From Macrostomum lignano (lineage: Eukaryota), in NCBI GenBank assembly GCA_002269645.1, contig NIVC01001234.1, positions 62,001 to 126,000 on the forward strand: a stretch of 64,000 nucleotides of DNA, written 5' to 3'. This document shows positions 1 to 64,000 of this stretch, in pieces. Each line of letters starts with the position of its first letter. Within the stretch, counting starts at the first letter, position 1. The notes below the pieces were generated by a model. The model saw only the letters and a program-made list of their open reading frames with translations. It did not search any database and was not told where the DNA came from. The translations under genes were made by a program, and so were the position numbers.

Positions 1-1
1 C

Positions 2-1021
2 TGAGGCCAAGTGGACATTGGCGGGCTTGTTGGTACACTGAAACTTCTTGTGGGGGCCTCCGCAGTTGAAGCAGCTAATCTTAGGCTTTAGGCTTTGCGG
101 TCTCTGAATCGTCCTTTGTTTATCCATAGCATTGGACGCCGTCGCCCCCTCAGAGGTCTCTTGGCTCGGGTGTCCTGGTGTTCCGCCGCCCTTGTCGCTG
201 TTTCTTGCCATTGCGTAGTCATCGGCCAGTTTCGCAGCCTCTTTGATGTCCTTCGGTTTTCTCTCTCGCATCCACACCTGGAGTCCTCTTGTCAGAGAGT
301 CCGTAAACTGCTCCAGAAGCACTTTCTGCCTGACGATGGAGTCGCCACTTATCAGTTCCTCTCTCTGATCCTCGTCCAGCCCAGCTGTCATCCATCGGAC
401 AAACAGGTCTTCCAGCTTTGTCGCGAACACCTGGAAGGTCTCTTCAGGCGCCTTCCGCAAAGACCGAAATCGCTGTCGGTAGGTCTCCTCGCCGATGTTG
501 TATCTCGCTAAGATGGTCGCCTTTGCCAAGTCGTAGTCCGCGCTCGCCGCTGACGTCAGACTGTGGAATGCGCTCTGCGCAACGCCCGTCAGTAGCGGTG
601 CCAGCCGAATCGTCCACTCTGACTTTTGCCATCCACACGATGCCGCTGCCCTTTCGAAGGTCATCAGGAATGCCTCGATGTCATCAGAGTCCGTCAGCTT
701 AAACAGCTTGGGCTCCGCTGCTTGTGGTCGTGGCTTAGACTCGGCCAGGAGCTTTGTGAACTCCGCTTGTTGACGAGCCAGTTGCTCCAGGTAGAATGCT
801 GACTGTCTTTCTTGCGCGCGAGTCATTTCTTGTAGCTGCTGACTCTGGTGCGTCAGGAGCATCTTCATTGTCTCCATCAGATTCGCGCCCTCCAGCGTAG
901 CTGAATCTTGGATTCCGCTGGCTTCTTCAGCATTGTCTTCGGAGCCTTCTCCGAGCGCCCCGTCTTGGGAACGCAGGTTGTACGGGTGCTTCGAGCCCGC
1001 ACCGCTGCCACCATGTTGCAT
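2..1021 (-). mobile_element. gag: Gag ORF of a Gmr1-like Ty3/gypsy LTR retrotransposon (SCAN-related capsid region plus zinc knuckle), running off the left edge
   Basis: Manual translation gives 340 open codons: MQHGGSGAGSKHPYNLRS...KLFKLTDSDDIEAFLMTFERAAASCGWQKSEWTIRLAPLLTGVAQSAF...KVLLEQFTDSLTRGLQVWMRERKPKDIKEAAKLADDY...CFNCGGPHKKFQC. The capsid motifs match Gmr1/SCAN-type gag and the ORF ends in a CCHC knuckle. It is absent from the ORF track because no stop codon lies inside the window. Confidence 0.85.
1000..1013 (-). promoter_or_regulatory. Primer-binding site complementary to the tRNA-Leu 3' end
   Basis: The minus strand reads TGGTGGCAGCGGTG directly after the LTR end ...TGCAACA. Eukaryotic tRNA-Leu(AAG/TAG) ends ...CACCGCTGCCACCA. 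Confidence 0.85.
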
Positions 1022-1326
1022 TCTTGTAAATAAATAAGAATGATATTGATTGTCCAAGGCTCCTAACTGAGCCAAAACCAAGAAAACAAGTATCGCCCTC
1101 TGGCGCGCACCAGGTCTATTTATAGACTTATCAAAAATGGGGTGGCACAAAGAAAAGTCCACCGTCACAGCTGCGCAACCTGTGACCCACTCTTGGACTA
1201 GACCGCGCACTTCCTCTTCGATTTTGCGATTTGGTGCTAACGAATGGGAAACTTGAGAATTACCGGCCTACTAACTTAAGTGTGATTGAGACTCCATGAG
1301 AATTCCTTGTCGAGCAAAACAAAACA
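1014..1326 (-). mobile_element. 5' LTR of the Gmr1-like element (outer boundary approximate)
   Basis: It ends in ...CA next to the PBS and carries a minus-strand TATA box (CTATAAATA, 1117-1125). The outer TG end at ~1326 is a guess because the second LTR is outside the window. Confidence 0.6.
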
Positions 1327-1835
1327 TGACCAGGTTGCTTGATTTAGTGAGGCATGAAAATGGTCTCAAATTATTTTCCAGCTTGCTACTCGTAGACATC
1401 TAGACAAGCGAGTGTTTGATGCTTCACCACAAAGCCTTTGTGCTTGGACGAACAGCAACGCAAGCTTGAGGTCGATGCGTCGCTTCACCTCACTGCGTTT
1501 TAAGAAAAAATTTCTGCCATATTGATTGACTCCTGGATTCACAACGGCTTTGAGCAACTCGATGGGATATTTTAACAGAAATTGACATCAAAAGGTTGCT
1601 GCCAGCTGTCCGTTCGATCCGAATCGAATCCAAACCGAATCGCCCTGCCGCCTTTGAGCCGCCGCGTCAGTCGAGTTTCCCGTTCTGACTGATAATTGAT
1701 TGTTTTGGGAGGAGCCGGCGCCGCTCCGTCGGCCTTAAATCCCAATCACCCTGCGTGTTGCGCTTCCCAAACCGCTATCCTTAGCCGAGAGCCGAGTCTG
1801 TGAATCCCCAGACTGGAGTTCCTTATCGCAGTGAC

Positions 1836-3048
1836 ATGGCCTCAGACCAGGACCTGCTGATGGCATTCAAGACCATAGACAAGTCTAACTCCGGGGAGAT
1901 CACGGCGGACGAGCTGAGGACTTACCTGTACAAGAAGCGCTATAATGAGCTGTTTGTTCAGGTGCGCAAACTGAATTGAGCTCGCATCGCTTTTACACCA
2001 AAATGGTACCAGCGCCGCGATTTTTAACATTTCAGAGATACTTGCGCCTCTTCGATCGAAACCGGGACGGCAAGATCACTCTGGAGGAGTACCAGAACAC
2101 GCTCAAGGAGATTCCCAAGGCTCAGAGAGAGTAAGAATTATGCAGCTTCATTTCACCTCTAGTTAATGGGAGATTAATTAGAAGTGAGAATTTCGACTCT
2201 TTCATGGTTCTTTAAAGATATAATTTTCAAACGATGACTCATCAAGCCTTGTAAATAATAATGAGTTTGCAGTTAGGACCTCATTTGGCTCCAGGCTACC
2301 CCAGCCGTAGGTCTGCTATCTTGTGATGCAGCCCCCATAGGGGATTCAATAATAGGTGGCCCGAGCTTATGCTCCTGGTGGACCCACGCTTATTCTCAGC
2401 AGTAGTGAATAACAGGGCTGATCCGCGCCTCACGGCAGCCTCGTTTAACAACAAAACACGTGAGCTGCATGTCTCACCGCCTTTTGCACTAGGGATTTAA
2501 CCTGATGATGGTTAATTGAATTGGTGCTAATGAGTTCTCTCGGTTTCAGTAATAAATATAGCCAAACAGGTAGTCTGAATGGAAAATTTATAAACTGACA
2601 CTAAAGGTGCAGTATTTATGCAAACGTTTTTTCACACCTGGAATACAGAAAAGCTGTCGTTGTTTCATCACGTTATTTGGTGCTAAGATTGCGTTTGCCT
2701 GATTATTAATTAATTACCTGATTCCACTAACAGTCATGGATAATGAATGTGCTAATTTGGCGAATTTCTACTCTTAGTAGCTACGGCTAAAAGTGCCGCT
2801 TATTTCTCTCACACAATCGAATCGAAAGGTACAGCCAGTGGCGCGAGTTGTTAGAGACCATCGACAAGGACGGCAACGGGCACATTACGAAGAAGGAGCT
2901 GAAATCCGTGGTTCGCCAGATGGGCTCGAACTCGCTGCTGAAGCTGGCCGACTTCGATCGCTTCTTCGAGGAGGGGGACTCGGACTACAGCGGCAAGCTG
3001 AACTATCGAGAGTTCCTGGACTGGCTGGACAGGTCCCAGAATGCCTGA
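1836..3048 (+). CDS. Calmodulin-superfamily four-EF-hand calcium-binding protein, 146 aa, 3 exons
   Basis: Exons 1836-1961, 2036-2130 and 2829-3048 have GT/AG borders and total 441 nt. The four EF loops are DKSNSGEITADE, DRNRDGKITLEE, DKDGNGHITKKE and DSDYSGKLNYRE. It is too divergent to be calmodulin itself. Confidence 0.9.
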
Positions 3049-3902
3049 CTGCCCAATGCAGACTTGATTCATTTCAGTAACAATTTTTAAACGACTTGTC
3101 TGCCTATTGAACCACTTTTTGAATGCATTGCTCAGTGGAATATAGTGGAGCGAGAGTTTGAAAATAATTGAAAATATCATTGGAGCCATAGGCAAATTCT
3201 GTCAAGGAGATTCGATAGAAATGCATGAAATTGATGACAAGAAAAAGCCGGAATTTAGTAGAATTTCACGAAAAAAATGCTTGATAAACTTGTCAGTGCA
3301 CTTCAGACAAAAAAACCGAACTTGTCATTCGTAGTTCAAAGGCCCAGAAGGTGAGAAATTTTGAAGTTTTTGCAAAAAAAACTAAAGATTCCTGTCTTGC
3401 TAATGATTTATGAGTGTTGCGTCTTTCTGCTTGAGTGTTTACACAGCTTATCAGCTTTGCCAGACTGCCAACTCAGCACTCGAATTTTCTGGGGGGGGGG
3501 GCTCCAGTGGCTGCCGCGGTGTCCGACATGTGTCAGGCGAAGGACCCCAGCTTACCGCATATCGGTCTGGGAGGCAAGTGGGCATGGGGCTGGGAGCTAC
3601 AGAACATGCTTGAAGTGCTGTCGCTTCCTCCCTTAAAAATAAAACTGGAGGCAAGGAAGTGTATTTGAGAGCAGCTGGCGAGCTCATTCTTGTCGAATTT
3701 CTTTCCCGCTGAGTGGCCCGAAAATTTCTCTCGAAATCGAATCGAGAAAACTATTTTGGGAAATTGAGTTGACATATTTGCTTAAAAATTGGACTTCTAT
3801 GCGAGTCTATAGTGAGAGACATAAACAGATACAGCATAAGGACGCTCGCTATACCCGAAAATCGTACAAATTTTGCTGGATACCGGGATTCGCTCCAGAA
3901 CG

Positions 3903-4500
3903 CATTGGCGAGATAGGCGTATTGCTACTGTGGTAAATCACATTGGCGAGATAGGCGTATTGCTACTGTGGTAAATCACATCGGCGAGATAGGCGTATTG
4001 CTACTGTGGTAAATCACATCGGCGAGATAGGCGTATTGCTACTGTGGTAAATCACATCGGCGAGATAGGCGTATTGCTACTGTGGTAAATCACATCGGCG
4101 AGATAGGCGTATTGCTACTGTGGTAAATCACATTGGCGAGATAGGCGTATTGCTACTGTGGTAAATCACATCGGCGAGATAGGCGTATTGCTACTGTGGT
4201 AAATCACATTGGCGAGATAGGCGTATTGCTACTGTGGTAAATCACATTGGCGAGATAGGACTGTGGTAATTCACATTGGCGAGATAGGCGTATTGCTACT
4301 GTGGTAAATCACATTGGCGAGATAGGCGTATTGCTACTGTGGTAAATCACATTGGCGAGATAGGACTGTGGTAATTCACATCGGCGAGATAGGCGTATTG
4401 CTACTGTGGTAAATCACATTGGCGAGATAGGCGTATTGCTACTGTGGTAAATCACATTGGCGAGATAGGCGTATTGCTACTGTGGTAAATCATATTGGCA
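3903..4500. repeat. 38-bp minisatellite, ~16 copies
   Basis: Unit CATTGGCGAGATAGGCGTATTGCTACTGTGGTAAATCA, with two 29-bp variant units at 4245 and 4350. Confidence 0.95.
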
Positions 4501-6139
4501 AGTGCCGCCAGCAAGGGAGCCAATAGCGGGGGGAATTACCTTTCAACGGATGGCATCTGTTGATGGTGTCGACGGCGTCGGAGCTTTGGAGTCCGAGTTC
4601 TTAAGACGGAATGCTTGAGATTCTATAGCTGAGAATATCCATCAGTTGAGGCTTCCCTTGAAAAGCCTTGTGTCGCAGCAGGATATCCATAGTCCCCTGA
4701 GGCCAGCCGTTGAAGGTCCAGAAGCTCCGTCTGGGTAAAGACCAGTGACCAACGAAGTCATAGCTGATGCAGACACATGTGGTCGACGTGCTGATGAAAG
4801 TTGGAGGCTTGGAAAGGCTGCACTGAGGCGCAGTGCTGATTGGCGCACAGGGTGTATTGGATATGGGAAAAATCCGACCTTCTTGTAGCCTGCGTTGCTC
4901 CGTTCCGGCACTTTGCCAAAGCAATCATCGAGCATTGATGTTCTTCATCTTTAATGGGCGCATCTCAGCAGAGTAATTTGTGCGATGTGTCGTCCTGCGG
5001 TCATACAGAAGACTTGGCTAAAACTAAATTTACTCGTAAACATATTGTCTGTCCGGAGCATTCAGTCTAACATAGAGATGCTCTTGATAATTTACTTCCT
5101 TCCTTGGCTTAAAATTTGCCGACTAAACAAGGATGAGTAAGGCAAGACGTAATTAAAGTCTGCCCGAGAAGCTTATCTATACATAGTGTTGCAGTCCATA
5201 GCATTTGCGCCAACTAAGGATTCACCACAGACATTCTTATTTGATCCAGCGTGCAAGAATGCTTTGGAAGTCACCATATGCGTGCAGAAATGCAAGTGTC
5301 AATGGTAAAAGCATCTTGAATTTGCATGTGCACTCCGTGCAGGAATTTCAATCGTGCAAGAATGTAATGCGCAATGTTTCTATATTTAGCAGAACAGCCA
5401 TAGACTACAAGCATAATCTTCTTTCCATCGTGCAAGAATGTTCAGACTAGCTCGCGCATATTTTGTCTATGGTTCAAGTCTAACTCCATACCCCCAGGTC
5501 CACCCTTTTCTACTTTAGCCACACATGTTGGATGAAATAAGAATGGGAATCAGGCACTTTGACTTGTGCGTCTATGGAAAAAACCCTCGTGCGCTACGCG
5601 CACTCGTGTTTCAGCCATTGACGCACTCGTCAGCGTGCTAGATTCCTCCAGTCTCGGTGGGCGTGAAACCCGTTTCATGCTCACCCGCCCACTGTCTTTG
5701 CACTGAATCAGTGGGGTTTGGGCCACAGACATTCTCACTGAGGGGCCTGCCATGCGTTTCAACCTCGATCATTGTTTGTGTTGTGCATTAGAGCTCAGCC
5801 TATAACGTTGGTACATTATTGTTTTCCTGTTTATGTGACAAGCTTCGCTCAACTTTCGTTCTGTTGCTGTTTAGTTAGTCTATGGCATTATACTCTTTCT
5901 TTCGCAGAGCTCCCCTCTTGGTTTCAGCCCTTTTTCTCCTCAAGACCCCGTCTGGAGCTACGCGCTCAAGATTCCTGATTCATCCGTCAAATACAAACGA
6001 TAGCTTTGCACCGCTTATCATCTTAATCTCGACACACATCAGTTTGAGTACCCGTTTCCTCACATTTCATTGTTAGAGTTTTTGGTCAAAAAAACCTTTT
6101 ACTGCTCTTTTCTGTACTTAATAGTTATGTTTACGCGTA

Positions 6140-6445
6140 TGCACGGATGCGGCTACCTTTGCCTCTCCAACGCAAATTGCGCACTCAACTTGCTGGTCTA
6201 GGAGAGATCGGAACCGAAGCCGATGCACATGAAACAATCAATATCAAATTTGACAAGTTAAGCTGTCATCAGAAGAGCTGTGTATTAATTTTGGACGAAA
6301 TATATGTCTAACCATCCGTCCGCTATCGATGCAAGCATCTGCTCGATCAGGCGTCCGAAAATCCTTAAGAAAGCTGCTCGAACAGTGCTCGAAATTACGT
6401 GGAAACCGATATTTGGCAGCAAGCCAGTCGTTGTGCGACTAATTG
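6140..6445 (+). pseudogene. Decayed P-element/THAP9-like transposase fragment
   Basis: Translation LAGLGEIGTEADAHETINIKFDKLSCHQKSCVLILDEIYV*PSVRYR...AARTVLEITWKPIFGSKPVVVRLI resembles the P-type catalytic 'CvLilDEiyvkp' region. It contains in-frame stops. Confidence 0.6.
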
Positions 6446-6689
6446 TCTGCATTTCTTCTTAGCTTAGAGTTCTTGCATCTGCAGCTGCGAACGCGAAGGT
6501 GTAGTCATCTTCCCAATCACAGCGGAGGTCGGGTCGTAGCATTTGTCTGTGACAAGCATTCCACAATCAGGAAGTGTTTCTCTCTATGAATGAATGAACT
6601 GAATGAAAACTGAATGAATGAAATTGATGAAGTTCAGTCACAGGAAAGTAGGCATATGTTATTCCTACGATCAAACTTTCTGAAGATCC

Positions 6690-7590
6690 GTAGTCAATCT
6701 TCACTTTGGCTCTTGCGCCTGCTGAGTCCTTCGATTCAGTCACAGCGACAGTGTTGATTTCTTCGCCATTCGCTTCGTTGCCACTTTTCTCTTCCGGTTG
6801 CTCAGACATCCGGATATTTCTGGTGTTCATTCTGCTCCCTGCCTTTAGACTTAGTCTGCATTCTTGCTTGATGTGCCCGTTTTTTTGGCAAAATTTGCAT
6901 TCCATGTTTCGAGCAAAGCAATCCCAGGGACGGTGGCCTGTCCTTTTGCATCTGTAGCAGACTCGATCGCACTTTTTTGGTGCTTGGACTGTAGCTTGGC
7001 AGTTGGTCTGCAGTCTATTTTGCTGACTCATTGGATGGTTTTTCAATGTCTTTAGCCTGGGTTGCTTCGAAATTCTTGCTGATTTTCACTGCTGGTGAGG
7101 TCAGAGCCTTCCTTTAGCAGCAGAGTCCTTAGCGGCTTTGAAAAGCTCTGTAGGACTATCAGATCGCGTAGCAGACGATCCTCGAAGCTGAGCTTCACTG
7201 TGCTCTCTTTTCCTTCAGGCTTGAACTCGACGTTCAATTTTTAGCTTTTCGGTCTCATGGACACTGTTAGATGCACCTTGAAATAGAGAGCTAAGCGCTT
7301 CCTTCGTTGCTTCGTAGCCTTGTTCATAGCTTACAGTTTGCAGCAAATTTCGGATTTTTGGCTCTGCTAGAAGCAATAATATCGCTTGCTACTTTTCGTC
7401 AGCTATTCCTTGCAATTCCATGAACACCTCGACTTTTTGCACATAGTCGTTCCACTTATCTGCATTGTTGAGCGGATCTTCGTCTGGATCAATGTGCCCA
7501 ATGCTGTAGAAATGTGCTGAGGCCATTTTCTTAATAGTAACATCCTCTTGGGTTACGGACGTAGCTTTTCTCTTTTCACCGCTGCTACCA
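6690..7590 (-). mobile_element. Degenerate Ty3/gypsy gag remnant with a tRNA-Leu-like PBS
   Basis: PBS-like TGGTAGCAGCGGTG at 7577-7590. Downstream are the gag N-terminus (IGHIDPDED...WNDYVQKVEVFMELQGI) and twin zinc knuckles (CYRCKRTGHRPWDC, CKFCQKNGHIKQEC), broken by stops and frameshifts. Confidence 0.75.
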
Positions 7591-9467
7591 ATCTTTTCTC
7601 TCATCCCATCTCTCATCTCTCATCTTCTTTTACCTCTCCTTTCCACTCTCATCAGACCCGCAGCCATAAGCTGTATTCTTATCCGGCTCTTTAGGTAAAA
7701 AAGTTTGCTAATCCCTGGTTTAGAGCCGCTGGGAATACCTCCGGTTAAAAGTGGGAGCACCAATAATGCTACAAGCAATTTAATGGTACCAGGCTAATCG
7801 TCAAGCAACTCTTTCCGAGTGTGATTGAGGAAATCGTGACAGGATCTGGCAAAAGGCAATCTGTGTTTATTAGGAGAATTTCAAAGATTCCATCAAACTT
7901 GTCTTTTTGTTCAAGCAAGTACGAATCCCAGTGAAGGCTTTCTTTTCCCTGACCAAAACAAAGACCAGGGACAGTCGCTAAGAATTTTCGCAATCAACTT
8001 TGAGTCGCCCTGCTTCTCATATGGCCAACTTTATGTTGAATGCTCATGCGTTGGAACTGCAGCTGGCCTCCTCATCTTTGCTCCCCTGAGAAACAATGAA
8101 TTTGGCTTTGCTGATGCCTTGCATACTTACTCTGCTTAGTTTCTCTAGAAAGTTTAAACAGTATAATTACTTGTCTCCTCTCACTTAGTCTTAGACCAGG
8201 GGCGCAGCCAGGAATTCTTTATGGGGGGGGGGGCAAGACTACTTTAAAAGAGGGGCCCAGCCTCTGGAAAGATGGGCGCAAAGCCTGCTGGAAAAGGGCG
8301 CCACATGCTTTGCCAGTTGATTGGGAGGGGGCAGCAATCGCCATCGCTTCTTCATTTTACTTAAAAGCTACCAATTAATCTCAACTCCTTACTTAAAAAT
8401 ATATGCAATTAGATTATTGTCCTGATGCTGTAAGTGTTTGTATAATCTTAGATTCTATTCTTTGTATTCTATCCAAAAATATACTTTGTAACACAAATTT
8501 ACTCCAAGTTTTTATTACCTCTATACTTAAACAAGTTTTTGTTTGAGTATGACTTCAGACAAAGGATTGCATACAAAAAACCCTAAGGTAGTTCCCGGGA
8601 TTTTAATTTCGCGGGTTCAACATCCGCGGATTTCAACACACATATACCGACAGACCATTTTTAGTATATAGGAATAAGAGAGGCGGATCTTAACATTTTA
8701 CTCGATAAAACGGAAAAAAGTTGTCCAAAGTCGCACAGGTGTCAAGCAGGAACTGGAGCGGGGTGGGCCAACTCAGTGTTTCTCGCGGAACTGCTGATCT
8801 TCCCCTGGGGTGGGATGCGACTCAAGACTCGCCGCTCGATCTTGGCAGCAGCTGCCAGGCGCTGGGCTCATGCACGCGCGTTCCGGAGAGCGGCCGACGG
8901 CCTGCGCCAGCAGAGGTAGAGAAGCCGCCTCGACTGTCCGCATTTTTGCTGACTCAAATTGCTGAGGCTCCACGACAAAAGTGGGGGGGGGGGGTAATTC
9001 AGGAAATCGATAGCCCGTCAAGGAAGATAAAATTGGCCAAGCCGCGCTGCGCTCGAAACTGCGCTCTCTTCTTCGAGGAGAAACTCTACAAGCTCGCGAC
9101 ATGTTACCAACCATGGCTCAAGCCGGTTGGTGCCTGCTCTTTGCAATTTGCCTGGGCGGCATAACTGCCTGTAAGTTTCTTTCAGGGTCGGTTGCATTGC
9201 GGGTAGTGTTGTCAGGAGTCAAATTACCTTCATAGCTCGTAGATGATTAGTCTCTACTCGCAGACTAAGAACTTACTCTAAAGAACTGCTTGGATTGTTT
9301 TGGTGGTGAGGATATCTTTAAAATTCTGTGGGATGTTTCCATATCTTGGCGCATATTTATAGTTAATTGAAAGTAATGCGCCGCTGCAAGCAGATTATCC
9401 TGCAAGCACGTGATTGGCACAAGTTGTCATCCAGCAGTGACTGAATAGAGCAATTGTATAGCTCCTA

Positions 9468-12400
9468 ATGCTGACGAAGAATGCCTTAGTGGTGCTACTC
9501 GTAGTATGAGACTATTGTATCATAATTACTGTTGCATCTTTTCAATCCATGTTGTCAGATTTTATAGCATCTGCGCCTATTCAGTATTTGCCTTTAGGAA
9601 TGAAACCAAAATTGTAGAAGGATTTTTATGGGAAATATTTCTACGAAGAGCAATTATCACTTTTGCGGTGGTGATTAAAACTTTCAAACTTTGTACATCG
9701 AAGCTCAAAGAAAGAACAAAACGTCCTAAAAAACACGCATTGTAGCCCATGGCTTCGAATACAAAGGATGCTACAAAGATAGTAGAAATCGTGACCTGCC
9801 AAAACTGGCACAGTCATCGTCCAGCATGAGCGTGGAGAGGTGTGGCCGTCTGTGCAGCTCGTACCGCTACTTCGGTGTGCAGTTCTCCAAGGAGTGCTGG
9901 TGCGGCAACTCGTACGGCAAGCACGGAAAGCGACCAGGACGCGAGTGCAACATGGCCTGCAGAGGCAACTCCAGGGAGAAGTGCGGCTCTCACTGGAGAA
10001 ATAATGTCTATGCAACTCGGTCGACTGGCTCCCGTGAGTACATTCTCCGCATCAACACCTGAAAACGCTTGACATGACGCTGGCCAGAAAAGAGAGTACA
10101 GTATCGATATATACGCGCCGCTTGCCCTTGTAGACAGCACATGAACTGCAGGGTCCACCAATGAAAGGGTTAGCTTTAAAATCGCTGTCTCTCTAGGCTC
10201 AGTGGATCTAAAATAAACATTACTAGCTCGTACGTTTAGTTCTCCTTGACAGTGGTCGGCAAAAATTTAAGGTCTATTTCAACTTGCAAGTAGCCTATTT
10301 AATGATGACATGAGTGGTGGCCGATAGAATTACAAAATACAGTTACGTACTACGTACATGAAAGCTTAGAGAGGTGGCCAGACAAAGCGAAGAAAACGGG
10401 AGAGAATGATGTGCATTTACGATGCGTGCGGATAATATAGGTTACTTAGTTAGTGCCCAGAGTTTAGCATTTGGCCCTACCCCAAACACTATACGAGCGT
10501 ATATCCAAGTTTCCTTGATGCATCTGTAATATAGCCCATTTTGATGAATCCTGACGGTGTCTACACGGATCAGAGTCCCTGATCTAAAAATATCCCGATG
10601 CCTTTGTCATCAGTTTAACTCCTTACGCATTTTGTGCTCACCAAATTCAATTGTGTTTTACAAATGCTCACTTGGCTTACTTTATTAAATTCGATATGGA
10701 TTTAAAGTTTTTAATATGCAGTTGCCGTTTCTAATATGCAACACTAGCTCGTAAAACTTACACTCGAATTTTGAATAATATTATGAAACGTTAAATGCCC
10801 ACGAGCGCTAGGCTGCAAACGGGTGAGATCTACACCGTCAAGCCTGTCGAGCTACAAGTCCAAGGTCGGTCAGTGCTTCGAGTTCCGAGTGACTGGTCGA
10901 TTGAGAGGAAACGTGTGGGGGAGCGGGATCTACACTGCCGACTCGTCGCTTAGCAAGGCCGCCGTACATGCAGGAATTGTGAGGAACGGCCAGACAAAGT
11001 ACATCCGTGTTCGAGTGTTGAGGGGTCGCAGCTCGTACCGATCCACTAGACGCAACGGCGTCAAGACGAGACGCTACGGCAGATACAGGCTTAGCTACAA
11101 GTTCATCGGCTCGCGATCGGTTCCTAGCAAGAAGCCTAGGTGTAAGTTTCGCTAGTCGTATGTCATGGTATTCTGAAGCTGTTTATAATGAAAATCACTT
11201 TGATTTCGATAAAATATACATTTCCTATCGCCGACTGAGTTTTACGTTGCATGTGTAATCACAATGAAGAAAAAGTATAATATTTTTTGCAGCATGCCCA
11301 TCAGGATCAAGGTTGTCTGTGACCTCGCGTCGCACCTGCCGCTGTGCTCCGATATCTCCTGGACGGAAGTTGGGCTCGCTGATCTTTGTTATTGACATTA
11401 CCGGAAGCATGGGAAGCGTGATTAACTCGGTAAAGAGCAACATCCGGCGAATTCTCTCTGCTAACACTCGATTTAGCAACTATGTTGTTGCAACCTTTGG
11501 CGATCCGTATGTGAGGCGAGTAATCAAGACGAGGAGTATCACTGCTGTGAGAAACTTCCTGAAAAGATTGTCTGCCAGAGGAGGCGGTGACTGTCCCGAG
11601 TACGCTATGTCAGGAGCTCTGGATGCTGCAAAGAGCGCGAACTCGAACTCCGTCATGCTCCTGTTTACTGACGCTTCAGCCAAGGACAAGAGACGAGTGG
11701 GCCAGGTGTCTTCACTGGCGAAGAGGAAGCGAATTCGAGTGTTTACCGTCGAGAGCGGAAACATGTGTGGAAAAGCGCCAGAGTTTAAGCAGTTGGCCCG
11801 GAAGTCTTTTGGAGAGGTCTCCCGACTACGATCTGGCACTTTCAACAAGGTAGGGCGTTTTATTAGAGATTCAGCTATGGCATGGCTTGCTCACGGACAA
11901 CAAGAACAACGACAAACGTATAAGTATTTTCTACTCGTATTTCTATCCACAGTTGATGGAGTTCCTCAGACGCGCCGTAAAAGGAAGAATCAGCTTCAGT
12001 GCATTCCCAAGAAGCCCGTCGGCGCTCAAAAGGGCTCTCAGAGGCAGTGAGTATTTCTTTTTAACATACCTTACATACGAGCAACAGTTGCAGCCAAGAG
12101 GATTATCCGTGGCATTGAAACCTACTCGTAATTTACTACTTATGGTATGAAACAGGCGCGGAGCCTGTTAAATTGGATAATAATTTACTATAAAAGGGAC
12201 TCCACAAACATCAGTTACCTGACAGTAACGATTTCAATAATATAATTGCAGAATGCCGTTGTCGAATTGTCAGGCACCGTCGATGCAAACGAGTTTCATC
12301 GCGTGAGTGCCAGATTATTTTTTATGGTGCAATACCACTATCTAAATTCGGCTTTTAAATAATATTATGAAACGTTAAATGCCCACGAGCGCTAGGCTGC

Positions 12401-15400
12401 AAACGGGTGAGATCTACACCGTCAAGCCTGTCGAGCTACAAGTCCAAGGTCGGTCAGTGCTTCGAGTTCCGAGTGACTGGTCGATTGAGAGGAAACGTGT
12501 GGGGGAGCGGGATCTACACTGCCGACTCGTCGCTTAGCAAGGCCGCCGTACATGCAGGAATTGTGAGGAACGGCCAGACAAAGTACATCCGTGTTCGAGT
12601 GTTGAGGGGTCGCAGCTCGTACCGATCCACTAGACGCAACGGCGTCAAGACGAGACGCTACGGCAGATACAGGCTTAGCTACAAGTTCATCGGCTCGCGA
12701 TCGGTTCCTAGCAAGAAGCCTAGGTGTAAGTTTCGCTAGTCGTATGTCATGGTATTCTGAAGCTGTTTATAATGAAAATCACTTTGATTTCGATAAAATA
12801 TACATTTCCTATCGCCGACTGAGTTTTACGTTGCATGTGTAATCACAATGAAGAAAAAGTATAATATTTTTTGCAGCATGCCCATCAGGATCAAGGTTGT
12901 CTGTGACCTCGCGTCGCACCTGCCGCTGTGCTCCGATATCTCCTGGACGGAAGTTGGGCTCGCTGATCTTTGTTATTGACATTACCGGAAGCATGGGAAG
13001 CGTGATTAACTCGGTAAAGAGCAACATCCGGCGAATTCTCTCTGCTAACACTCGATTTAGCAACTATGTTGTTGCAACCTTTGGCGATCCGTATGTGAGG
13101 CGAGTAATCAAGACGAGGAGTATCACTGCTGTGAGAAACTTCCTGAAAAGATTGTCTGCCAGAGGAGGCGGTGACTGTCCCGAGTACGCTATGTCAGGAG
13201 CTCTGGATGCTGCAAAGAGCGCGAACTCGAACTCCGTCATGCTCCTGTTTACTGACGCTTCAGCCAAGGACAAGAGACGAGTGGGCCAGGTGTCTTCACT
13301 GGCGAAGAGGAAGCGAATTCGAGTGTTTACCGTCGAGAGCGGAAACATGTGTGGAAAAGCGCCAGAGTTTAAGCAGTTGGCCCGGAAGTCTTTTGGAGAG
13401 GTCTCCCGACTACGATCTGGCACTTTCAACAAGGTAGGGCGTTTTATTAGAGATTCAGCTATGGCATGGCTTGCTCACGGACAACAAGAACAACGACAAA
13501 CGTATAAGTATTTTCTACTCGTATTTCTATCCACAGTTGATGGAGTTCCTCAGACGCGCCGTAAAAGGAAGAATCAGCTTCAGTGCATTCCCAAGAAGCC
13601 CGTCGGCGCTCAAAAGGGCTCTCAGAGGCAGTGAGTATTTCTTTTTAACATACCTTACATACGAGCAACAGTTGCAGCCAAGAGGATTATCCGTGGCATT
13701 GAAACCTACTCGTAATTTACTACTTATGGTATGAAACAGGCGCGGAGCCTGTTAAATTGGATAATAATTTACTATAAAAGGGACTCCACAAACATCAGTT
13801 ACCTGACAGTAACGATTTCAATAATATAATTGCAGAATGCCGTTGTCGAATTGTCAGGCACCGTCGATGCAAACGAGTTTCATCGCGTGAGTGCCAGATT
13901 ATTTTTTATGGTGCAATACCACTATCTAAATTCGGCTTTTAAATAATATTATGAAACGTTAAATGCCCACGAGCGCTAGGCTGCAAACGGGTGAGATCTA
14001 CACCGTCAAGCCTGTCGAGCTACAAGTCCAAGGTCGGTCAGTGCTTCGAGTTCCGAGTGACTGGTCGATTGAGAGGAAACGTGTGGGGGAGCGGGATCTA
14101 CACTGCCGACTCGTCGCTTAGCAAGGCCGCCGTACATGCAGGAATTGTGAGGAACGGCCAGACAAAGTACATCCGTGTTCGAGTGTTGAGGGGTCGCAGC
14201 TCGTACCGATCCACTAGACGCAACGGCGTCAAGACGAGACGCTACGGCAGATACAGGCTTAGCTACAAGTTCATCGGCTCGCGATCGGTTCCTAGCAAGA
14301 AGCCTAGGTGTAAGTTTCGCTAGTCGTATGTCATGGTATTCTGAAGCTGTTTATAATGAAAATCACTTTGATTTCGATAAAATATACATTTCCTATCGCC
14401 GACTGAGTTTTACGTTGCATGTGTAATCACAATGAAGAAAAAGTATAATATTTTTTGCAGCATGCCCATCAGGATCAAGGTTGTCTGTGACCTCGCGTCG
14501 CACCTGCCGCTGTGCTCCGATATCTCCTGGACGGAAGTTGGGCTCGCTGATCTTTGTTATTGACATTACCGGAAGCATGGGAAGCGTGATTAACTCGGTA
14601 AAGAGCAACATCCGGCGAATTCTCTCTGCTAACACTCGATTTAGCAACTATGTTGTTGCAACCTTTGGCGATCCGTATGTGAGGCGAGTAATCAAGACGA
14701 GGAGTATCACTGCTGTGAGAAACTTCCTGAAAAGATTGTCTGCCAGAGGAGGCGGTGACTGTCCCGAGTACGCTATGTCAGGAGCTCTGGATGCTGCAAA
14801 GAGCGCGAACTCGAACTCCGTCATGCTCCTGTTTACTGACGCTTCAGCCAAGGACAAGAGACGAGTGGGCCAGGTGTCTTCACTGGCGAAGAGGAAGCGA
14901 ATTCGAGTGTTTACCGTCGAGAGCGGAAACATGTGTGGAAAAGCGCCAGAGTTTAAGCAGTTGGCCCGGAAGTCTTTTGGAGAGGTCTCCCGACTACGAT
15001 CTGGCACTTTCAACAAGGTAGGGCGTTTTATTAGAGATTCAGCTATGGCATGGCTTGCTCACGGACAACAAGAACAACGACAAACGTATAAGTATTTTCT
15101 ACTCGTATTTCTATCCACAGTTGATGGAGTTCCTCAGACGCGCCGTAAAAGGAAGAATCAGCTTCAGTGCATTCCCAAGAAGCCCGTCGGCGCTCAAAAG
15201 GGCTCTCAGAGGCAGTGAGTATTTCTTTTTAACATACCTTACATACGAGCAACAGTTGCAGCCAAGAGGATTATCCGTGGCATTGAAACCTACTCGTAAT
15301 TTACTACTTATGGTATGAAACAGGCGCGGAGCCTGTTAAATTGGATAATAATTTACTATAAAAGGGACTCCACAAACATCAGTTACCTGACAGTAACGAT

Positions 15401-18400
15401 TTCAATAATATAATTGCAGAATGCCGTTGTCGAATTGTCAGGCACCGTCGATGCAAACGAGTTTCATCGCGTGAGTGCCAGATTATTTTTTATGGTGCAA
15501 TACCACTATCTAAATTCGGCTTTTAAATAATATTATGAAACGTTAAATGCCCACGAGCGCTAGGCTGCAAACGGGTGAGATCTACACCGTCAAGCCTGTC
15601 GAGCTACAAGTCCAAGGTCGGTCAGTGCTTCGAGTTCCGAGTGACTGGTCGATTGAGAGGAAACGTGTGGGGGAGCGGGATCTACACTGCCGACTCGTCG
15701 CTTAGCAAGGCCGCCGTACATGCAGGAATTGTGAGGAACGGCCAGACAAAGTACATCCGTGTTCGAGTGTTGAGGGGTCGCAGCTCGTACCGATCCACTA
15801 GACGCAACGGCGTCAAGACGAGACGCTACGGCAGATACAGGCTTAGCTACAAGTTCATCGGCTCGCGATCGGTTCCTAGCAAGAAGCCTAGGTGTAAGTT
15901 TCGCTAGTCGTATGTCATGGTATTCTGAAGCTGTTTATAATGAAAATCACTTTGATTTCGATAAAATATACATTTCCTATCGCCGACTGAGTTTTACGTT
16001 GCATGTGTAATCACAATGAAGAAAAAGTATAATATTTTTTGCAGCATGCCCATCAGGATCAAGGTTGTCTGTGACCTCGCGTCGCACCTGCCGCTGTGCT
16101 CCGATATCTCCTGGACGGAAGTTGGGCTCGCTGATCTTTGTTATTGACATTACCGGAAGCATGGGAAGCGTGATTAACTCGGTAAAGAGCAACATCCGGC
16201 GAATTCTCTCTGCTAACACTCGATTTAGCAACTATGTTGTTGCAACCTTTGGCGATCCGTATGTGAGGCGAGTAATCAAGACGAGGAGTATCACTGCTGT
16301 GAGAAACTTCCTGAAAAGATTGTCTGCCAGAGGAGGCGGTGACTGTCCCGAGTACGCTATGTCAGGAGCTCTGGATGCTGCAAAGAGCGCGAACTCGAAC
16401 TCCGTCATGCTCCTGTTTACTGACGCTTCAGCCAAGGACAAGAGACGAGTGGGCCAGGTGTCTTCACTGGCGAAGAGGAAGCGAATTCGAGTGTTTACCG
16501 TCGAGAGCGGAAACATGTGTGGAAAAGCGCCAGAGTTTAAGCAGTTGGCCCGGAAGTCTTTTGGAGAGGTCTCCCGACTACGATCTGGCACTTTCAACAA
16601 GGTAGGGCGTTTTATTAGAGATTCAGCTATGGCATGGCTTGCTCACGGACAACAAGAACAACGACAAACGTATAAGTATTTTCTACTCGTATTTCTATCC
16701 ACAGTTGATGGAGTTCCTCAGACGCGCCGTAAAAGGAAGAATCAGCTTCAGTGCATTCCCAAGAAGCCCGTCGGCGCTCAAAAGGGCTCTCAGAGGCAGT
16801 GAGTATTTCTTTTTAACATACCTTACATACGAGCAACAGTTGCAGCCAAGAGGATTATCCGTGGCATTGAAACCTACTCGTAATTTACTACTTATGGTAT
16901 GAAACAGGCGCGGAGCCTGTTAAATTGGATAATAATTTACTATAAAAGGGACTCCACAAACATCAGTTACCTGACAGTAACGATTTCAATAATATAATTG
17001 CAGAATGCCGTTGTCGAATTGTCAGGCACCGTCGATGCAAACGAGTTTCATCGCGTGAGTGCCAGATTATTTTTTATGGTGCAATACCACTATCTAAATT
17101 CGGCTTTTAAATAATATTATGAAACGTTAAATGCCCACGAGCGCTAGGCTGCAAACGGGTGAGATCTACACCGTCAAGCCTGTCGAGCTACAAGTCCAAG
17201 GTCGGTCAGTGCTTCGAGTTCCGAGTGACTGGTCGATTGAGAGGAAACGTGTGGGGGAGCGGGATCTACACTGCCGACTCGTCGCTTAGCAAGGCCGCCG
17301 TACATGCAGGAATTGTGAGGAACGGCCAGACAAAGTACATCCGTGTTCGAGTGTTGAGGGGTCGCAGCTCGTACCGATCCACTAGACGCAACGGCGTCAA
17401 GACGAGACGCTACGGCAGATACAGGCTTAGCTACAAGTTCATCGGCTCGCGATCGGTTCCTAGCAAGAAGCCTAGGTGTAAGTTTCGCTAGTCGTATGTC
17501 ATGGTATTCTGAAGCTGTTTATAATGAAAATCACTTTGATTTCGATAAAATATACATTTCCTATCGCCGACTGAGTTTTACGTTGCATGTGTAATCACAA
17601 TGAAGAAAAAGTATAATATTTTTTGCAGCATGCCCATCAGGATCAAGGTTGTCTGTGACCTCGCGTCGCACCTGCCGCTGTGCTCCGATATCTCCTGGAC
17701 GGAAGTTGGGCTCGCTGATCTTTGTTATTGACATTACCGGAAGCATGGGAAGCGTGATTAACTCGGTAAAGAGCAACATCCGGCGAATTCTCTCTGCTAA
17801 CACTCGATTTAGCAACTATGTTGTTGCAACCTTTGGCGATCCGTATGTGAGGCGAGTAATCAAGACGAGGAGTATCACTGCTGTGAGAAACTTCCTGAAA
17901 AGATTGTCTGCCAGAGGAGGCGGTGACTGTCCCGAGTACGCTATGTCAGGAGCTCTGGATGCTGCAAAGAGCGCGAACTCGAACTCCGTCATGCTCCTGT
18001 TTACTGACGCTTCAGCCAAGGACAAGAGACGAGTGGGCCAGGTGTCTTCACTGGCGAAGAGGAAGCGAATTCGAGTGTTTACCGTCGAGAGCGGAAACAT
18101 GTGTGGAAAAGCGCCAGAGTTTAAGCAGTTGGCCCGGAAGTCTTTTGGAGAGGTCTCCCGACTACGATCTGGCACTTTCAACAAGGTAGGGCGTTTTATT
18201 AGAGATTCAGCTATGGCATGGCTTGCTCACGGACAACAAGAACAACGACAAACGTATAAGTATTTTCTACTCGTATTTCTATCCACAGTTGATGGAGTTC
18301 CTCAGACGCGCCGTAAAAGGAAGAATCAGCTTCAGTGCATTCCCAAGAAGCCCGTCGGCGCTCAAAAGGGCTCTCAGAGGCAGTGAGTATTTCTTTTTAA

Positions 18401-21400
18401 CATACCTTACATACGAGCAACAGTTGCAGCCAAGAGGATTATCCGTGGCATTGAAACCTACTCGTAATTTACTACTTATGGTATGAAACAGGCGCGGAGC
18501 CTGTTAAATTGGATAATAATTTACTATAAAAGGGACTCCACAAACATCAGTTACCTGACAGTAACGATTTCAATAATATAATTGCAGAATGCCGTTGTCG
18601 AATTGTCAGGCACCGTCGATGCAAACGAGTTTCATCGCGTGAGTGCCAGATTATTTTTTATGGTGCAATACCACTATCTAAATTCGGCTTTTAAATAATA
18701 TTATGAAACGTTAAATGCCCACGAGCGCTAGGCTGCAAACGGGTGAGATCTACACCGTCAAGCCTGTCGAGCTACAAGTCCAAGGTCGGTCAGTGCTTCG
18801 AGTTCCGAGTGACTGGTCGATTGAGAGGAAACGTGTGGGGGAGCGGGATCTACACTGCCGACTCGTCGCTTAGCAAGGCCGCCGTACATGCAGGAATTGT
18901 GAGGAACGGCCAGACAAAGTACATCCGTGTTCGAGTGTTGAGGGGTCGCAGCTCGTACCGATCCACTAGACGCAACGGCGTCAAGACGAGACGCTACGGC
19001 AGATACAGGCTTAGCTACAAGTTCATCGGCTCGCGATCGGTTCCTAGCAAGAAGCCTAGGTGTAAGTTTCGCTAGTCGTATGTCATGGTATTCTGAAGCT
19101 GTTTATAATGAAAATCACTTTGATTTCGATAAAATATACATTTCCTATCGCCGACTGAGTTTTACGTTGCATGTGTAATCACAATGAAGAAAAAGTATAA
19201 TATTTTTTGCAGCATGCCCATCAGGATCAAGGTTGTCTGTGACCTCGCGTCGCACCTGCCGCTGTGCTCCGATATCTCCTGGACGGAAGTTGGGCTCGCT
19301 GATCTTTGTTATTGACATTACCGGAAGCATGGGAAGCGTGATTAACTCGGTAAAGAGCAACATCCGGCGAATTCTCTCTGCTAACACTCGATTTAGCAAC
19401 TATGTTGTTGCAACCTTTGGCGATCCGTATGTGAGGCGAGTAATCAAGACGAGGAGTATCACTGCTGTGAGAAACTTCCTGAAAAGATTGTCTGCCAGAG
19501 GAGGCGGTGACTGTCCCGAGTACGCTATGTCAGGAGCTCTGGATGCTGCAAAGAGCGCGAACTCGAACTCCGTCATGCTCCTGTTTACTGACGCTTCAGC
19601 CAAGGACAAGAGACGAGTGGGCCAGGTGTCTTCACTGGCGAAGAGGAAGCGAATTCGAGTGTTTACCGTCGAGAGCGGAAACATGTGTGGAAAAGCGCCA
19701 GAGTTTAAGCAGTTGGCCCGGAAGTCTTTTGGAGAGGTCTCCCGACTACGATCTGGCACTTTCAACAAGGTAGGGCGTTTTATTAGAGATTCAGCTATGG
19801 CATGGCTTGCTCACGGACAACAAGAACAACGACAAACGTATAAGTATTTTCTACTCGTATTTCTATCCACAGTTGATGGAGTTCCTCAGACGCGCCGTAA
19901 AAGGAAGAATCAGCTTCAGTGCATTCCCAAGAAGCCCGTCGGCGCTCAAAAGGGCTCTCAGAGGCAGTGAGTATTTCTTTTTAACATACCTTACATACGA
20001 GCAACAGTTGCAGCCAAGAGGATTATCCGTGGCATTGAAACCTACTCGTAATTTACTACTTATGGTATGAAACAGGCGCGGAGCCTGTTAAATTGGATAA
20101 TAATTTACTATAAAAGGGACTCCACAAACATCAGTTACCTGACAGTAACGATTTCAATAATATAATTGCAGAATGCCGTTGTCGAATTGTCAGGCACCGT
20201 CGATGCAAACGAGTTTCATCGCGTGAGTGCCAGATTATTTTTTATGGTGCAATACCACTATCTAAATTCGGCTTTTAAATAATATTATGAAACGTTAAAT
20301 GCCCACGAGCGCTAGGCTGCAAACGGGTGAGATCTACACCGTCAAGCCTGTCGAGCTACAAGTCCAAGGTCGGTCAGTGCTTCGAGTTCCGAGTGACTGG
20401 TCGATTGAGAGGAAACGTGTGGGGAGCGGGATCTACACTGCCGACTCGTCGCTTAGCAAGGCCGCCGTACATGCAGGAATTGTGAGGAACGGCCAGACAA
20501 AGTACATCCGTGTTCGAGTGTTGAGGGGTCGCAGCTCGTACCGATCCACTAGACGCAACGGCGTCAAGACGAGACGCTACGGCAGATACAGGCTTAGCTA
20601 CAAGTTCATCGGCTCGCGATCGGTTCCTAGCAAGAAGCCTAGGTGTAAGTTTCGCTAGTCGTATGTCATGGTATTCTGAAGCTGTTTATAATGAAAATCA
20701 CTTTGATTTCGATAAAATATACATTTCCTATCGCCGACTGAGTTTTACGTTGCATGTGTAATCACAATGAAGAAAAAGTATAATATTTTTTGCAGCATGC
20801 CCATCAGGATCAAGGTTGTCTGTGACCTCGCGTCGCACCTGCCGCTGTGCTCCGATATCTCCTGGACGGAAGTTGGGCTCGCTGATCTTTGTTATTGACA
20901 TTACCGGAAGCATGGGAAGCGTGATTAACTCGGTAAAGAGCAACATCCGGCGAATTCTCTCTGCTAACACTCGATTTAGCAACTATGTTGTTGCAACCTT
21001 TGGCGATCCGTATGTGAGGCGAGTAATCAAGACGAGGAGTATCACTGCTGTGAGAAACTTCCTGAAAAGATTGTCTGCCAGAGGAGGCGGTGACTGTCCC
21101 GAGTACGCTATGTCAGGAGCTCTGGATGCTGCAAAGAGCGCGACTCGAACTCCGTCATGCTCCTGTTTACTGACGCTTCAGCCAAGGACAAGAGACGAGT
21201 GGGCCAGGTGTCTTCACTGGCGAAGAGGAAGCGAATTCGAGTGTTTACCGTCGAGAGCGGAAACATGTGTGGAAAAGCGCCAGAGTTTAAGCAGTTGGCC
21301 CGGAAGTCTTTTGGAGAGGTCTCCCGACTACGATCTGGCACTTTCAACAAGGTAGGGCGTTTTATTAGAGATTCAGCTATGGCATGGCTTGCTCACGGAC

Positions 21401-24400
21401 AACAAGAACAACGACAAACGTATAAGTATTTTCTACTCGTATTTCTATCCACAGTTGATGGAGTTCCTCAGACGCGCCGTAAAAGGAAGAATCAGCTTCA
21501 GTGCATTCCCAAGAAGCCCGTCGGCGCTCAAAAGGGCTCTCAGAGGCAGTGAGTATTTCTTTTTAACATACCTTACATACGAGCAACAGTTGCAGCCAAG
21601 AGGATTATCCGTGGCATTGAAACCTACTCGTAATTTACTACTTATGGTATGAAACAGGCGCGGAGCCTGTTAAATTGGATAATAATTTACTATAAAAGGG
21701 ACTCCACAAACATCAGTTACCTGACAGTAACGATTTCAATAATATAATTGCAGAATGCCGTTGTCGAATTGTCAGGCACCGTCGATGCAAACGAGTTTCA
21801 TCGCGTGAGTGCCAGATTATTTTTTATGGTGCAATACCACTATCTAAATTCGGCTTTTAAATAATATTATGAAACGTTAAATGCCCACGAGCGCTAGGCT
21901 GCAAACGGGTGAGATCTACACCGTCAAGCCTGTCGAGCTACAAGTCCAAGGTCGGTCAGTGCTTCGAGTTCCGAGTGACTGGTCGATTGAGAGGAAACGT
22001 GTGGGGGAGCGGGATCTACACTGCCGACTCGTCGCTTAGCAAGGCCGCCGTACATGCAGGAATTGTGAGGAACGGCCAGACAAAGTACATCCGTGTTCGA
22101 GTGTTGAGGGGTCGCAGCTCGTACCGATCCACTAGACGCAACGGCGTCAAGACGAGACGCTACGGCAGATACAGGCTTAGCTACAAGTTCATCGGCTCGC
22201 GATCGGTTCCTAGCAAGAAGCCTAGGTGTAAGTTTCGCTAGTCGTATGTCATGGTATTCTGAAGCTGTTTATAATGAAAATCACTTTGATTTCGATAAAA
22301 TATACATTTCCTATCGCCGACTGAGTTTTACGTTGCATGTGTAATCACAATGAAGAAAAAGTATAATATTTTTTGCAGCATGCCCATCAGGATCAAGGTT
22401 GTCTGTGACCTCGCGTCGCACCTGCCGCTGTGCTCCGATATCTCCTGGACGGAAGTTGGGCTCGCTGATCTTTGTTATTGACATTACCGGAAGCATGGGA
22501 AGCGTGATTAACTCGGTAAAGAGCAACATCCGGCGAATTCTCTCTGCTAACACTCGATTTAGCAACTATGTTGTTGCAACCTTTGGCGATCCGTATGTGA
22601 GGCGAGTAATCAAGACGAGGAGTATCACTGCTGTGAGAAACTTCCTGAAAAGATTGTCTGCCAGAGGAGGCGGTGACTGTCCCGAGTACGCTATGTCAGG
22701 AGCTCTGGATGCTGCAAAGAGCGCGGACTCGAACTCCGTCATGCTCCTGTTTACTGACGCTTCAGCCAAGGACAAGAGACGAGTGGGCCAGGTGTCTTCA
22801 CTGGCGAAGAGGAAGCGAATTCGAGTGTTTACCGTCGAGAGCGGAAACATGTGTGGAAAAGCGCCAGAGTTTAAGCAGTTGGCCCGGAAGTCTTTTGGAG
22901 AGGTCTCCCGACTACGATCTGGCACTTTCAACAAGGTAGGGCGTTTTATTAGAGATTCAGCTATGGCATGGCTTGCTCACGGACAACAAGAACAACGACA
23001 AACGTATAAGTATTTTCTACTCGTATTTCTATCCACAGTTGATGGAGTTCCTCAGACGCGCCGTAAAAGGAAGAATCAGCTTCAGCGCATTCCAAGAAGC
23101 CCGTCGGCGCTCAAAAGGCTCTCAGAGGCAGTGAGTATTTCTTTTTAACATACCTTACATACGAGCAACAGTTGCAGCCAAGAGGATTATCCGTGGCATT
23201 GAAACCTACTCGTAATTTACTACTTATGGTATGAAACAGGCGCGGAGCCTGTTAAATTGGATAATAATTTACTATAAAAGGGACTCCACAAACATCAGTT
23301 ACCTGACAGTAACGATTTCAATAATATAATTGCAGAATGCCGTTGTCGAATTGTCAGGCACCGTCGATGCAAACGAGTTTCATCGCGTGAGTGCCAGATT
23401 ATTTTTTATGGTGCAATACCACTATCTAAATTCGGCTTTTAAATAATATTATGAAACGTTAAATGCCCACGAGCGCTAGGCTGCAAACGGGTGAGATCTA
23501 CACCGTCAAGCCTGTCGAGCTACAAGTCCAAGGTCGGTCAGTGCTTCGAGTTCCGAGTGACTGGTCGATTGAGAGGAAACGTGTGGGGGAGCGGGATCTA
23601 CACTGCCGACTCGTCGCTTAGCAAGGCCGCCGTACATGCAGGAATCGTGAGGAACGGCCAGACAAAGTACATCCGTGTTCGAGTGTTGAGGGGTCGCAGC
23701 TCGTACCGATCCACTAGACGCAACGGCGTCAAGACGAGACGCTACGGCAGATACAGGCTTAGCTACAAGTTCATCGGCTCGCGATCGGTTCCTAGCAAGA
23801 AGCCTAGGTGTAAGTTTCGCTAGTCGTATGTCATGGTATTCTGAAGCTGTTTATAATGAAAATCACTTTGATTTCGATAAAATATACATTTCCTATCGCC
23901 GACTGAGTTTTACGTTGCATGTGTAATCACAATGAAGAAAAAGTATAATATTTTTTGCAGCATGCCCATCAGGATCAAGGTTGTCTGTGACCTCGCGTCG
24001 CACCTGCCGCTGTGCTCCGATATCTCCTGGACGGAAGTTGGGCTCGCTGATCTTTGTTATTGACATTACCGGAAGCATGGGAAGCGTGATTAACTCGGTA
24101 AAGAGCAACATCCGGCGAATTCTCTCTGCTAACACTCGATTTAGCAACTATGTTGTTGCAACCTTTGGCGATCCGTATGTGAGGCGAGTAATCAAGACGA
24201 GGAGTATCACTGCTGTGAGAAACTTCCTGAAAAGATTGTCTGCCAGAGGAGGCGGTGACTGTCCCGAGTACGCTATGTCAGGAGCTCTGGATGCTGCAAA
24301 GAGCGCGGACTCGAACTCCGTCATGCTCCTGTTTACTGACGCTTCAGCCAAGGACAAGAGACGAGTGGGCCAGGTGTCTTCACTGGCGAAGAGGAAGCGA

Positions 24401-27400
24401 ATTCGAGTGTTTACCGTCGAGAGCGGAAACATGTGTGGAAAAGCGCCAGAGTTTAAGCAGTTGGCCCGGAAGTCTTTTGGAGAGGTCTCCCGACTACGAT
24501 CTGGCACTTTCAACAAGGTAGGGCGTTTTATTAGAGATTCAGCTATGGCATGGCTTGCTCACGGACAACAAGAACAACGACAAACGTATAAGTATTTTCT
24601 ACTCGTATTTCTATCCACAGTTGATGGAGTTCCTCAGACGCGCCGTAAAAGGAAGAATCAGCTTCAGCGCATTTCCAAGAAGCCCGTCGGCGCTCAAAAA
24701 GGCTCTCAGAGGCAGTGAGTATTTCTTTTTAACATACCTTACATACGAGCAACAGTTGCAGCCAAGAGGATTATCCGTGGCATTGAAACCTACTCGTAAT
24801 TTACTACTTATGGTATGAAACAGGCGCGGAGCCTGTTAAATTGGATAATAATTTACTATAAAAGGGACTCCACAAACATCAGTTACCTGACAGTAACGAT
24901 TTCAATAATATAATTGCAGAATGCCGTTGTCGAATTGTCAGGCACCGTCGATGCAAACGAGTTTCATCGCGTGAGTGCCAGATTATTTTTTATGGTGCAA
25001 TACCACTATCTAAATTCGGCTTTTAAAAACTATTAAACTAATCTATTAATTAAACTATAATTAAACTATAAAATTATTAAACTATATCTACTAATAGATG
25101 TCTCAATGAACAATGGTTTATAGACTAGACTAATCCAAGAGAGGTGGGCGATGCCAGCCGATTGAATCTAGTTGGAGCCTTTAATATTCGTAGTCGTAAC
25201 TAAAATGACGCCCTTCTGACCTTCCAGCGGCCGGAGTGAAGTACGTCGGCTGCTTTAAGGACAATCGCTACAGGGATTTGCCGGTAGTTTACACTGCCAA
25301 CTAAAAGACGACAAAGGCTTACTGCTTCCGCTATTGTCGAGCCAAGGGCTACAGGTACTTTGGTCTGCAAAACGGCAATGCGTGCACCTGCGGAAACACC
25401 GTCGGTCGGTATGGAAAAGCGAAGAGCAAGGATTGCGCCAGGTCCACCTGTAAGGGCGACAAGAGGTCCAAATGTGGTGGACCATGGAGGAACAGCGTCT
25501 TCACAACCGGACTGAAGCCCAAGAGCTTCAAGAGTAAGTGTGCAGTCAAGCAGAAAATTCGCTTTCCACGCTCGCTCGTAGGCTCGTACGGTATATTAGA
25601 TATTTTTGAATGTAAAACGAGATTGCTCTGTACGGTTTGGATGGGGTTTTGCTGACCTGCATGTGCCCACTATTTCTCTTTTAAGCACCTGGAATGTCTC
25701 ACATTGGCTGCTTTGTTGACGGCCGGAGACGCGATCTTCCAACTCTGGCAGGAAAAGGCAGCATGACTGTTGGAAGGTGCTACGGACTATGCAAGAAAAA
25801 GGGATTCCGATTCTTTGGCGTTCAGATAGGAAAACAGTGCTGGTGCGGCAACCACTACGGTCGCTACGGCCGACGCGACAAACGCGAGTGCCGCTACCAG
25901 TGCAGAGGAGACAAGACGACCTACTGCGGAGGCGCGTGGAGAAACAATGTCTACGCGACGGGTGTTGTCGTCGCCAGCAAAGGTAACCGAGTCTGTCAAC
26001 AGGTTTACGCTTGTAGCTTTCTGGAGATCCAAGCAATCCTAGTGTACTGCTGTTTTTCGTTGCGCCATCTAGCCAGTTAGCCAGCAGCACTACTAATAGA
26101 TGTCTCAATGAACAATGGTTTAGAGACTAGACTAATCCAAGAGAGGTGGGCGATGCCAGCCGATTGAATCTAGTTGGAGCCTTTAATATTCGTAGTCGTA
26201 ACTAAAATGACGCCCTTCTGACCTTCCAGCGGCCGGAGTGAAGTACGTCGGCTGCTTTAAGGACAATCGCTACAGGGATTTGCCGGTAGTTTACACTGCC
26301 AACTACAAGACGACAAAGGCTTACTGCTTCCGCTATTGTCGAGCCAAGGGCTACAGGTACTTTGGTCTGCAAAACGGCAATGCGTGCACCTGCGGAAACA
26401 CCGTCGGTCGGTATGGAAAAGCGAAGAGCAAGGATTGCGCCAGGTCCACCTGTAAGGGCGACAAGAGGTCCAAATGTGGTGGACCATGGAGGAACAGCGT
26501 CTTCACAACCGGACTGAAGCCCAAGAGCTTCAAGAGTAAGTGTGCAGTCAAACGGAAAATTCGCTTTCCACGCTCGCTCGTAGGCTCGTAGGGTACATAA
26601 GACATTTTGTAAAGTAAAACGGTGAAGTGATACATTTTGGCCCTGAAAGTTTCAATCCAGTTTGAATGTATTTCCAACCAATGAACGCGCTCCAGCAAGC
26701 AAAAGCTGAGCACACGATCCCAGTCTTAGCTAATGAAAAGTAGACATCCTTTCCCTACAACAGACTGAACCTTCGGTTCCCCCGAACAATTAGAACCTAC
26801 CATAGAATTGAGTTAATCTCGAGATTGCGAACACCAAATACAATACAACGGTCAGTAAGTTAACATCAATTGATTGCATCATCAGGAAAAGTTAGTCGAA
26901 TCCGCCGCCTTAGTTATTTGGCTCTCACATTGGTAATTGAAGTTATTATTGAGCTTAGTAGTGAGAGATCAGAAGACCAAAGACACCCAAGTTATAGACA
27001 TATATAAAAAATTTCAACGGGCTGGCTCTGTCCGTGTCTTGGATTAGGAGCCAACCAGCTGGGGTTTTACTGACCTGCGTGTGCCCACTATTTCTTTTTT
27101 AAGCACCTGAATGTCTCACATTGGCTGCTTTGTTGACGGCCGGAGGCGCGATCTTCCAACTGTGGGAGGAAAAGGCAGCATAACTGTTGGAAGGTGCTAC
27201 GGACTGTGCAAGAAAAAGGGATTCCGATTCTTTGGCGTTCAGATAGGAAAACAGTGCTGGTGCGGCAACCACTACGGTCGCTACGGCCGACGCGACAAAC
27301 GCGAGTGCCGCTACCAGTGCAGAGGAGACAAGACGACCTACTGTGGCGGCTCCTGGAGAAACGACGTGTACGCTACCGGACTCGAAGAGCACGCCTCCGG

Positions 27401-30400
27401 AGTTACCCTACTTGGCTGCTTCCGCGACAATTCGAAGCGCGACTTGCCCCTTGTACACGGCGCCGGTCACCGGACCACAAAGGCGTACTGTCTGAAGTAC
27501 TGCAAGTCTCGCGGCTACAGGTACTTTGGCCTCCAGGCTGGATCTGCGTGCACCTGCGGCAACAAATATGGCAGCTTTGGCCGAGTCAATGCAAAGCAGT
27601 GCAGAACGCGCTGTAGAGGCGACAAAAGACGAACCTGCGGCGGCTCTTGGAGAAACTCTGTCTACTCGACTGGAATCGGCAGCAAGCCTGTTCGTCGTGA
27701 GTACAACAGTACAGATTCGCAATTGATTGCTTTTTTGTCCACCTAGCTCGTGTTTATATTAGTTTGCAGCTCTCAGTTGAGAACTATGCGATGCCTCACT
27801 AATTGCGCGCGCCGTTTCTCTTCCTTCCATAAATACGAGTAGTTTCAAGCAATATAAGGTGGCTATTTTGAAATTGTGCGCAAATTAGTCTGACATCTTG
27901 AAACTTTAAATGCATTAAATATCATCAGCGAGAGCGTGGGCGTCCAAGAGTTGAGCCTTTCTCATAAGTTGTTTACATAAACGACAGCAAATAATGTGTA
28001 CAGTAGTAGTCTGTCGCTACCGCTTTCAGTGCCCGGATTGAAGCATCTCGGCTGCTATCTGGACAAGAGCTCCAGAGATCTTAGAAAGCTGGTTCTCTCC
28101 GGATCAGTTACTGTGCCAAAGTGCTACAAGGCGTGCAAAGCCAGGAAATATCGCTTCTTCGGTGTGCAAAATGGCTACCAGTGCTGGTGCGGCAACCACT
28201 ATGGCAGGTACAGAATCCGATCAAACTTGGAGTGCAGAGTACAGTGCAGAGGAGACAAGTCGACCTACTGCGGAGGCGCGTGGAGAAACAATGTCTACGC
28301 GACGGGTGTTGTCGTCGCCAGCAAAGGTAACCGAGTCTGTCAACAGGTTTACGCTTGTAGCTTTCTGGAGATCCAAGCAATCCTAGTGTACTGCTGTTTT
28401 TCGTTGCGCCATCTAGCCATTTAGCCAGCAGCACTACTAATAGATGTCTCAATGAACAATGGTTTATAGACTAGACTAATCCAAGAGAGGTGGGCGATGC
28501 CAGCCGATTGAATCTAGTTGGAGCCTTTAATATCGTAGTCGTAACTAAAATGACGCCCTTCTGACCTTCCAGCGGCCGGAGTGAAGTACGTCGGCTGCTT
28601 CAAGGACAATCGCTACAGGGATTTGCCGGTAGTTTACACTGCCAACTACAAGACGACAAAGGCTTACTGCTTCCGCTATTGTCGAGCCAAGGGCTACAGG
28701 TACTTTGGTCTGCAAAACGGCAATGCGTGCACCTGCGGAAACACCGTCGGTCGGTATGGAAAAGCGAAGAGCAAGGATTGCGCCAGGTCCACCTGTAAGG
28801 GCGACAAGAGGTCCAAATGTGGTGGACCATGGAGGAACAGCGTCTTCACAACCGGACTGAAGCCCAAGAGCTTCAAGAGTAAGTGTGCAGTCAAGCAGAA
28901 AATTCGCTTTCCACGCTCGCTCGTAGGCTCGTACGGTATATTAGATATTTTTGAATGTAAAACGAGATTGCTCTGTACGGTTTGGATGGGGTTTTGCTGA
29001 CCTGCATGTGCCCACTATTTCTCTTTTAAGCACCTGGAATGTCTCACATTGGCTGCTTTGTTGACGGCCGGAGACGCGATCTTCCAACTCTGGCAGGAAA
29101 AGGCAGCATGACTGTTGGAAGGTGCTACGGACTATGCAAGAAAAAGGGATTCCGATTCTTTGGCGTTCAGATAGGAAAACAGTGCTGGTGCGGCAACCAC
29201 TACGGTCGCTACGGCCGACGCGACAAACGCGAGTGCCGCTACCAGTGCAGAGGAGACAAGACGACCTACTGCGGAGGCGCGTGGAGAAACAATGTCTACG
29301 CGACGGGTGTTGTCGTCGCCAGCAAAGGTAACCGAGTCTGTCAACAGGTTTACGCTTGTAGCTTTCTGGAGATCCAAGCAATCCTAGTGTACTGCTGTTT
29401 TTCGTTGCGCCATCTAGCCAGTTAGCCAGCAGCACTACTAATAGATGTCTCAATGAACAATGGTTTAGAGACTAGACTAATCCAAGAGAGGTGGGCGATG
29501 CCAGCCGATTGAATCTAGTTGGAGCCTTTAATATTCGTAGTCGTAACTAAAATGACGCCCTTCTGACCTTCCAGCGGCCGGAGTGAAGTACGTCGGCTGC
29601 TTTAAGGACAATCGCTACAGGGATTTGCCGGTAGTTTACACTGCCAACTACAAGACGACAAAGGCTTACTGCTTCCGCTATTGTCGAGCCAAGGGCTACA
29701 GGTACTTTGGTCTGCAAAACGGCAATGCGTGCACCTGCGGAAACACCGTCGGTCGGTATGGAAAGCGAAGAGCAAGGATTGCGCCAGGTCCACCTGTAAG
29801 GGCGACAAGAGGTCCAAATGTGGTGGACCATGGAGGAACAGCGTCTTCACAACCGGACTGAAGCCCAAGAGCTTCAAGAGTAAGTGTGCAGTCAAACGGA
29901 AAATTCGCTTTCCACGCTCGCTCGTAGGCTCGTAGGGTACATAAGACATTTTGTAAAGTAAAACGGTGAAGTGATACATTTTGGCCCTGAAAGTTTCAAT
30001 CCAGTTTGAATGTATTTCCAACCAATGAACGCGCTCCAGCAAGCAAAAGCTGAGCACACGATCCCAGTCTTAGCTAATGAAAAGTAGACATCCTTTCCCT
30101 ACAACAGACTGAACCTTCGGTTCCCCCGAACAATTAGAACCTACCATAGACTTGAGTTAATCTCGAGATTGCGAACACCAAATACAATACAACGGTCAGT
30201 AAGTTAACATCAATTGATTGCATCATCAGGAAAAGTTAGTCGAATCCGCCGCCTTAGTTATTTGGCTCTCACATTGGTAATTGAAGTTATTATTGAGCTT
30301 AGTAGTGAGAGATCAGAAGACCAAAGACACCCAAGTTATAGACATATATAAAAAATTTCAACGGGCTGGCTCTGTCCGTGTCTTGGATTAGGAGCCAACC

Positions 30401-33041
30401 AGCTGGGGTTTTACTGACCTGCGTGTGCCCACTATTTCTTTTTTAAGCACCTGGAATGTCTCACATTGGCTGCTTTGTTGACGGCCGGAGGCGCGATCTT
30501 CCAACTGTGGGAGGAAAAGGCAGCATAACTGTTGGAAGGTGCTACGGACTGTGCAAGAAAAAGGGATTCCGATTCTTTGGCGTTCAGATAGGAAAACAGT
30601 GCTGGTGCGGCAACCACTACGGTCGCTACGGCCGACGCGACAAACGCGAGTGCCGCTACCAGTGCAGAGGAGACAAGACGACCTACTGTGGCGGCTCCTG
30701 GAGAAACGACGTGTACGCTACCGGACTCGAAGAGCACGCCTCCGGAGTTACCCTACTTGGCTGCTTCCGCGACAATTCGAAGCGCGACTTGCCCCTTGTA
30801 CACGGCGCCGGTCACCGGACCACAAAGGCGTACTGTCTGAAGTACTGCAAGTCTCGCGGCTACAGGTACTTTGGCCTCCAGGCTGGATCTGCGTGCACCT
30901 GCGGCAACAAATATGGCAGCTTTGGCCGAGTCAATGCAAAGCAGTGCAGAACGCGCTGTAGAGGCGACAAAAGACGAACCTGCGGCGGCTCTTGGAGAAA
31001 CTCTGTCTACTCGACTGGAATCGGCAGCAAGCCTGTTCGTCGTGAGTACAACAGTACAGATTCGCAATTGATTGCTTTTTTGTCCACCTAGCTCGTGTTT
31101 ATATTAGTTTGCAGCTCTCAGTTGAGAACTATGCGATGCCTCACTAATTGCGCGCGCCGTTTCTCTTCCTTCCATAAATACGAGTAGTTTCAAGCAATAT
31201 AAGGTGGCTATTTTGAAATTGTGCGCAAATTAGTCTGACATCTTGAAACTTTAAATGCATTAAATATCATCAGCGAGAGCGTGGGCGTCCAAGAGTTGAG
31301 CCTTTCTCATAAGTTGTTTACATAAACGACAGCAAATAATGTGTACAGTAGTAGTCTGTCGCTACCGCTTTCAGTGCCCGGATTGAAGCATCTCGGCTGC
31401 TATCTGGACAAGAGCTCCAGAGATCTTAGAAAGCTGGTTCTCTCCGGATCAGTTACTGTGCCAAAGTGCTACAAGGCGTGCAAAGCCAGGAAATATCGCT
31501 TCTTCGGTGTGCAAAATGGCTACCAGTGCTGGTGCGGCAACCACTATGGCAGGTACAGAATCCGATCAAACTTGGAGTGCAGAGTACAGTGCAGAGGAGA
31601 CAAGTCGACCTACTGCGGAGGCGCATGGAGAAACAACGTGTTTACAACTGGATATAATCCGAAAGCCTCAGGTGGGTCGGTTGTACAGAATTATTCAGGA
31701 ATATAAAGTAGTTTCAAATGTGCGAATATTGCTTATATTTCAGTGAAAACCTGCCCATCGGGATCGAAGGCAAAGACTGTGAAGCGCCTTGTATGTGGCT
31801 GTGCCCCCGCTTCGGGATCTCAGAGGCTTGGTTCTTTGGTGATTGTTGTCGACACAACGGGCAGCATGAGCAGTGTTTATAAATCTGTCCGCCGTAGCAT
31901 TTCAAGGATTTTGTCGGCAAACAGGCGGTTCCAGAATTTTGTTGTTTCAAGCTACGGGGATCCTTATAAGCGGCACGTCATTCGAACAAAATCCATTTCG
32001 AGGGTTCAGCGATTTCTCAACGGGCTTAAAATTAGAGGTGGTGGCGATTGTCCTGAGTATTCAATGTCTGCCGTGATTGACGCGGCGAAATTGGCTGATA
32101 AAGATTCTGTTTTGCTTCTGTTTACTGATGCATCGGCTAAGGACCGCAGTTTGACGTCTAGTGCAGCAAAGTTGTTGAAGTCGAAACGAATTCGTTTTAT
32201 CGCAATCGGCAGCGGTCGTCTTTGTGGCCGCGGTGCTGAGTATGATGTTCTCGCGAAAAATACTGGTGGACTGGTAGCCAAGTTGAACCGTCGAGTTTCC
32301 GATAAGGTGACAGTTGAAATGGTATCTCTGTGACTGTACTTTTCCTTTCATTTTACATTATAACGTATTCGGATTTTTTAATTTTTAGGTGATGAAACTA
32401 ATTGAACTAGCAGCTAAAGGGAAAATGAGCTTCAGTGCTTTCCCGAAGAATACTCGCGATCTTGCTAATGCTCTGAGAGGAAGTAAGTTTTTAATCCGGG
32501 TTTATTGCTTCTACGAGCTATTTCTTATATTTTGTTGCGGCTGACGCTGCTTAATGTTTCCAAAATTATTTTCAGAATGCCCGTGCCGAACTGTGACGCG
32601 TCATATCTGCGCGATGCCACATTCAGGTGAGAGTCTGTAATAGTCTTTCTTCGGGTTGTGCATGTTGAGATTCTATACTCACGGGTTAATTTATTTTGCG
32701 GCTTTAGCGTCAGTGGTAATTAGATTACTTTCCTTTTACTTTAACAGTATGAATTTTGTTCATTTTTAGCTTCGCTTGGGTGCTTCCTGGACGATCCCAA
32801 GTACCCAGACTTCTCGGTTGTTGCTGGCCGGGGCAAGATGACAGTGTGGAAGTGCAACAACCTGTGCAAAGCTAAGAAGTTCTCGTATTTCGGTCTAAAG
32901 AACGGCTCGAAGTGCAGCTGCGGTGACAACTACGGAAACAGTGGCGGTGCAAAAGAGTCCAAGTGCAACAAACGCTGCTCTGGAAATTCCAAAGACAAAT
33001 GCGGCGGCACCGCGACCAATAGCGTCTACAAGGTTGACTAA
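9468..33041 (+). CDS. Giant modular WSC/LCCL/vWA extracellular protein, ~4,700 aa: WSC-(LCCL-vWA-linker)x9-WSCx12-vWA-linker-WSC
   Basis: Every exon has GT/AG borders and the phases chain from 9746 to the stop at 33039-33041. The reconstructed exons total ~14.15 kb once single-base lesions are corrected. The 5' start at 9468 (MLTKNALVVLLV, signal-like) is tentative. As assembled, the frame is interrupted at ~20421, ~21142, ~23091, ~23115, 25302 (TAA), ~27108 and ~29762. Confidence 0.75.
9746..10033 (+). CDS. First WSC-domain exon of the giant gene
   Basis: 288 nt, phase 1-1. Translation HGFEYKGCYKDSRNRDLP...CGRLC..YRYFGVQFSKECWCGN...ECNMACRGNSREKCGSHWRNNVY shows the 8-Cys WSC pattern. Confidence 0.85.
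10812..11141 (+). CDS. LCCL-domain exon (copy 1 of 9)
   Basis: The sequence contains the LCCL signature VWGSGIYTADSSLSKAAVHAG...GRSSYRSTRRNGV. Acceptor CGCTAG, donor GTAAGT. Confidence 0.85.
11293..11849 (+). CDS. Hemicentin/VWA7-type von Willebrand A exon (copy 1 of 9)
   Basis: Motifs IFVIDITGSM, VATFGDP, GGGDCPE and LFTDASAKD include the MIDAS-type residues. The ORF-track extension past 11849 is intron read-through. Confidence 0.9.
25228..31671 (+). CDS. Array of ten WSC-coding exons (12 WSC domains) in the order A-B-A-C-D-A-B-A-C-D'
   Basis: A: 25228-25533, 26230-26535, 28573-28878, 29575-29879. B: 25686-25982, 29031-29327. C (double WSC): 27104-27696, 30448-31041. D: 28030-28326, 31375-31671. 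All are phase 1-1. Periods are 1,002 and 3,345 bp. Confidence 0.85.
31744..33041 (+). CDS. Diverged vWA cassette and terminal WSC exon of the giant gene
   Basis: Exons are 31744-32306 (vWA: VVDTTGSM, GGGDCPE, FTDA), 32389-32482 (94 nt), 32576-32626 (51 nt) and 32770-33041 (WSC plus TAA). The 94-nt and 51-nt linker exons match the array cassette in size and phase. An ATTAAA lies at 33128. Confidence 0.88.
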
Positions 33042-34197
33042 TTAAGATTCAATTTACACTTGTCAACTCAAACGTTTAGGTGATGGTACAAAAGACTTGA
33101 GCAACTAAAATCACTAGAGATAAATACATTAAATACAATACAACCGTCTATTACATTACTGGTTCCGGTTATTGCTTCGAATTGTTTGAACGCAAAAAGA
33201 TTTTTTGACTTAACAGTGCGGCCGCAATTTGAAACCCCTCGGAGCCTGATAGCTCGCAGTCGGGCATTACAACGCCAGTAAAATTAGCTGGCTCTAAACC
33301 CGTTTCATACTGGAAATATTTTGATTTTGCTATAAAAATTCAATATTTTGAAACTAGTTGATATCATGTAGGTCGTCATCAAACTCCTGTGAAACGATCG
33401 AAACTGAGTCATGCATGTGCTACACAAGGATGAATTATTAGCCCGTTCCTCGCCCCAAATCGTGAGTGAGTTGTTGAGAACTCAGGCTTGCGTTGGTTTG
33501 GTCTGAGTCTGCCTTACTGCAGTATAATTCACTTACTGTAGCTGTTTGCACCGGGCTGCAGCACAGAGTTTTCTCAGAGTGCAATGTGTGCCAAGGCAGT
33601 CCAGCGTATGCTTGGACCAGGGACGTTTTAAGTTAGACATCTGGATAGGCGGCGAATCTGCGATTTGGTCATTGTAGTACAACTATAGGAATTAATAATT
33701 ACATTTACAGAGCATCCAGATTCATATTATCACTGATTGCGAGCAGTTTATTGAGCATTTAAATGAGTCAGAAATTCTAAATATCAGATGCAGAGCTGCC
33801 AAGTCAATGCAGAACTTCGTAAGGTGCTCACTATTATATTTTAGTGAATTTCTTGCAATACAAATGGGCGAAATCCCGGTACCGAGAGTAATAGAAAGAA
33901 TGATAAAGCTCCAGATTCACTCTATTAATACTCCCTGGTTGTGCGGCTGAGTTTGTGCTTCGGACAAAAAACGATGTAAAAATGCGAAGTCTTGTGTGTA
34001 CAGAGGGTGCAGAGGGACACAGAGAAGGGGGCGTCAACATGAGGGGTGGAGGCTTGTCAGAGCCGAGCAGAAAAGCGCGTGACACGAGGGCAAGGCAAAA
34101 AGACAGAGGCCACACTTCTTTCGGTTTGTGCAAGTCTCACTGCGCTTCTTTCACTCTTTCGTTAGCGCATAGCAGCGCTCAGAAGAAACCGAGTTCG

Positions 34198-37100
34198 ATG
34201 CCAGGCCGCGCCAGCGCGCTTTTCCTCATCGTGGCCTCCTTGTGGGGGGCCTGCTCTGCGGCTTCGATTCACGTTGGTAAGCTTCCTCTTCTTCACAAGC
34301 TTTCACAGGGATTCATTTTCACACTAAATTCAATGGAATTCACTGGAACTAGTGACTCCAACTTCAGGTGTTAGCGATCAGCAGAGCGTGCTAGACGAAT
34401 TTGCGGCTATGAACAGCAGTCAGTTGAGCAGCCTATTTGGAAACCATACCGTGACCTTTAAGCCAATCAACGTGCCTTCGGGAAGGACTAGCGCAGATAT
34501 TACAACTTGTGAGAGCTCTAACAAAAAATAATTAAGGTTGCTCATTTTACTCGTCATCTTCCCTCGCAATTTACCTTTGTTGTTTTGGGGTAGTTCGTGC
34601 ATTCGTGACACAAGTGAAAGTACGAGCTAAAGACTTTGCTTACTTCAATAAAGGTCGCACATTCCTCTTCTTTGATAAAAATATAAATCAGTAGCCATAG
34701 CCACAGTGGCCGTAGCTGGTCTTTGTGGTGCAGTACTGACAAAACCGACCCTCTTTCAGTTGTAAACTCCATCCGAAGCGAGTCATTCAGCCTAGTAATC
34801 GGCACCTTCAACGAGTTGCTCGCGTCTGCCTGCTCTTTTCTGACAATCCCATTCTATTCGCTGAGCGAGAAGACGCTGGACCCGGCGCTAACTTCTTCTA
34901 GCTACCTGAGCGACAGCACGACTCTGCTGGCAAATGCTCTGCTGGATGAGCTGATGCTAGCTTCTGTTAACCTCACGACTCAAGTCGGAAAGCGAGAAAC
35001 CATCGTCATGCTCGTTGACGATGTTGGAGCAAGTGAGTTTCACCGGGTCCGAACAAATACTCGTAGCTATGTTGAGCTTCCGCGACAACTAAGAACCAAA
35101 GCATTGTACCTCAAGCTAAGTGCAGGGTCTTTTCTACTCACAACTAAAAATCAAAGCATTGTACCTCAAGCTAAGTGCAGGGTCTTTTCTACTCACAACT
35201 AAAAATCAAATCATTGTACCTCAAGCTAAGTGCAGGGTCTTTTCTACTCACAACTAAAAATCAAAGCATTGTACCTCAAGCTAAGTGCAGGGTCTTTTCT
35301 ACTCACAACTAAAAATCAAATCATTGTACCTCAAGCTAAGTACAGGGCCTTTTCTACTCACAACTAAAAATCAAAGCATTGTACTTCAAGCTAAGTGCAG
35401 GATCTTTTCTACTCACAACTAAAAATCAAAGCATTGTACCTCAAGCTAAGTACCATTTGCTTCACTGCTCTCAATCTTACCCGCAGGGCTCAACATCCTG
35501 TTTGAGAGGAACATCACGCTGGAGTTTCGCATATCTGTGGTGAACTCCAGCAATAGCCCGGAGATTCGACAGCAGCTGTATGAAACAACTCTGTATTCAC
35601 CTGTAGATTCCACTGTCTACATGATTGTCTCAAAGCAGCCCGGGTTCGCGTCGAGCATCCTAAAAGAAGTATGATATAATCTAAGTTAGAAAATAGGCAA
35701 TTTAAATGTGCATAAAACAGAGAACCACTTTTTCACAGACATCCTTTTCTCTCATAGAAAGGGGTATTAAAATAAACATCTTTGGCCATAAAGCAATAAA
35801 ATGTATTTGTTTTTGGCCAAAAAGTTAGGATCAAATGTGAATACAAGTTAAAATCGGGAGTTATTCCCTATCCTTTTTGGGAGTTATTGGTGGATATTAG
35901 CCAATAAAGGTCTGTTTTGTCTGCTTTTGGGGGACATAATGTTGAGACTTTTGCATCGGTGTTCTGCTGCATGAATAATGGCTTCTAAAAACGCACCTAT
36001 TTTTATATCCTCGAGTCATTAAAAAACTTTGGTTGCGTCAAAATCAGGTCCAAAACTCGTTTTAACTTGTATATTTGCATAGGAATCCTGTATGACGAAA
36101 CGAATGTGTTTCGATGGAATCAAAGTTTTATTGAAAAAAACCTTTGCATCTTCATGCAGGCTGTATACCTCAGCATGTTGAAGAGCTCTGCCATCTGGAT
36201 CGTTCCGGAACTGGTAAAACTGCTCAATTGTATTAATTTTTACTCAGACATGTTTCGTGTATATATACTTTTTAATGTGCTTCACTGCCTCTATGCTATA
36301 GTTTCTTGATCAAAGCGAGATTCTCCCCTTCTATGCCACGGGAGCGAGCATCATCACCTTCCGGCTGCCGAACCCTGCAATCACTAATGATGCCCAGCTC
36401 AACATGTCCCTGGCTAGTGACGTCATCTCTCACTTCATCGCCAGCTATGAGAAGAATGTCACTAACGCCACTATTATGGAAAAAATTTTCATGGTACGCT
36501 CATCATTTTTTTAAATGCGCGATGCAAAGAAAACCCAGAGTCTCTTGTGATCTATTTTGATAACGAGTTAGTACCCAAGGACCAATCAATTAGAAAAACA
36601 CGAAACTACGGTCCTTGGAAGTTTTTAGGAGGCAGTTTTACCGAAAAAATACATTACGGAGAATGGAGCTTCTCTTTTATAAGCAAAAAATGTAAATTTC
36701 TTTTGATAGCAGACAACATTTTCATATTTTGGTACGACTTAACTTTCTAATAACTCAATTGACATTTGTAGAGCTTTTTGTTTGAAAAATTTGAATTCTA
36801 TGTTAATTTGATGTTTATGTCCTACCATAAAATTAAATGGAAACAAATTAAGGTATATTAAAAGTTTAAAATTGGGTCTGCCTTCTACTAAAAGCAATTA
36901 CAAATTTTTGCTTACAAAATGAGAACTTCCATTCTCCGTACTGTATTTTTCAGTAAAACCGGCCTCCTAAAAGTTTCCAAGGACCGTAGTTTCCTGTCCT
37001 TCTACTTGACTAGTCCCTGTCAGTACCACGATTCAGACTATTGAAGCATCCCATCACTCTGAGGGAGAATCTGGGAAACTGAAATTGCAGTGACTTTGTC

Positions 37101-40100
37101 TTCCTGTTGGTTTCCAGCTGCTTCTAAGACACTTCTACCCATCTAGCCATAAATGAAAGTCTTGCAGGCCTCAGATGTCACAATATACTCACCGTTTCGC
37201 TTGTTGCTCCGCAGACAACCACCGTCGGATCAGTGTCGATAATGCACTTTAACTCGGTGGACAGACGTCTGGACATGTTCGCTGCTGATCTGATGAGCGT
37301 GGATTCTGGCTCGGCGACAAATCTGACGCTGGTAATTCGGACACTTAATTTGCCGGCTGCATTTTCAAACTTTAAATCACAATAATGCTATGCATATGTG
37401 AGTGTCTGATTCGGCCAAGCACTGGAAAGTGGGATGTCAACTGCAGTTGGAATGGAGCCAGAAGTTTAGCTCTGGACCAAACCGACTGCAATGACCGGAC
37501 CTAACGTGCCCGACCAGTGCACAGGCTCGCTGGGAATTGAGTTATTGATTGCAGTCGGTTTGGTCTCGAGCTTTACTTTGTACTGCATTCTAGAGCCTGA
37601 AGTTCGACTGAAATCCAAAGGAAGCAATTTGAATGGGGTGTCTCGGTGTTTCTACCGGTAGTCTTTAGTTGCCAGAGTTAACATTCCCTTTACCGATTAC
37701 TTCTGTTCTATATTTGAGCTGAAACTGAATCAACTTGTTCTGCTCTGCAGTACGCCACGTGGAACGAGTCGGTGTCAAACAGCCTCCAGTCCTCGAGAAC
37801 GAAGGAAACTCTGAAGTTGCCGGTGCTGCGCCTCGCCGGAGATTTGGTAAGTGAATTTCGCATTGCTGCAACAATTGAGTTTAAATCAGCTGATTTATTG
37901 GTTATTTGCTCAGGTACACTCAATGCCGTAACGTCAGCCTTTTTTGCTCAAGGTGCTTTCATCTTTAGTATGCTATGAGCACATTAGCTAATATGCGACT
38001 TCGACATCGTGTGCCGTAAATTCTAATCAAGCGATGCAACTTGTTCCTCCCCGTTAGGTAAAGCCTTACCTGATGGGAGTGTCTGGTGGATATTCTGGCT
38101 ACAGCATTAGTGTGCTGGAGAAGATCAGTAAAGACTTGTTCACTTACGACCTAACCAGCTTGAAGCTTGGACCCAACTACTTTGAGTTGGTCCAGAAAGG
38201 GGTGAGATGCTGCAGCAAAGTTTTTTCGCATTCATTTCTTTAATATTTTGTCAGAGCCAATAGAATAACTAGATATGTCATTCGCGATAAATGTAGTTTA
38301 AAAAAACTGAGTGCCTATCATCTTGAGCCTCCTACTCTGTCCTTCAATTGGGCGACGAGTGACTGGAAGTTTTTGAGAAACATATCGTCAGCCCCGCCCT
38401 AACTGGGGGTTACCTCTCATTCCGCCAAAACGCGTTTTGCCGGAAAGGTCATTTCACAACCCGCGACGGAAAATTATTGCTCTATGGGTGGGACGCAGCT
38501 AAGACAGTCGAGAGATGTCTATGGCCTAGAAGCGAATTCGCACATGAGAGCAGAAAATCCTGCTGTGCTCGCTTTTAGAGTAGAAGATAAACTCGTAATA
38601 ACACTGAGAGCACCGTGGCTCAAGCAGCTATTATACGAGCTGAGTGTATATCTTCCATCTATCTACAGTATCGGTCTGATACGCTCGTGGTTAGAAACTA
38701 TTGACCTTTTCGGCGAAATGCGTTTCGGCAGTACCCCCCTACTGGGGGTTGTGGGAGCTTCAAAAGCTTTGAATATCCCAAAATTAAAACCTTTTATTTC
38801 CCTTTTATGGTTAAAAAAGCGACTACATCTTTTTTAGACTGAAAAACATAATCGGCATTGAAAAAGCCACCCTAGAGAATTGGCAGAAGTGGCGGTTTTC
38901 AATGTTGCCGAGTATCAGATGAACGCATTTTTCGGGAGTGACATACCCAGTTATTCTAGTATCTGTGGTTTCCATAAGCACAACACTCAATTCATTCGCT
39001 CCGTAAACCTCAGGAAGCAGACATGACAGTTAACCTGGTGGAGCTGACAACAGCCCATATCAACGACACGCGCGTCTCATTTAGTGAGGTCCCATTGATG
39101 AGCAGCGGTGTCGCCGCCATGGGAAGATCGGCCATTAAAGAAGTGGACTTCCTCAGCCCCTTGTACCCGCTCACATGGAACGTTTGGTTCGCCATTATCG
39201 CAGCCTTCATTATCTTGTCGGCCACGCTATACCTGACGGACAAGATCAGCCCGAACGACTACAAGCGACCGAAATTCAGCGTTGCCAAGGCGGCCTTTTT
39301 TGTTTATTCCTCATTCGTAATGTCGAAGCTGAAGTCCTCGGCAGTGAAGCCAAGCTCTCGGATTTTCATTCTAATTCTGTGGTTCGCCTCCCTGATGTAC
39401 TGCACAACGTACGGCACTAATTACTTTTTCCTTCTGATTCGCACCAACCCGAACCTACCGTTCACGAACATGCAAGGCCTGTACGATGAGAGAGACAACT
39501 ACGAACTGCTGATGGTTCAGAACAGCACGGAGTACGCTTTGATGCGAGCGCAGAACTCCAGCTCTGTGTACTGGAAATTGGCCGCGTCCCCGCCAACTTT
39601 CGTCCCCAGCATCGAAGCGGCTGCCAACATAGTAAAGAACTCGACCCTGCCAGGTCGGAAGAAGCCGATCTACATCGGCGATGAGCTCTCGGTGAATTAT
39701 TACGCGGCTGGCGTCTGCGAATTAAAATCCGCCGGCAAGGGGGAGCTCTCCCGGAGTATGCACATCGTGCTCAGCAGCTCTTTGGACAAGAATCTCATTA
39801 GTAACATCAATAACCGCATCCAGGAGCTCAGCGACCGAGGCGAGCTAGAGCAGATAAAAAATAAGTAAGTAAATTGATGGATAGTTACAATCAAAGCTGA
39901 TAGCGTGTCGCTCCCGACCTTCGTAATTGTGCTAAGTTACTACCGGCCTACCGGCACTTTTGTGACCTGAGCTACAAAATTTTGAACCCATTGATGTTGA
40001 TAAATGGAGAAGCTTTCGAACCGACACGAATTCAATCGCTCCTTTTCAGTTACTGGTCCGTGCTGCTCTGCTCAGCTAGTGAGAACCTGATCACCTATTC

Positions 40101-41037
40101 CGAGCTAACAGAGGTGACAATCGACCAAGTTGCGGGCATCTTCATGGTGCTTGCGGGCGCTTTTGTCCTGTCATTCCTCGTAGTAGCAATGGAGTACATT
40201 GGCTACATAATCGGGCTTCAGGTTCAGCGAACTGTAAGCTGCCATTACTGAATGCTTTTTTATTGCTTCATGGCAATTACATTTCTGATTGCTTCCCTCG
40301 GATAGTCTTACTACCCACACTACCCAGGGGCTGTAGCCTAGTGGTTAGAGCGTCGGACTCGCGACTGAAAGGTCTGGGGTTCGATTCTCGATCCCACTTG
40401 GAATAATTTGTGTCCTTGAGCAAGACTTTAACTCTTCATTGCTTCAGTTCACCCAGCTGTAAAATGGGTGCCAGCATTAGCTAGGGTAACTGAGGGTGTG
40501 TGGCGACACCCCAGTCCTTGTACTGAACAGCCGTACGCAGCCTTCAGATGCGCCGCGCAATAGCTGCGGCTGAGCTATCGGTTGCACATCTGCTGATTGG
40601 TGCAGGTGTAATCAATTATTGTTATGTCACTACCCATGCTACTTTGTAAGTAGCATATTGTGTAAATAGTATGATGTCACAGCAACGTTTTACTCTGGCA
40701 GAGAGCCGACCCGGACTTGGAATTTAACAAGGCCTACCGCGCCATCGTCACCAGCATCACCCCGACCGGAGTCTACGTGAAGCTGCACGGCGAGAAGGAG
40801 TTCATACCGAATCAGATGCTGTCCCCAGATGCGTCCAAGGTGAGGCCTTATGCTCGCATGCTATATTTGGGCTTGAATCCAAAATTTGCAGACTGCTTAC
40901 CAACTCTTTAAACAATCACACAATTGCAGGGCATGACAGCCTCGGATCTGCAGATTTCATGCGGCTCTATGATCGAGATCACCTACCTGGGCAACGATCC
41001 CGCCGAAGGCTACCGAATCTTCCACAGGCGTGGCTGA
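34198..41037 (+). CDS. Divergent ionotropic glutamate receptor-like channel with a C-terminal S1/OB-fold domain, 852 aa, 13 exons
   Basis: Exons: 34198-34276 (signal peptide), 34368-34508, 34760-35032, 35487-35668, 36160-36213, 36302-36493, 37215-37331, 37751-37846, 38058-38201, 39014-39864, 40050-40233, 40702-40839, 40930-41037. They total 2,559 nt with consistent phases. iGluR landmarks: M1 PLTWNVWFAII, M3 SSRIFILILWF, S2 INNRIQELSDRGELEQIKNYW, M4 DQVAGIFMVLAGAFVLSFLVVAMEY. AATAAA at 41053. The N-terminal-domain exons are less certain than the core. Confidence 0.85.
35098..35452. repeat. 55-bp intronic minisatellite, ~6.4 copies
   Basis: Unit AAAGCATTGTACCTCAAGCTAAGTGCAGGGTCTTTTCTACTCACAACTAAAAATC, in intron 3 of the iGluR gene. 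Confidence 0.95.
36571..37026. mobile_element. Fold-back/MITE-like element with long imperfect terminal inverted repeats
   Basis: GAAACTACGGTCCTTGGAA...TTTAGGAGG...TACGGAGAATGGA (36602-36665) is mirrored by TCCATTCTCCGTA...CCTCCTAAAA...TTCCAAGGACCGTAGTTTC (36928-36994). The arms extend to at least 125 bp. Confidence 0.75.
40327..40620 (+). mobile_element. tRNA-derived SINE with a Deu/Nin-like core (copy 1)
   Basis: A box TAGCCTAGTGG and B box GGTTCGATTC, then GTGTCCTTGAGCAAG...CACCCAGCTGTAAAATGGGTGCC and an AT-rich tail. It is highly similar to 48049-48390. Confidence 0.8.
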
Positions 41038-42677
41038 GACACTCGGGCGCTGAATAAAGTTGCTGCTATTGCGAACGGTTGTTGACTTTGAGGACTGAAT
41101 TGAGGTGCACTTTTAAAACTCATATGATCTCAAATGTAATATTTATTCAGCAAAAGTATCATCTTCGATACCTTTGTTACCAATATTTACTGATGATTAA
41201 GAGCGTACTATCGGTAACAAGTATTTATTAACGCTCATATTAATGCAAAACTGGTCAATAAAATAATCTTCACTATATATCATGCTACTATGCCAATATA
41301 TTATAAAAACAGGCTGTTCGTATGAACTTTCCATGCGGTGAATCCGCTATGCCGGATAGAGTATGCACAAATGAATTTGAGTTGTATAAACAGAGCGTTC
41401 ACTACACTAGATTCAAGTCGAACGGTTAGCGGATGCCGTACTTAAAGCTATGAGCATATGCCAACGGCCCCGAAATACTTCGTACGGCTCGTATTTTGCC
41501 TTTAAAGCTCTCTTCGACTCCGCACAAGTTAATCTTTCCTACGATTGAATGACAAAAGATCTTGCATCGAAAGTTTACGTTGCATTCGAAAATCGGCCCA
41601 ATGCTTCCCAACGAAAACCTTCGCTGCAAAGTTTTCACAGGCTTAGGTATTTACATAAGATATGTTTCAACCATGTTTCCTTATACTGCCACCCTTGCTT
41701 CTCGTAAAATCGAAACAGTCACTGCAGAGGCGGAGTCTCCGTGCAGACTTAAGGCTGACACGCCCAGACACTGGGAGCAGTAGAAGCATGCGGCAGAGAC
41801 AGCAGCTGCCATGTAGTGAAACAAGCCCCGTGTCGACCCCACTTCACTTTGCGTCGCTCCTGCAATTATGTCCCCCACCCCACCTCTAAAGTCAATTGTT
41901 GGGCCTACGCTCTGACTTAACTCTTTAGCTGAAATGATTTTGCCGAGAGCCTCTGAATTGCGTCTAGCTGGACTGGAAATCTTGGGAGCAGCCTCGCGAT
42001 CCTCTGACTCTGTGGGCGTCAGCGTCAGCGTCTGGCAAACTTCTTTTGTAACAAAAGATGTTGGGGGGAGCCTGCATGAAAGCAAGGCATGCGAGGTGTT
42101 TTCTGAATGACAGCAGGTTGGCAGCTCTGCTTGGTTGCTTTAGAAAGTAGATTTCAATGTTGAACAGCAATACTTTACGTGTACTTACTGAATGAGAGGC
42201 TACGGTTGCAAGTGAAAAGGGGAGCCAGAGACACACAGAGAGAAATATATCAATCGAGAAGATAGTAGCAAGCCAAGATAAGTGCGAAAATGGGACAAAC
42301 AGACGAAGAAGAAAGGGAGAACAAGCAAGGAAAAATATAGGGAAGGATTTAAGGCCGCATTCGAGTGGAGCACGTCATTCATGCATGCTGCCTGTGCTCT
42401 GTAAAACAAGGAAAGGACAGGAATGCTAGAAAGAAACAAGAACAAGACAGGAGGCCCGGACCCCGCCCCTTTCATTGGCAGTCAGCAGAGCTGTCCAATC
42501 GCCGTTTCCCATGCTTGGTAGCGCCTGCAGTAGGGAAACCAGCGCCTTTGCTCGACAGCTGCTTGCCTGCCTCCGGTTAGCTTTATTTCTCGCCCGTCTC
42601 TCGCAGGCTACTGATAGACCGCGCAAGTATTGAATCGGAAAAGCTTCTTGGTCCTCGACATCTTCAGCACCTGCACG

Positions 42678-45600
42678 ATGTGGTCTTCTGTTGCCATGGC
42701 AACACCTGGTCAGGGTATGACGCTACCGATGCAGCGAAACGACAGCAACGTGTCGACAGGAACGGTTACGTTACCGGCGGGTGACAACGTAACTGCGCTG
42801 GCATTTCAAGCCCGCTACGGGTATTTGCACATCGTTCTGACCAGCTGCATCCTGGGAGTCATCATTCTGTGCACCATAATTGGCAACGTGTTTGTAGTGG
42901 CGGCTATTATCCTGGAGAAGAACTTGCAGGTAAGGTCTGACTCCCCGACTTGTTCAATGCATCGATATTTTAAAGACAGGGTATTCCAAAGTTCATAAGC
43001 GCTAAGTTGTACGTAGCCATTCATTTTCAAGGGTGGAACTGCTTGACTGGCATTGTATTGATTTTGCTGACACTGATTCTTTTAAGTACTTCTGGTCTGT
43101 TGAAACTCTTTACAGGGTATAGACGTCTCAGGGTGTGTTGAAAAACTGTTAAAGCTTTGAGCTCTACAGCAAATAGACTACGTCAAGTATTCAAAATATA
43201 CTCCTATTTTACTTATAATGCGGTAGAAAAAGCGAATTTCTCCCCCTGTAATTCGTCAAACATGGTGTATAGAAAGTTTCTCCCATACACGTACAACTAC
43301 AACTACAAAATACAACAAATAGCAAAAATATGCTCTCATCAGTAGGTCTGAAAACAGCCCTGAAATGACAGTCAGTCAGAAACCCTTGCTACTGCTACAT
43401 CCTCGGTTTCAAATGCATAATGAGAAGGCATTTTTGGTGAAAATTGGAGAAAAACTCTTGAAAAGTGGTCCAAAATTGCCCGGGTTGTGAAAGCTTCTCG
43501 AACTTCTTTAGAGTTTTCCAAATCGCGTTGTGCTTATTCTTGCGATAGCCAGTTTGCATCAGTTCAGACGAGTTAACCTTGTGTAGAGAATATTGCAAGA
43601 CTTGAGCTTTCATTTATTTACGATAAAATTATTAAAGAAACATAAGCCACGAGTTTCTTTGTGATCGCGTGAGGGGTACAATTTCTGCTCCAAAAATAAC
43701 TTTGCTCTATCTGAGCAACTCGACTCCTTTGTGCTTTTCGGTTCACTACTCCATTGCTCATGTGAGCACTTGAAGCGAGCAATGGACTGCACGCGGAAGT
43801 CTTCATTGATATAGCTTGAACTCTAACGATGGGAAAGCATGGCATCATAAATGATGGCCCTCTTGAGATCCGAAAAGCATGACAATCAAGCAACGGGGTA
43901 TCACTTGCAGAATAAAAATGTTTTCACGCCAATTTCGCATCCTTCTTCGCTGCCCAGCCTTTGCTTGTCTCACCTGGCTCATGAGCACTTGTCTAATCTT
44001 TGCTTGTCTCACCGGCTCATGAGCACTCGTCTAATCTTTGCTTGTCTCACCGGCTCATGAGCACTCGTCTAATCTTTGCTTGTCTCACCGGCTCATGAGC
44101 ACTTGTCTAATCTTTGCTTGTCTCACCGGCTCATGAGCACTCGTCTAATCTTTGCTTGTCTCACCTGGCTCATGAGCACTTGTCTAATCTTTGCTTGTCT
44201 CACCTGGCTTATGACCACTTGTCTAATCTTTGCTTGTCTCACCTGGCTCATGAGCACTTGTGTAAATGGGGAAACCCGGTGGTAAACCTCTGGCCTCAGC
44301 TCAGAATTGTGCAATTTCTCACCGAGAGAAAGCATTTTCAGCCTCTGGTGATCGGAGTACCGTTTCACTTTTTCGTCAACTGCTACTCAAAACAGCCTCC
44401 GTTCCCACCTGAGCTCAGAGTTCTGCCAGTCCAGCATGCAATGCTCTTAGAAGGAGGAAGAAAGGAAAGGTGGAGAGCAAGAGAAGAGATGGAGAGTATT
44501 CCGATGCGGCAGTAAATTGGCTGATGCTTGATGAATAATTGAGAATCTAATCGGTATCCAGCCTGCTTCACCCATTCTTCTGCCCATCTGTGCTTCGGTT
44601 TTAACTTCAACTTGGTCCTTCCTACCTAGCAACCTTGCTTGCGATCGCGACTGGCTCGCTGTTGATCTTTACGAGTATGCCTCCTTGCGACGGTAACTGG
44701 ACCAGACTTTGACGGATTATACACAATAAAATCACGCGCTCGTAAAAATCAATCGACTTCTACGAGTCACAAAACGTCATTTCTTGAGCTGTGACTCGCT
44801 GCAAACAGGAAGCAGTAGATTTAACAGGCCCGCAGTTGGCTGAAGAGGCTTCGCGAGGGAGGAACACTCCGCCGGATTGCAGTTTTTCCTTCTCAGCAAG
44901 ATGCCATTGCATTGTACCCAACCTGCAATGTTTTCGCGCAAGAAACTGCAAAATTTAGCCGGTTTACTTCTTGCTGTGCAGCTTGGAGACAAGACGCGGC
45001 ACTTTTACGCCATGCCCTTCAGATGCACTTCCAAGCCTCTACTACGCTCGTACACGTTAAGACTTAGTAAAAGTCATATAAAAGAAAAGAAAGGCATAAA
45101 AGTGGTCATAAAATCAACCGTTAGCTTTAAATTGGGACTGGTGCAAAGAACCTACGGTCCAGATGGTTGCGATGCTTCCATCGGCCCGGCGGCCTTCGCA
45201 GCCGATCAAAACGATCCCCCGTTTGTGTGTAAGGAGATGAAAAAGAAAGCCGATTTAACCCTGCCTGTCCATTTGCTTTTTTGACTTGGCGGCGGAATCC
45301 GCAGTTCTGGCAGAGAACTGTTCAGCTAAAACTACTCAGTAATTCGAAAATCTTCTTTGGTGGCAGCATCCGTAAAGGACATGGCTACCATCTGCATTTC
45401 AATCTATTAAGACTGGAATTTTAGTTACTGAAGCAGAAGAGGAAAAAATGGCAGCGAGTACAAAAATTGGCGAGTTTGGTGTGGCCAAACCGGATTAATA
45501 ATAGGAAGCCTACGAAGAGCGACTTAAGCAATTCCTCGTCGTGAATAAAGTGACTGAAGCGAGCGAGCCTGATCACAGTGATAGCCAATGACTGATATCA

Positions 45601-47011
45601 ATTGCAACGCAGCTTGCTATCGCCTGCTTGCTATGGATGTGGCTTACGAAGATCAAGTAAAGATGCTGAGGGAACACTTTAGCCCAGGGGTTGGCCAAAC
45701 CCCGGCCCGCTCGAGGTTTTTGTCTCTTCTCAGATTTCTTCCATTTTTCTCCTCTCCTCCCCTCTCCTCTCCTTTATTCCCTCGCATCTCCTTTCTCCTA
45801 TCTCTCTACTCTATTCTCTCTTCTCAATTCCCTCTCCTCTCTGCCCTCCCCTGGTCAGCAGTCATGCACTAGGTTCCCTATCTGGCCCGTGAAAAAAGAA
45901 AAGTTTGCCGACCCCTGCTTTCGCTCGAAGCCGAAGATTTTCGTCAGATCCGACATGAATGAGAAACAGTGAGTGACTTTGTTGCAAGTCTGCGGAGTTT
46001 GACAGCCACTTGCGACCACGAAAACTTTCTGAAAGACGGGTTCGTCGTTGGCCTCAGGAACAGGCTCATCAAGCGGCGTTGGCTACAGGAAGAGAAGCTG
46101 ACCCTGGCATGCGCACTAACGTTAGCGACTGCGATGGAAGCAGCAGAGCGAGATGTCGTGACTATCGCCTCCTCCAGAAACTTGTCGGTCATGGTGTCAA
46201 TTTCTCGAAAGAAACTAACAAATAATCTACTTCAGTGCAACATGGGAAAAGGAGCCGCATCCAAGATGGACTCCGCCCCATCAGTATATCATCAAATTCA
46301 AAAGAAAAAAGGATCATTCAAATGCTGACGCACTTTCGCGTCTATCAGTGCCTTGTGTCTTGGAGGTCAGGCTAGAACTGCTACCAGTGAATACAGAAAA
46401 GATGCAAATCGAAACGAAGATTCACAGCTTCAGATAGTTGTTCGATACTATTAAAATGGTTGGCCAGAAACCTGTGAGCAAGAGTTGGAACAGTACTTCA
46501 GGAAGCGGAACGAGTTGTGCATTGAGCATACTTTGGGGAGTACGAGTCATTATTCCAAGGAGCGTACAACAGATCGTGTTAGAACTGCTTCATGGTAGAC
46601 ATCCAAGAATCTTTGCAAAGAAATCCATTGCTAGACTGTATGCATGGCTCCCAGGAATCGACAAGGCCATAGAAGCCCTATTCCGTAGTTTTGAAGGCTG
46701 TCAGCTGCAAAGGAATTTGCAATAGCCATGAAAGAGAAATGGTATTGACGACTATACTTTCGACAATTGGGCTTGTTTCAGCTCAATTTATAATCAATGT
46801 CAAATTCACTTGAGCACGTTGTTTATTGTTTTTTTCCAGTATAATTTTGTCAATAAAACGCTCAAACACTCTAAGGACTTTTTTAAGGACTTTTTCGTAA
46901 TTATATAAGAAACTGAGAAAATTTGCAGAACCCCAATTCCGAAAATTCATCGGGATCCCGATCCCGAACCCCGACCTAACCCGAACCCTGAGCACTCCTG
47001 CTCTAGACTTT

Positions 47012-47049
<38 letters not shown>

Positions 47050-50000
47050 AGATGGATTCCTGCTGAAGCTGTGGTCCAGTATTCTATGGACTTCTGGTCA
47101 ACAGGCAAGTCTGGAAGCGACACATCGATCAAATCATCAGAGCATTGTCCAGCCACCGCCCAGTCTGAAGGACTCAGAGCAACTAAACTAACTCAGAGCG
47201 AGAGCGGCAACTCAACAAATCAACTCAAATGACGTCAAGCCAAAAAGAGACCCAGGCAAGGATGACTAGGATCACACTGATGGCAAGGATGACAAGGATC
47301 ACACTGATGGCAAGGATGACTAGGATCACACTGATGGCAAGGATGACAAGGATCACACTGATGGCAAGGATGACAAGGATCACACTGATGGCAAGGATGA
47401 CAAGGATCACACTGATGGCAAGGATGACAAGGATCACACTGATGGCAAGGATGACAAGGATCACACTGATGGCAAGGATGACAAGGATCACACTGATGGC
47501 AAGGATGACAAGGATCACACTGATGGCAAGGATGACAAGGATCACACTGATGGCAAGGATGACGCTGATCCTGGTCAAGAAGCATGAACGCGAGGACCTT
47601 GGGGGATAGAACCAAGTTGAGCAAACCGCATCGTTCGCAATACAGTTACTAAATTTGGATTACTGACAATGCCACTTTTTATTGAGAAAAGGGGGAGTGC
47701 ACGAGTATATGAGCTGCATTACACATTAAATTTATACATTATACACTACAGCGCCCAGCTCTATGCTCTTGACAAGCTGCGACTAAAGTAGAAACAAGCA
47801 GTTCAAGTCGAGGCCGCTGAATAAAATTTAAAATAATTCGCTTTGCCCAAAACATTACGGCCAGCTCATGGAAGTCTCTCAAGACTGGAATCGCAGTTAA
47901 TACAGAAGTAGAAGCATACAGGCCCTCAGTAAAGAACGTATCTGAATAGTGTCGGTTGTCAGTCAATTTGTCACTAAAAACATTGCCTCCTGACATATGA
48001 CGTAGTTTCTAAGATGCAACTACGAGTATTAGCTACCCTAAAAATATAGGGGATTGTAGCCTAGACAATCCCAATTGTAGCCCAGTAGTCAGAGCGTCAG
48101 ACTCGCAACTGAAAGGTCGGGGGTTCGATTCCCGATCCCACTAGACACAATTTGTGTCTTTGAGCAGGACACTTAAATCTGCATTGCTTCAGTTCACCCA
48201 GCTATAAAATGGGTGCCAGCATTAGCTGAGGTAATTGAGGCTGTGTGTGGCGACCCCCCCCCCCCCAGTCCTTGGACTGAACAGCCGTACGCAGCCTTCA
48301 GATGCGCCGCGCAATAGCTGCGGCTGAGCTGTCGGTTGCACATCTGCCAATTGGGGCAGGTGTAATCAATTACTATTAATATTATTTTTTTATTATTGTT
48401 ATGAAGAGGCAAAAAGTTCACTGAGCTGAGCTTACTGAGTGTAGCAAGAAAGTGGAAATTGCTGAGATTCGGGTCATTAATCTTTAAATTTCTTTTACTA
48501 TTTTGCTCAGAAACCCGCCATGGGAGCAGGGGTCTGCGGGTATAAACTAGCAGCCGGAGAGACTCGGCTCATTCCCAGTCCACGTCTTCTCCTCCGCGAG
48601 AGCTGGAACCGGTTTTTGAGTGGGGTTAAAATTTGCATTCACGTCTCGACTGCCCGACCTGCAACTCGAAGAGGAGGCCTTGGCTGGAACGCGGGGGGGG
48701 AGTTTTAAAATTCAAGCTGATGCAGAGATGCACTTCTCCCGTTGTGTCTGTGTTTGTGACTCGGTTTATAGTGAATTTCAGTTGAGGTCATATTAGTCAA
48801 TTCACTTTCTCTCCCATTTATCTGGAGCGCAACTTTCATGCCAGCGGCAACTTTCTCCTCAACACAGCAATTCAACAAGCTCTAAAGGAGAAACCCTAAA
48901 AAGTTACGGAATGCACGAAGCAGGAAAAACAGTCCACACTGAAAGCAAGGTGTGGACCACACTGAAACAGGCAGAAAGGAAGGAGTGGCTTGCATCACGA
49001 GGGTGCTGAAAAGTGAAAGCGAAAAGAAAACTGGGCGGAGAAGCCAACCAAGCTCTGCTTCTTCCATTATTCTAGAAGCAAGCGGGAATCAATCAGTTTG
49101 GCTGAATTAATTATTAAGCGACTGTAAATAATGACGGCCAGGAGCAGCTCACCGGCTGACGCACCTGCCGTCCCAGTCGCAACATGCGGCATTTCTCCCC
49201 TCCCTCTCCTCCTCTCTGTCCATCTCTTTCCACAGGAAGAAACACACTTGAATGCCGCAAGAAGTCTGCGCAGATAATAAGGAAAAAGCGATTCTACAAA
49301 AGGGAGAATAAAGGAAAACAGTCCGCTCCGTAGGCGTGGCCTTGTTATCTTTCTGATTGCAAAACAAACTCGTGCAGCTCCTCAAGTCCCTCCCCGCCTC
49401 CCTGACCAGCAGCTCCTTAGTCCCCGAAGTGCAGCCATACTTGGATCTTAGCCTATAGTTTTGCGAAGTACAAGCAAATCATTTCTGAACCAACCAACGC
49501 CTCAGCAGCAATTGCAGCCTATGTTAAAAGGGTTCCTCATGCCTATGAAGACGTTGGGTTAGATGCAATTTTTGTGAAAATGCACTGCAGTTCCGACTAT
49601 TTCAGTCTGTTCCCATGCCTCAATCTTCTCTGTCTCACTTCAGCCCCTTGAACTTCTGTCAGCCACCTGCTTGTGTGAAATGATGAGGACTGGCCTCTCA
49701 GCAGCCCATTGTCAAACTCGCGAACGGCTCTTCTCTCCCTCACCTGTTCTCACATGAGCCTGGGAAACTTACCACTCTGCCCATGGGGGGAGGGGCTTGA
49801 TGCAGCTGGGGAAAATATGTGTTGAAAAGATGGAAACAAACAAAGTCTGATAATTCACAAGGCTTTGCTTTATTGATTTCTATTCCCAAGCAGGTTTGGA
49901 AATTGAGGCATTGAGATCCAATCCAGACTATTCTCATAATCAGGGTTTAGCGTGCAGTCCACAACTACACTTTCCAAAGTGTTATGGATTTGAGAACATT

Positions 50001-53000
50001 CAAATACTCTCATTATTTGAGAACATTCGTTTCACCCGAAACTCGCTTTTCCAGAGCGTGTCCAACTACCTGATCGTGAGCCTGGCCGTGGCCGACCTCA
50101 TGGTGGCCACCCTCGTCATGCCCATCAGCGCGCTGAACGAGCTGTCGAAGTACTGGTGGCTTGGTAAGGCTTAGTTGTGCCCGCCGCCACTTCAAGCCCT
50201 GTGCCAGGCCTTCTGGAAGGCCTCGATGATGTGGTGGTGACTGTGGCCTGACTTTTGATGACGCTTGAAAAATTTCTCCCTATCGCTAAGCCCAGTGCAG
50301 TCGGGACGCTGCACTCGACATCAACTAGTCCTCCCCCATTCTCTTTCTCCCTCGGGCTATCGTTGCGAAGTCCCAATGGGATCAGCCAGTTGGTCCCGCG
50401 CTGCACTTGCTCGCATGCATGCCAAGCTGCTGGATTTCTCCCCCTCTCACTCTCCCACATTTGCTCTGCGCTCGTCTTCAACCGTCGTGGCCGCTTATGA
50501 CAGCTGAAGCTTCCCGTTGCTTCTCTCGGCTCTGCCCCTTCCCCTCTCCCTCTCTCTCGGTCCTGACAACAGTAAGACCCTCTCGCATGCTAGGGAGATT
50601 AGCAGACAGAAAAGTTGCCGCCCTGCCGAGGGAGAGCAGGGGAGTGAGAGCAGGAAAGGGGAGAAAACCGCGAACTGGCGGGGCCCCATTTGAAAATTGG
50701 AAGCCCGGAGCCAAAGTCTTTCTTGATCGAAAGAGCCCTCCCTCTGAACTGGCAGCTAAGCGGGAGACGAAAGGCCCGCAGCAACTGCCACCCTCACTTT
50801 TAGATATGGGGGAAATTTCTGCAAAAAGACAGACCTACGCAACTTTGAGTTTGGGGATTTTTACCAGAAATTTGCTTCCTCACTGGTTGGCGGGAAATGA
50901 CTGGCTGGAGGCAGTCAAGCAGGGGAGGCTTCGATCAGTTGTTTTGTCGCGCGCGCGTGCCCAACCCGCTTTGGAGACTCTGAGCAGCAGGCAGAGAGGC
51001 GGATCGAAGTCATTCACGGAATAGGGAAGCGGGCATGGGGACAGCCGGAATGGGAAAAGAAGATCACTTATCAGGGAGGCCCTCATGCGAGCTAATGCGC
51101 GGTGACACTGTCTGGGGGGCTGGCAGCGGCTGTCTGAATTTGTCAGCTGGTGGCGCAGTAGGGCAGAATTAAGAAGCCAGTCGGCCTTGTTGATATGGGA
51201 TTTTTGAGTTTACAGATTTTTTTCTCCCGCAACCACCAGCAAATCCCAAAGAAAATTGTTTGTGTTCTTGAGCAACAGCATTTTTCTAAATATTAGTGCG
51301 CCCAACTCTATGCTTCGTGATTTGGGATAAAACTCTCAGGTTTTTTAGCTCAAAACTTTTGGCAAGAAATGCATACAATTATCTTTTTAAATGGTAAAAA
51401 TGACTACATCGAAGCATTAAAAATGGCTCTATAAAACCAATAACAATGACTCAATCAAATCAGTAACAATGACTCAATCAAATCAGTAACAATGACTCAA
51501 TCAAATCAGTAACAATGACTCAATCAAATCAGTAACAATGACTCAATCAAACCAGTAACAATGACTAAATAAAATCAGTAACAATAACTAAATCAAATCA
51601 GTAACAACGACTCAATCAAATCAGTAACAATGACTCAATCAAATCAGTAACAATGACTAAATCAAATCAGTAACAATGACTAAATCAAATCAGTAACAAT
51701 GACTAAATCAAATCAGTAACACTGACTCAATCAAATCAGTAACAATGACTCAATCAAATCAGTAACAACGACTCCATCAAATCAGTAACAATGACTCAAT
51801 CAAATCAGTAACAATGACTCAATCAAACCAGTAACAATGACTAAATCAAATCAGTAACAACGACTCCATCAAATCAGTAACAACGACTCAATCAAATCAG
51901 TAACAACGACTCAATCAAATCAGTAACAATGACTCAATCAAACCAGTAACAATGACTAAATCAAATCAGTAACAATAACTAAATCAAATCAGTAACAACG
52001 ACTCCATCAAATCAGTAACAATGACTCCATCAAATCAGTAACAATGACTCCATCAAAGCGTGGATTATGAAAAAGGACATTAGCCAGTTTTATTCATGAG
52101 AACAGTCAAAACGCTAAAGGATTGATAATCTGTCTCCGATCCCGTGGCCAAGATGGTTGCCTGAAGGATTTCTTAATCCGGAATCAAGCAAAGACCCCAC
52201 TGAATTTTGAATTCGTTACGGACCAGCTTGTTAGAAAGGACTAATATTTCTAAGAACTTTCTCGGAGCAGCTGTGCCAGCAACCGTGGCGCTTTGAATAA
52301 GTGCTAAAAATACAAAAAAGTCGTAGCACTGCTATACGTTCGGATCTAAGATTGCCGCTGCATCAGGGAGGCTGGAGAGTTATAATATAGTTACTTTAAA
52401 TCAAGTTGACTTTAAGAGGACTTTGACTTTTAACCTCGATCCCTCCAATAATAAATCCCACCATGGATGTTCGTCCGTTCTTGAACCATTACTTTAGAGT
52501 CTTGCCCCACCCAAACATGTTTAAGTTATTTTTAAGTATCAAATTAAGAGTACATTTAAAGCCTTCGAAGCCCCCTCCCCACCCGGCACAGGTATCCACC
52601 TGTGCGACCTGTGGATCTGCTTCGACATTCTGTGCTGCACGGCGTCCATCCTGCACCTCGTAGGCATTGCGGTTGACCGCTACTGGGCTGTCACCAATGT
52701 CAACTACGTTCGGGTGCGCAGCGGCAAGCGCATCGGCCTCATGATCGGCGCCATGTGGGCGATCAGCATGGCCATCAGCATCCCGGCCAGGTACATGAAC
52801 GAGGAGAAGCGACGAGGGGCGATCCGCAAAGGCGAGTGCAACATCAACGACGGCTGGTTGTACACCATTTTCAGCACGGTGGGCGCCTTCTACCTACCCA
52901 TGCTGTTCATGATCGCCATCTACATCCGCATCTACCAAGCGGCTCGAAAGCGCATTCGGAAGAAGGCCTTCAAGCACCCGCAGGCCCCGTCCGCCACCGC

Positions 53001-53562
53001 CACCGCCATCCCTATGTCTGTCAGCGGCTGTCGCGGCGGTCACTCAGCAGCCGGAGAAGATACTGACGCTCCTGACGCCGATGACGACATTGATGGCGAT
53101 CCCGCTGGCGACTCAGGCGGCGGCGGCGGCAACGGCGGCGGTGGCGGAAGCAGCGGTGGAGGCGGCAACAACCGAGGCAACAGCGGCAGAGGCAAATGCG
53201 ACAGGAGTCACAATGGTCGCCAGGCGTTGCTGATGACGCCGCAGACTCCACAGTCCCGGGCCGCTCAGAGAAGGGAGCGGCTTGAGCAGAAACGAGAGCG
53301 GAAGGCGGCGAGAACCCTGGCAATCATCACCGGCTGCTTTCTGGTGTGCTGGTTCCCCTTCTTCCTGAGGGCGGTGATCTGTCCTTTCCGCAGTGCCCAG
53401 TGCCGCAGCCTCATCCCGGGCTATGGACACTCGCTAATCCTGTGGCTGGGCTACATGAACAGCCTGCTCAATCCCATCATCTACACGATCTTCTCGCCAG
53501 ACTTTAGGAGCGCCTTCAGCAAAATTCTATTTGGTCGGTACCGAAGGCGAGGCTTCCGCTGA
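42678..53562 (+). CDS. 5-HT1-type serotonin receptor (class A aminergic GPCR), 443 aa, 3 exons
   Basis: Exons 42678-42929, 50055-50163 and 52592-53562 total 1,332 nt with phases 0 and 1. Motifs: GNVFVVAAI, NYLIVSLAVADL, amine-binding D3.32 in CFDILCCTASILHL, DRYW, STVGAFYLP, RERKAARTL, CWFPFF, WLGYMNSLLNPIIY. These fit the 5-HT1 group. The start codon could be one of several downstream Mets. Confidence 0.9.
43960..44262. repeat. 38/39-bp minisatellite, ~8 copies
   Basis: Unit TTTGCTTGTCTCACC(T)GGCTCATGAGCACTTGTCTAATC, in intron 1 of the 5-HT receptor gene. Confidence 0.95.
45358..46725 (+). mobile_element. Degenerate, internally deleted Ty3/gypsy element (gag plus integrase zinc-binding remnant)
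   Basis: PBS-like TGGTGGCAGC at 45358. Gag fragments EAYEERLKQFLVVNKV and VSDFVASLRSLTATC...GFVVGLR...EEKLTLACALTLATAMEAA. Integrase fragment ILWGVRVIIPRSVQQIVLELLHGRHP...WLPGIDKAIE...C. No reverse transcriptase is visible. Confidence 0.75.
45685..45917. mobile_element. hAT-like MITE (233 bp) inserted in the gypsy gag
   Basis: The ends are CAGGGGTTGGCCAAAC and GTTTGCCGACCCCTG. The 8-bp flanks CTTTAGCC and CTTTCGCT match at 6 of 8 positions. Removing the insert rejoins gag as EHFS..KPKIF. Confidence 0.75.
47015..47047. repeat. (AG)n microsatellite
   Basis: About 16 uninterrupted AG units. Confidence 0.95.
47255..47563. repeat. 27-bp minisatellite, ~11.5 copies
   Basis: Unit GCAAGGATGACAAGGATCACACTGATG. 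It generates the repetitive ORFs MARMTRITL, ISVILVILA and HPCHQCDPC. Confidence 0.95.
48049..48390 (+). mobile_element. tRNA-derived SINE with a Deu/Nin-like core (copy 2)
   Basis: Same head, core and tail as 40327-40620; for example CAGCCGTACGCAGCCTTCAGATGCGCCGCGCAATAGCTGCGGCTGAGCT is identical. The head is rearranged. Confidence 0.8.
51435..52056. repeat. 23-bp minisatellite, ~27 copies
   Basis: Unit AATCAGTAACAATGACTCAATCA, in intron 2 of the 5-HT receptor gene. Confidence 0.95.
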
Positions 53563-55415
53563 ATCAATCGGTGGCCGCAAAGACTTCTGGCATAGCGGGC
53601 TCCTGCAGAGAAATTGAGGAGTCGGAGTGGTCGATGTTGATTTCACAGTTGACAATAAAAGTCCGCACTGCGAGTCAGATTGTAGAACCGCATGACTCTG
53701 TTTTCATTCGTCCGCCCCTATCTATCTTCCATCTCTCCGCTTTGTGTTATCCTCCCTTCTTCGATTTAGACGGCCTCCTTTGCTCAGTCCGCAGATTTGC
53801 TCTAGCATCAGCTCAGCCAGGCCATAAAGCCTAGTAAAGTAGGCGTCAAGTCAGGCAGGGGGCTTAGGCAGTTGGGAAGCGGCAGACATTTCGCCTTGAT
53901 CCTGGCGGCTAAGCGGCGATCAGCTATCACGCGCCTCCAGATCCCCGTCTGCCGGCTTCCCACCAAAGTTCTGGTCGAAGGATCCTCAAATGCCAGACGG
54001 TGAGGCGGCAGCCGGAGAGGCGCGGATAATTGGGACGGCTTTGCGCGCCATTTCGGAGCGAGCGCGCGGCAGTTCGGAAATTCCCGGGCTTTGCGGCGAC
54101 GAAATGCGGGCAAAGCCGGAGAGAGAGGGAGAGCAAATGCGGAGAGTTGGCCCTGGCCGGAGAGCGAGTTGCGCATCGCTCACACAGACAGCCGGGCCCT
54201 ATTAGTCACCAATGCGAGGATATCCAGCCAAGCTAATTTCCTGCGCGCTCCTGAGGCAGATAGAGGGCAGGAGGAGAGGGTGAACCAGAGTTCGAGGCTA
54301 GAGAATAGAACGTGCTCAGGACCGCTTGATTGACAGCCGCGGTTTCTCTGTGGCCCTGCTAGCACTCTCCAATCACCTTCGCTTTGTCAAGTGGTACTTT
54401 TAGCAGTTCGTTGCCCACACAGCGGATGTGAAATAAGAATATTCAGACGGGTATTAATTAGCTCAGACCCGTCAAAGGATCCCCGTGTCCCATCTGCGCC
54501 TGTTTGCACTGCGCTCACTAGGCTGTGGGATCGCATCCGGCAACATGGTATTAAGATATCCAAGCAGTCAAGCTAAAAGCAGAGGTCGAACTGACCAGAA
54601 TTCTTGAGCATACATAACGATGTTTATCTTCTTGCTTTTTTTACATTCTCAACCTATTTGCTGTTGTGTTTCTTTCCTTTCCTTATACTCGAATTTCTTA
54701 CAGTTTCCATTGAATTGAGCTCGAATCCGTCAATGAATATCCCAGCTGCTTGTTTTACACGTTATGAGCATGCTGAGTGTCTGAAGTTCCCAGTGTACAT
54801 AATCCTGTCATGCACATACTAATTTAGTCTAAAAATACTCGTAGCTCCGACCCAAGATTTTGTTGCAACTGACCTTGCCAGTGTTGATTTCTTGCTTAGC
54901 GATAGAGTTGATGGTGACCTTCGGCCCCCACGCTGATAGCACCGCTTTATTGCATAATGAGACTTCTCGCTCACCGTGGCGCCACTGAAATATATCTATG
55001 TGCAAGAACTTCGCTACTAGCTTGTATTTTTTTGTTTTAAAGCCCACAGAAAACAACAGTGTGGACTTTGACGCTCATGTACATGTATCTTTATTTTTGT
55101 GGCTGGGCGATTTATGCATTTTGCTATTTATTATGCACTTGTACGCTGGGCAGAGAAGCTCTAGCGGCGTCCGTCTAGCTCTCCCCAGGCCAAAGTACCA
55201 AGGCTCGGTACAAAACATTGGCCCTGGGGCTTGTGCGACCCTCGTCCAGGAAGGTCAACCCTCAAGGAGCAGAGAGTGTACATGGCCGATGATTAAAAGT
55301 CAAGGCCGCTGTACAGTCTGTGTGAGCGTGTGCCTGCGTACGTATCGGTGTGCGTGTGCGTACTGAGAGGTCAGCGAGAGGGGCATGACTAAGGATGACG
55401 TGCACATCCTTCGAA

Positions 55416-55867
55416 CAACAACAACAACAAAAAACATTGTCAGCCAATCAAGTGTGGGACAATGTCACCAGGCGCGTTTAAGGGCCTGGGCGCGAACGTA
55501 GGCCGCACCGCCGGGGCCAGCAGCAGGGAGTCGACGAAACGCCGGGTGCGCGCCTGCCCCCGCCGGTAGGGTGCCTGCAGCGTCAGCAGCAGCACCTCCT
55601 GCACCGGCTGTGGACAGTACGACTCAGCTCGGATAATATGGCCTGGCAGCTGCATTCGCCGACGGCGCAACACTTCACTGGGGGTGGAACAGGCCGGTGC
55701 GGCGATAGAGTGCCGCATTGGTGACTCGCTCGTAGCTGATCTTGAAGGCGGCGCGTAGCAGGCCAGCGTGCGCCGCATCAACCTGCTGTTCGAGCGACTC
55801 CGTCAGCGTCCAGGTCTCGGCGTTGTACAGCAGGACGGTCTCGATCACCGCCTGGAACAGCAAGTAT
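55416..55867 (-). mobile_element. 5'-truncated RTE-like non-LTR retrotransposon 3' end with a (TTG)n tail
   Basis: Translation LLFQAVIETVLLYNAETWTLTESLEQQVDAAHAGLLR...VTNAALYRRTG / SEVLRRRRMQLPGHIIR is the typical post-RT C-terminus, with one frameshift near 55680. The tail appears as (AAC)n at 55414-55428 on the + strand. Confidence 0.8.
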
Positions 55868-56255
55868 GCTATTGTTGATCTAAGGATGATGTACACATCC
55901 TTGGAAGCCATTGTTGATCATCCTTGGGCATGACTAAGGGTGATGTACACATCCTTGGAAGCCATTGTTGATCATCCTTGGGCATGACTAAGGGTGATGT
56001 ACACATCCTTGGAAGCTATCGTTGATCATCCTTGGGCATGACTAAGGGTGATGTAAACATCGTTGGAAGCTATTGTTGATCATCCTTGGGCATGACTAAG
56101 GGTGATGTACACATCCTTGGAAGCTATTGTTGATCATCCTTGGGCATGACTAAGGGTGATGTAAACATCGTTGGAAGCTATTGTTGATCATCCTTGGGCA
56201 TGAATAAGGATGATGTACACATCCTTGGAAGCTATTGTTGATCATCCTTGGGCAT
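55868..56255. repeat. 54-bp minisatellite, ~7 copies, with one more partial unit at 55381-55415
   Basis: Unit GCTATTGTTGATCATCCTTGGGCATGACTAAGGGTGATGTACACATCCTTGGAA. Full units start at 55907, 55961, 56015, 56069, 56123 and 56177, with a partial unit at 56231. Confidence 0.95.
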
Positions 56256-56855
56256 GGAAACGGATCTACAGACAGTTGAGCACCTGAAGCTGCACATGCA
56301 TACGGCCGGCTGTATGATCGGTTTTCAAAAAAAAACATCTCCACCGATTTTCACCGAACTTTTTTTTACACCATTGGATTGTTGAAACTATTTTAAAACT
56401 TTTGTCAAACTCTTCTAAATAAACTCTTCTAATTAAAATATCTAAAAAATATTTTAAAAACTTCTGTCAAACTCTTACTACTAGGGATGAGTAGCATTGA
56501 TACCTTACCCTAGCATCGAATCGAACTGTGTGGCAAATGGAACAAAAAAGATGCTTCACTCATTTCATTTGCAATGTGACCGATGGAAGACATTGAAACC
56601 AGAAGCTAAGCTATCATGAACTAACAGCTACAGGTGCAAAAGCAAAACAAAGCTGCTTTTGTACTTGAAAGCTACTCGAAGTTTGAATTTCTTCAGGCCA
56701 TGACTTCTCGTAGATCAAAAGAAATAAGATAAAATCACGAAATGCTACTCTATTATCAGTAATTTATTTTGAAAATTTTGAAATACTGCACAAAAGCCAG
56801 AAACCAAGCTAATAACAAAATCATTCCTAAGCTTTAATAACAATTTGACGTTCAA

Positions 56856-57294
56856 TAGCAAGCTAATGGTCAGTAGCAAGCTAATGGTCACTAGCAAGCT
56901 AATGGTCAGTAGCAAGCTAAAGGTCACTAGCAATCTAATGGTCACTAGCAAGCTAATGGTCACTAGCAAGCTAAAGGTCACTAGCAAGCTAATGGTCAGT
57001 AGCAAGCTAATGGTCAGTAGCAAGCTAATGGTCACTAGCAAGCTAATGGTCACTAGCAAGCTAATGGTCACTAGCAAGCTAATGGTCACTAGCAAGCTAA
57101 TGGTCACTAGCAAGCTAATGGTCACTAGCAAGCTAATGGTCACTAGCAAGCTAATGGTCACTAGCAAGCTAATGGTCACTAGCAAGCTAATGGTCACTAG
57201 CAAGCTAATGGTCACTAGCAAGCTAATGGTCACTAGCAAGCTAATGGTCACTAGCAAGCTAATGGTCACTAGCAAGCTAATGGTCACTAGCAAG
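56856..57294. repeat. 18-bp minisatellite, ~24 copies
   Basis: Unit AGCAAGCTAATGGTCACT. It is the source of the spurious SKLMVT and LLVTIS ORFs. Confidence 0.95.
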
Positions 57295-58026
57295 TCAGTC
57301 AACACGAAGGAGTGCTGAAAAATTAATCAAACAGAGTAGCGCTTTTTGTACTAATAGTAAACATCAAAGAAACGCATTATTGGAACAATGACTGCTAGAA
57401 GCCTATGTTGAAAATAAGTGCGTGAGACGCAGCTGAGTGTAAAGCATCAACTGTTTCTAATATTGTTTACGCTTAACACTATAGTTGTGCTAGCAGTAAC
57501 ACTAAACACTAGCAACGCTAACACTAAACAGGTGCAAACACAAGCAGCGAAACAACGGGACGGGTTTGGTGCCAAGAGCTGCGATAAACCTTCGAATTAA
57601 TACGAACAAGACTTGAACTGTTGTCCAATGAGGTGAACACAATGGGCGTAAAAAAGACAAAAAAGTTGATTATGACGCAGGTTGAAACGTGGCTTGTTTG
57701 GTCAGCTGCTCAATTTCGATTGCACTCATACAACAAGTACCACGACAAAAACACTCCAAGCAATACGGCTATCGCATCTTATCCCCGGGACAAAAAGGTC
57801 GCACTCTGTCCAATGTTTTTATGAGCTAAGAATACCCAGCCATAAAGGAATTTTCACAAAGATAAATTTAGCTCCGCATATTCGCGTCAACAACATTTAT
57901 GAACGATGAGATAATTCAACGGTTGTGTCGGGTTCTCCGTCAGAAAAATTCAGTTTTAAAAGAAGCGAACTCGCTATTTATCCGGTTTCAATGCGTTTCA
58001 CGCGTCAAACTGCCCAGCTCGTTTCC

Positions 58027-61000
58027 TCAGTCGTTCGGACTGCCACCGGCCAGTGGAATGGCTCGATGGTGGCGCCACGGTTGCCGCACTCGCCACTCGG
58101 GCGGCTGCACCATCAGCATCATAGCCGGCGGGGTGGCGGCTTCCCCTCCCGCCGCTGCCGATGACATTCGGCGACGCCGGTGACGGCGCTGCCTCCGGCC
58201 GGCGGGTAGGAATTTTCTGGCCACGGCTGGACAGCAGAGGCGGTAGAGCGCGGCGCGGAACTGCCTACTGAACGAGTAGTAGAGTAGGATGTTGCAGGCA
58301 GAGTTGAGGATCACGAGCAGGTTGGCTACGTCGCCAAAGCAGACGAAGCCGGGGCTGAGCTTGGACCGAGCCGGAGCGGGCGTCTCCATGCCGGTCATGT
58401 TGGCGAAGGGCCACAGGATGTGATGCACCCCGGATTGCGACTCTTGAGTGCTGGACAGATTGGCGAGCGGCCACGCCAGATGCGGCACGGCAGTTGGCGA
58501 GTCCGGCTCCGACAGGTTGGCGAAGGGCCACAGAATGTGGTGCACGGCAGCCGGCGTCTGGCAGAATATGAAGAAAAAAACCACCGCCACCAGCATCCGG
58601 TTCGTGTCGCGACGACCAGAAGAGACGCCGCGACCGCCGTCACGGCCGCCGCCGCTACCCTGTCACGCCGATCGATGCGCACGGCTCCGGCGCCTCGGAT
58701 GGCGCCGGCGCGCCGCATCTCACACATAAGCAGCGCGTTCATGATGCCAATGCAGAGCAGCGGACCGAGAACCACCAGCAGCAGCCATACTATCAGGTGG
58801 TAGCCAATGCGGAAGGCTCCAGACGATCCGACAGGTGAGATAATGTACCACTGCAGCTTGGAGACTGACAGCGGCTCCATCACCTGCCCGAGCAGCTTGC
58901 TGCTGTTGTCCTGATGCGTACTGTTCAGGTAGAAAAGCTTCATATCGTTGGTGAAGAGAGTATACTCAAAAAAGCGAGGCAGGCCGATTAGAAAGGCGCA
59001 GACCACAATCAGCACCACGGCCACGTGGGTGGTGCGTCGGGTGCAGTGTCGGTCGCCAGCAAGGCGGTGGCAGATCATCACGTAGCGGTCTGCCGTCAGC
59101 GCCACGGTCAGCCAGTTTGACATAACCTGAGCAACCAGACGGCGGAGATGGGCATCCTTAGTAAGATGTAAGATCTAGGATGGCGTCCCTAGACTTGACT
59201 TGGGGTTCAGCATCCATGGCGGCCAAGACCTAAGACACTCAAGACGTGTGATGAAGCAATGCGCAAAGAATTTGGATTCACACTAAATTCTTTTTTATTT
59301 CTAAGAAGTTTAAGAGTTCTTTCTGGAATTGATCTATTTTAATCGCTTGGCAGATCCAATTTGGTGGCTACCTTGGTCAGTGTGGCAATGCTGCCTCGAA
59401 GGGGGGGGGGTTCAAAAAGTTTTTGTCGTTCGGCCAGTTAAAAAGCTTCTTTGATAATTTTTAGGCATAGTAAAATAACTTTAGAATGGAATATATAGGA
59501 TACAGCGTTTTTATGTCTTTTTAAGTGTATCTTTTTACATGAATTCCAAGAACCCCCCATCGGATTTTCAGCGAAATGGACAGTCAATCACCCTCGCCAA
59601 CCAGCGGCATCCGGGTGCTGCGCGACCGACGGCAGATGTGCATTGATTGCCAGGAGGACTATGGTGAAAATTTAAAGTTGAGTTCAAATGCGAACGATTA
59701 TGTGCACGACAAAAATTTTTGAACCCCCCCCCCTCGTAAATAAACCAAATAACAAAGAAATGTTGAGCAAATTGTAGGAATGTTTCTAAGAATGAGTGAG
59801 CAAGTACTGCTCGGGATTCGTGAAGGGCTTCGGACTACCGGGCTTCCCTGTGAAAATTCTAGCCACGGAAACTTGCGCGAGAAATTTGCAGGCAGTTCAA
59901 AAAAACAGCCAAATGCTAATTTTTCAAATGCTTCCAATTTCTTTAACATTTCAAAATCAAAGCCAATGCCAAAGCTAGACGGGTAAAAGGTACATGCTTT
60001 TTAATATGTGCTAGTCGGAAGAGTTTTTTACGAATATTTTACTTCCGAGGTGCATTGAAAGCTAGAAAAAAGTTTGCTAAACTAAAATTTACTCAGCCTC
60101 AGTATGGCCAATTCGCATCAATATTCTTCTATCTCAAATGGAACCAGCCAGTCGTTATATTTCGACACAGAGCGTCCGTCTCCCTGCCCCCAACTCAACG
60201 GGAAGTGAATGGCTTCGGGCCGGGTTTGCTTAGCGAATGAATGGATCATGCCTTTCCGGAACCGAGCCTGCATATACACAGTAGCTCTGCTACAGTTCCC
60301 GTTCCGGAGGAATTCCCCCAGGAAGAATCTCGCCAGCTCGTGCCAAGTCACACGTGACGTCGTCAGCGGGCCAGTCCGCTAAATTGCTGTGACATCCGCG
60401 ATGAGGGCGCTGGGGGCGAAGGATCAGGGGAGCAGGGAAGAGGCGATGGGTGTGATAGCCCGGCCCGCCTAGACACTAAGAACTGATGCTTATCCTTGGC
60501 ATAAGTTCCCGGAGAGAGCTCACGTCTCAGCCCCCAGGGCGATGCGCGGATGATTTTTGATGAGGGATTTTAGCGCAAACAGCGTGCCTGACTCTGGAAT
60601 TCGAATAGGCATATGTACGAGTACATGTTATGCAAGCGAGAGACAAAAAACTCAGAAGCGAAAGAGTGGGACGAGTGCAGCTGCTAGACTGACGCAGACG
60701 ACTATGATTGAACTATGCTGAGACACTTACGAGTAGTATGCCTTTACCTGAAACACCTGACTAAGCGCATGGATATAGATGTACGCGTGAGGCAGGGCCG
60801 ACCAGCCCAGCCAGACGAAGGGCTCGGCCACGTGGAACTGCGTCGACGTGTCCTTGATGAAGATGACCAGAGAGGAGAGCAGCACGAGACTGTCCGCGAT
60901 GGCCAGGGCGCACAGGTACAAGCGGGTGTTGTAGCGGATCCTGGAGCGCTGCACAAGAACGGTGAGAGCGGTCAGATTGGCCAGAATACCGGCGCAGCTC

Positions 61001-61083
61001 ACAGAGGTTCCGGTGACGCCGAGCACAGCGAAGCTGAATCGCCGCATCTGCAACTCGTACGGCGTGGCCTGCATGTCCGCCAT
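58027..61083 (-). CDS. Peptide-type rhodopsin-family GPCR (FMRFamide/sex-peptide-receptor-like), ~470 aa, with a frame break at ~58660
   Basis: Exon 1 is 61083-60748 (GILANLTALTVL, LYLCALAIADSLVL). Exon 2 starts at 59126 (VMSNWLTVALTADRYVMICH, GLPRFFEY, GPLLCIGIMN) and then shifts frame into MLVAVVFFFIFCQTP...ANLLVILNSACNILLYYSFSRQFR. All seven TM segments are present. Confidence 0.85.
59397..59736. mobile_element. Possible MITE: ~30-bp inverted repeat pair in the peptide-GPCR intron
   Basis: CGAAG10TTCAAAAAGTTTTTGTCG (59397-59428) pairs with CGACAAAAATTTTTGAAC10TCG (59707-59736). Confidence 0.55.
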
Positions 61084-62810
61084 GGCTGCGTCTGGGCCCT
61101 GAGGTTGGAAAGAGGCTTCAGGTTAACTAGCAATCCAGGCTGCTTCGCTGTTGCAATAACTGATAAGACACCACAGTACGTATCGCATTGATTTTTTAAT
61201 TACTGACCAGTTATCAAACGCATGAGTAAAGCTCATGACAAGTCATGAGTATAAAGAAAGGCAGCATCTAGGAACCTAGTTGAGTCAAACTCTTCCATTC
61301 TAGACTTGTTTGCCGTTTCTGAAAGTTCTAGAAGTTGCACGGAGACATGCACTGCAAGGGGCGGGGGCTGCATCAATACGAGTGTATAGTTTGGGATTCG
61401 TGCGCAGAAACTGGCCCGGTGTTTGTTGAGCGATTTACGCCCACTAGAGCCAAACCCAATGGCACAGAGCGGGTACAGATCTGGCCACGAGAAAGTCAGG
61501 GCCGCGGTGCGTGCTCAGGGTCAGCGAAATTGACGTTTCAATTGACGTTGATAATTGCACCAACATGATGTTTATACGAGCGTAGAACTTTGCATGACAG
61601 GTAATCATAACATCTGTACTGAAAACCCTGGATGCCTTCAATCCGATGCCAGTAATCTATCTATCAAGCATGGCAGGATACGCGCTCTCGCCTGTCCCCA
61701 AAGCAAACACAGACCGTCTGCATGCGATGTCAGGAGGAACAGAAACGGAACAAATAAGGAGGCTTGAAACTCACGCTAGTTGAAAGTCGATAGGCGCTGG
61801 GGCACCGGGCTGAGCACTAGTCTGATGCATAGGCAGATCACTGCATGTGAGCTCAGGGCGGGACTAAGCTACGGGCTTGGCTCAGAAATTAAACTCGGAA
61901 CGGGAGATGGCGAGTGGCCGCACCCTGCAAGCCAATAACCCGCCGACAGAGCAGCTTTCCTAGAACTCGACTTCCAGCCCCTGTGCGCCCAACCCTGAGG
62001 TGGGCAGTGTCTCTCTCTTTGCAGTTCGGCGGAGCAGCTGGGACAGAATATTCATTGTTAGCCAGTTAAGCGGAGGATGACAAAACAGCTGGCGCTACAG
62101 CCAGGAAGTAATGAAGCGGGATCGGGCGAATTAAAGAGATCACAGGAAGCTGCTTCTGTGCATTACTATATGCAACTAAGTGAACTCCGAAAGGAGCTTT
62201 ATTCGATTAACTTGGCCGCAAACGCTGTCACTACCCTACACAGGCATGCGATGCGGATTAGAAATGAGGGGCTTCAAAGAGCATGGCATGGAATGCTAAA
62301 TCTGGCATCGATCTACGCAATCTGTGCGGCAAGGAACTCAAAGGACAGTCAAGAGCCGGAGAGCAAAGGACCCCAATGGAAGTGAGCCGCTGTTAAAGTG
62401 CAAATTAAGAGAAATTCAAATCAATTCGATTCAAGACAACGAGTCGATCACGAGCGTCAAAGCAAGAAAACAGATTCCCTAAAAATAACACGCAGCAGGT
62501 GCAATAAAAAACGCCGGAGGGATCATTAAATTTGCAATTAATGCTGGATCACAATCATCCATAGCTGGTCAATGCGTCAATCACCTTCTGGGCTGACTAA
62601 GCCCGTCTGTCTGACAATTCCACTGCATCATGCGATGCCGATAGTCAGTCAGGCATATTTAATCAGAAGTGTACAAACTTTCCCAAAAACAGGAATATAG
62701 AAAACAAGTGAACTATTTACTCGTAGTATTTAATTAATGTTGAAACAAACTGAACTAAATAACCAGGAGTCAGACAGGTAGGCCTAAATCTGTGTATTTA
62801 AGGCATTTGT

Positions 62811-63280
62811 TTAGGGGTTTCAGTGTAATTAGATAAGACGAGGAGGGGTGGAGTGCGCCACTGGGAAAGAGGCGAGAACGGAGAGCCAATCAGAAGTCAG
62901 TGAGGGAGAGAGAGATAACAATAACATGATTGAACTAGACAGAGAGGGAGAGAAAACAGATTAAATATTTAGGGGTTTGAGTGTAATTAGATAAGACGAG
63001 GAGGGGTGGAGTGCGCCACTGAGGAAAGAGGCGAGAACGGAGAGCCAATCAGAAGTCAGCGAGGGAGAGAGAGATAACAATAACATGATTGAACTAGACA
63101 GAGAGGGAGAGAAAACAGATTAAATATTTAGGGGTTTGAGTGTAATTAGATAAGACGAGGAGAGGTGGTGTGCGCCACTGAGGAAAGAGGCGAGAACGGA
63201 GAGCCAATCAGAAGTCAGCGAGGGAGAGCGAGAGATAACAATAACATGATTGAACTAGACAGAGAGGGAGAGAAAACAGA
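62811..63280. repeat. 158/159-bp tandem repeat, three copies
   Basis: Units start with TTAGGGGTTT at 62811, 62969 and 63128. Each contains AGCCAATCAG. Confidence 0.92.
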
Positions 63281-63670
63281 GTAAACAGAGAAGTGAAGGT
63301 GAAATCAGAAATGACTAAGAAAGTCGCGACAAGGGAACTCATGGTTTGATCGAATAACTGCCTAATTCAATCAGGGCATGAGATTCTTGTGAGAACTTTG
63401 AAAAGCAGCTTAAAGCCTTCTCTGCTGTACAGAGTGGCCCAGACAAAATAGGTAAGTGGCAGCTAAAAGTCGATAAGCTAAAAGAAGTGCTAATTTTCTG
63501 AGTCTCCGAGGCTCGATGACGAGCCACGTCTACAGTTTGGCAGCAGCCGCGCACAGAAAGGATTCAATATCGTGGGAGCTCTTACAATGGACAAGTAGAC
63601 AAATAACGAGACAGACGGGGAAGCAATAAAACTTGCAGCAGTTTCTTATAAGGTGTACTTATAGAGGTGC

Positions 63671-64000
63671 CAGAGAGTGCTAGCAAGGGTTGCCAGAGTG
63701 CTAGCAGGGGTTGCCAGAGTGCTAGCAAAGGTGCCAAAGAGTGCTAGCAAGGGTGCCAAAGAGTGCTAGCAGGGGTTGCCAATGAGTGCTAGCAGGGGGG
63801 TGCCAAAGAGTGCTTGCAGGGGTGCCAAGGAGTGCTAGCAGGGGTGCTGAAGAGCGCTAGCAGGGGTGCTGAAGAGCGCTAGCAGGGGTGCAAAAGAGTG
63901 CTAGCAGGGGTTGCCAATGAGTGCTAGCAGGGGGGTGCCAAAGAGTGTTTGCAGGGGTGCCAAGGAGCGCTAGCAGGGGTGCAAAAGAGTGCTAGCAGGG
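63671..64000. repeat. Degenerate ~20-24-bp minisatellite running off the right edge
   Basis: Recurring unit AGAGTGCTAGCAGGGGTGCCA(A). Confidence 0.9.

What the first reader, a model, noticed from the sequence alone, without database searches (positions are those of the whole stretch)
10774..25027. Coding macrosatellite: nine cassettes identical across introns as well as exons
Seen: copies 1-6 look base-identical, including all four introns. Copies 8-9 differ only by a few substitutions (AAC>GAC, AGT>AGC, TTC>TTT, AGG>AAG, ATT>ATC), which accumulate toward the 3' end. The unit starts and ends inside a phase-1 intron, so any gain or loss of units keeps the frame. Inference: a very recent expansion or strong concerted evolution, making protein valency a copy-number variable. 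The true copy number may differ from nine if the assembly collapsed or inflated the array.
Basis: partly seen in the sequence, partly recalled or inferred. Interest (0 to 1): 0.7.

Follow-up and report, generated by a model that had tools for sequence, protein, structure and literature searches.

The report
Tandem four-exon cassette array in flatworm gene
A large secreted-protein gene of the flatworm Macrostomum lignano holds nine near-identical 1.6-kb four-exon cassettes in tandem, but base errors in the assembly and a sister contig with only one cassette leave the perfect identity and the count of nine unproven.

Summary
The array is in the sequence: nine head-to-tail units of 1,584 bp at 10774-25025. 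Units 1-6 are 100% identical, introns included.

Each unit has four exons (1,032 nt, 344 aa) encoding an LCCL domain and a hemicentin-type VWA domain. The unit junction lies in a phase-1 intron, so unit gain or loss keeps the frame.

Three sit exactly on sites where units differ by a substitution, the mark of consensus calling on mixed read pile-ups. As assembled, the frame breaks in unit 7.

The host gene runs 9101-33041 on the + strand: signal peptide, WSC, (LCCL-VWA)x9, 12 WSC, VWA, WSC. That is about 4,741 aa if intact, and each unit has pI 11.8.

A Mlig_3_7 contig (NIVC01000784.1) carries the same locus, 96.6-99.6% identical in the flanks, with exactly one unit. UniProt models named as M. 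lignano (P0001, P0002) show at least two units in tandem.

Verdict: a real, young tandem amplification of an exon cassette, of the same kind as human LPA KIV-2. Copy number and per-unit identity need reads. Modest interest.

The parts
9101..9170 (+). Exon 1 of the host gene. It holds the start codon and the signal peptide (MLPTMAQAGWCLLFAICLGGITA) and ends in phase 1.
   Evidence: tblastn of the P0003 N-terminus is 100% identical at 9080-9169, with a GTAAGT donor at 9171. The signal peptide is judged by inspection.
9746..10033 (+). Exon 2, the N-terminal WSC domain. It is a phase 1-1 exon.
   Evidence: Pfam WSC scores 2.3e-18 on P0003.
10774..25025 (+). Tandem array of nine 1,584-bp cassettes. 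Unit starts are 10774, 12358, 13942, 15526, 17110, 18694, 20278, 21860 and 23442.
10812..11141 (+). Unit 1 exon A, the LCCL domain. The same exon recurs in every unit at +1584 steps.
   Evidence: Pfam LCCL 2.4e-14. The cochlin LCCL structure 1jbi matches at 2e-5.
11293..11849 (+). Unit 1 exon B, a Cys-rich lead-in plus a hemicentin-type VWA domain (Pfam VWA_4).
   Evidence: Pfam VWA_4 8e-34. The AF2 model has pLDDT 81 and matches VWA folds in the PDB with probability 1.0. Invariant motifs are shown.
11953..12046 (+). Unit 1 exon C, a basic linker (LMEFLRRAVKGRISFSAFPRSPSALKRALRG).
   Evidence: The same join is used in UniProt model P0002.
12252..12302 (+). Unit 1 exon D, a Cys/Arg-rich linker (KCRCRIVRHRRCKRVSS). 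Its phase-1 donor leads into the 93-nt intron that holds the unit junction.
   Evidence: The join is confirmed by P0002.
20278..21859 (+). Unit 7 (1,582 bp). It has 1-bp deletions at 20420 (G5>G4, exon A) and at 21142 (unit position 867, the A/G variant site, exon B). The frame is broken, with a stop after 56 codons of the unit.
21860..23441 (+). Unit 8 (1,582 bp). It has substitutions at 22726 (A>G, Asn>Asp) and 23086 (T>C, silent). It has 1-bp deletions at 23091 and 23116, exactly on the two sites that are substituted in unit 9.
23442..25025 (+). Unit 9 (1,584 bp, intact frame). It has five substitutions at 23646, 24308, 24668, 24674 and 24700, giving N227D and R323K plus three silent changes.
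25088..31639 (+). A second coding macro-repeat: two copies of a 3,346-bp cassette, 99.75% identical. Each copy has WSC exons in the order B, A, B, A'+C, D, for 12 WSC domains in all. Exons are 25228-25533, 25686-25982, 26230-26535, ~27103-27696, 28030-28326, 28573-28878, 29031-29327, 29575-29879, 30448-31041 and 31375-31671, all phase 1-1.
   Evidence: Pfam WSC scores range from 1e-17 to 7e-36.
31744..32626 (+). An old diverged copy of the B-C-D part of the cassette: VWA_4 exon 31744-32306, linker exons 32389-32482 and 32576-32626. It is 53% identical in protein to the unit and has the same intron phases.
   Evidence: Pfam VWA_4 4.9e-29.
32770..33041 (+). The last exon, a C-terminal WSC domain with stop codon TAA at 33039-33041.
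   Evidence: Pfam WSC 7e-17.

Best explanation
The region is a genuine tandem amplification of a four-exon cassette (LCCL domain, hemicentin-type VWA domain, two basic linker exons). It lies inside a roughly 24-kb gene of Macrostomum lignano that encodes a very large, secreted, strongly cationic modular protein.

The protein reads: signal peptide, WSC, (LCCL-VWA)n, 12 WSC, VWA, WSC.

Shown:
- Every module boundary in the gene is a phase-1 intron.
- The unit encodes exactly 344 codons.

Inferred:
- A first duplication between two A/T-rich, partly homologous intron sites created a repeat. The sites are TCGAATTTTG|AATAATATTA and TCGGCTTTTA|AAAACTATTA.
- Unequal exchange could then expand or contract this repeat in register without damaging the reading frame.
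- The amplification is young. There are no intron differences among the nine units, and six units carry one derived Asn allele.
- It differs between closely related copies of the locus, one unit against about nine.
- Each added unit adds one LCCL and one VWA binding module and about +67 net charge. Copy number would therefore set the valency and length of an extracellular adhesive, matrix or agglutinin-type scaffold that also carries 14 carbohydrate-binding WSC domains.

The exact count of nine, the 100% identity of units 1-6 and the frameshifts in units 7-8 are properties of a noisy, polished long-read consensus, not established biology.
For: -
- The exon model has GT-AG at all 36 exons and 1,032 nt per unit. 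UniProt gene model P0002 uses the same C-D-A joins.
- Domains: LCCL 2.4e-14 and VWA_4 8e-34, WSC, and a VWA fold.
- The species and the N-terminal signal peptide plus WSC come from P0003.
- The phase-1 link from unit 9 into the first WSC exon, and from exon 2 into unit 1, is shown.
- The diverged VWA-C'-D' module has the same exon structure.
- Partial homology at the junctions is shown.
- The one-unit locus, with flanks 96.6-99.6% identical and a different WSC array structure, is shown.
- Two or more tandem units appear in UniProt models P0001 and P0002.
- Asp at unit site 867 is invariant in all relatives, so the Asn of units 1-6 is derived.
- Deletions sit on variant sites with P about 1.3e-7. 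The same signature is seen in WSC exon B*.
- pI is 11.8, with 80 K+R against 13 D+E per unit.
Against: - No reads were available, so copy number is unverified.
- The only other assembly copy I could read has one unit.
- As assembled, the gene is broken in six further places besides the shared B* deletion: four deletions in units 7-8, TAA at 25302-25304, and a 1-bp deletion at 27108. A decaying redundant copy cannot be excluded.
- No transcript, expression or functional evidence was found.
- The function is inferred from domain content and charge only.
- ML2 and Mlig_3_7 were built from the same PacBio reads, so they are not independent samples.
Confidence: 0.68

Rival explanations
1. Assembly artefact. 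The true locus has one or two cassettes, and the nine-unit array was inflated by the assembler or by scaffolding of a redundant, repeat-rich genome.
For: - Contig NIVC01000784.1 has exactly one unit at the same junctions.
- The window's array shows clear consensus artefacts at variant sites.
- The M. lignano genome is about 15% simple and tandem repeats, and the assembly is highly redundant.
Against: - From general knowledge, long-read assemblers collapse tandem arrays far more often than they inflate them.
- Two unit types (Asn and Asp) and mixed pile-ups require several distinct units in the reads.
- UniProt models P0001 and P0002 contain two or more consecutive units.
- The one-unit contig is a structurally different copy of the locus. 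It has other indels in the flanks and a different WSC array period, 2,345 against 3,346 bp. It is not a second assembly of the same molecule.
Confidence: 0.12
2. The array is real, but this copy of the gene is a decaying redundant duplicate (pseudogene) on the extra or duplicated chromosome material of the sequenced line. In that case the frameshifts and the stop codon are genuine, and protein valency is irrelevant at this locus.
For: - Besides the B* deletion at 29761, which is shared with the other contig, there are six coding lesions in the window: 20420, 21142, 23091, 23116, TAA at 25302-25304, and 27108.
- The TAA is a substitution, which is less typical of long-read error. It is absent from the other B exons and from the other contig.
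- 180 Mb of the Mlig_3_7 assembly is duplicated blocks.
Against: - Of the six 1-bp deletions, counting B*, four lie exactly on sites where repeat copies differ. The other two are in G-runs. That is an error pattern, not a mutation pattern.
- The other contig also has two homopolymer deletions in its single unit, so such errors are common in these data.
- Units 1-6 and unit 9 are intact over more than 2,400 codons.
Confidence: 0.15
3. The array is old and is kept uniform by continuing gene conversion or unequal exchange (concerted evolution), rather than being a recent expansion. The one-unit allele would then be a secondary contraction.
For: - The gene family is built from tandem VWA_4 modules. 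Paralogue P0122 has tandem VWA_4 modules with the same linkers, and a 53%-identical module sits at the 3' end of this gene.
- The edge units (8 and 9) are the divergent ones, as expected under homogenisation of an array interior.
Against: - The 5' edge unit is identical to the interior units.
- There is no intron difference in about 5 kb of intron across the nine units.
- The neighbouring WSC arrays, in the same assemblies, are only 99.5-99.75% identical.
- The tools cannot tell expansion from contraction.
Confidence: 0.2

Closest known systems
Human LPA kringle IV type-2 coding VNTR
   Same: Both are multi-kilobase tandem units that contain whole exons and introns and are nearly identical in the introns as well. 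Both are in frame, make up most of the coding sequence, and let copy number set protein size. The LPA unit is 5.6 kb with 1-40 units per allele and up to 70% of the CDS (abstracts of PMC11462820 and PMC11201333). Here the array is 65% of a predicted 4,741-aa product.
   Different: The domains are unrelated (kringle against LCCL plus VWA). There are four exons per unit here, against two in LPA (the LPA figure is from my own knowledge). Population-level copy-number variation is documented for LPA. Here it rests on two assembly copies only.
Cochlin and vitrin (LCCL followed by VWA domains)
   Same: These are secreted extracellular proteins that combine LCCL with VWA domains. The cochlin LCCL (PDB 1jbi) is the only solved structure that matches by sequence (2e-5).
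   Different: From my own knowledge, cochlin and vitrin have one LCCL and two classical VWA domains (PF00092). Here the VWA is the hemicentin-type VWA_4 (PF25106), and the PF00092 score is much weaker. LCCL and VWA alternate nine times, and WSC domains are present. This gene is not an orthologue.
Hemicentin-type VWA (Pfam VWA_4) proteins
   Same: VWA_4 is the best Pfam match (8e-34). The GGGDCPE and FTDASAKD motifs are invariant across relatives.
   Different: There are no immunoglobulin, EGF or fibulin modules. The domain is repeated ten times and paired with LCCL. That PF25106 covers the hemicentin N-terminal VWA is my own recollection, not tested here.
Modular extracellular genes built by shuffling of phase 1-1 exons (Patthy's rule)
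   Same: Every module boundary in this gene is a phase-1 intron.
   Different: Here the shuffled unit is a four-exon block with internal introns of phases 1, 0 and 1, and it is amplified in place.

Membership tests
Coding multi-exon tandem repeat (LPA KIV-2-like coding VNTR or macrosatellite) | Head-to-tail units of 1 kb or more with very high identity | tested here: met
   There are nine units of 1,584 bp at 99.7-100% identity.
Coding multi-exon tandem repeat (LPA KIV-2-like coding VNTR or macrosatellite) | Each unit carries whole exons, and its coding length is a multiple of three, so that copy changes keep the frame | tested here: met
   Each unit has four exons totalling 1,032 nt, and the junction lies in a phase-1 intron.
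Coding multi-exon tandem repeat (LPA KIV-2-like coding VNTR or macrosatellite) | Copy number differs between alleles or individuals | tested here: inconclusive
   There are nine units in the window and one unit on NIVC01000784.1. No reads or population data were available.
Coding multi-exon tandem repeat (LPA KIV-2-like coding VNTR or macrosatellite) | The array is transcribed and translated as one open frame | tested here: inconclusive
   Units 1-6 and unit 9 are open. Units 7 and 8 carry frameshifts that look like consensus errors. No transcript data were available.
LCCL domain (PF03815) | Match to the family profile above the curated cut-off | tested here: met
   The score is 53.7 bits against a cut-off of 22.6. 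The cochlin LCCL 1jbi aligns at 2e-5.
VWA domain, hemicentin type (PF25106 VWA_4) | Profile match above the cut-off and a VWA alpha/beta fold | tested here: met
   The score is 117 bits against a cut-off of 27. The AF2 model has pLDDT 81.4 and matches ITIH1, CMG2 and integrin I domains with probability 1.0 and TM 0.6-0.67.
VWA domain, hemicentin type (PF25106 VWA_4) | A canonical MIDAS metal site (DxSxS ... T ... D) | tested here: inconclusive
   The sequence has DxTGS, GGGDCPE and FTDASAKD, which are conserved in relatives. The first Ser is Thr, and the usual Thr position is occupied by an acidic motif. Metal binding was not testable.
WSC domain (PF01822) | Profile match above the cut-off | tested here: met
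   Representative exons of all seven WSC types (N, A, B, A', C, D, E) were scanned and score 62-123 bits against a cut-off of 27.8. The remaining copies, including D', were assigned by tblastn at 94-100% identity, with B* split by its frameshift.
Cochlin/vitrin family | One N-terminal LCCL followed by two classical VWA (PF00092) domains, as an orthologous group | tested here: not met
   The architecture is WSC, (LCCL-VWA_4)x9, WSCx12, VWA_4, WSC. Of the top 150 hits among 1.84 billion representatives, I Pfam-scanned six, and none combined LCCL with VWA_4. Among the precomputed domain lists of the first search, only the M. lignano models do.

The most novel reading that the evidence does not exclude
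The array is real and polymorphic. Within the short divergence time of two M. lignano haplotypes or homeologues (0.4-2% substitutions in the flanks), a four-exon LCCL-VWA cassette went from one to about nine copies, or the reverse. The product would be a hyper-cationic secreted lectin-like scaffold of about 4,700 aa whose valency is set by copy number. That would make it an invertebrate counterpart of LPA KIV-2. The alternating LCCL/VWA_4 architecture was not seen in any relative whose domains I checked.
Probability: 0.4. Interest if true: 0.5.

Novelty: new member of a known kind. Interest (0 to 1): 0.3.

Why it matters
If the copy number is real and variable, the locus would be a clean, tractable example of protein valency evolving by in-frame cassette amplification. 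The animal has transgenesis and RNAi available.

It also shows how modular extracellular genes grow: phase-1 introns, microhomology at the first junction, then unequal exchange.

In practice it is a warning for annotation. Perfect identity inside tandem arrays of polished long-read assemblies, and frameshifts that sit on inter-copy variant sites, are consensus artefacts. They break gene models. The gene is split or left partial in both public annotations I could see.

Tried and rejected
- TRF missed the array because its period limit is 500 bp. The repeat finder and self-BLAST were used instead.
- Fetching the contigs behind UniProt models P0001 and P0002 failed, because they are not on record.
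P0001 was used instead. Of the 150 listed hits I Pfam-scanned six, and none combined LCCL with VWA_4.
- The second homologue search, with the C-terminal module, found no close match in public annotations, only M. lignano paralogues at 40-53% identity.
- The third homologue search, with WSC exon A'+C, did not return the 931-aa WSC protein annotated next to the one-unit locus. I therefore could not learn which assembly the window comes from, or fetch more copies of the locus.
- Literature searches for this gene or for expression data found nothing that concerns this gene. An LCCL protein is expressed in adhesive organs of another flatworm, Minona (PMC6745481). That is only a lead.
- I considered whether this gene is the known adhesive protein Mlig-ap1 or Mlig-ap2 and rejected it. 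Mlig-ap1 is described with C-type lectin, vWD, C8 and TIL domains; for Mlig-ap2 the rejection rests on my own recollection of its domains. Neither has LCCL or WSC.
- I considered selection as the reason that all variant sites lie in exons. With five sites, P = 0.12, so this is not significant.


Full report
**Observation.** TRF did not report the array because its longest period is 500 bp. The repeat finder and a self-BLAST show nine head-to-tail copies of a 1,584-bp unit from 10774 to 25025.
- Units 1-6 are 100% identical over 9,504 bp.
- The repeat ends abruptly on both sides.

A base-by-base comparison of units 7-9 gave the following.
- Unit 8 has only two of them.
- Units 7 and 8 each lack two bases, at window positions 20420, 21142, 23091 and 23116.
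- Every difference lies in an exon and none in the 552 nt of intron per unit. With five sites this is not significant (P = 0.12).

**Gene model of the unit.** Three-frame translation and splice-site inspection give four exons in unit 1.

| Exon | Coordinates | Content |
|---|---|---|
| A | 10812-11141 | LCCL domain |
| B | 11293-11849 | VWA domain |
| C | 11953-12046 | basic linker |
| D | 12252-12302 | Cys/Arg-rich linker |

- All 36 exons of the array have AG/GT borders.
- The introns are 151, 103, 205 and 93 nt long, with phases 1, 0, 1 and 1.
- The coding length is 1,032 nt, or 344 codons.
- UniProt model P0002 uses the same C-D-A joins.
- Pfam gives LCCL (2.4e-14) and VWA_4 (8e-34). Cochlin LCCL 1jbi is the only PDB sequence match.
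- An AlphaFold model of exon B (pLDDT 81.4) matches VWA domains of ITIH1, CMG2 and integrins at probability 1.0, with 18% identity or less.
- DxTGS, GDPY, GGGDCPE and FTDASAKD are conserved in relatives.

**Organism and whole gene.** The closest proteins are from Macrostomum lignano. They are UniProt A0A1I8JEL7 and A0A1I8JEG0 at 99% identity, and GenBank BOX15_Mlig023956g1 (P0003) at 100%.
- P0003 supplies the N-terminus: a signal-peptide exon at 9101-9170 and a WSC exon at 9746-10033. The WSC exon joins unit 1 through a phase-1 intron.
- Downstream, exon D of unit 9 joins, again in phase 1, a run of ten WSC exons. Two of them carry two domains each, giving 12 WSC domains.
- These WSC exons form a second macro-repeat: two copies of 3,346 bp at 99.75% identity.
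- The gene ends with a diverged VWA_4 exon (31744-32306) and two linker exons (32389-32482, 32576-32626). These have the same phases as exons B, C and D and are 53% identical to them in protein. A last WSC exon (32770-33041) carries the TAA stop.
- The intact product would be 4,741 aa (14,226 nt including the stop codon), summed from the exon lengths. The array contributes 3,096 aa of that.
- The unit is extremely basic: pI 11.8, 80 K+R against 13 D+E, 10 Cys, and no N-glycosylation sequon.

**Signs that the base-level picture is not trustworthy.** Three of the four deletions in units 7-8 fall exactly on sites where units differ by a substitution. Each gives the intersection of the two alleles.

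| Site | Allele 1 | Allele 2 | Consensus in the deleted unit |
|---|---|---|---|
| 867 | GAAC | GGAC | GAC |
| 1233 | TTCCC | TTTCC | TTCC |
| 1259 | AAAAGGG | AAAAAGG | AAAAGG |

- The chance that three of four deletions hit five sites in 1,584 bp is about 1.3e-7.
- The same pattern occurs in WSC exon B*: AAAA against AAGA gives AAA at 29761. It is shared with the other contig.
- This is what a consensus caller produces when reads from different repeat copies are piled together.
- As assembled, the frame breaks in unit 7.
- There are further lesions at 27108 (GG>G) and a TAA at 25302-25304, where all other B exons and the other contig have TAC.
- Mlig_3_7 was made with Canu from the ML2 PacBio reads and polished with Pilon on Bowtie2-mapped short reads. 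About 15% of the genome is simple or tandem repeat, and 180 Mb of the assembly is duplicated blocks (PMC5730564).
- Polishing with reads that map equally well to all units would also make interior units look identical. This is an inference.

**A second copy of the locus.** P0003 lies on NIVC01000784.1 of GCA_002269645.1.
- Its flanks align to the window at 96.6-99.6% identity, with several structural differences. It is therefore another haplotype or homeologue, not the same molecule.
- It has exactly one cassette between the same two junctions.
- That unit has G, C and A at sites 867, 1227 and 1259, like unit 9. It also has one private intron change and two homopolymer deletions.
- Its WSC region has the form B followed by [A' C D B] at least 3.5 times, with a period of about 2,340 bp and 99.5% identity. 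It has no type-A exons.
- That is a different structure from the window, which argues against simple collapse.
- UniProt models P0001 and P0002 contain at least two consecutive Asp-type units.

**Polarity.** All relatives have Asp at the site corresponding to unit position 867. The Asn shared by units 1-6 is therefore derived. Units 8 and 9 and the one-unit locus keep the ancestral state. This fits amplification of one mutated unit, although contraction in the other haplotype cannot be excluded.

**Origin.** The left flank junction and the unit end share an imperfect A/T-rich similarity of about 20 nt. This is a plausible substrate for the first duplication. Unequal exchange would do the rest (inference).

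**Relatives.** I Pfam-scanned six of the 150 best hits among 1.84 billion representative proteins. They were multi-LCCL proteins (9-11 domains) or multi-VWA_4 proteins, and none combined the two. In the first search, only the M. lignano models carry both domains in their precomputed lists. M. lignano paralogues have tandem VWA_4 modules with the same linker but no LCCL.

**Function (inferred).** The protein has a signal peptide and no membrane anchor. It carries 14 WSC domains, which from general knowledge bind carbohydrate, ten VWA domains and nine LCCL domains, and it has a very high positive charge. This suggests a secreted multivalent matrix, adhesive or agglutinin scaffold that binds polyanionic glycans or surfaces. 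No expression or functional data were found.

**Comparison and verdict.** The closest known kind is the coding multi-exon VNTR, best exemplified by LPA KIV-2. This is a new member of that kind in a flatworm, with a domain combination that I did not find outside M. lignano among the relatives I checked. It overlooked the deletions that break the frame and that reveal consensus artefacts. The count of nine and the perfect identity need read-level confirmation.

Noticed in passing
window 25088-31639: There is a second coding macro-repeat in the same gene: two copies of a 3,346-bp cassette of WSC exons at 99.75% identity. The sister contig L001 has a different higher-order unit, [A' C D B], with a period of about 2,340 bp, at least 3.5 copies, and no type-A exons.
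   Followed up: yes
window 25302-25304: The first WSC exon after the array contains an in-frame TAA. The three other B-type exons in the window and all four in L001 have TAC. It is either a real nonsense change or a polishing error.
   Followed up: partly
window 27108 and 29761; L001 about 20690: There are 1-bp deletions in WSC exons. The one at 29761 sits on a site where copies differ (A or G). It is shared with the other contig, which suggests a common read set or pipeline.
   Followed up: partly
window 10812-12302 (unit protein): The unit is extremely basic: pI 11.8, 23% Lys plus Arg, and about +67 net charge per 344-aa unit. This is unusual for LCCL and VWA domains.
   Followed up: partly
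window 3903-4499, 35085-35451, 43959-44265, 47255-47563, 51394-52057, 55880-56256, 56852-57294, 62810-63285, 63666-64000: There are many minisatellites with periods of 18-159 bp, up to 29 copies, at 84-98% match. The 38-bp array at 3903-4499 lies where the window and L001 fail to align and differ in length (408 bp against 275 bp).
   Followed up: no
window 2848-3045 (+), 39023-39865 (+), 52714-53559 (+), 58398-59123 (-): Neighbouring coding pieces include an EF-hand pair, a ligand-gated ion channel (iGluR-type) segment, and two rhodopsin-family GPCR segments (Pfam).
   Followed up: partly
window 6570-7046 (-): An ORF has a weak CCHC zinc-knuckle match (zf-CCHC, E 3.5e-4, just above the curated cut-off). 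It may be a retroelement gag remnant. Next to it is a 132-bp stretch (6565-6697) that is absent from L001.
   Followed up: no
L001 12269 and 12515: The single cassette of the Mlig_3_7 contig has two homopolymer deletions in exon B. This probably explains why GenBank annotates the gene as partial with a frameshifted tail (P0003).
   Followed up: yes

What the first reader, a model, noticed from the sequence alone, without database searches (positions are those of the whole stretch)
9468..33041. One ~4,700-aa secreted-type polyprotein built from 14 WSC, 9 LCCL and 10 vWA domains
Seen: what the ORF track shows as scattered ORFs is one continuous splice path. It runs from a WSC exon through 9 x 344-aa cassettes, ten WSC exons, a diverged vWA cassette and a last WSC exon with the stop codon. 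No TM segment is evident. Knowledge: WSC is carbohydrate-binding, LCCL is linked to LPS/glycan binding, and hemicentin-type vWA is an adhesion domain. Inference: a highly multivalent lectin or adhesive, such as a mucus, glue, egg-capsule, ejaculate or microbe-agglutinating protein. I do not recognise this domain combination from any described protein.
Basis: partly seen in the sequence, partly recalled or inferred. Interest (0 to 1): 0.85.

Follow-up and report, generated by a model that had tools for sequence, protein, structure and literature searches.

The report
Giant secreted WSC–LCCL–vWA flatworm protein gene

Summary
The window is Macrostomum lignano genomic DNA. The described structure is real. 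Next come nine tandem 1,584-bp units, each with four exons (LCCL, VWA_4, two linker exons; 344 aa). Then come ten WSC exons (12 domains), a diverged VWA_4 cassette and a last WSC exon with the stop at 33039-33041. Pfam confirms 14 WSC, 9 LCCL and 10 VWA_4. All junctions are GT/AG and phase-compatible, and there is no TM segment.

The path is not continuous as assembled. Six 1-bp deletions and one TAA break it, and straight translation stops at residue 2239. All seven lesions lie in near-identical repeats, three of them at sites where the copies differ, so most are probably assembly errors. Units 1-6 are 100% identical, introns included, so copy number is uncertain. A 97-99.6% identical duplicate contig has only one cassette.

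Repaired, the protein is about 4,700 aa, 524 kDa, pI 11.2 and net charge about +840. The best reading is a secreted polycationic multivalent glycan/matrix binder from a gland secretion; the tissue is unknown. LCCL next to vWA recalls cochlin. No other protein found here has the full combination. Only fragmentary, uncharacterised models exist in databases.

The parts
9101..9170 (+). Exon 1: ATG plus signal peptide MLPTMAQAGWCLLFAICLGGITA, ending in phase 1 (donor GTAAGT).
   Evidence: P0003 (NCBI BOX15_Mlig023956g1, an RNA-guided model) begins with this peptide joined to the WSC exon. Sequence shown. It is the highest hydropathy stretch of the protein.
9746..10033 (+). Exon 2: first WSC domain (8 Cys), phase 1-1.
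   Evidence: Pfam WSC E=2.2e-19. Both junctions are reproduced in P0003.
10812..25035 (+). Tandem array of nine 1,584-bp units. Unit starts are 10812, 12396, 13980, 15564, 17148, 18732, 20316, 21898 and 23480. Units 1-6 are 100% identical, introns included.
   Evidence: Self-BLAST and per-copy differences.
10812..11141 (+). LCCL exon of unit 1 (330 nt, phase 1-1). The same offsets apply in every unit.
   Evidence: Pfam LCCL E=2.5e-15. Matches cochlin LCCL 1jbi at E=2e-5. AlphaFold2 pLDDT is 90-98 for this domain.
11293..11849 (+). VWA_4 exon of unit 1 (557 nt, phase 1 to 0), with an N-terminal CPxG...CxC motif and DITGS / GGGDCPE / FTDA (MIDAS-like) residues.
   Evidence: Pfam VWA_4 PF25106 E=3.7e-34. 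The motifs are kept in 10 of 10 copies. Foldseek finds MIDAS-type vWA folds.
11953..12046 (+). Linker exon C (94 nt, phase 0 to 1). It encodes the C-terminal helices of the vWA domain.
   Evidence: Conserved in length and sequence in the diverged tenth cassette and in paralogues P0122 and P0133. Modelled as helices.
12252..12302 (+). Linker exon D (51 nt, phase 1-1): basic Cys-rich connector KCRCRIVRHRRCKRVSS.
   Evidence: The frame is confirmed by P0002 and by the homologous connector GCCKIVRKRICKRIRSHC in paralogue P0122. Low model confidence.
20420..21143 (+). Unit 7 lesions: 1-bp deletions after 20420 (G5 to G4, LCCL exon) and after 21142 (vWA exon, at a site that is A or G among units).
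   Evidence: The frame is lost from here and the first stop is at residue 2239.
23091..23117 (+). Unit 8 lesions: two 1-bp deletions in linker exon C, both at sites where unit 9 has substitutions.
24971..25227 (+). Intron between the cassette block and the WSC block. It contains an AT-rich (TAATTAAACTA)n stretch with four ATTAAA motifs (25032-25081). Read-through from the last linker exon would stop after 17 codons.
   Evidence: 4 of the 9 such motifs found in 9.8 kb of introns lie here. There is no ATG plus signal peptide in this interval.
25228..31671 (+). WSC block: ten phase 1-1 exons carrying 12 WSC domains. A1 25228-25533, B1 25686-25982, A2 26230-26535, C1 27104-27696 (2 WSC), D1 28030-28326, A3 28573-28878, B2 29031-29327, A4 29575-29879, C2 30448-31041 (2 WSC), D2 31375-31671. 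The block is organised as two ~3,345-bp copies at 99.75% identity.
   Evidence: Pfam finds 13 WSC in the C-terminal 1,509 aa. The B to A, C to D and D to A joins are reproduced in P0121 and P0274.
25302..25304 (+). In-frame TAA in exon A1. The codon is TAC in A2, A3 and A4, and in all four A-type exons of L001.
27108..27109 (+). 1-bp deletion (GG to G) six bases into exon C1.
   Evidence: The four L001 C exons are intact at 594 nt.
29761..29762 (+). 1-bp deletion (A4 to A3) in exon A4. The same deletion is present in the fourth A-type exon of L001.
31744..32306 (+). Tenth, diverged VWA_4 exon (52% aa identity to the array copies). No LCCL exon precedes it.
   Evidence: Pfam VWA_4 E=1.3e-29. 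pN 0.35 against pS 0.85 compared with unit 1.
32389..32482 (+). Linker exon C of the tenth cassette (94 nt).
32770..33041 (+). Last WSC exon, with stop codon TAA at 33039-33041. ATTAAA lies at 33128.
   Evidence: Pfam WSC E=5.4e-17..

Best explanation
This is one large M. lignano gene, about 24 kb from 9101 to 33041, with 51 exons and about 14.2 kb of CDS. It encodes a giant secreted modular protein: signal peptide, WSC, 9 x [LCCL, Cys motif, VWA_4, helical linker, CxC connector], 12 WSC, VWA_4, WSC. The cassette array arose by very recent tandem duplication or conversion of a four-exon module. That module is itself a lineage-specific VWA_4 cassette, shared with paralogues Mlig025149 and Mlig022224, into which a phase 1-1 LCCL exon was inserted.

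The mature product would be about 4,700 aa and 524 kDa, with 207 Cys, pI about 11.2 and net charge about +840. I propose that it acts as a polycationic, multivalent cross-linker of anionic glycoconjugates in an extracellular gland secretion (seminal or prostate fluid, adhesive, cement or mucus). The WSC modules would bind carbohydrate. The vWA modules would give metal-dependent protein-protein contacts. The charge would give strong polyanion binding, as shown experimentally for the KR-regions of Mlig-ap1.

Shown here: gene anatomy, domains, signal peptide, absence of a TM segment, charge, and purifying selection on the exons. Inferred: single transcript, ligand binding, tissue, and that most of the seven frame lesions are assembly errors.
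For: Organism and fragment models. Exon model with all GT/AG and matched phases. Junction support from outside proteins: exon 1 to WSC to LCCL to vWA in P0003, vWA to linker C to linker D to LCCL in P0002, and the WSC joins in P0121 and P0274. P0003 comes from an RNA-seq-guided annotation. Domain counts. There is only one ATG plus signal peptide, no TM segment, and no Met plus signal peptide in the cassettes or the WSC block.

pN is below pS in all eight paralogous exon comparisons, while the one intron pair compared (vWA to linker C, unit 1 against the tenth cassette) shows no similarity. Paralogues have the same VWA_4, linker and CxC connector. Charge and mass. LCCL and vWA folds are modelled confidently.

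Lesions look like assembly errors. All seven lie in the highly repeated segments and none in unique exons. Three fall exactly at sites that differ between units. L001 has TAC at the nonsense site and intact C exons, but carries its own different 1-bp deletions. Mlig_3_7, the assembly L001 comes from, is PacBio/Canu polished with short reads. Which assembly the window itself comes from is not known.

Precedent in the same animal: Mlig-ap1 (5,407 aa) and Mlig-ap2 (14,794 aa, 46 repeats) are giant, Cys-rich, cationic and repetitive, and their transcripts were fragmented in short-read data. WSC proteins are common among tail and prostate seminal-fluid candidates.
Against: As assembled, the ORF stops at residue 2239. 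No database protein spans the cassette 9 to WSC block junction. No annotated protein matches the 3' end (tenth vWA plus last WSC) at high identity. One deletion (exon A4) is shared with L001, so it could be real or systematic. Six units identical even in their introns may reflect consensus homogenisation, and L001 has one cassette, so 'nine' is uncertain. A cluster of four ATTAAA motifs sits just after the last cassette. I found no expression, localisation or binding data for this gene. The WSC, LCCL and vWA ligands are inferred from family knowledge only.
Confidence: 0.6

Rival explanations
1. This copy of the locus is a decaying duplicate, that is, a pseudogene or truncated allele. The seven lesions are real, and the working gene is another copy such as the L001-type locus. 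The DV1 line carries extra large chromosomes and much duplicated sequence.
For: Seven frame-breaking lesions. The A4 deletion is shared by two contigs. About 180 Mb of duplicated blocks at 95% identity or more exist in this line. A 97-99.6% identical second locus exists.
Against: Lesions occur only in near-identical repeats and three lie at inter-copy variant sites, the pattern expected of consensus errors. L001 has its own, different 1-bp deletions, including the one that truncates P0003. Units 1-6, unit 9 and all unique exons are intact. Because the modules are phase 1-1, a damaged exon could be skipped without losing frame.
Confidence: 0.2
2. The array as printed is partly an assembly construct. 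The true number and sequence of cassettes differ from what is shown (anywhere from one to many), because reads from different units were merged during consensus or polishing.
For: Six units are 100% identical over 1,584 bp, introns included. There is a transition zone from unit 7 to 8 to 9 in which variant sites become deletions. L001 has one cassette and an (A-C-D)n WSC block instead of A-B-A-C-D. Mlig_3_7, the only M. lignano assembly whose methods I read, is PacBio CLR with short-read polishing; the window's own source assembly is unknown.
Against: Independent ML2-derived fragments (P0001, P0002) contain more than one cassette in tandem. Unit boundaries are exact and in phase. This rival changes the copy number, not the nature of the gene.
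Confidence: 0.3
3. The locus makes two products rather than one. A shorter mRNA ends by intronic polyadenylation just after cassette 9, giving signal peptide, WSC and 9 x [LCCL-vWA] with the tail ...RECQIIFYGAIPLSKFGF. The WSC block is used only in a longer isoform or a separate transcript.
For: Four ATTAAA motifs lie within 50 nt at 25032-25081, immediately after the read-through stop. That is 4 of the 9 such motifs in 9.8 kb of introns. No outside protein spans this junction. The Mlig_3_7 annotation calls separate models on L001.
Against: The WSC block has no ATG plus signal peptide of its own, yet consists of disulfide-rich extracellular domains. Fragment models simply start at the internal Met of 'MSHIGCF'. 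The splice sites 24970 and 25228 are canonical and in phase. Annotation gaps are explained by the deliberate exclusion of repeat-overlapping transcripts. AT-rich introns often contain such hexamers.
Confidence: 0.15
4. The protein is a true polyprotein. Furin-like convertases cut at the RHRR and RCKR motifs in each connector, releasing nine identical ~38-kDa cationic LCCL-vWA (cochlin-like) units plus WSC-rich fragments.
For: Three R-x-[KR]-R motifs per cassette, all clustered in the 25-residue connector. The connector is modelled with low confidence, which fits an exposed segment. Cochlin's LCCL domain is released by proteolysis (my knowledge).
Against: About two such motifs per cassette are expected by chance at 23% K+R (my estimate). 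Paralogue connectors conserve the CxC-x7-C cysteines but not the dibasic motifs, for example CSCRIAKIKKC and SCECREELLISC in P0133. This points to a small disulfide-bonded spacer rather than a cleavage site.
Confidence: 0.1
5. Each 1,584-bp unit is an independently transcribed small gene.
For: None beyond the regular spacing of ORFs.
Against: The cassette has no upstream in-frame ATG with a signal peptide: its Met residues are at positions 150, 216, 232, 268 and 298, and none is followed by a hydrophobic stretch. The LCCL exon starts in phase 1 directly after an AG. P0002 and P0003 join units to their neighbours.
Confidence: 0.03

Closest known systems
Cochlin (COCH) and vitrin (VIT): vertebrate secreted LCCL + vWA proteins
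   Same: Signal peptide and an LCCL domain followed by vWA. The LCCL here matches cochlin LCCL (PDB 1jbi, E=2e-5) and is modelled confidently. Both are extracellular matrix or innate-immunity type proteins (my knowledge).
   Different: The vWA here is the VWA_4 (hemicentin/VWA7) subtype, not the collagen-type vWA. There is one vWA per LCCL, the pair is repeated nine times, and WSC arrays flank it. The LCCL exon has 2 rather than 4 cysteines. The protein is extremely basic. The best LCCL relatives are multi-LCCL proteins (rotifer, newt, bacteria), not cochlin.
Hemicentin / VWA7 N-terminal vWA domain (Pfam VWA_4, PF25106)
   Same: All ten vWA domains hit VWA_4 best (E down to 3.7e-34). The nearest non-flatworm relative is annotated VWA7-like (Actinia) at about 31% identity.
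   Different: No Ig, EGF or G2F modules, and none of the VWA7-associated domains (PF23560, PF25107).
M. lignano paralogues Mlig025149.g1 (P0122, 512 aa) and Mlig022224.g1 (P0133, 4,112 aa)
   Same: Signal peptide and repeated [CPxG..CxC motif, VWA_4, helical linker, CxC-x7-C connector] at 45-48% identity. Both are very K/R- and Cys-rich.
   Different: Neither has LCCL or WSC domains. P0133 continues into VWD and a huge K/R/C-rich region instead.
[quoted passage not shown]
   Same: Same animal. They are giant (5,407 and 14,794 aa), secreted, Cys-rich and built of long tandem repeats, combining carbohydrate- and protein-binding domains. Mlig-ap1 is extremely cationic and its function is blocked by heparin. 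Their transcripts were fragmented in short-read assemblies.
   Different: A different domain set (C-type lectin, vWD/C8/TIL, EGF, TSP-1, LDLa). Expression in adhesive glands is shown for them and is unknown for this gene.
Small WSC-domain prostate / seminal-fluid candidates of M. lignano (e.g. Mlig-pro46, RNA815_80.4)
   Same: Secreted-type WSC proteins from the same species. WSC is one of the commonest annotations among tail and prostate candidates.
   Different: Those transcripts are about 0.7-1.4 kb with one or two WSC domains. None is reported with LCCL or vWA.
Apicomplexan LCCL/lectin adhesive-like proteins (CCp/LAP family)
   Same: LCCL combined with lectin-type modules in large secreted multi-adhesive proteins (my knowledge; not tested here).
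   Different: Different partner domains (discoidin, ricin, SR, NEC), an unrelated lineage, and no tandem cassette array.

Membership tests
WSC domain (Pfam PF01822) | Profile match above the gathering score | tested here: met
   14 domains. Single-exon scores are 62-70 bits against a cut-off of 27.8, and there are 13 stretches in the C-terminal block.
WSC domain (Pfam PF01822) | Eight conserved cysteines per domain | tested here: met
   WSC0 has 8 Cys, and the 1,217-aa WSC block (12 domains) has 97 Cys.
WSC domain (Pfam PF01822) | Carbohydrate binding | not testable with these tools
   Needs glycan arrays or pull-downs.
LCCL domain (Pfam PF03815) | Profile match above the gathering score, and the LCCL fold | tested here: met
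   56.9 bits against a cut-off of 22.6. Cochlin 1jbi at E=2e-5. AlphaFold2 pLDDT 90-98.
LCCL domain (Pfam PF03815) | Canonical four cysteines (two disulfides), as in cochlin | tested here: not met
   Only 2 Cys in the LCCL exon. This resembles the Cys-poor multi-LCCL proteins that are its best hits.
VWA_4 (Pfam PF25106; hemicentin/VWA7-type vWA) | Profile match above the gathering score, and the vWA fold | tested here: met
   118 and 103 bits against a cut-off of 27. Foldseek TM up to 0.65-0.69 to ANTXR and integrin I-domains.
VWA_4 (Pfam PF25106; hemicentin/VWA7-type vWA) | Intact MIDAS (DxSxS...T...D) metal site | tested here: inconclusive
   DxTGS, GGGDCPE and FTDA are kept in 10 of 10 domains. 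The first Ser is Thr, and metal binding was not tested.
Cochlin/vitrin family | Signal peptide, LCCL and two collagen-type vWA domains; orthology to COCH or VIT | tested here: not met
   LCCL-vWA adjacency is present, but the vWA is the VWA_4 subtype. Neither cochlin nor vitrin turned up among the named or Pfam-scanned relatives. The architecture is different.
Hemicentin family | N-terminal VWA_4 followed by long Ig arrays, EGF and a G2F/fibulin end | tested here: not met
   No Ig, EGF or G2F hits anywhere in the protein.
Mlig-ap1 / Mlig-ap2 adhesive proteins | Their domain sets (CTL, vWD-C8-TIL, EGF; or vWD, TIL, LDLa, TSP-1 plus 255/221-aa repeats) and expression in adhesive gland cells | tested here: not met
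   The domain sets differ (against 10, 31). Expression could not be tested.
Furin-processed polyprotein (e.g. nematode polyprotein allergens) | Conserved R-x-K/R-R sites between identical units, and release of the units | tested here: inconclusive
   The motifs are present in each connector but are not conserved in paralogue connectors. Cleavage is not testable here.
Single transcription unit (one gene) | Every exon junction seen in RNA | tested here: inconclusive
   The 5' junctions, the intra- and inter-cassette junctions and the WSC-WSC junctions are mirrored in database models. The cassette 9 to A1 junction and the 3' junctions are not.

The most novel reading that the evidence does not exclude
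The gene is a genuine processed polyprotein. A single ~14-kb mRNA yields, after convertase cleavage at the RHRR/RCKR connectors, nine copies of a 38-kDa polycationic cochlin-like LCCL-vWA unit plus WSC lectin arrays. This would amplify the dose of a microbe- or sperm/egg-coating agglutinin from one transcript. It would be an animal LCCL 'ammunition belt' with no described counterpart, with copy number varying between chromosome copies (1 against 9).
Probability: 0.1. Interest if true: 0.7.

Novelty: new variant of a known kind. Interest (0 to 1): 0.4.

Why it matters
M. lignano is a model for reversible bioadhesion, regeneration and sexual conflict. Its two known glue proteins are also giant, repetitive, cationic and lectin-bearing, and many of its seminal-fluid candidates carry WSC domains. 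A 0.5-MDa, +840-charge protein with 33 binding modules is therefore a concrete new candidate component of one of these secretions, and it is invisible in current annotations, which hold only 165-500-aa fragments.

The locus also gives a clean example of exon shuffling: a phase 1-1 LCCL exon inserted into a lineage-specific VWA_4 cassette, followed by very recent tandem amplification. It shows how repeat-rich genes are broken by long-read consensus errors and by repeat-filtered annotation. It would not change any general principle. Large lineage-specific modular secreted proteins are common in invertebrates.

Tried and rejected
1. I passed whole-frame translations to Pfam, but they were rejected because of stop codons. 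I used stop-free segments and a repaired conceptual protein instead.
I used P0001 instead.
3. I looked for the gene in the literature. 'Mlig023956' is in no paper text, and neither it nor the paralogue IDs are in the supplements of two M. lignano expression papers. No open paper links M. lignano with LCCL, cochlin or vitrin for this gene. The tissue therefore stays unknown.
4. I considered identity with Mlig-ap1/ap2 and rejected it on domain content. P0133 looked Mlig-ap1-like (VWD plus a K/R-rich region), but on reading its sequence I did not see the published Mlig-ap1 peptide SRKPRRKNRKSRKP, and it has VWA_4 domains that the paper does not describe.
5. An alternative frame for linker exon D (NAVVELSGTVDANEFHR, used by P0001) was rejected. 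It cannot be joined in phase to the neighbouring exons, whereas the basic Cys-rich frame is conserved in paralogue P0122.
6. Independent genes per unit were rejected.
7. The Foldseek search added nothing beyond generic vWA neighbours.
8. Antisense ORFs of 84 and 122 aa recurring in each unit are mirror images of the coding exons, and I did not pursue them.
Full report
**What the sequence is.** The cassette translation hits three Macrostomum lignano proteins at 99-100% identity (UniRef A0A1I8JEL7 and A0A1I8JEG0; NCBI BOX15_Mlig023956g1). The window is therefore genomic DNA of this free-living flatworm. The flanks carry unrelated material: SCAN/zinc-knuckle retroelement remnants, an ionotropic-glutamate-receptor-like exon, rhodopsin-type GPCR exons and many minisatellites.

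**Checking the observation: the array.** Self-comparison shows nine head-to-tail 1,584-bp units from 10812 to about 25035. Units 1-6 are 100% identical over the whole unit, introns included. Units 7-9 differ by two, four and five changes within the shared unit (unit 9 then diverges at its 3' end).

Reading the sequence gives four exons per unit: 10812-11141, 11293-11849, 11953-12046 and 12252-12302. All are GT/AG, and they sum to 1,032 nt or 344 aa, closing the frame onto the next unit. Pfam assigns LCCL to the first exon (E=2.5e-15) and VWA_4, the hemicentin/VWA7-type vWA, to the second (E=3.7e-34).

**The rest of the gene.** Upstream, exon 9746-10033 is a WSC domain. Downstream there are ten phase 1-1 WSC exons arranged as two ~3.3-kb copies at 99.75% identity (A-B-A-C-D, twice). 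After them come a diverged VWA_4 exon (31744-32306), its linker exon (32389-32482) and a last WSC exon ending in TAA at 33039-33041. Pfam counts 13 WSC and 1 VWA_4 in the C-terminal 1,509 residues. The totals of 14 WSC, 9 LCCL and 10 VWA_4 are therefore correct.

First, the gene does not begin at 9468. NCBI fragment P0003 starts with MLPTMAQAGWCLLFAICLGGITA joined to the WSC exon. This peptide is encoded at 9101-9170, has a GTAAGT donor, and is a typical signal peptide. It is also the only strongly hydrophobic stretch in the protein.

Second, the path is not continuous in this assembly. Unit 7 lacks one base in the LCCL exon (G5 to G4, after 20420) and one in the vWA exon (after 21142). Unit 8 lacks two bases in linker exon C (after 23091 and 23116). 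Exon C1 lacks a G after 27108, and exon A4 lacks an A after 29761. Exon A1 has TAA where its three paralogues have TAC (25302-25304). Straight translation from the ATG stops at residue 2239. With six single-base repairs the CDS is 14,175 nt, or 4,724 codons, with that one internal stop remaining.

**Are the lesions real?** All seven lie in the near-identical repeats and none in the unique exons. Three fall exactly at positions where the units differ: unit position 829 is A in units 1-6, G in units 8 and 9, and missing in unit 7. Positions 1195 and 1221 are substituted in unit 9 and missing in unit 8. That pattern is what a consensus built from mixed reads produces.

An independent contig gives further evidence. 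L001 (NIVC01000784.1 of Mlig_3_7) is 97-99.6% identical to the window. It has TAC at the nonsense site and intact C exons, but it carries its own different 1-bp deletions in the vWA exon, and these are what truncate P0003. It does share the A4 deletion with the window.

Mlig_3_7, the assembly L001 comes from, was built from PacBio reads with Canu and polished with short reads. Its GenBank annotation is RNA-seq-guided but deliberately drops transcripts overlapping repeats. The sequenced line also carries about 180 Mb of duplicated blocks at 95% identity or more. Which assembly the window itself comes from is not known. I conclude that most lesions are probably assembly errors, but this is an inference. 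The shared A4 deletion and the TAA are the least certain cases.

**Copy number.** L001 has a single cassette and an (A-C-D)n WSC block. The ML2-derived fragments P0001 and P0002 contain more than one cassette. A multi-cassette array therefore exists, but 'nine' and '100% identical' may owe something to consensus homogenisation.

**One gene or many?** Several points support one gene:
- The cassettes have no ATG plus signal peptide of their own.
- P0121 and P0274 reproduce the WSC-WSC joins.
- The WSC block has no start or signal peptide. Fragment models simply begin at the internal Met of 'MSHIGCF'.
- Almost every module is phase 1-1.

Two points remain open. No database protein spans the cassette 9 to A1 junction or the 3' junctions. 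The 257-nt interval after cassette 9 also holds four ATTAAA hexamers right after a read-through stop, so a shorter isoform is possible.

**Are the exons real coding sequence?** Comparing diverged paralogous exons, pN is always well below pS. For example, the vWA of unit 1 against the tenth vWA gives 0.35 against 0.85, and exon lengths are conserved (557/563 nt and 94/94 nt). The one intron pair I compared (vWA to linker C, unit 1 against the tenth cassette) shows no similarity.

**Anatomy of the cassette.** M. lignano paralogues Mlig025149.g1 (P0122) and Mlig022224.g1 (P0133, 4,112 aa) carry the same module without LCCL. The module consists of a CPxG-x10-CxC motif, VWA_4, a helical linker and a CxC-x7-C connector. 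The LCCL exon therefore looks like a phase 1-1 insertion into a lineage-specific VWA_4 cassette.

AlphaFold2 on P0002 models the LCCL at pLDDT 90-98 and the vWA at about 80. Linker exon C forms the C-terminal helices of the vWA, and the connector is modelled with low confidence. Foldseek finds ordinary MIDAS-type vWA domains: ITIH1, integrin I-domains and ANTXR. DxTGS, GGGDCPE and FTDA are kept in all ten vWA domains.

**Properties and likely function.** The mature product would be 4,701 aa and about 524 kDa, with 207 Cys, K+R at 22% against D+E at 4.3%, pI 11.2 and net charge about +840. It has no TM segment and no hydrophobic C-terminus. From family knowledge, WSC is a carbohydrate-binding module, vWA a metal-dependent adhesion module, and LCCL a module of secreted matrix or innate-immunity proteins.

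In the same animal, Mlig-ap1 and Mlig-ap2 are giant, repetitive and Cys-rich, and Mlig-ap1 is cationic. Heparin blocks Mlig-ap1's cohesive role. WSC proteins are frequent among prostate and seminal-fluid candidates.

I therefore commit to a secreted polycationic multivalent cross-linker of anionic glycoconjugates in a gland secretion. The tissue is unknown, because I found no expression data.

The 'cleaved polyprotein' idea has three RxK/RR motifs per connector in its favour. It is weakened because paralogues conserve the cysteines of the connector, not the dibasic sites.

**Comparison with known proteins.** LCCL followed by vWA is the cochlin/vitrin arrangement, and the only PDB sequence hit is cochlin's LCCL. 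This is not a cochlin family member, however: the vWA subtype, the cysteine pattern and the architecture all differ.

In an exhaustive HMMER pass over 1.84 billion representatives, the nine best-scoring relatives I scanned were either multi-LCCL only (rotifer, newt and others) or multi-VWA_4 only (all M. lignano). Apart from M. lignano's own fragments, none of them combined LCCL with VWA_4. No retrieved relative combined WSC with either domain.

**Verdict.** This is a real, correctly dissected and unusual gene architecture. It is already present in databases as uncharacterised fragments, and I found no description of it as a whole gene. It is a new variant of a known kind, the giant modular secreted lectin/adhesion proteins. 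Interest is moderate.

Noticed in passing
L001:13340-22303 (NIVC01000784.1, Mlig_3_7) against window 25088-31671: The duplicate locus arranges its WSC exons as (A-C-D) repeated at least four times with a 2,345-bp period and has no B-type exon. The window has A-B-A-C-D twice with a ~3,345-bp period. The two copies of the gene differ structurally in both repeat blocks.
   Followed up: partly
P0133 (BOX15_Mlig022224g1, 4,112 aa; not in the window): A giant paralogue: signal peptide, two VWA_4 cassettes, VWD, then about 3,000 residues of extremely K/R- and Cys-rich repeats. It resembles the published description of Mlig-ap1's KR-regions but appears to be a different protein and looks uncharacterised.
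   Followed up: partly
window 25032-25086: An AT-rich microsatellite-like insert (TAATTAAACTA)n carries four ATTAAA hexamers in the intron that separates the cassette block from the WSC block. It is a possible alternative poly(A) site.
   Followed up: partly
window 8983-8994: A run of 12 G lies about 110 bp upstream of the start codon, in the presumed promoter or 5'UTR region.
   Followed up: no
window 2-1267 (-) and 6570-7085 (-): Open segments with a SCAN domain (E=9e-14) and a CCHC zinc knuckle. They look like retroelement gag-like remnants upstream of the gene.
   Followed up: partly
window 38978-39865 (+): An exon-sized open segment with a ligand-gated ion channel domain (Lig_chan, E=5e-14), iGluR-like.
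   Followed up: no
window 52525-53559 (+), 58398-59174 (-), 60730-61122 (-): Rhodopsin-family GPCR (7tm_1) coding segments, suggesting at least two GPCR genes in the 3' third of the window.
   Followed up: no
window 3903-4499, 35085-35451, 43959-44265, 47255-47563, 51394-52057, 55880-56256, 56852-57294, 62810-63285, 63666-64000: Nine minisatellite arrays (periods 18-159 bp, 3-29 copies, 84-98% matches). This fits the reported ~15% simple and tandem repeat content of this genome.
   Followed up: no
window 11480-11848 (-) and the same offset in every unit: Recurrent 122-aa and 84-aa antisense ORFs inside the vWA exon of each unit. They are most likely by-products of the coding strand's composition, not genes.
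   Followed up: no
P0001 (UniRef A0A1I8JEL7): This fragment model skips linker exon C, uses linker exon D in another frame and then needs a frame change to re-enter the LCCL exon. It is either an assembly-indel artefact in the ML2 assembly or a hint of exon skipping.
   Followed up: partly

Follow-up and report, generated by a model that had tools for sequence, protein, structure and literature searches.

Positions 40702-41037 of the window (the whole stretch of 64,000 nucleotides analyzed here) are the 3′-terminal coding exons of a gene of the ionotropic glutamate receptor (iGluR) superfamily, which lies on the plus strand from about 34.2 to 41.06 kb. It is very probable, taking the evidence as a whole, that this 3′ end of an iGluR-type gene encodes an S1 tail of PNPT1 descent and that the fusion is old. 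The preliminary description had proposed such a fusion, and the two phase-0 exons, their translations, the stop codon, and the AATAAA that it listed were found exactly where it had placed them. As far as is known to me, a folded domain of the nucleic-acid-binding type at the C-terminus is a new architecture for the iGluR superfamily. The earlier statement that no iGluR-S1 fusion had been described stands insofar as I found no published description of an iGluR-like channel with an S1 domain, but the architecture was already present in public databases for several flatworms.

A tentative first coding exon (34198-34273, plus strand like all the exons below), recognized by reading the sequence, has an ATG and the signal-peptide-like MPGRASALFLIVASLWGACSAAS, followed by the donor G/GTAAGC. 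It has no homology support: Pfam gave no match for the candidate N-terminal ORFs between 34.2 and 36.5 kb, and eight family members used as tblastn queries had no match 5′ of 37.7 kb. The gene model is therefore tentative in its N-terminal half, and it is with this reservation that an ANF_receptor domain was not detectable by Pfam in the upstream candidate ORFs; Lig_chan-Glu_bd (lobe 1) reached 12.8 bits against a cut-off of 30. The ligand-binding domain starts in the exon 37751-37846 (YATWNES...KLPVLRLAGDL, phase 0 at both ends), whose acceptor (ctgcag/) and donor (TTG/GTAAGT) are both canonical and which is weakly similar to residues 18-28 (KLPILRVLTFM) of the M. lignano protein BOX15_Mlig026429g1 (P0002). 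Lobe 1 is encoded by the exon 38058-38201 (VKPYLMGVSGGYSGYSISVLEK...NYFELVQKG), which was identified by its splice sites, by tblastn (P0002 residues 30-77, E=0.001), and by tblastx (M. lignano contig L002, 2374-2517). By eye, the first 29 nt of the Logan contig L001, reading ..YFQSVQRG, are like the end of this exon. The large exon 39014-39864 (donor AATAA/GTAAGT, phase 2) encodes the end of lobe 1, M1, the pore loop (M2), M3, and lobe 2 of the ligand-binding domain; positions 30-883 of L001 align with 39014-39867.

The M4 exon (40050-40233; ..NYWSVLLCSASENLITYSELTEVTIDQVAGIFMVLAGAFVLSFLVVAMEYIGYIIGLQVQRT) aligns with the M4 of GluA2 and shares 89% amino-acid identity with P0001, the entry that goes with L001. 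As previously described, it ends at 40233 in phase 0 (...CAG CGA ACT/GTAAGC), and read-through past this donor would give VSCHY and a stop after five codons. The M4-to-S1 intron (40234-40701) has GT..AG ends, with ...ttttactctggcag/AGA as the acceptor before 40702, and is missing from the spliced contig L001. The first S1 exon (40702-40839; RADPDLEFNKAYRAIVTSITPTGVYVKLHGEKEFIPNQMLSPDASK) is translated in phase 0 into RADPDLEF...SPDASK, comprises the linker and strands 1-3 of the S1/OB domain, is joined to M4 in L001/P0001, and ends with the donor AAG/gtgagg. A phase-0 intron of 90 nt (40840-40929; GTGAGG...TTGCAG, with the acceptor ...attgcag/GGC before 40930) then interrupts the domain. The second S1 exon (40930-41037) is translated in phase 0 into GMTASDL...RIFHRRG, covering strands 4-5 and the PNPT1-type Y(L/F)GxDP motif, and ends with the stop codon TGA at 41035-41037; an AATAAA polyadenylation signal, read directly, follows at 41053-41058, 15 nt 3′ of the stop codon. 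This last exon matches P0002 and other receptor tails and lies in a well-predicted region of the AF2 model. Both S1 exons are in frame with the M4 exon, and the splice sites are canonical GT-AG. The use of the donor at 40233 in the window is inferred from relatives, the best identity in the protein collection being 82%.

The M4-to-S1 intron had been called mostly a SINE. An interspersed repeat (40332-40624) does occupy 293 of its 468 bases and has a second copy with 87% identity at 48076-48378. However, neither ARAGORN nor Rfam found a tRNA-like part in it, so that the tRNA-derived SINE identity was rejected and only the term interspersed repeat is supported. An array of LCCL/VWA/WSC genes fills the 24 kb upstream of the receptor gene.

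The channel part has the iGluR fold. Pfam Lig_chan (PF00060) was matched with 61.2 bits (cut-off 30.8; E=1.3e-16) over profile positions 1-145 of 146, and the channel is collinear with GluA2 residues 460-790 in one continuous alignment (E=2.7e-19); delta-1 and GluN2B also match. The order lobe 1, M1, pore loop, M3, lobe 2, M4 is present. The name "ionotropic glutamate receptor-like" given earlier is therefore justified by the fold, whereas the glutamate-binding arginine is missing: the alpha-carboxylate-binding Arg (R485 of GluA2) is Asn in the window (...ELTTAHINDTRVSFS), while the family member P0017 keeps the Arg at this position, as judged by eye. Since this Arg is replaced by Asn, the extracellular ligand of the window copy is probably not glutamate. 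The Asn argues against glutamate as the ligand and not against membership of the superfamily; "glutamate receptor" here names a fold, not a ligand. In the window, the M3 gate motif SYTANLAAF is replaced by TTYGTNYFF, in which Y, N, and F are the sole residues retained; P0001 and P0002 share this variant. The pore-loop sequence is unlike that of GluA2. By homology, the S1 domain should lie on the cytoplasmic side, as do the C-termini of all known iGluRs. The tether is nearly constant in length, about 21-25 residues beyond the conserved acidic residue that ends M4 (four members, by eye).

The 81-aa tail is a PNPT1-type S1/OB domain, judging from profile searches and from its predicted structure. 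Alone, it matched the S1 domain of human PNPT1 (residues 631-702 of the PDB chains) with E=1e-5 in a phmmer search of 177,635 PDB sequences, and it matched Pfam S1 (PF00575) with E=0.0011 and 19.7 bits, just below the gathering score of 22. Seven of the ten receptor tails aligned matched Pfam S1, the best with E=3.1e-5. A profile built from the ten receptor tails only, containing no PNPase sequence, gave human PNPT1 residues 629-708 as its best match in the PDB (E=2.8e-15), followed by Rrp5 (6e-5) and then bS1 (3e-3). The AF2 model, based on a 12-sequence alignment that contained two PNPT1 S1 sequences, has a pLDDT of 84.7 and predicted strands at residues 11-19, 23-28, 31-36, 60-68, and 75-79 with a short helix at 37-40; this predicted model shows the five-stranded antiparallel beta-barrel with a helix between strands 3 and 4 that characterizes the S1 fold. 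The 50 best PDB matches listed by Foldseek had E values from 1.4e-4 to 3.5e-3, a probability of 1.00, and a best TMq of about 0.7. Judging by their descriptions, all 50 appear to be S1-domain proteins, with human PNPase (33% identity) among them. The S1/OB assignment nearest to PNPT1, which the preliminary description had made, agrees with the PNPT1 S1 match, Pfam, and Foldseek alike. An earlier AF2 model from a 3-sequence alignment (pLDDT 66), for which Foldseek gave no significant match (E ~1), was dropped in favor of the 12-sequence model. In a word-indexed search, the 81-aa tail alone had no match and the ten-tail alignment nothing significant; the relatives of the tail were found with a chimeric query and an exhaustive profile search. 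P0003, P0004, and other long proteins matching the tail profile in multiple stretches were set aside as spurious; P0003, the only one of them scanned, is a WD40/STAND protein by Pfam.

The tail very probably derives from the S1 domain at the C-terminus of animal PNPT1 (mitochondrial PNPase), and the last exons of PNPT1 may have been captured at the DNA level by a receptor gene. A spider PNPT1-like gene has a phase-0 intron within 1-2 codons of each of the two exon boundaries, which are also in phase 0, a near but not exact coincidence; the intron at 40840-40929 is two codons from its spider counterpart. These intron positions fit a DNA-level capture. Is the window gene simply a PNPase, as its tail might suggest? 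When the window was searched by tblastn with a PNPase fragment (P0015, PNPase/RNase_PH domains through S1, the first RNase PH domain lying outside the query) and a spider PNPT1-like protein (P0019), only 40690-41031 matched, and P0015 alone matched only 40708-41031. The earlier observation that no PNPase KH or RNase-PH exons precede the tail was thus borne out for the domains covered by these queries. No exon for RNase PH2 or KH was found in the window, and the gene there is not a PNPase: of the enzyme, just the S1 domain has been inherited, and the upstream exons are Lig_chan. The idea that the receptor gene is nested in a PNPT1 intron was rejected, as no other PNPase exon was found in the 64 kb and the 24 kb upstream are taken up by the LCCL/VWA/WSC array.

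The channel-S1 fusion is real and not a gene-model artifact, according to the relatives compared here. The product of L001 is 82% identical to that of the window, and L001 is spliced at the equivalents of 39864/40050 and 40233/40702 (by eye, also at that of 38201/39014). Its junction reads ...LQVQRN-RANPNLEF..., with M4 joined directly to the first S1 exon. After ...DASK, L001 continues into intron-like sequence, so that the last splice is not seen in this contig. In M. lignano, the locus of P0002 has the whole tail and the same exon structure as the window gene, and it is collinear with the window down to two downstream GPCR exons; the counterpart of the first S1 exon lies at L002 5425-5571, and the intron inside the S1 domain is at the identical position (PTK/KMTA). 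A search for flatworm proteins combining Lig_chan with S1, which had been suggested as a check, found them in M. lignano, Schistocephalus, and Hymenolepis. Besides P0002, five more proteins have both a Pfam Lig_chan match and a C-terminal tail match: the M. lignano paralogue A0A1I8HFD1, the tapeworm proteins A0A0X3NVQ4 (Schistocephalus) and CDS33345.1 (Hymenolepis), P0017, and P0027. The Schistocephalus receptor is automatically named "PNPT1" in a public database, a mis-naming that the receptor-S1 fusion explains. A Schistocephalus genomic contig (L010) stops upstream of M4.

Two DNA contigs from a HiFi metagenome (L003 and L007; run ERR14224705, Tara Pacific coral) carry receptor parts and S1 within one uninterrupted ORF, and in L004 and L007 M4 and S1 share one ORF, so that the tail cannot be skipped. 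A cnidarian origin of the ERR14224705 contigs was weighed, but the GC3 of the metagenome contigs (0.65-0.68) is closer to that of the window gene (0.71) than to the value known to me for coral coding sequences. The family is multi-copy, with a mutual identity of about 30-50% among the ten aligned tails. The dN/dS against L001 is 0.048 for the first S1 exon, 0.04 for M4, and 0.083 for the rest. By this measure, the first S1 exon and the channel core are under equally strong purifying selection, and a value of 0.05 for the S1 exon indicates that the tail is translated and matters. Judging from its distribution, the fusion is old, being present in Macrostomorpha and in tapeworms, i.e., in free-living and parasitic lineages, while the S1-tailed receptor family was not seen outside flatworm-like sequences. 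The S1-tailed receptors are an old family, unremarked in public databases and not confined to the window locus.

Could the two exons be a decaying fragment of a PNPT1 duplicate, or part of some other gene, that happens to be in a compatible frame? Chance phase compatibility is about 1 in 3, and a mobile repeat lies in the M4-to-S1 intron. Yet this reading is already contradicted by the comparative data and is highly improbable. The M4-S1 junction is spliced in a relative, Lig_chan proteins from three named flatworm species as well as genomic contigs with a single ORF end in such a tail, and the syntenic M. lignano locus has an identical exon structure. In addition, the reading frame is unbroken and is accompanied by canonical splice sites, a stop codon, and AATAAA; the dN/dS is 0.05, and no other PNPase exon was found nearby. 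The earlier claim that the exons belong to the receptor gene is thereby upheld by the spliced junction, the synteny, the uninterrupted ORFs, and the purifying selection. None of the outcomes that the preliminary description had listed as refuting was encountered, the spliced sequence compared being that of a relative. It is also improbable, if less so, that the S1 exons appear only in a minor or alternative isoform and that the main product reads through after M4 into QRTVSCHY and a stop. The read-through stop is indeed only five codons on, the splice at 40233 is deduced from relatives, and L001 shows that intron-containing molecules from the gene family are assembled. On the other hand, the donor ACT/GTAAGC is near consensus, no AATAAA follows the read-through stop, and the read-through peptide is unconserved (ASSSVKYG... 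in M. lignano); the low dN/dS of the S1 exon and the two contigs with M4 and S1 in one ORF also speak against it.

Given a receptor that ends in an S1 domain, what does the domain bind? If the subunits form a tetramer, as in other iGluRs, a group of four S1 barrels would sit just below the inner pore mouth. The domain probably acts in the cytosol as a module for binding, not as a scaffold tail of the disordered kind. By analogy, the leading though tentative candidate ligand is RNA, probably structured RNA as for the S1 domain of PNPT1; such binding would link the receptor with an mRNA or RNP, or would make the channel subject to modulation by RNA. The fuller reading, in which the receptor binds RNA directly and its four PNPT1-derived barrels hold mRNAs or RNPs for local translation, or RNA gates or modulates the channel, is rather unlikely as it stands; channel-RNA coupling would then be hard-wired, having arisen early in flatworm evolution and persisted in parasitic tapeworms. 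The canonical RNA-contact residues appear to be only partly kept in the tails. At the positions that I take to be RNA contacts in the E. coli PNPase S1 domain, mapped by eye on the alignment, Phe19 is replaced by Thr, with the Phe absent; Phe22 is aromatic (Tyr in the window); His34 is Pro in most tails; Asp64 is kept (GNDP); and Arg68 is variable (Tyr/Arg). Two features hint at ligand binding: in strand 2, after the conserved Gly, eight of the ten tails have Trp/Tyr where PNPT1 sequences have Met or Lys, and six of the ten tails have a net charge of +5 to +12 (+7 in A0A1I8HFD1). Against RNA, the net charge is -1 in the window and +1 in its M. lignano counterpart. The main rival, by the same kind of analogy a possible one though doubtful, is a protein partner: an S1 barrel that has given up RNA binding may serve under the channel in assembly or tetramer stabilization, in ER export or trafficking, or in partner docking. 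The S1 domain of human PNPase binds structured RNA and also the SUV3 helicase, and docks the latter independently of its RNA affinity (D713Y; PMC11851098), a precedent for such a module. The loss of several classical contact positions, the non-basic tails of the window and its M. lignano orthologue, and the invariant or near-invariant Gly, Leu, Tyr, Val, and Phe columns, read as mostly core, point the same way. Against a protein module, most paralogues carry a strongly positive charge (+5 to +12), the Trp/Tyr was gained at the site in strand 2 whose residue, in canonical S1 domains, stacks on bases, no partner is known, and the residue aligned with D713 is unconserved in the tails (by eye). 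Inner-leaflet lipid or polyanion binding and a purely structural ring make up the remaining options. I know of no lipid-binding S1 domain, and it is quite improbable that S1 modulates gating as a membrane-proximal binder of lipid (PIP2, phosphatidylserine) or polyanion, or as a gating ring, with no RNA binding. This reading is wholly inferential and the window copy is not basic, although most paralogue tails are basic with a conserved interfacial-type aromatic, and the tether that joins the domain to M4 is short, with a length that varies little (about 21-25 residues). The S1 domains of human PNPase can pack together and cap the central channel (PMC11851098), which would suit a ring.

The span from macrostomids to tapeworms, the several paralogues, and a dN/dS of ~0.05 together suggest a functional invention and not a one-locus oddity. 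The case is a well-documented domain capture from the gene of a housekeeping mitochondrial enzyme, and the presence of the family in cestode parasites, with no member seen outside flatworm-like sequences, suggests a lineage-restricted receptor class. If RNA binding is true, this would be the first channel known to me with an RNA-binding module of its own, and questions of local translation at receptors could be put to a direct test in Macrostomum lignano, a tractable flatworm amenable to RNAi and transgenesis. If protein binding is true, it would be a clean case of an RNA-binding fold that has found a second use as an accessory domain of a channel.

Among known systems, the S1 domain of PNPT1 (PDB 9kjr, 9kjt, and 9njb) is the closest to the tail: it is the best sequence match, the LEFG..Y and Y(F/L)G.DP..G motifs are common to both, and the predicted fold is the same (33% identity in the Foldseek alignment). 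In contrast to PNPT1, the window has no RNase PH2 and KH domains; the receptor S1 would lie in the cytosol on a membrane channel, while the PNPT1 S1 belongs to a trimeric exonuclease in mitochondria. The tails also differ in having Trp/Tyr for Met/Lys in strand 2 and, in most, Pro for His, and most paralogues are more basic. The canonical iGluRs (GluA2, kainate, delta, and NMDA) share Lig_chan, the lobes, M1, the pore loop, M3, and M4, collinear with GluA2, whereas the window copy has Asn for the ligand Arg and an altered gate motif and pore loop. To my knowledge, the C-terminal tails of known iGluR subunits are disordered with short motifs (PDZ ligands, phosphosites) and have no folded nucleic-acid-binding domain. 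The divergent iGluR-like chemosensory receptors, the arthropod IRs, resemble the S1-tailed clade in keeping the iGluR fold while losing the canonical glutamate-binding residues and in diversifying rapidly into many lineage-specific paralogues, a likeness that does not imply kinship. IR-like genes have reportedly been found in schistosomes; I know of no IR with a folded C-terminal domain. Outside the superfamily, the TRPM7 kinase, the NUDT9-H domain of TRPM2, and the cyclic-nucleotide-binding domains of CNG/HCN channels are likewise folded cytosolic modules under a pore that couple a channel to an intracellular ligand or machinery, and Slack/KCNT1, which binds the RNA-binding protein FMRP, is a precedent for a channel-to-RNP link. 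All of these are different channel families with different domains, and FMRP is a partner of Slack and no part of the channel polypeptide, unlike the S1 domain encoded by the receptor gene itself.

Direct translation bore out the two exons that the preliminary description had placed after the M4 exon of the receptor gene, with the same coordinates and translations. The M4 exon (40050-40233, forward strand) codes for a typical iGluR M4 segment and ends in phase 0 (...CAG CGA ACT/GTAAGC). S1 exon a (40702-40839, forward) is translated into RADPDLEFNKAYRAIVTSITPTGVYVKLHGEKEFIPNQMLSPDASK, and S1 exon b (40930-41037, forward) into GMTASDLQISCGSMIEITYLGNDPAEGYRIFHRRG, followed by the stop codon at 41035-41037 and an AATAAA at 41053-41058 on the same strand. 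The splice sites of both S1 exons are canonical (...tctggcag/AGA, AAG/gtgagg, and ...attgcag/GGC), and joining 39014-39864, 40050-40233, 40702-40839, and 40930-41037 gives a single open frame. Read-through past the M4 donor at 40233 would append VSCHY and a stop; this stop, the phase-0 exon end, and the AATAAA were all read in the sequence as described before.

Two further receptor exons (37751-37846 and 38058-38201, forward) were placed by splice sites and homology. For the first exon, which would encode a signal peptide, 34198 (forward) is a plausible position, while the gene model from there to 37751 is tentative. A minisatellite of 55-bp units (35085-35451) lies within an intron of the gene. 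The large exon plus the M4 exon scores 61.2 bits against Pfam Lig_chan (cut-off 30.8) and gives one continuous alignment to GluA2 residues 460-790 (E=2.7e-19); delta-1 and GluN2B match too. Since both the Lig_chan domain and the channel topology were found, the gene can be assigned to the iGluR superfamily. Neither the gate motif nor the Arg that binds glutamate was found: in the alignment, GluA2 R485, the Arg holding the ligand alpha-carboxylate, is replaced by Asn, and SYTANLAAF by TTYGTNYFF. The pore-loop sequence is unlike that of GluA2, Lig_chan-Glu_bd stays below threshold, and no ANF_receptor domain was detected by Pfam in the upstream ORFs. By these features, the receptor is a divergent member of the superfamily. 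The gene is an S1-family carrier and not a PNPase.

Is the M4-S1 junction found elsewhere? Used as a query, the chimeric C-terminal 426 residues (channel end and tail) retrieved two proteins, P0001 and P0002, both of which run through the junction. P0001 is 82% identical to the window product, an identity exceeded by nothing in the protein collection searched, and is encoded by L001, a 1369-nt Logan contig (SRR28338165). The L001 DNA matches the window in the blocks 39014-39867, 40051-40231, and 40735-40841 and lacks the introns; thus, L001 is a spliced mRNA-type sequence. Its junction reads ...GLQVQRN-RANPNLEFNTSY..., and its first 29 nt resemble, by eye, the end of the exon 38058-38201. Beyond ...DASK, L001 continues into an intron-like sequence starting with GT, so that the last splice is not displayed there. 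P0002 (M. lignano BOX15_Mlig026429g1) is 52% identical, has the full tail, and shares the exon structure of the window gene (M4 ...YWHRM / KVNSRLEF...PTK / KMTAADL... stop). Its locus, L002, is collinear with the window. The collinearity extends to a pair of GPCR exons further downstream (window 42795-42941 and 50046-50168; L002 9305-9451 and 15097-15219), which are about 82-86% identical in nucleotides by blastn. The synteny of the receptor locus is therefore conserved between the window and L002.

An exhaustive search of 1.84 billion representative proteins with a tail profile gave just 32 matches at E<=1e-3. Five of these proteins have a Pfam Lig_chan domain and a single-stretch, near-full-length C-terminal tail match: M. 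lignano A0A1I8HFD1 (783 aa), Schistocephalus solidus A0A0X3NVQ4 (949 aa; Lig_chan 578-842, S1 tail 865-942), Hymenolepis microstoma CDS33345.1 (918 aa, named 'GRIK1'), and P0017 and P0027, to which no organism was assigned. In three shorter fragments (P0008, P0018, and P0024), an M4-like hydrophobic segment is directly followed by the tail, as judged by eye; a Pfam scan of P0008 and P0018 matched no family. The closest non-receptor matches are true PNPase fragments, namely P0015 (Pfam RNase_PH and PNPase) and a PNPT1-like protein of a spider. Where long proteins were matched in several stretches, as in P0003 (a WD40 protein), the matches were rejected as spurious. A full-text literature search found no paper on iGluRs whose tail is of the S1, OB, or PNPT1-like type, in agreement with the preliminary description; the proteins themselves are already present, unremarked, in public databases, and one is named after its tail. 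This is A0A0X3NVQ4, whose public name 'Polyribonucleotide nucleotidyltransferase 1' presumably arose from the tail as the top automatic match; the name is a mis-annotation and masks the architecture.

The fusion also exists in genomic DNA, where receptor parts and the S1 tail share a single unbroken ORF in the contigs L003 and L007. L003 encodes an entire 857-aa receptor (P0017) in an intron-free ORF, and L007-L009 have an intron-free ORF for a 298-aa C-terminal fragment ending in the tail (P0008 in L007). All four are Logan contigs (ERR14224704-06) of PacBio HiFi metagenomic DNA from a Tara Pacific coral sample (PMC13083261). The GC3 of the L003 and L007 ORFs is 0.65-0.68, compared with 0.71 in the window gene, and their flanks are AT-richer; the Macrostomum-like GC3 is a hint that the source was a flatworm and not the coral.

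Comparison of the window with L001 gave dN/dS values of 0.048 (S1 exon a), 0.04 (M4), and 0.083 (the remainder), with dS near saturation (about 1.3-1.8). By these values, constraint on the tail is as strong as on the core of the channel. A tblastn search with PNPase fragments found no further PNPase sequence elsewhere in the 64-kb window, in agreement with the earlier remark that no PNPase exons precede the S1 exons. Three artefacts could mimic a fusion: a chance juxtaposition of channel and S1 exons, a piece of PNPT1 in decay, and a chimera produced in transcript assembly. All three are ruled out by the relatives, the synteny, the genomic ORFs, the dN/dS values, and the tblastn result together. 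The S1 exons are part of the receptor gene, and the fusion can be regarded as real with high confidence.

The 81-aa tail alone has one significant match in PDB, the human PNPT1 S1 domain (E=1e-5; chain residues 631-702, covering the full domain). Pfam S1 scores 19.7 bits (E=0.0011), slightly under the 22-bit cut-off, and is matched individually by seven of ten receptor tails collected in the searches above. A profile built from these ten tails, without any PNPase sequence, matched human PNPT1 residues 629-708 (E=2.8e-15); matches to Rrp5 (6e-5), the ribosomal protein bS1, and PNPase from a bacterium were far weaker. AlphaFold2 gave a poor model from a three-sequence alignment, with which Foldseek found no significant match; from twelve sequences, it gave a five-strand pattern with a pLDDT of 84.7. 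With the latter model, the best 50 Foldseek matches listed against PDB (E 1.4e-4 to 3.5e-3) are all S1-domain proteins judging by their descriptions, including bS1, Rpb7, PNPase KH-S1, eIF2alpha, GSP13, RNase II/R, Tex, SPT6, DHX8, and human PNPase (33% identity). In alignments, the tails and PNPT1 share LEFG..Y at the start and Y(F/L)G.DP..G at the end. Together, these matches and motifs identify the tail as a PNPT1-type S1 fold, and the earlier proposal of an S1/OB fold resembling the C-terminal S1 domain of PNPT1 is supported.

In a spider PNPT1-like gene (L005, Oedothorax gibbosus CM033278.1), phase-0 introns bound and split the S1 region. The spider intron ...LLNKE/EDPELEY is one codon apart from ...QRT/RADPDLEF of the window, and ...LDYGI/VHRRK is two codons apart from ...DASK/GMTAS; one additional spider intron is absent from the flatworm genes. 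These near but not identical positions are suggestive only, and the PNPT1 terminal exons may have been captured as DNA, not via cDNA. The spider protein KAG8192000.1 (P0019, 'S1 motif domain-containing protein', 356 aa) is apparently a gene model that is chimeric or truncated; as judged by eye, unrelated sequence is followed by final exons resembling the KH-S1 end of PNPT1, and a Pfam scan of the protein found no family. The spider protein was used, with L005, for intron positions only.

The M4/S1 intron had been described as mostly a SINE. It does contain a roughly 300-bp interspersed repeat (40332-40624; second copy at 48076-48378, 87% identical), for which ARAGORN and Rfam found no tRNA-related part; the repeat is not present in L002. 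Upstream, about nine near-identical 1584-bp units form a forward tandem array (10700-25000, on to about 33000). Each unit combines an ORF for an LCCL domain (e.g., 10787-11152; Pfam LCCL 2.5e-15) with a VWA ORF (e.g., 11268-12047; VWA_4 3.7e-34), and several WSC-domain ORFs follow (e.g., 25685-26077; WSC 7e-20), as does an ORF resembling the VWA ORFs by eye (31707-32330), all forward. The array is either one giant repetitive gene for an extracellular protein or the product of tandem amplification in very recent times; an expansion introduced by the assembly is a further possibility. Downstream are rhodopsin-type GPCR exons (42618-42995 and 49854-50171, forward), a forward GPCR ORF (52525-53559; 7tm_1 1.8e-47; DRYWAVT) that looks like a biogenic-amine receptor, a reverse-strand GPCR ORF (58398-59174; 7tm_1 4.3e-11), and a reverse-strand GPCR-like ORF recognized by eye only (60730-61122). 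Retroelement remnants are a gag-like ORF with a CCHC zinc knuckle (6570-7085, reverse; sub-threshold at 20.6 bits vs 20.8, E=4.4e-4) and an Integrase_H2C2 fragment (46438-46722, forward). Many minisatellites (period 18-159 bp, 82-98% matches), several of which produce long spurious ORFs, lie at 3903-4499, 43959-44265, 47255-47563, 51394-52057, 55880-56256, 56852-57294, 62810-63285, and 63666-64000, in addition to the intronic one.

The interest of the fusion hinges on the ligand of the S1 domain, which is so far putative. By homology with all iGluRs, the residue following M4 should be cytoplasmic, and the spacer between the conserved acidic residue that ends M4 and the first barrel strand is 21-25 residues long (counted by eye in four family members). 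Thus, a tetramer would hold four S1 barrels directly below the inner pore mouth. RNA is the leading candidate for their ligand, only slightly ahead of a protein partner. The net charge is +5 to +12 in six of the ten tails, and eight of the ten have a Trp or Tyr two residues past the conserved strand-2 Gly, where PNPT1 sequences have Met or Lys. This position presumably corresponds to the base-stacking Phe22 of classical S1 domains. Against RNA, the net charge is -1 in the window tail and +1 in its M. lignano counterpart, the equivalents of Phe19 and His34 are replaced (by Thr and Pro, as mapped by eye), and the invariant or near-invariant columns (Gly, Leu, Tyr, Val, and Phe) look like core positions. 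A lipid, polyanion, or structural role is less likely than RNA or a protein partner. Fold and ancestry count for RNA, as the PNPT1 S1 domain captures structured RNA (PMC11851098). A protein partner is nevertheless a serious rival with a real chance of being correct, since SUV3, a helicase, docks on this PNPT1 domain as well (PMC11851098).
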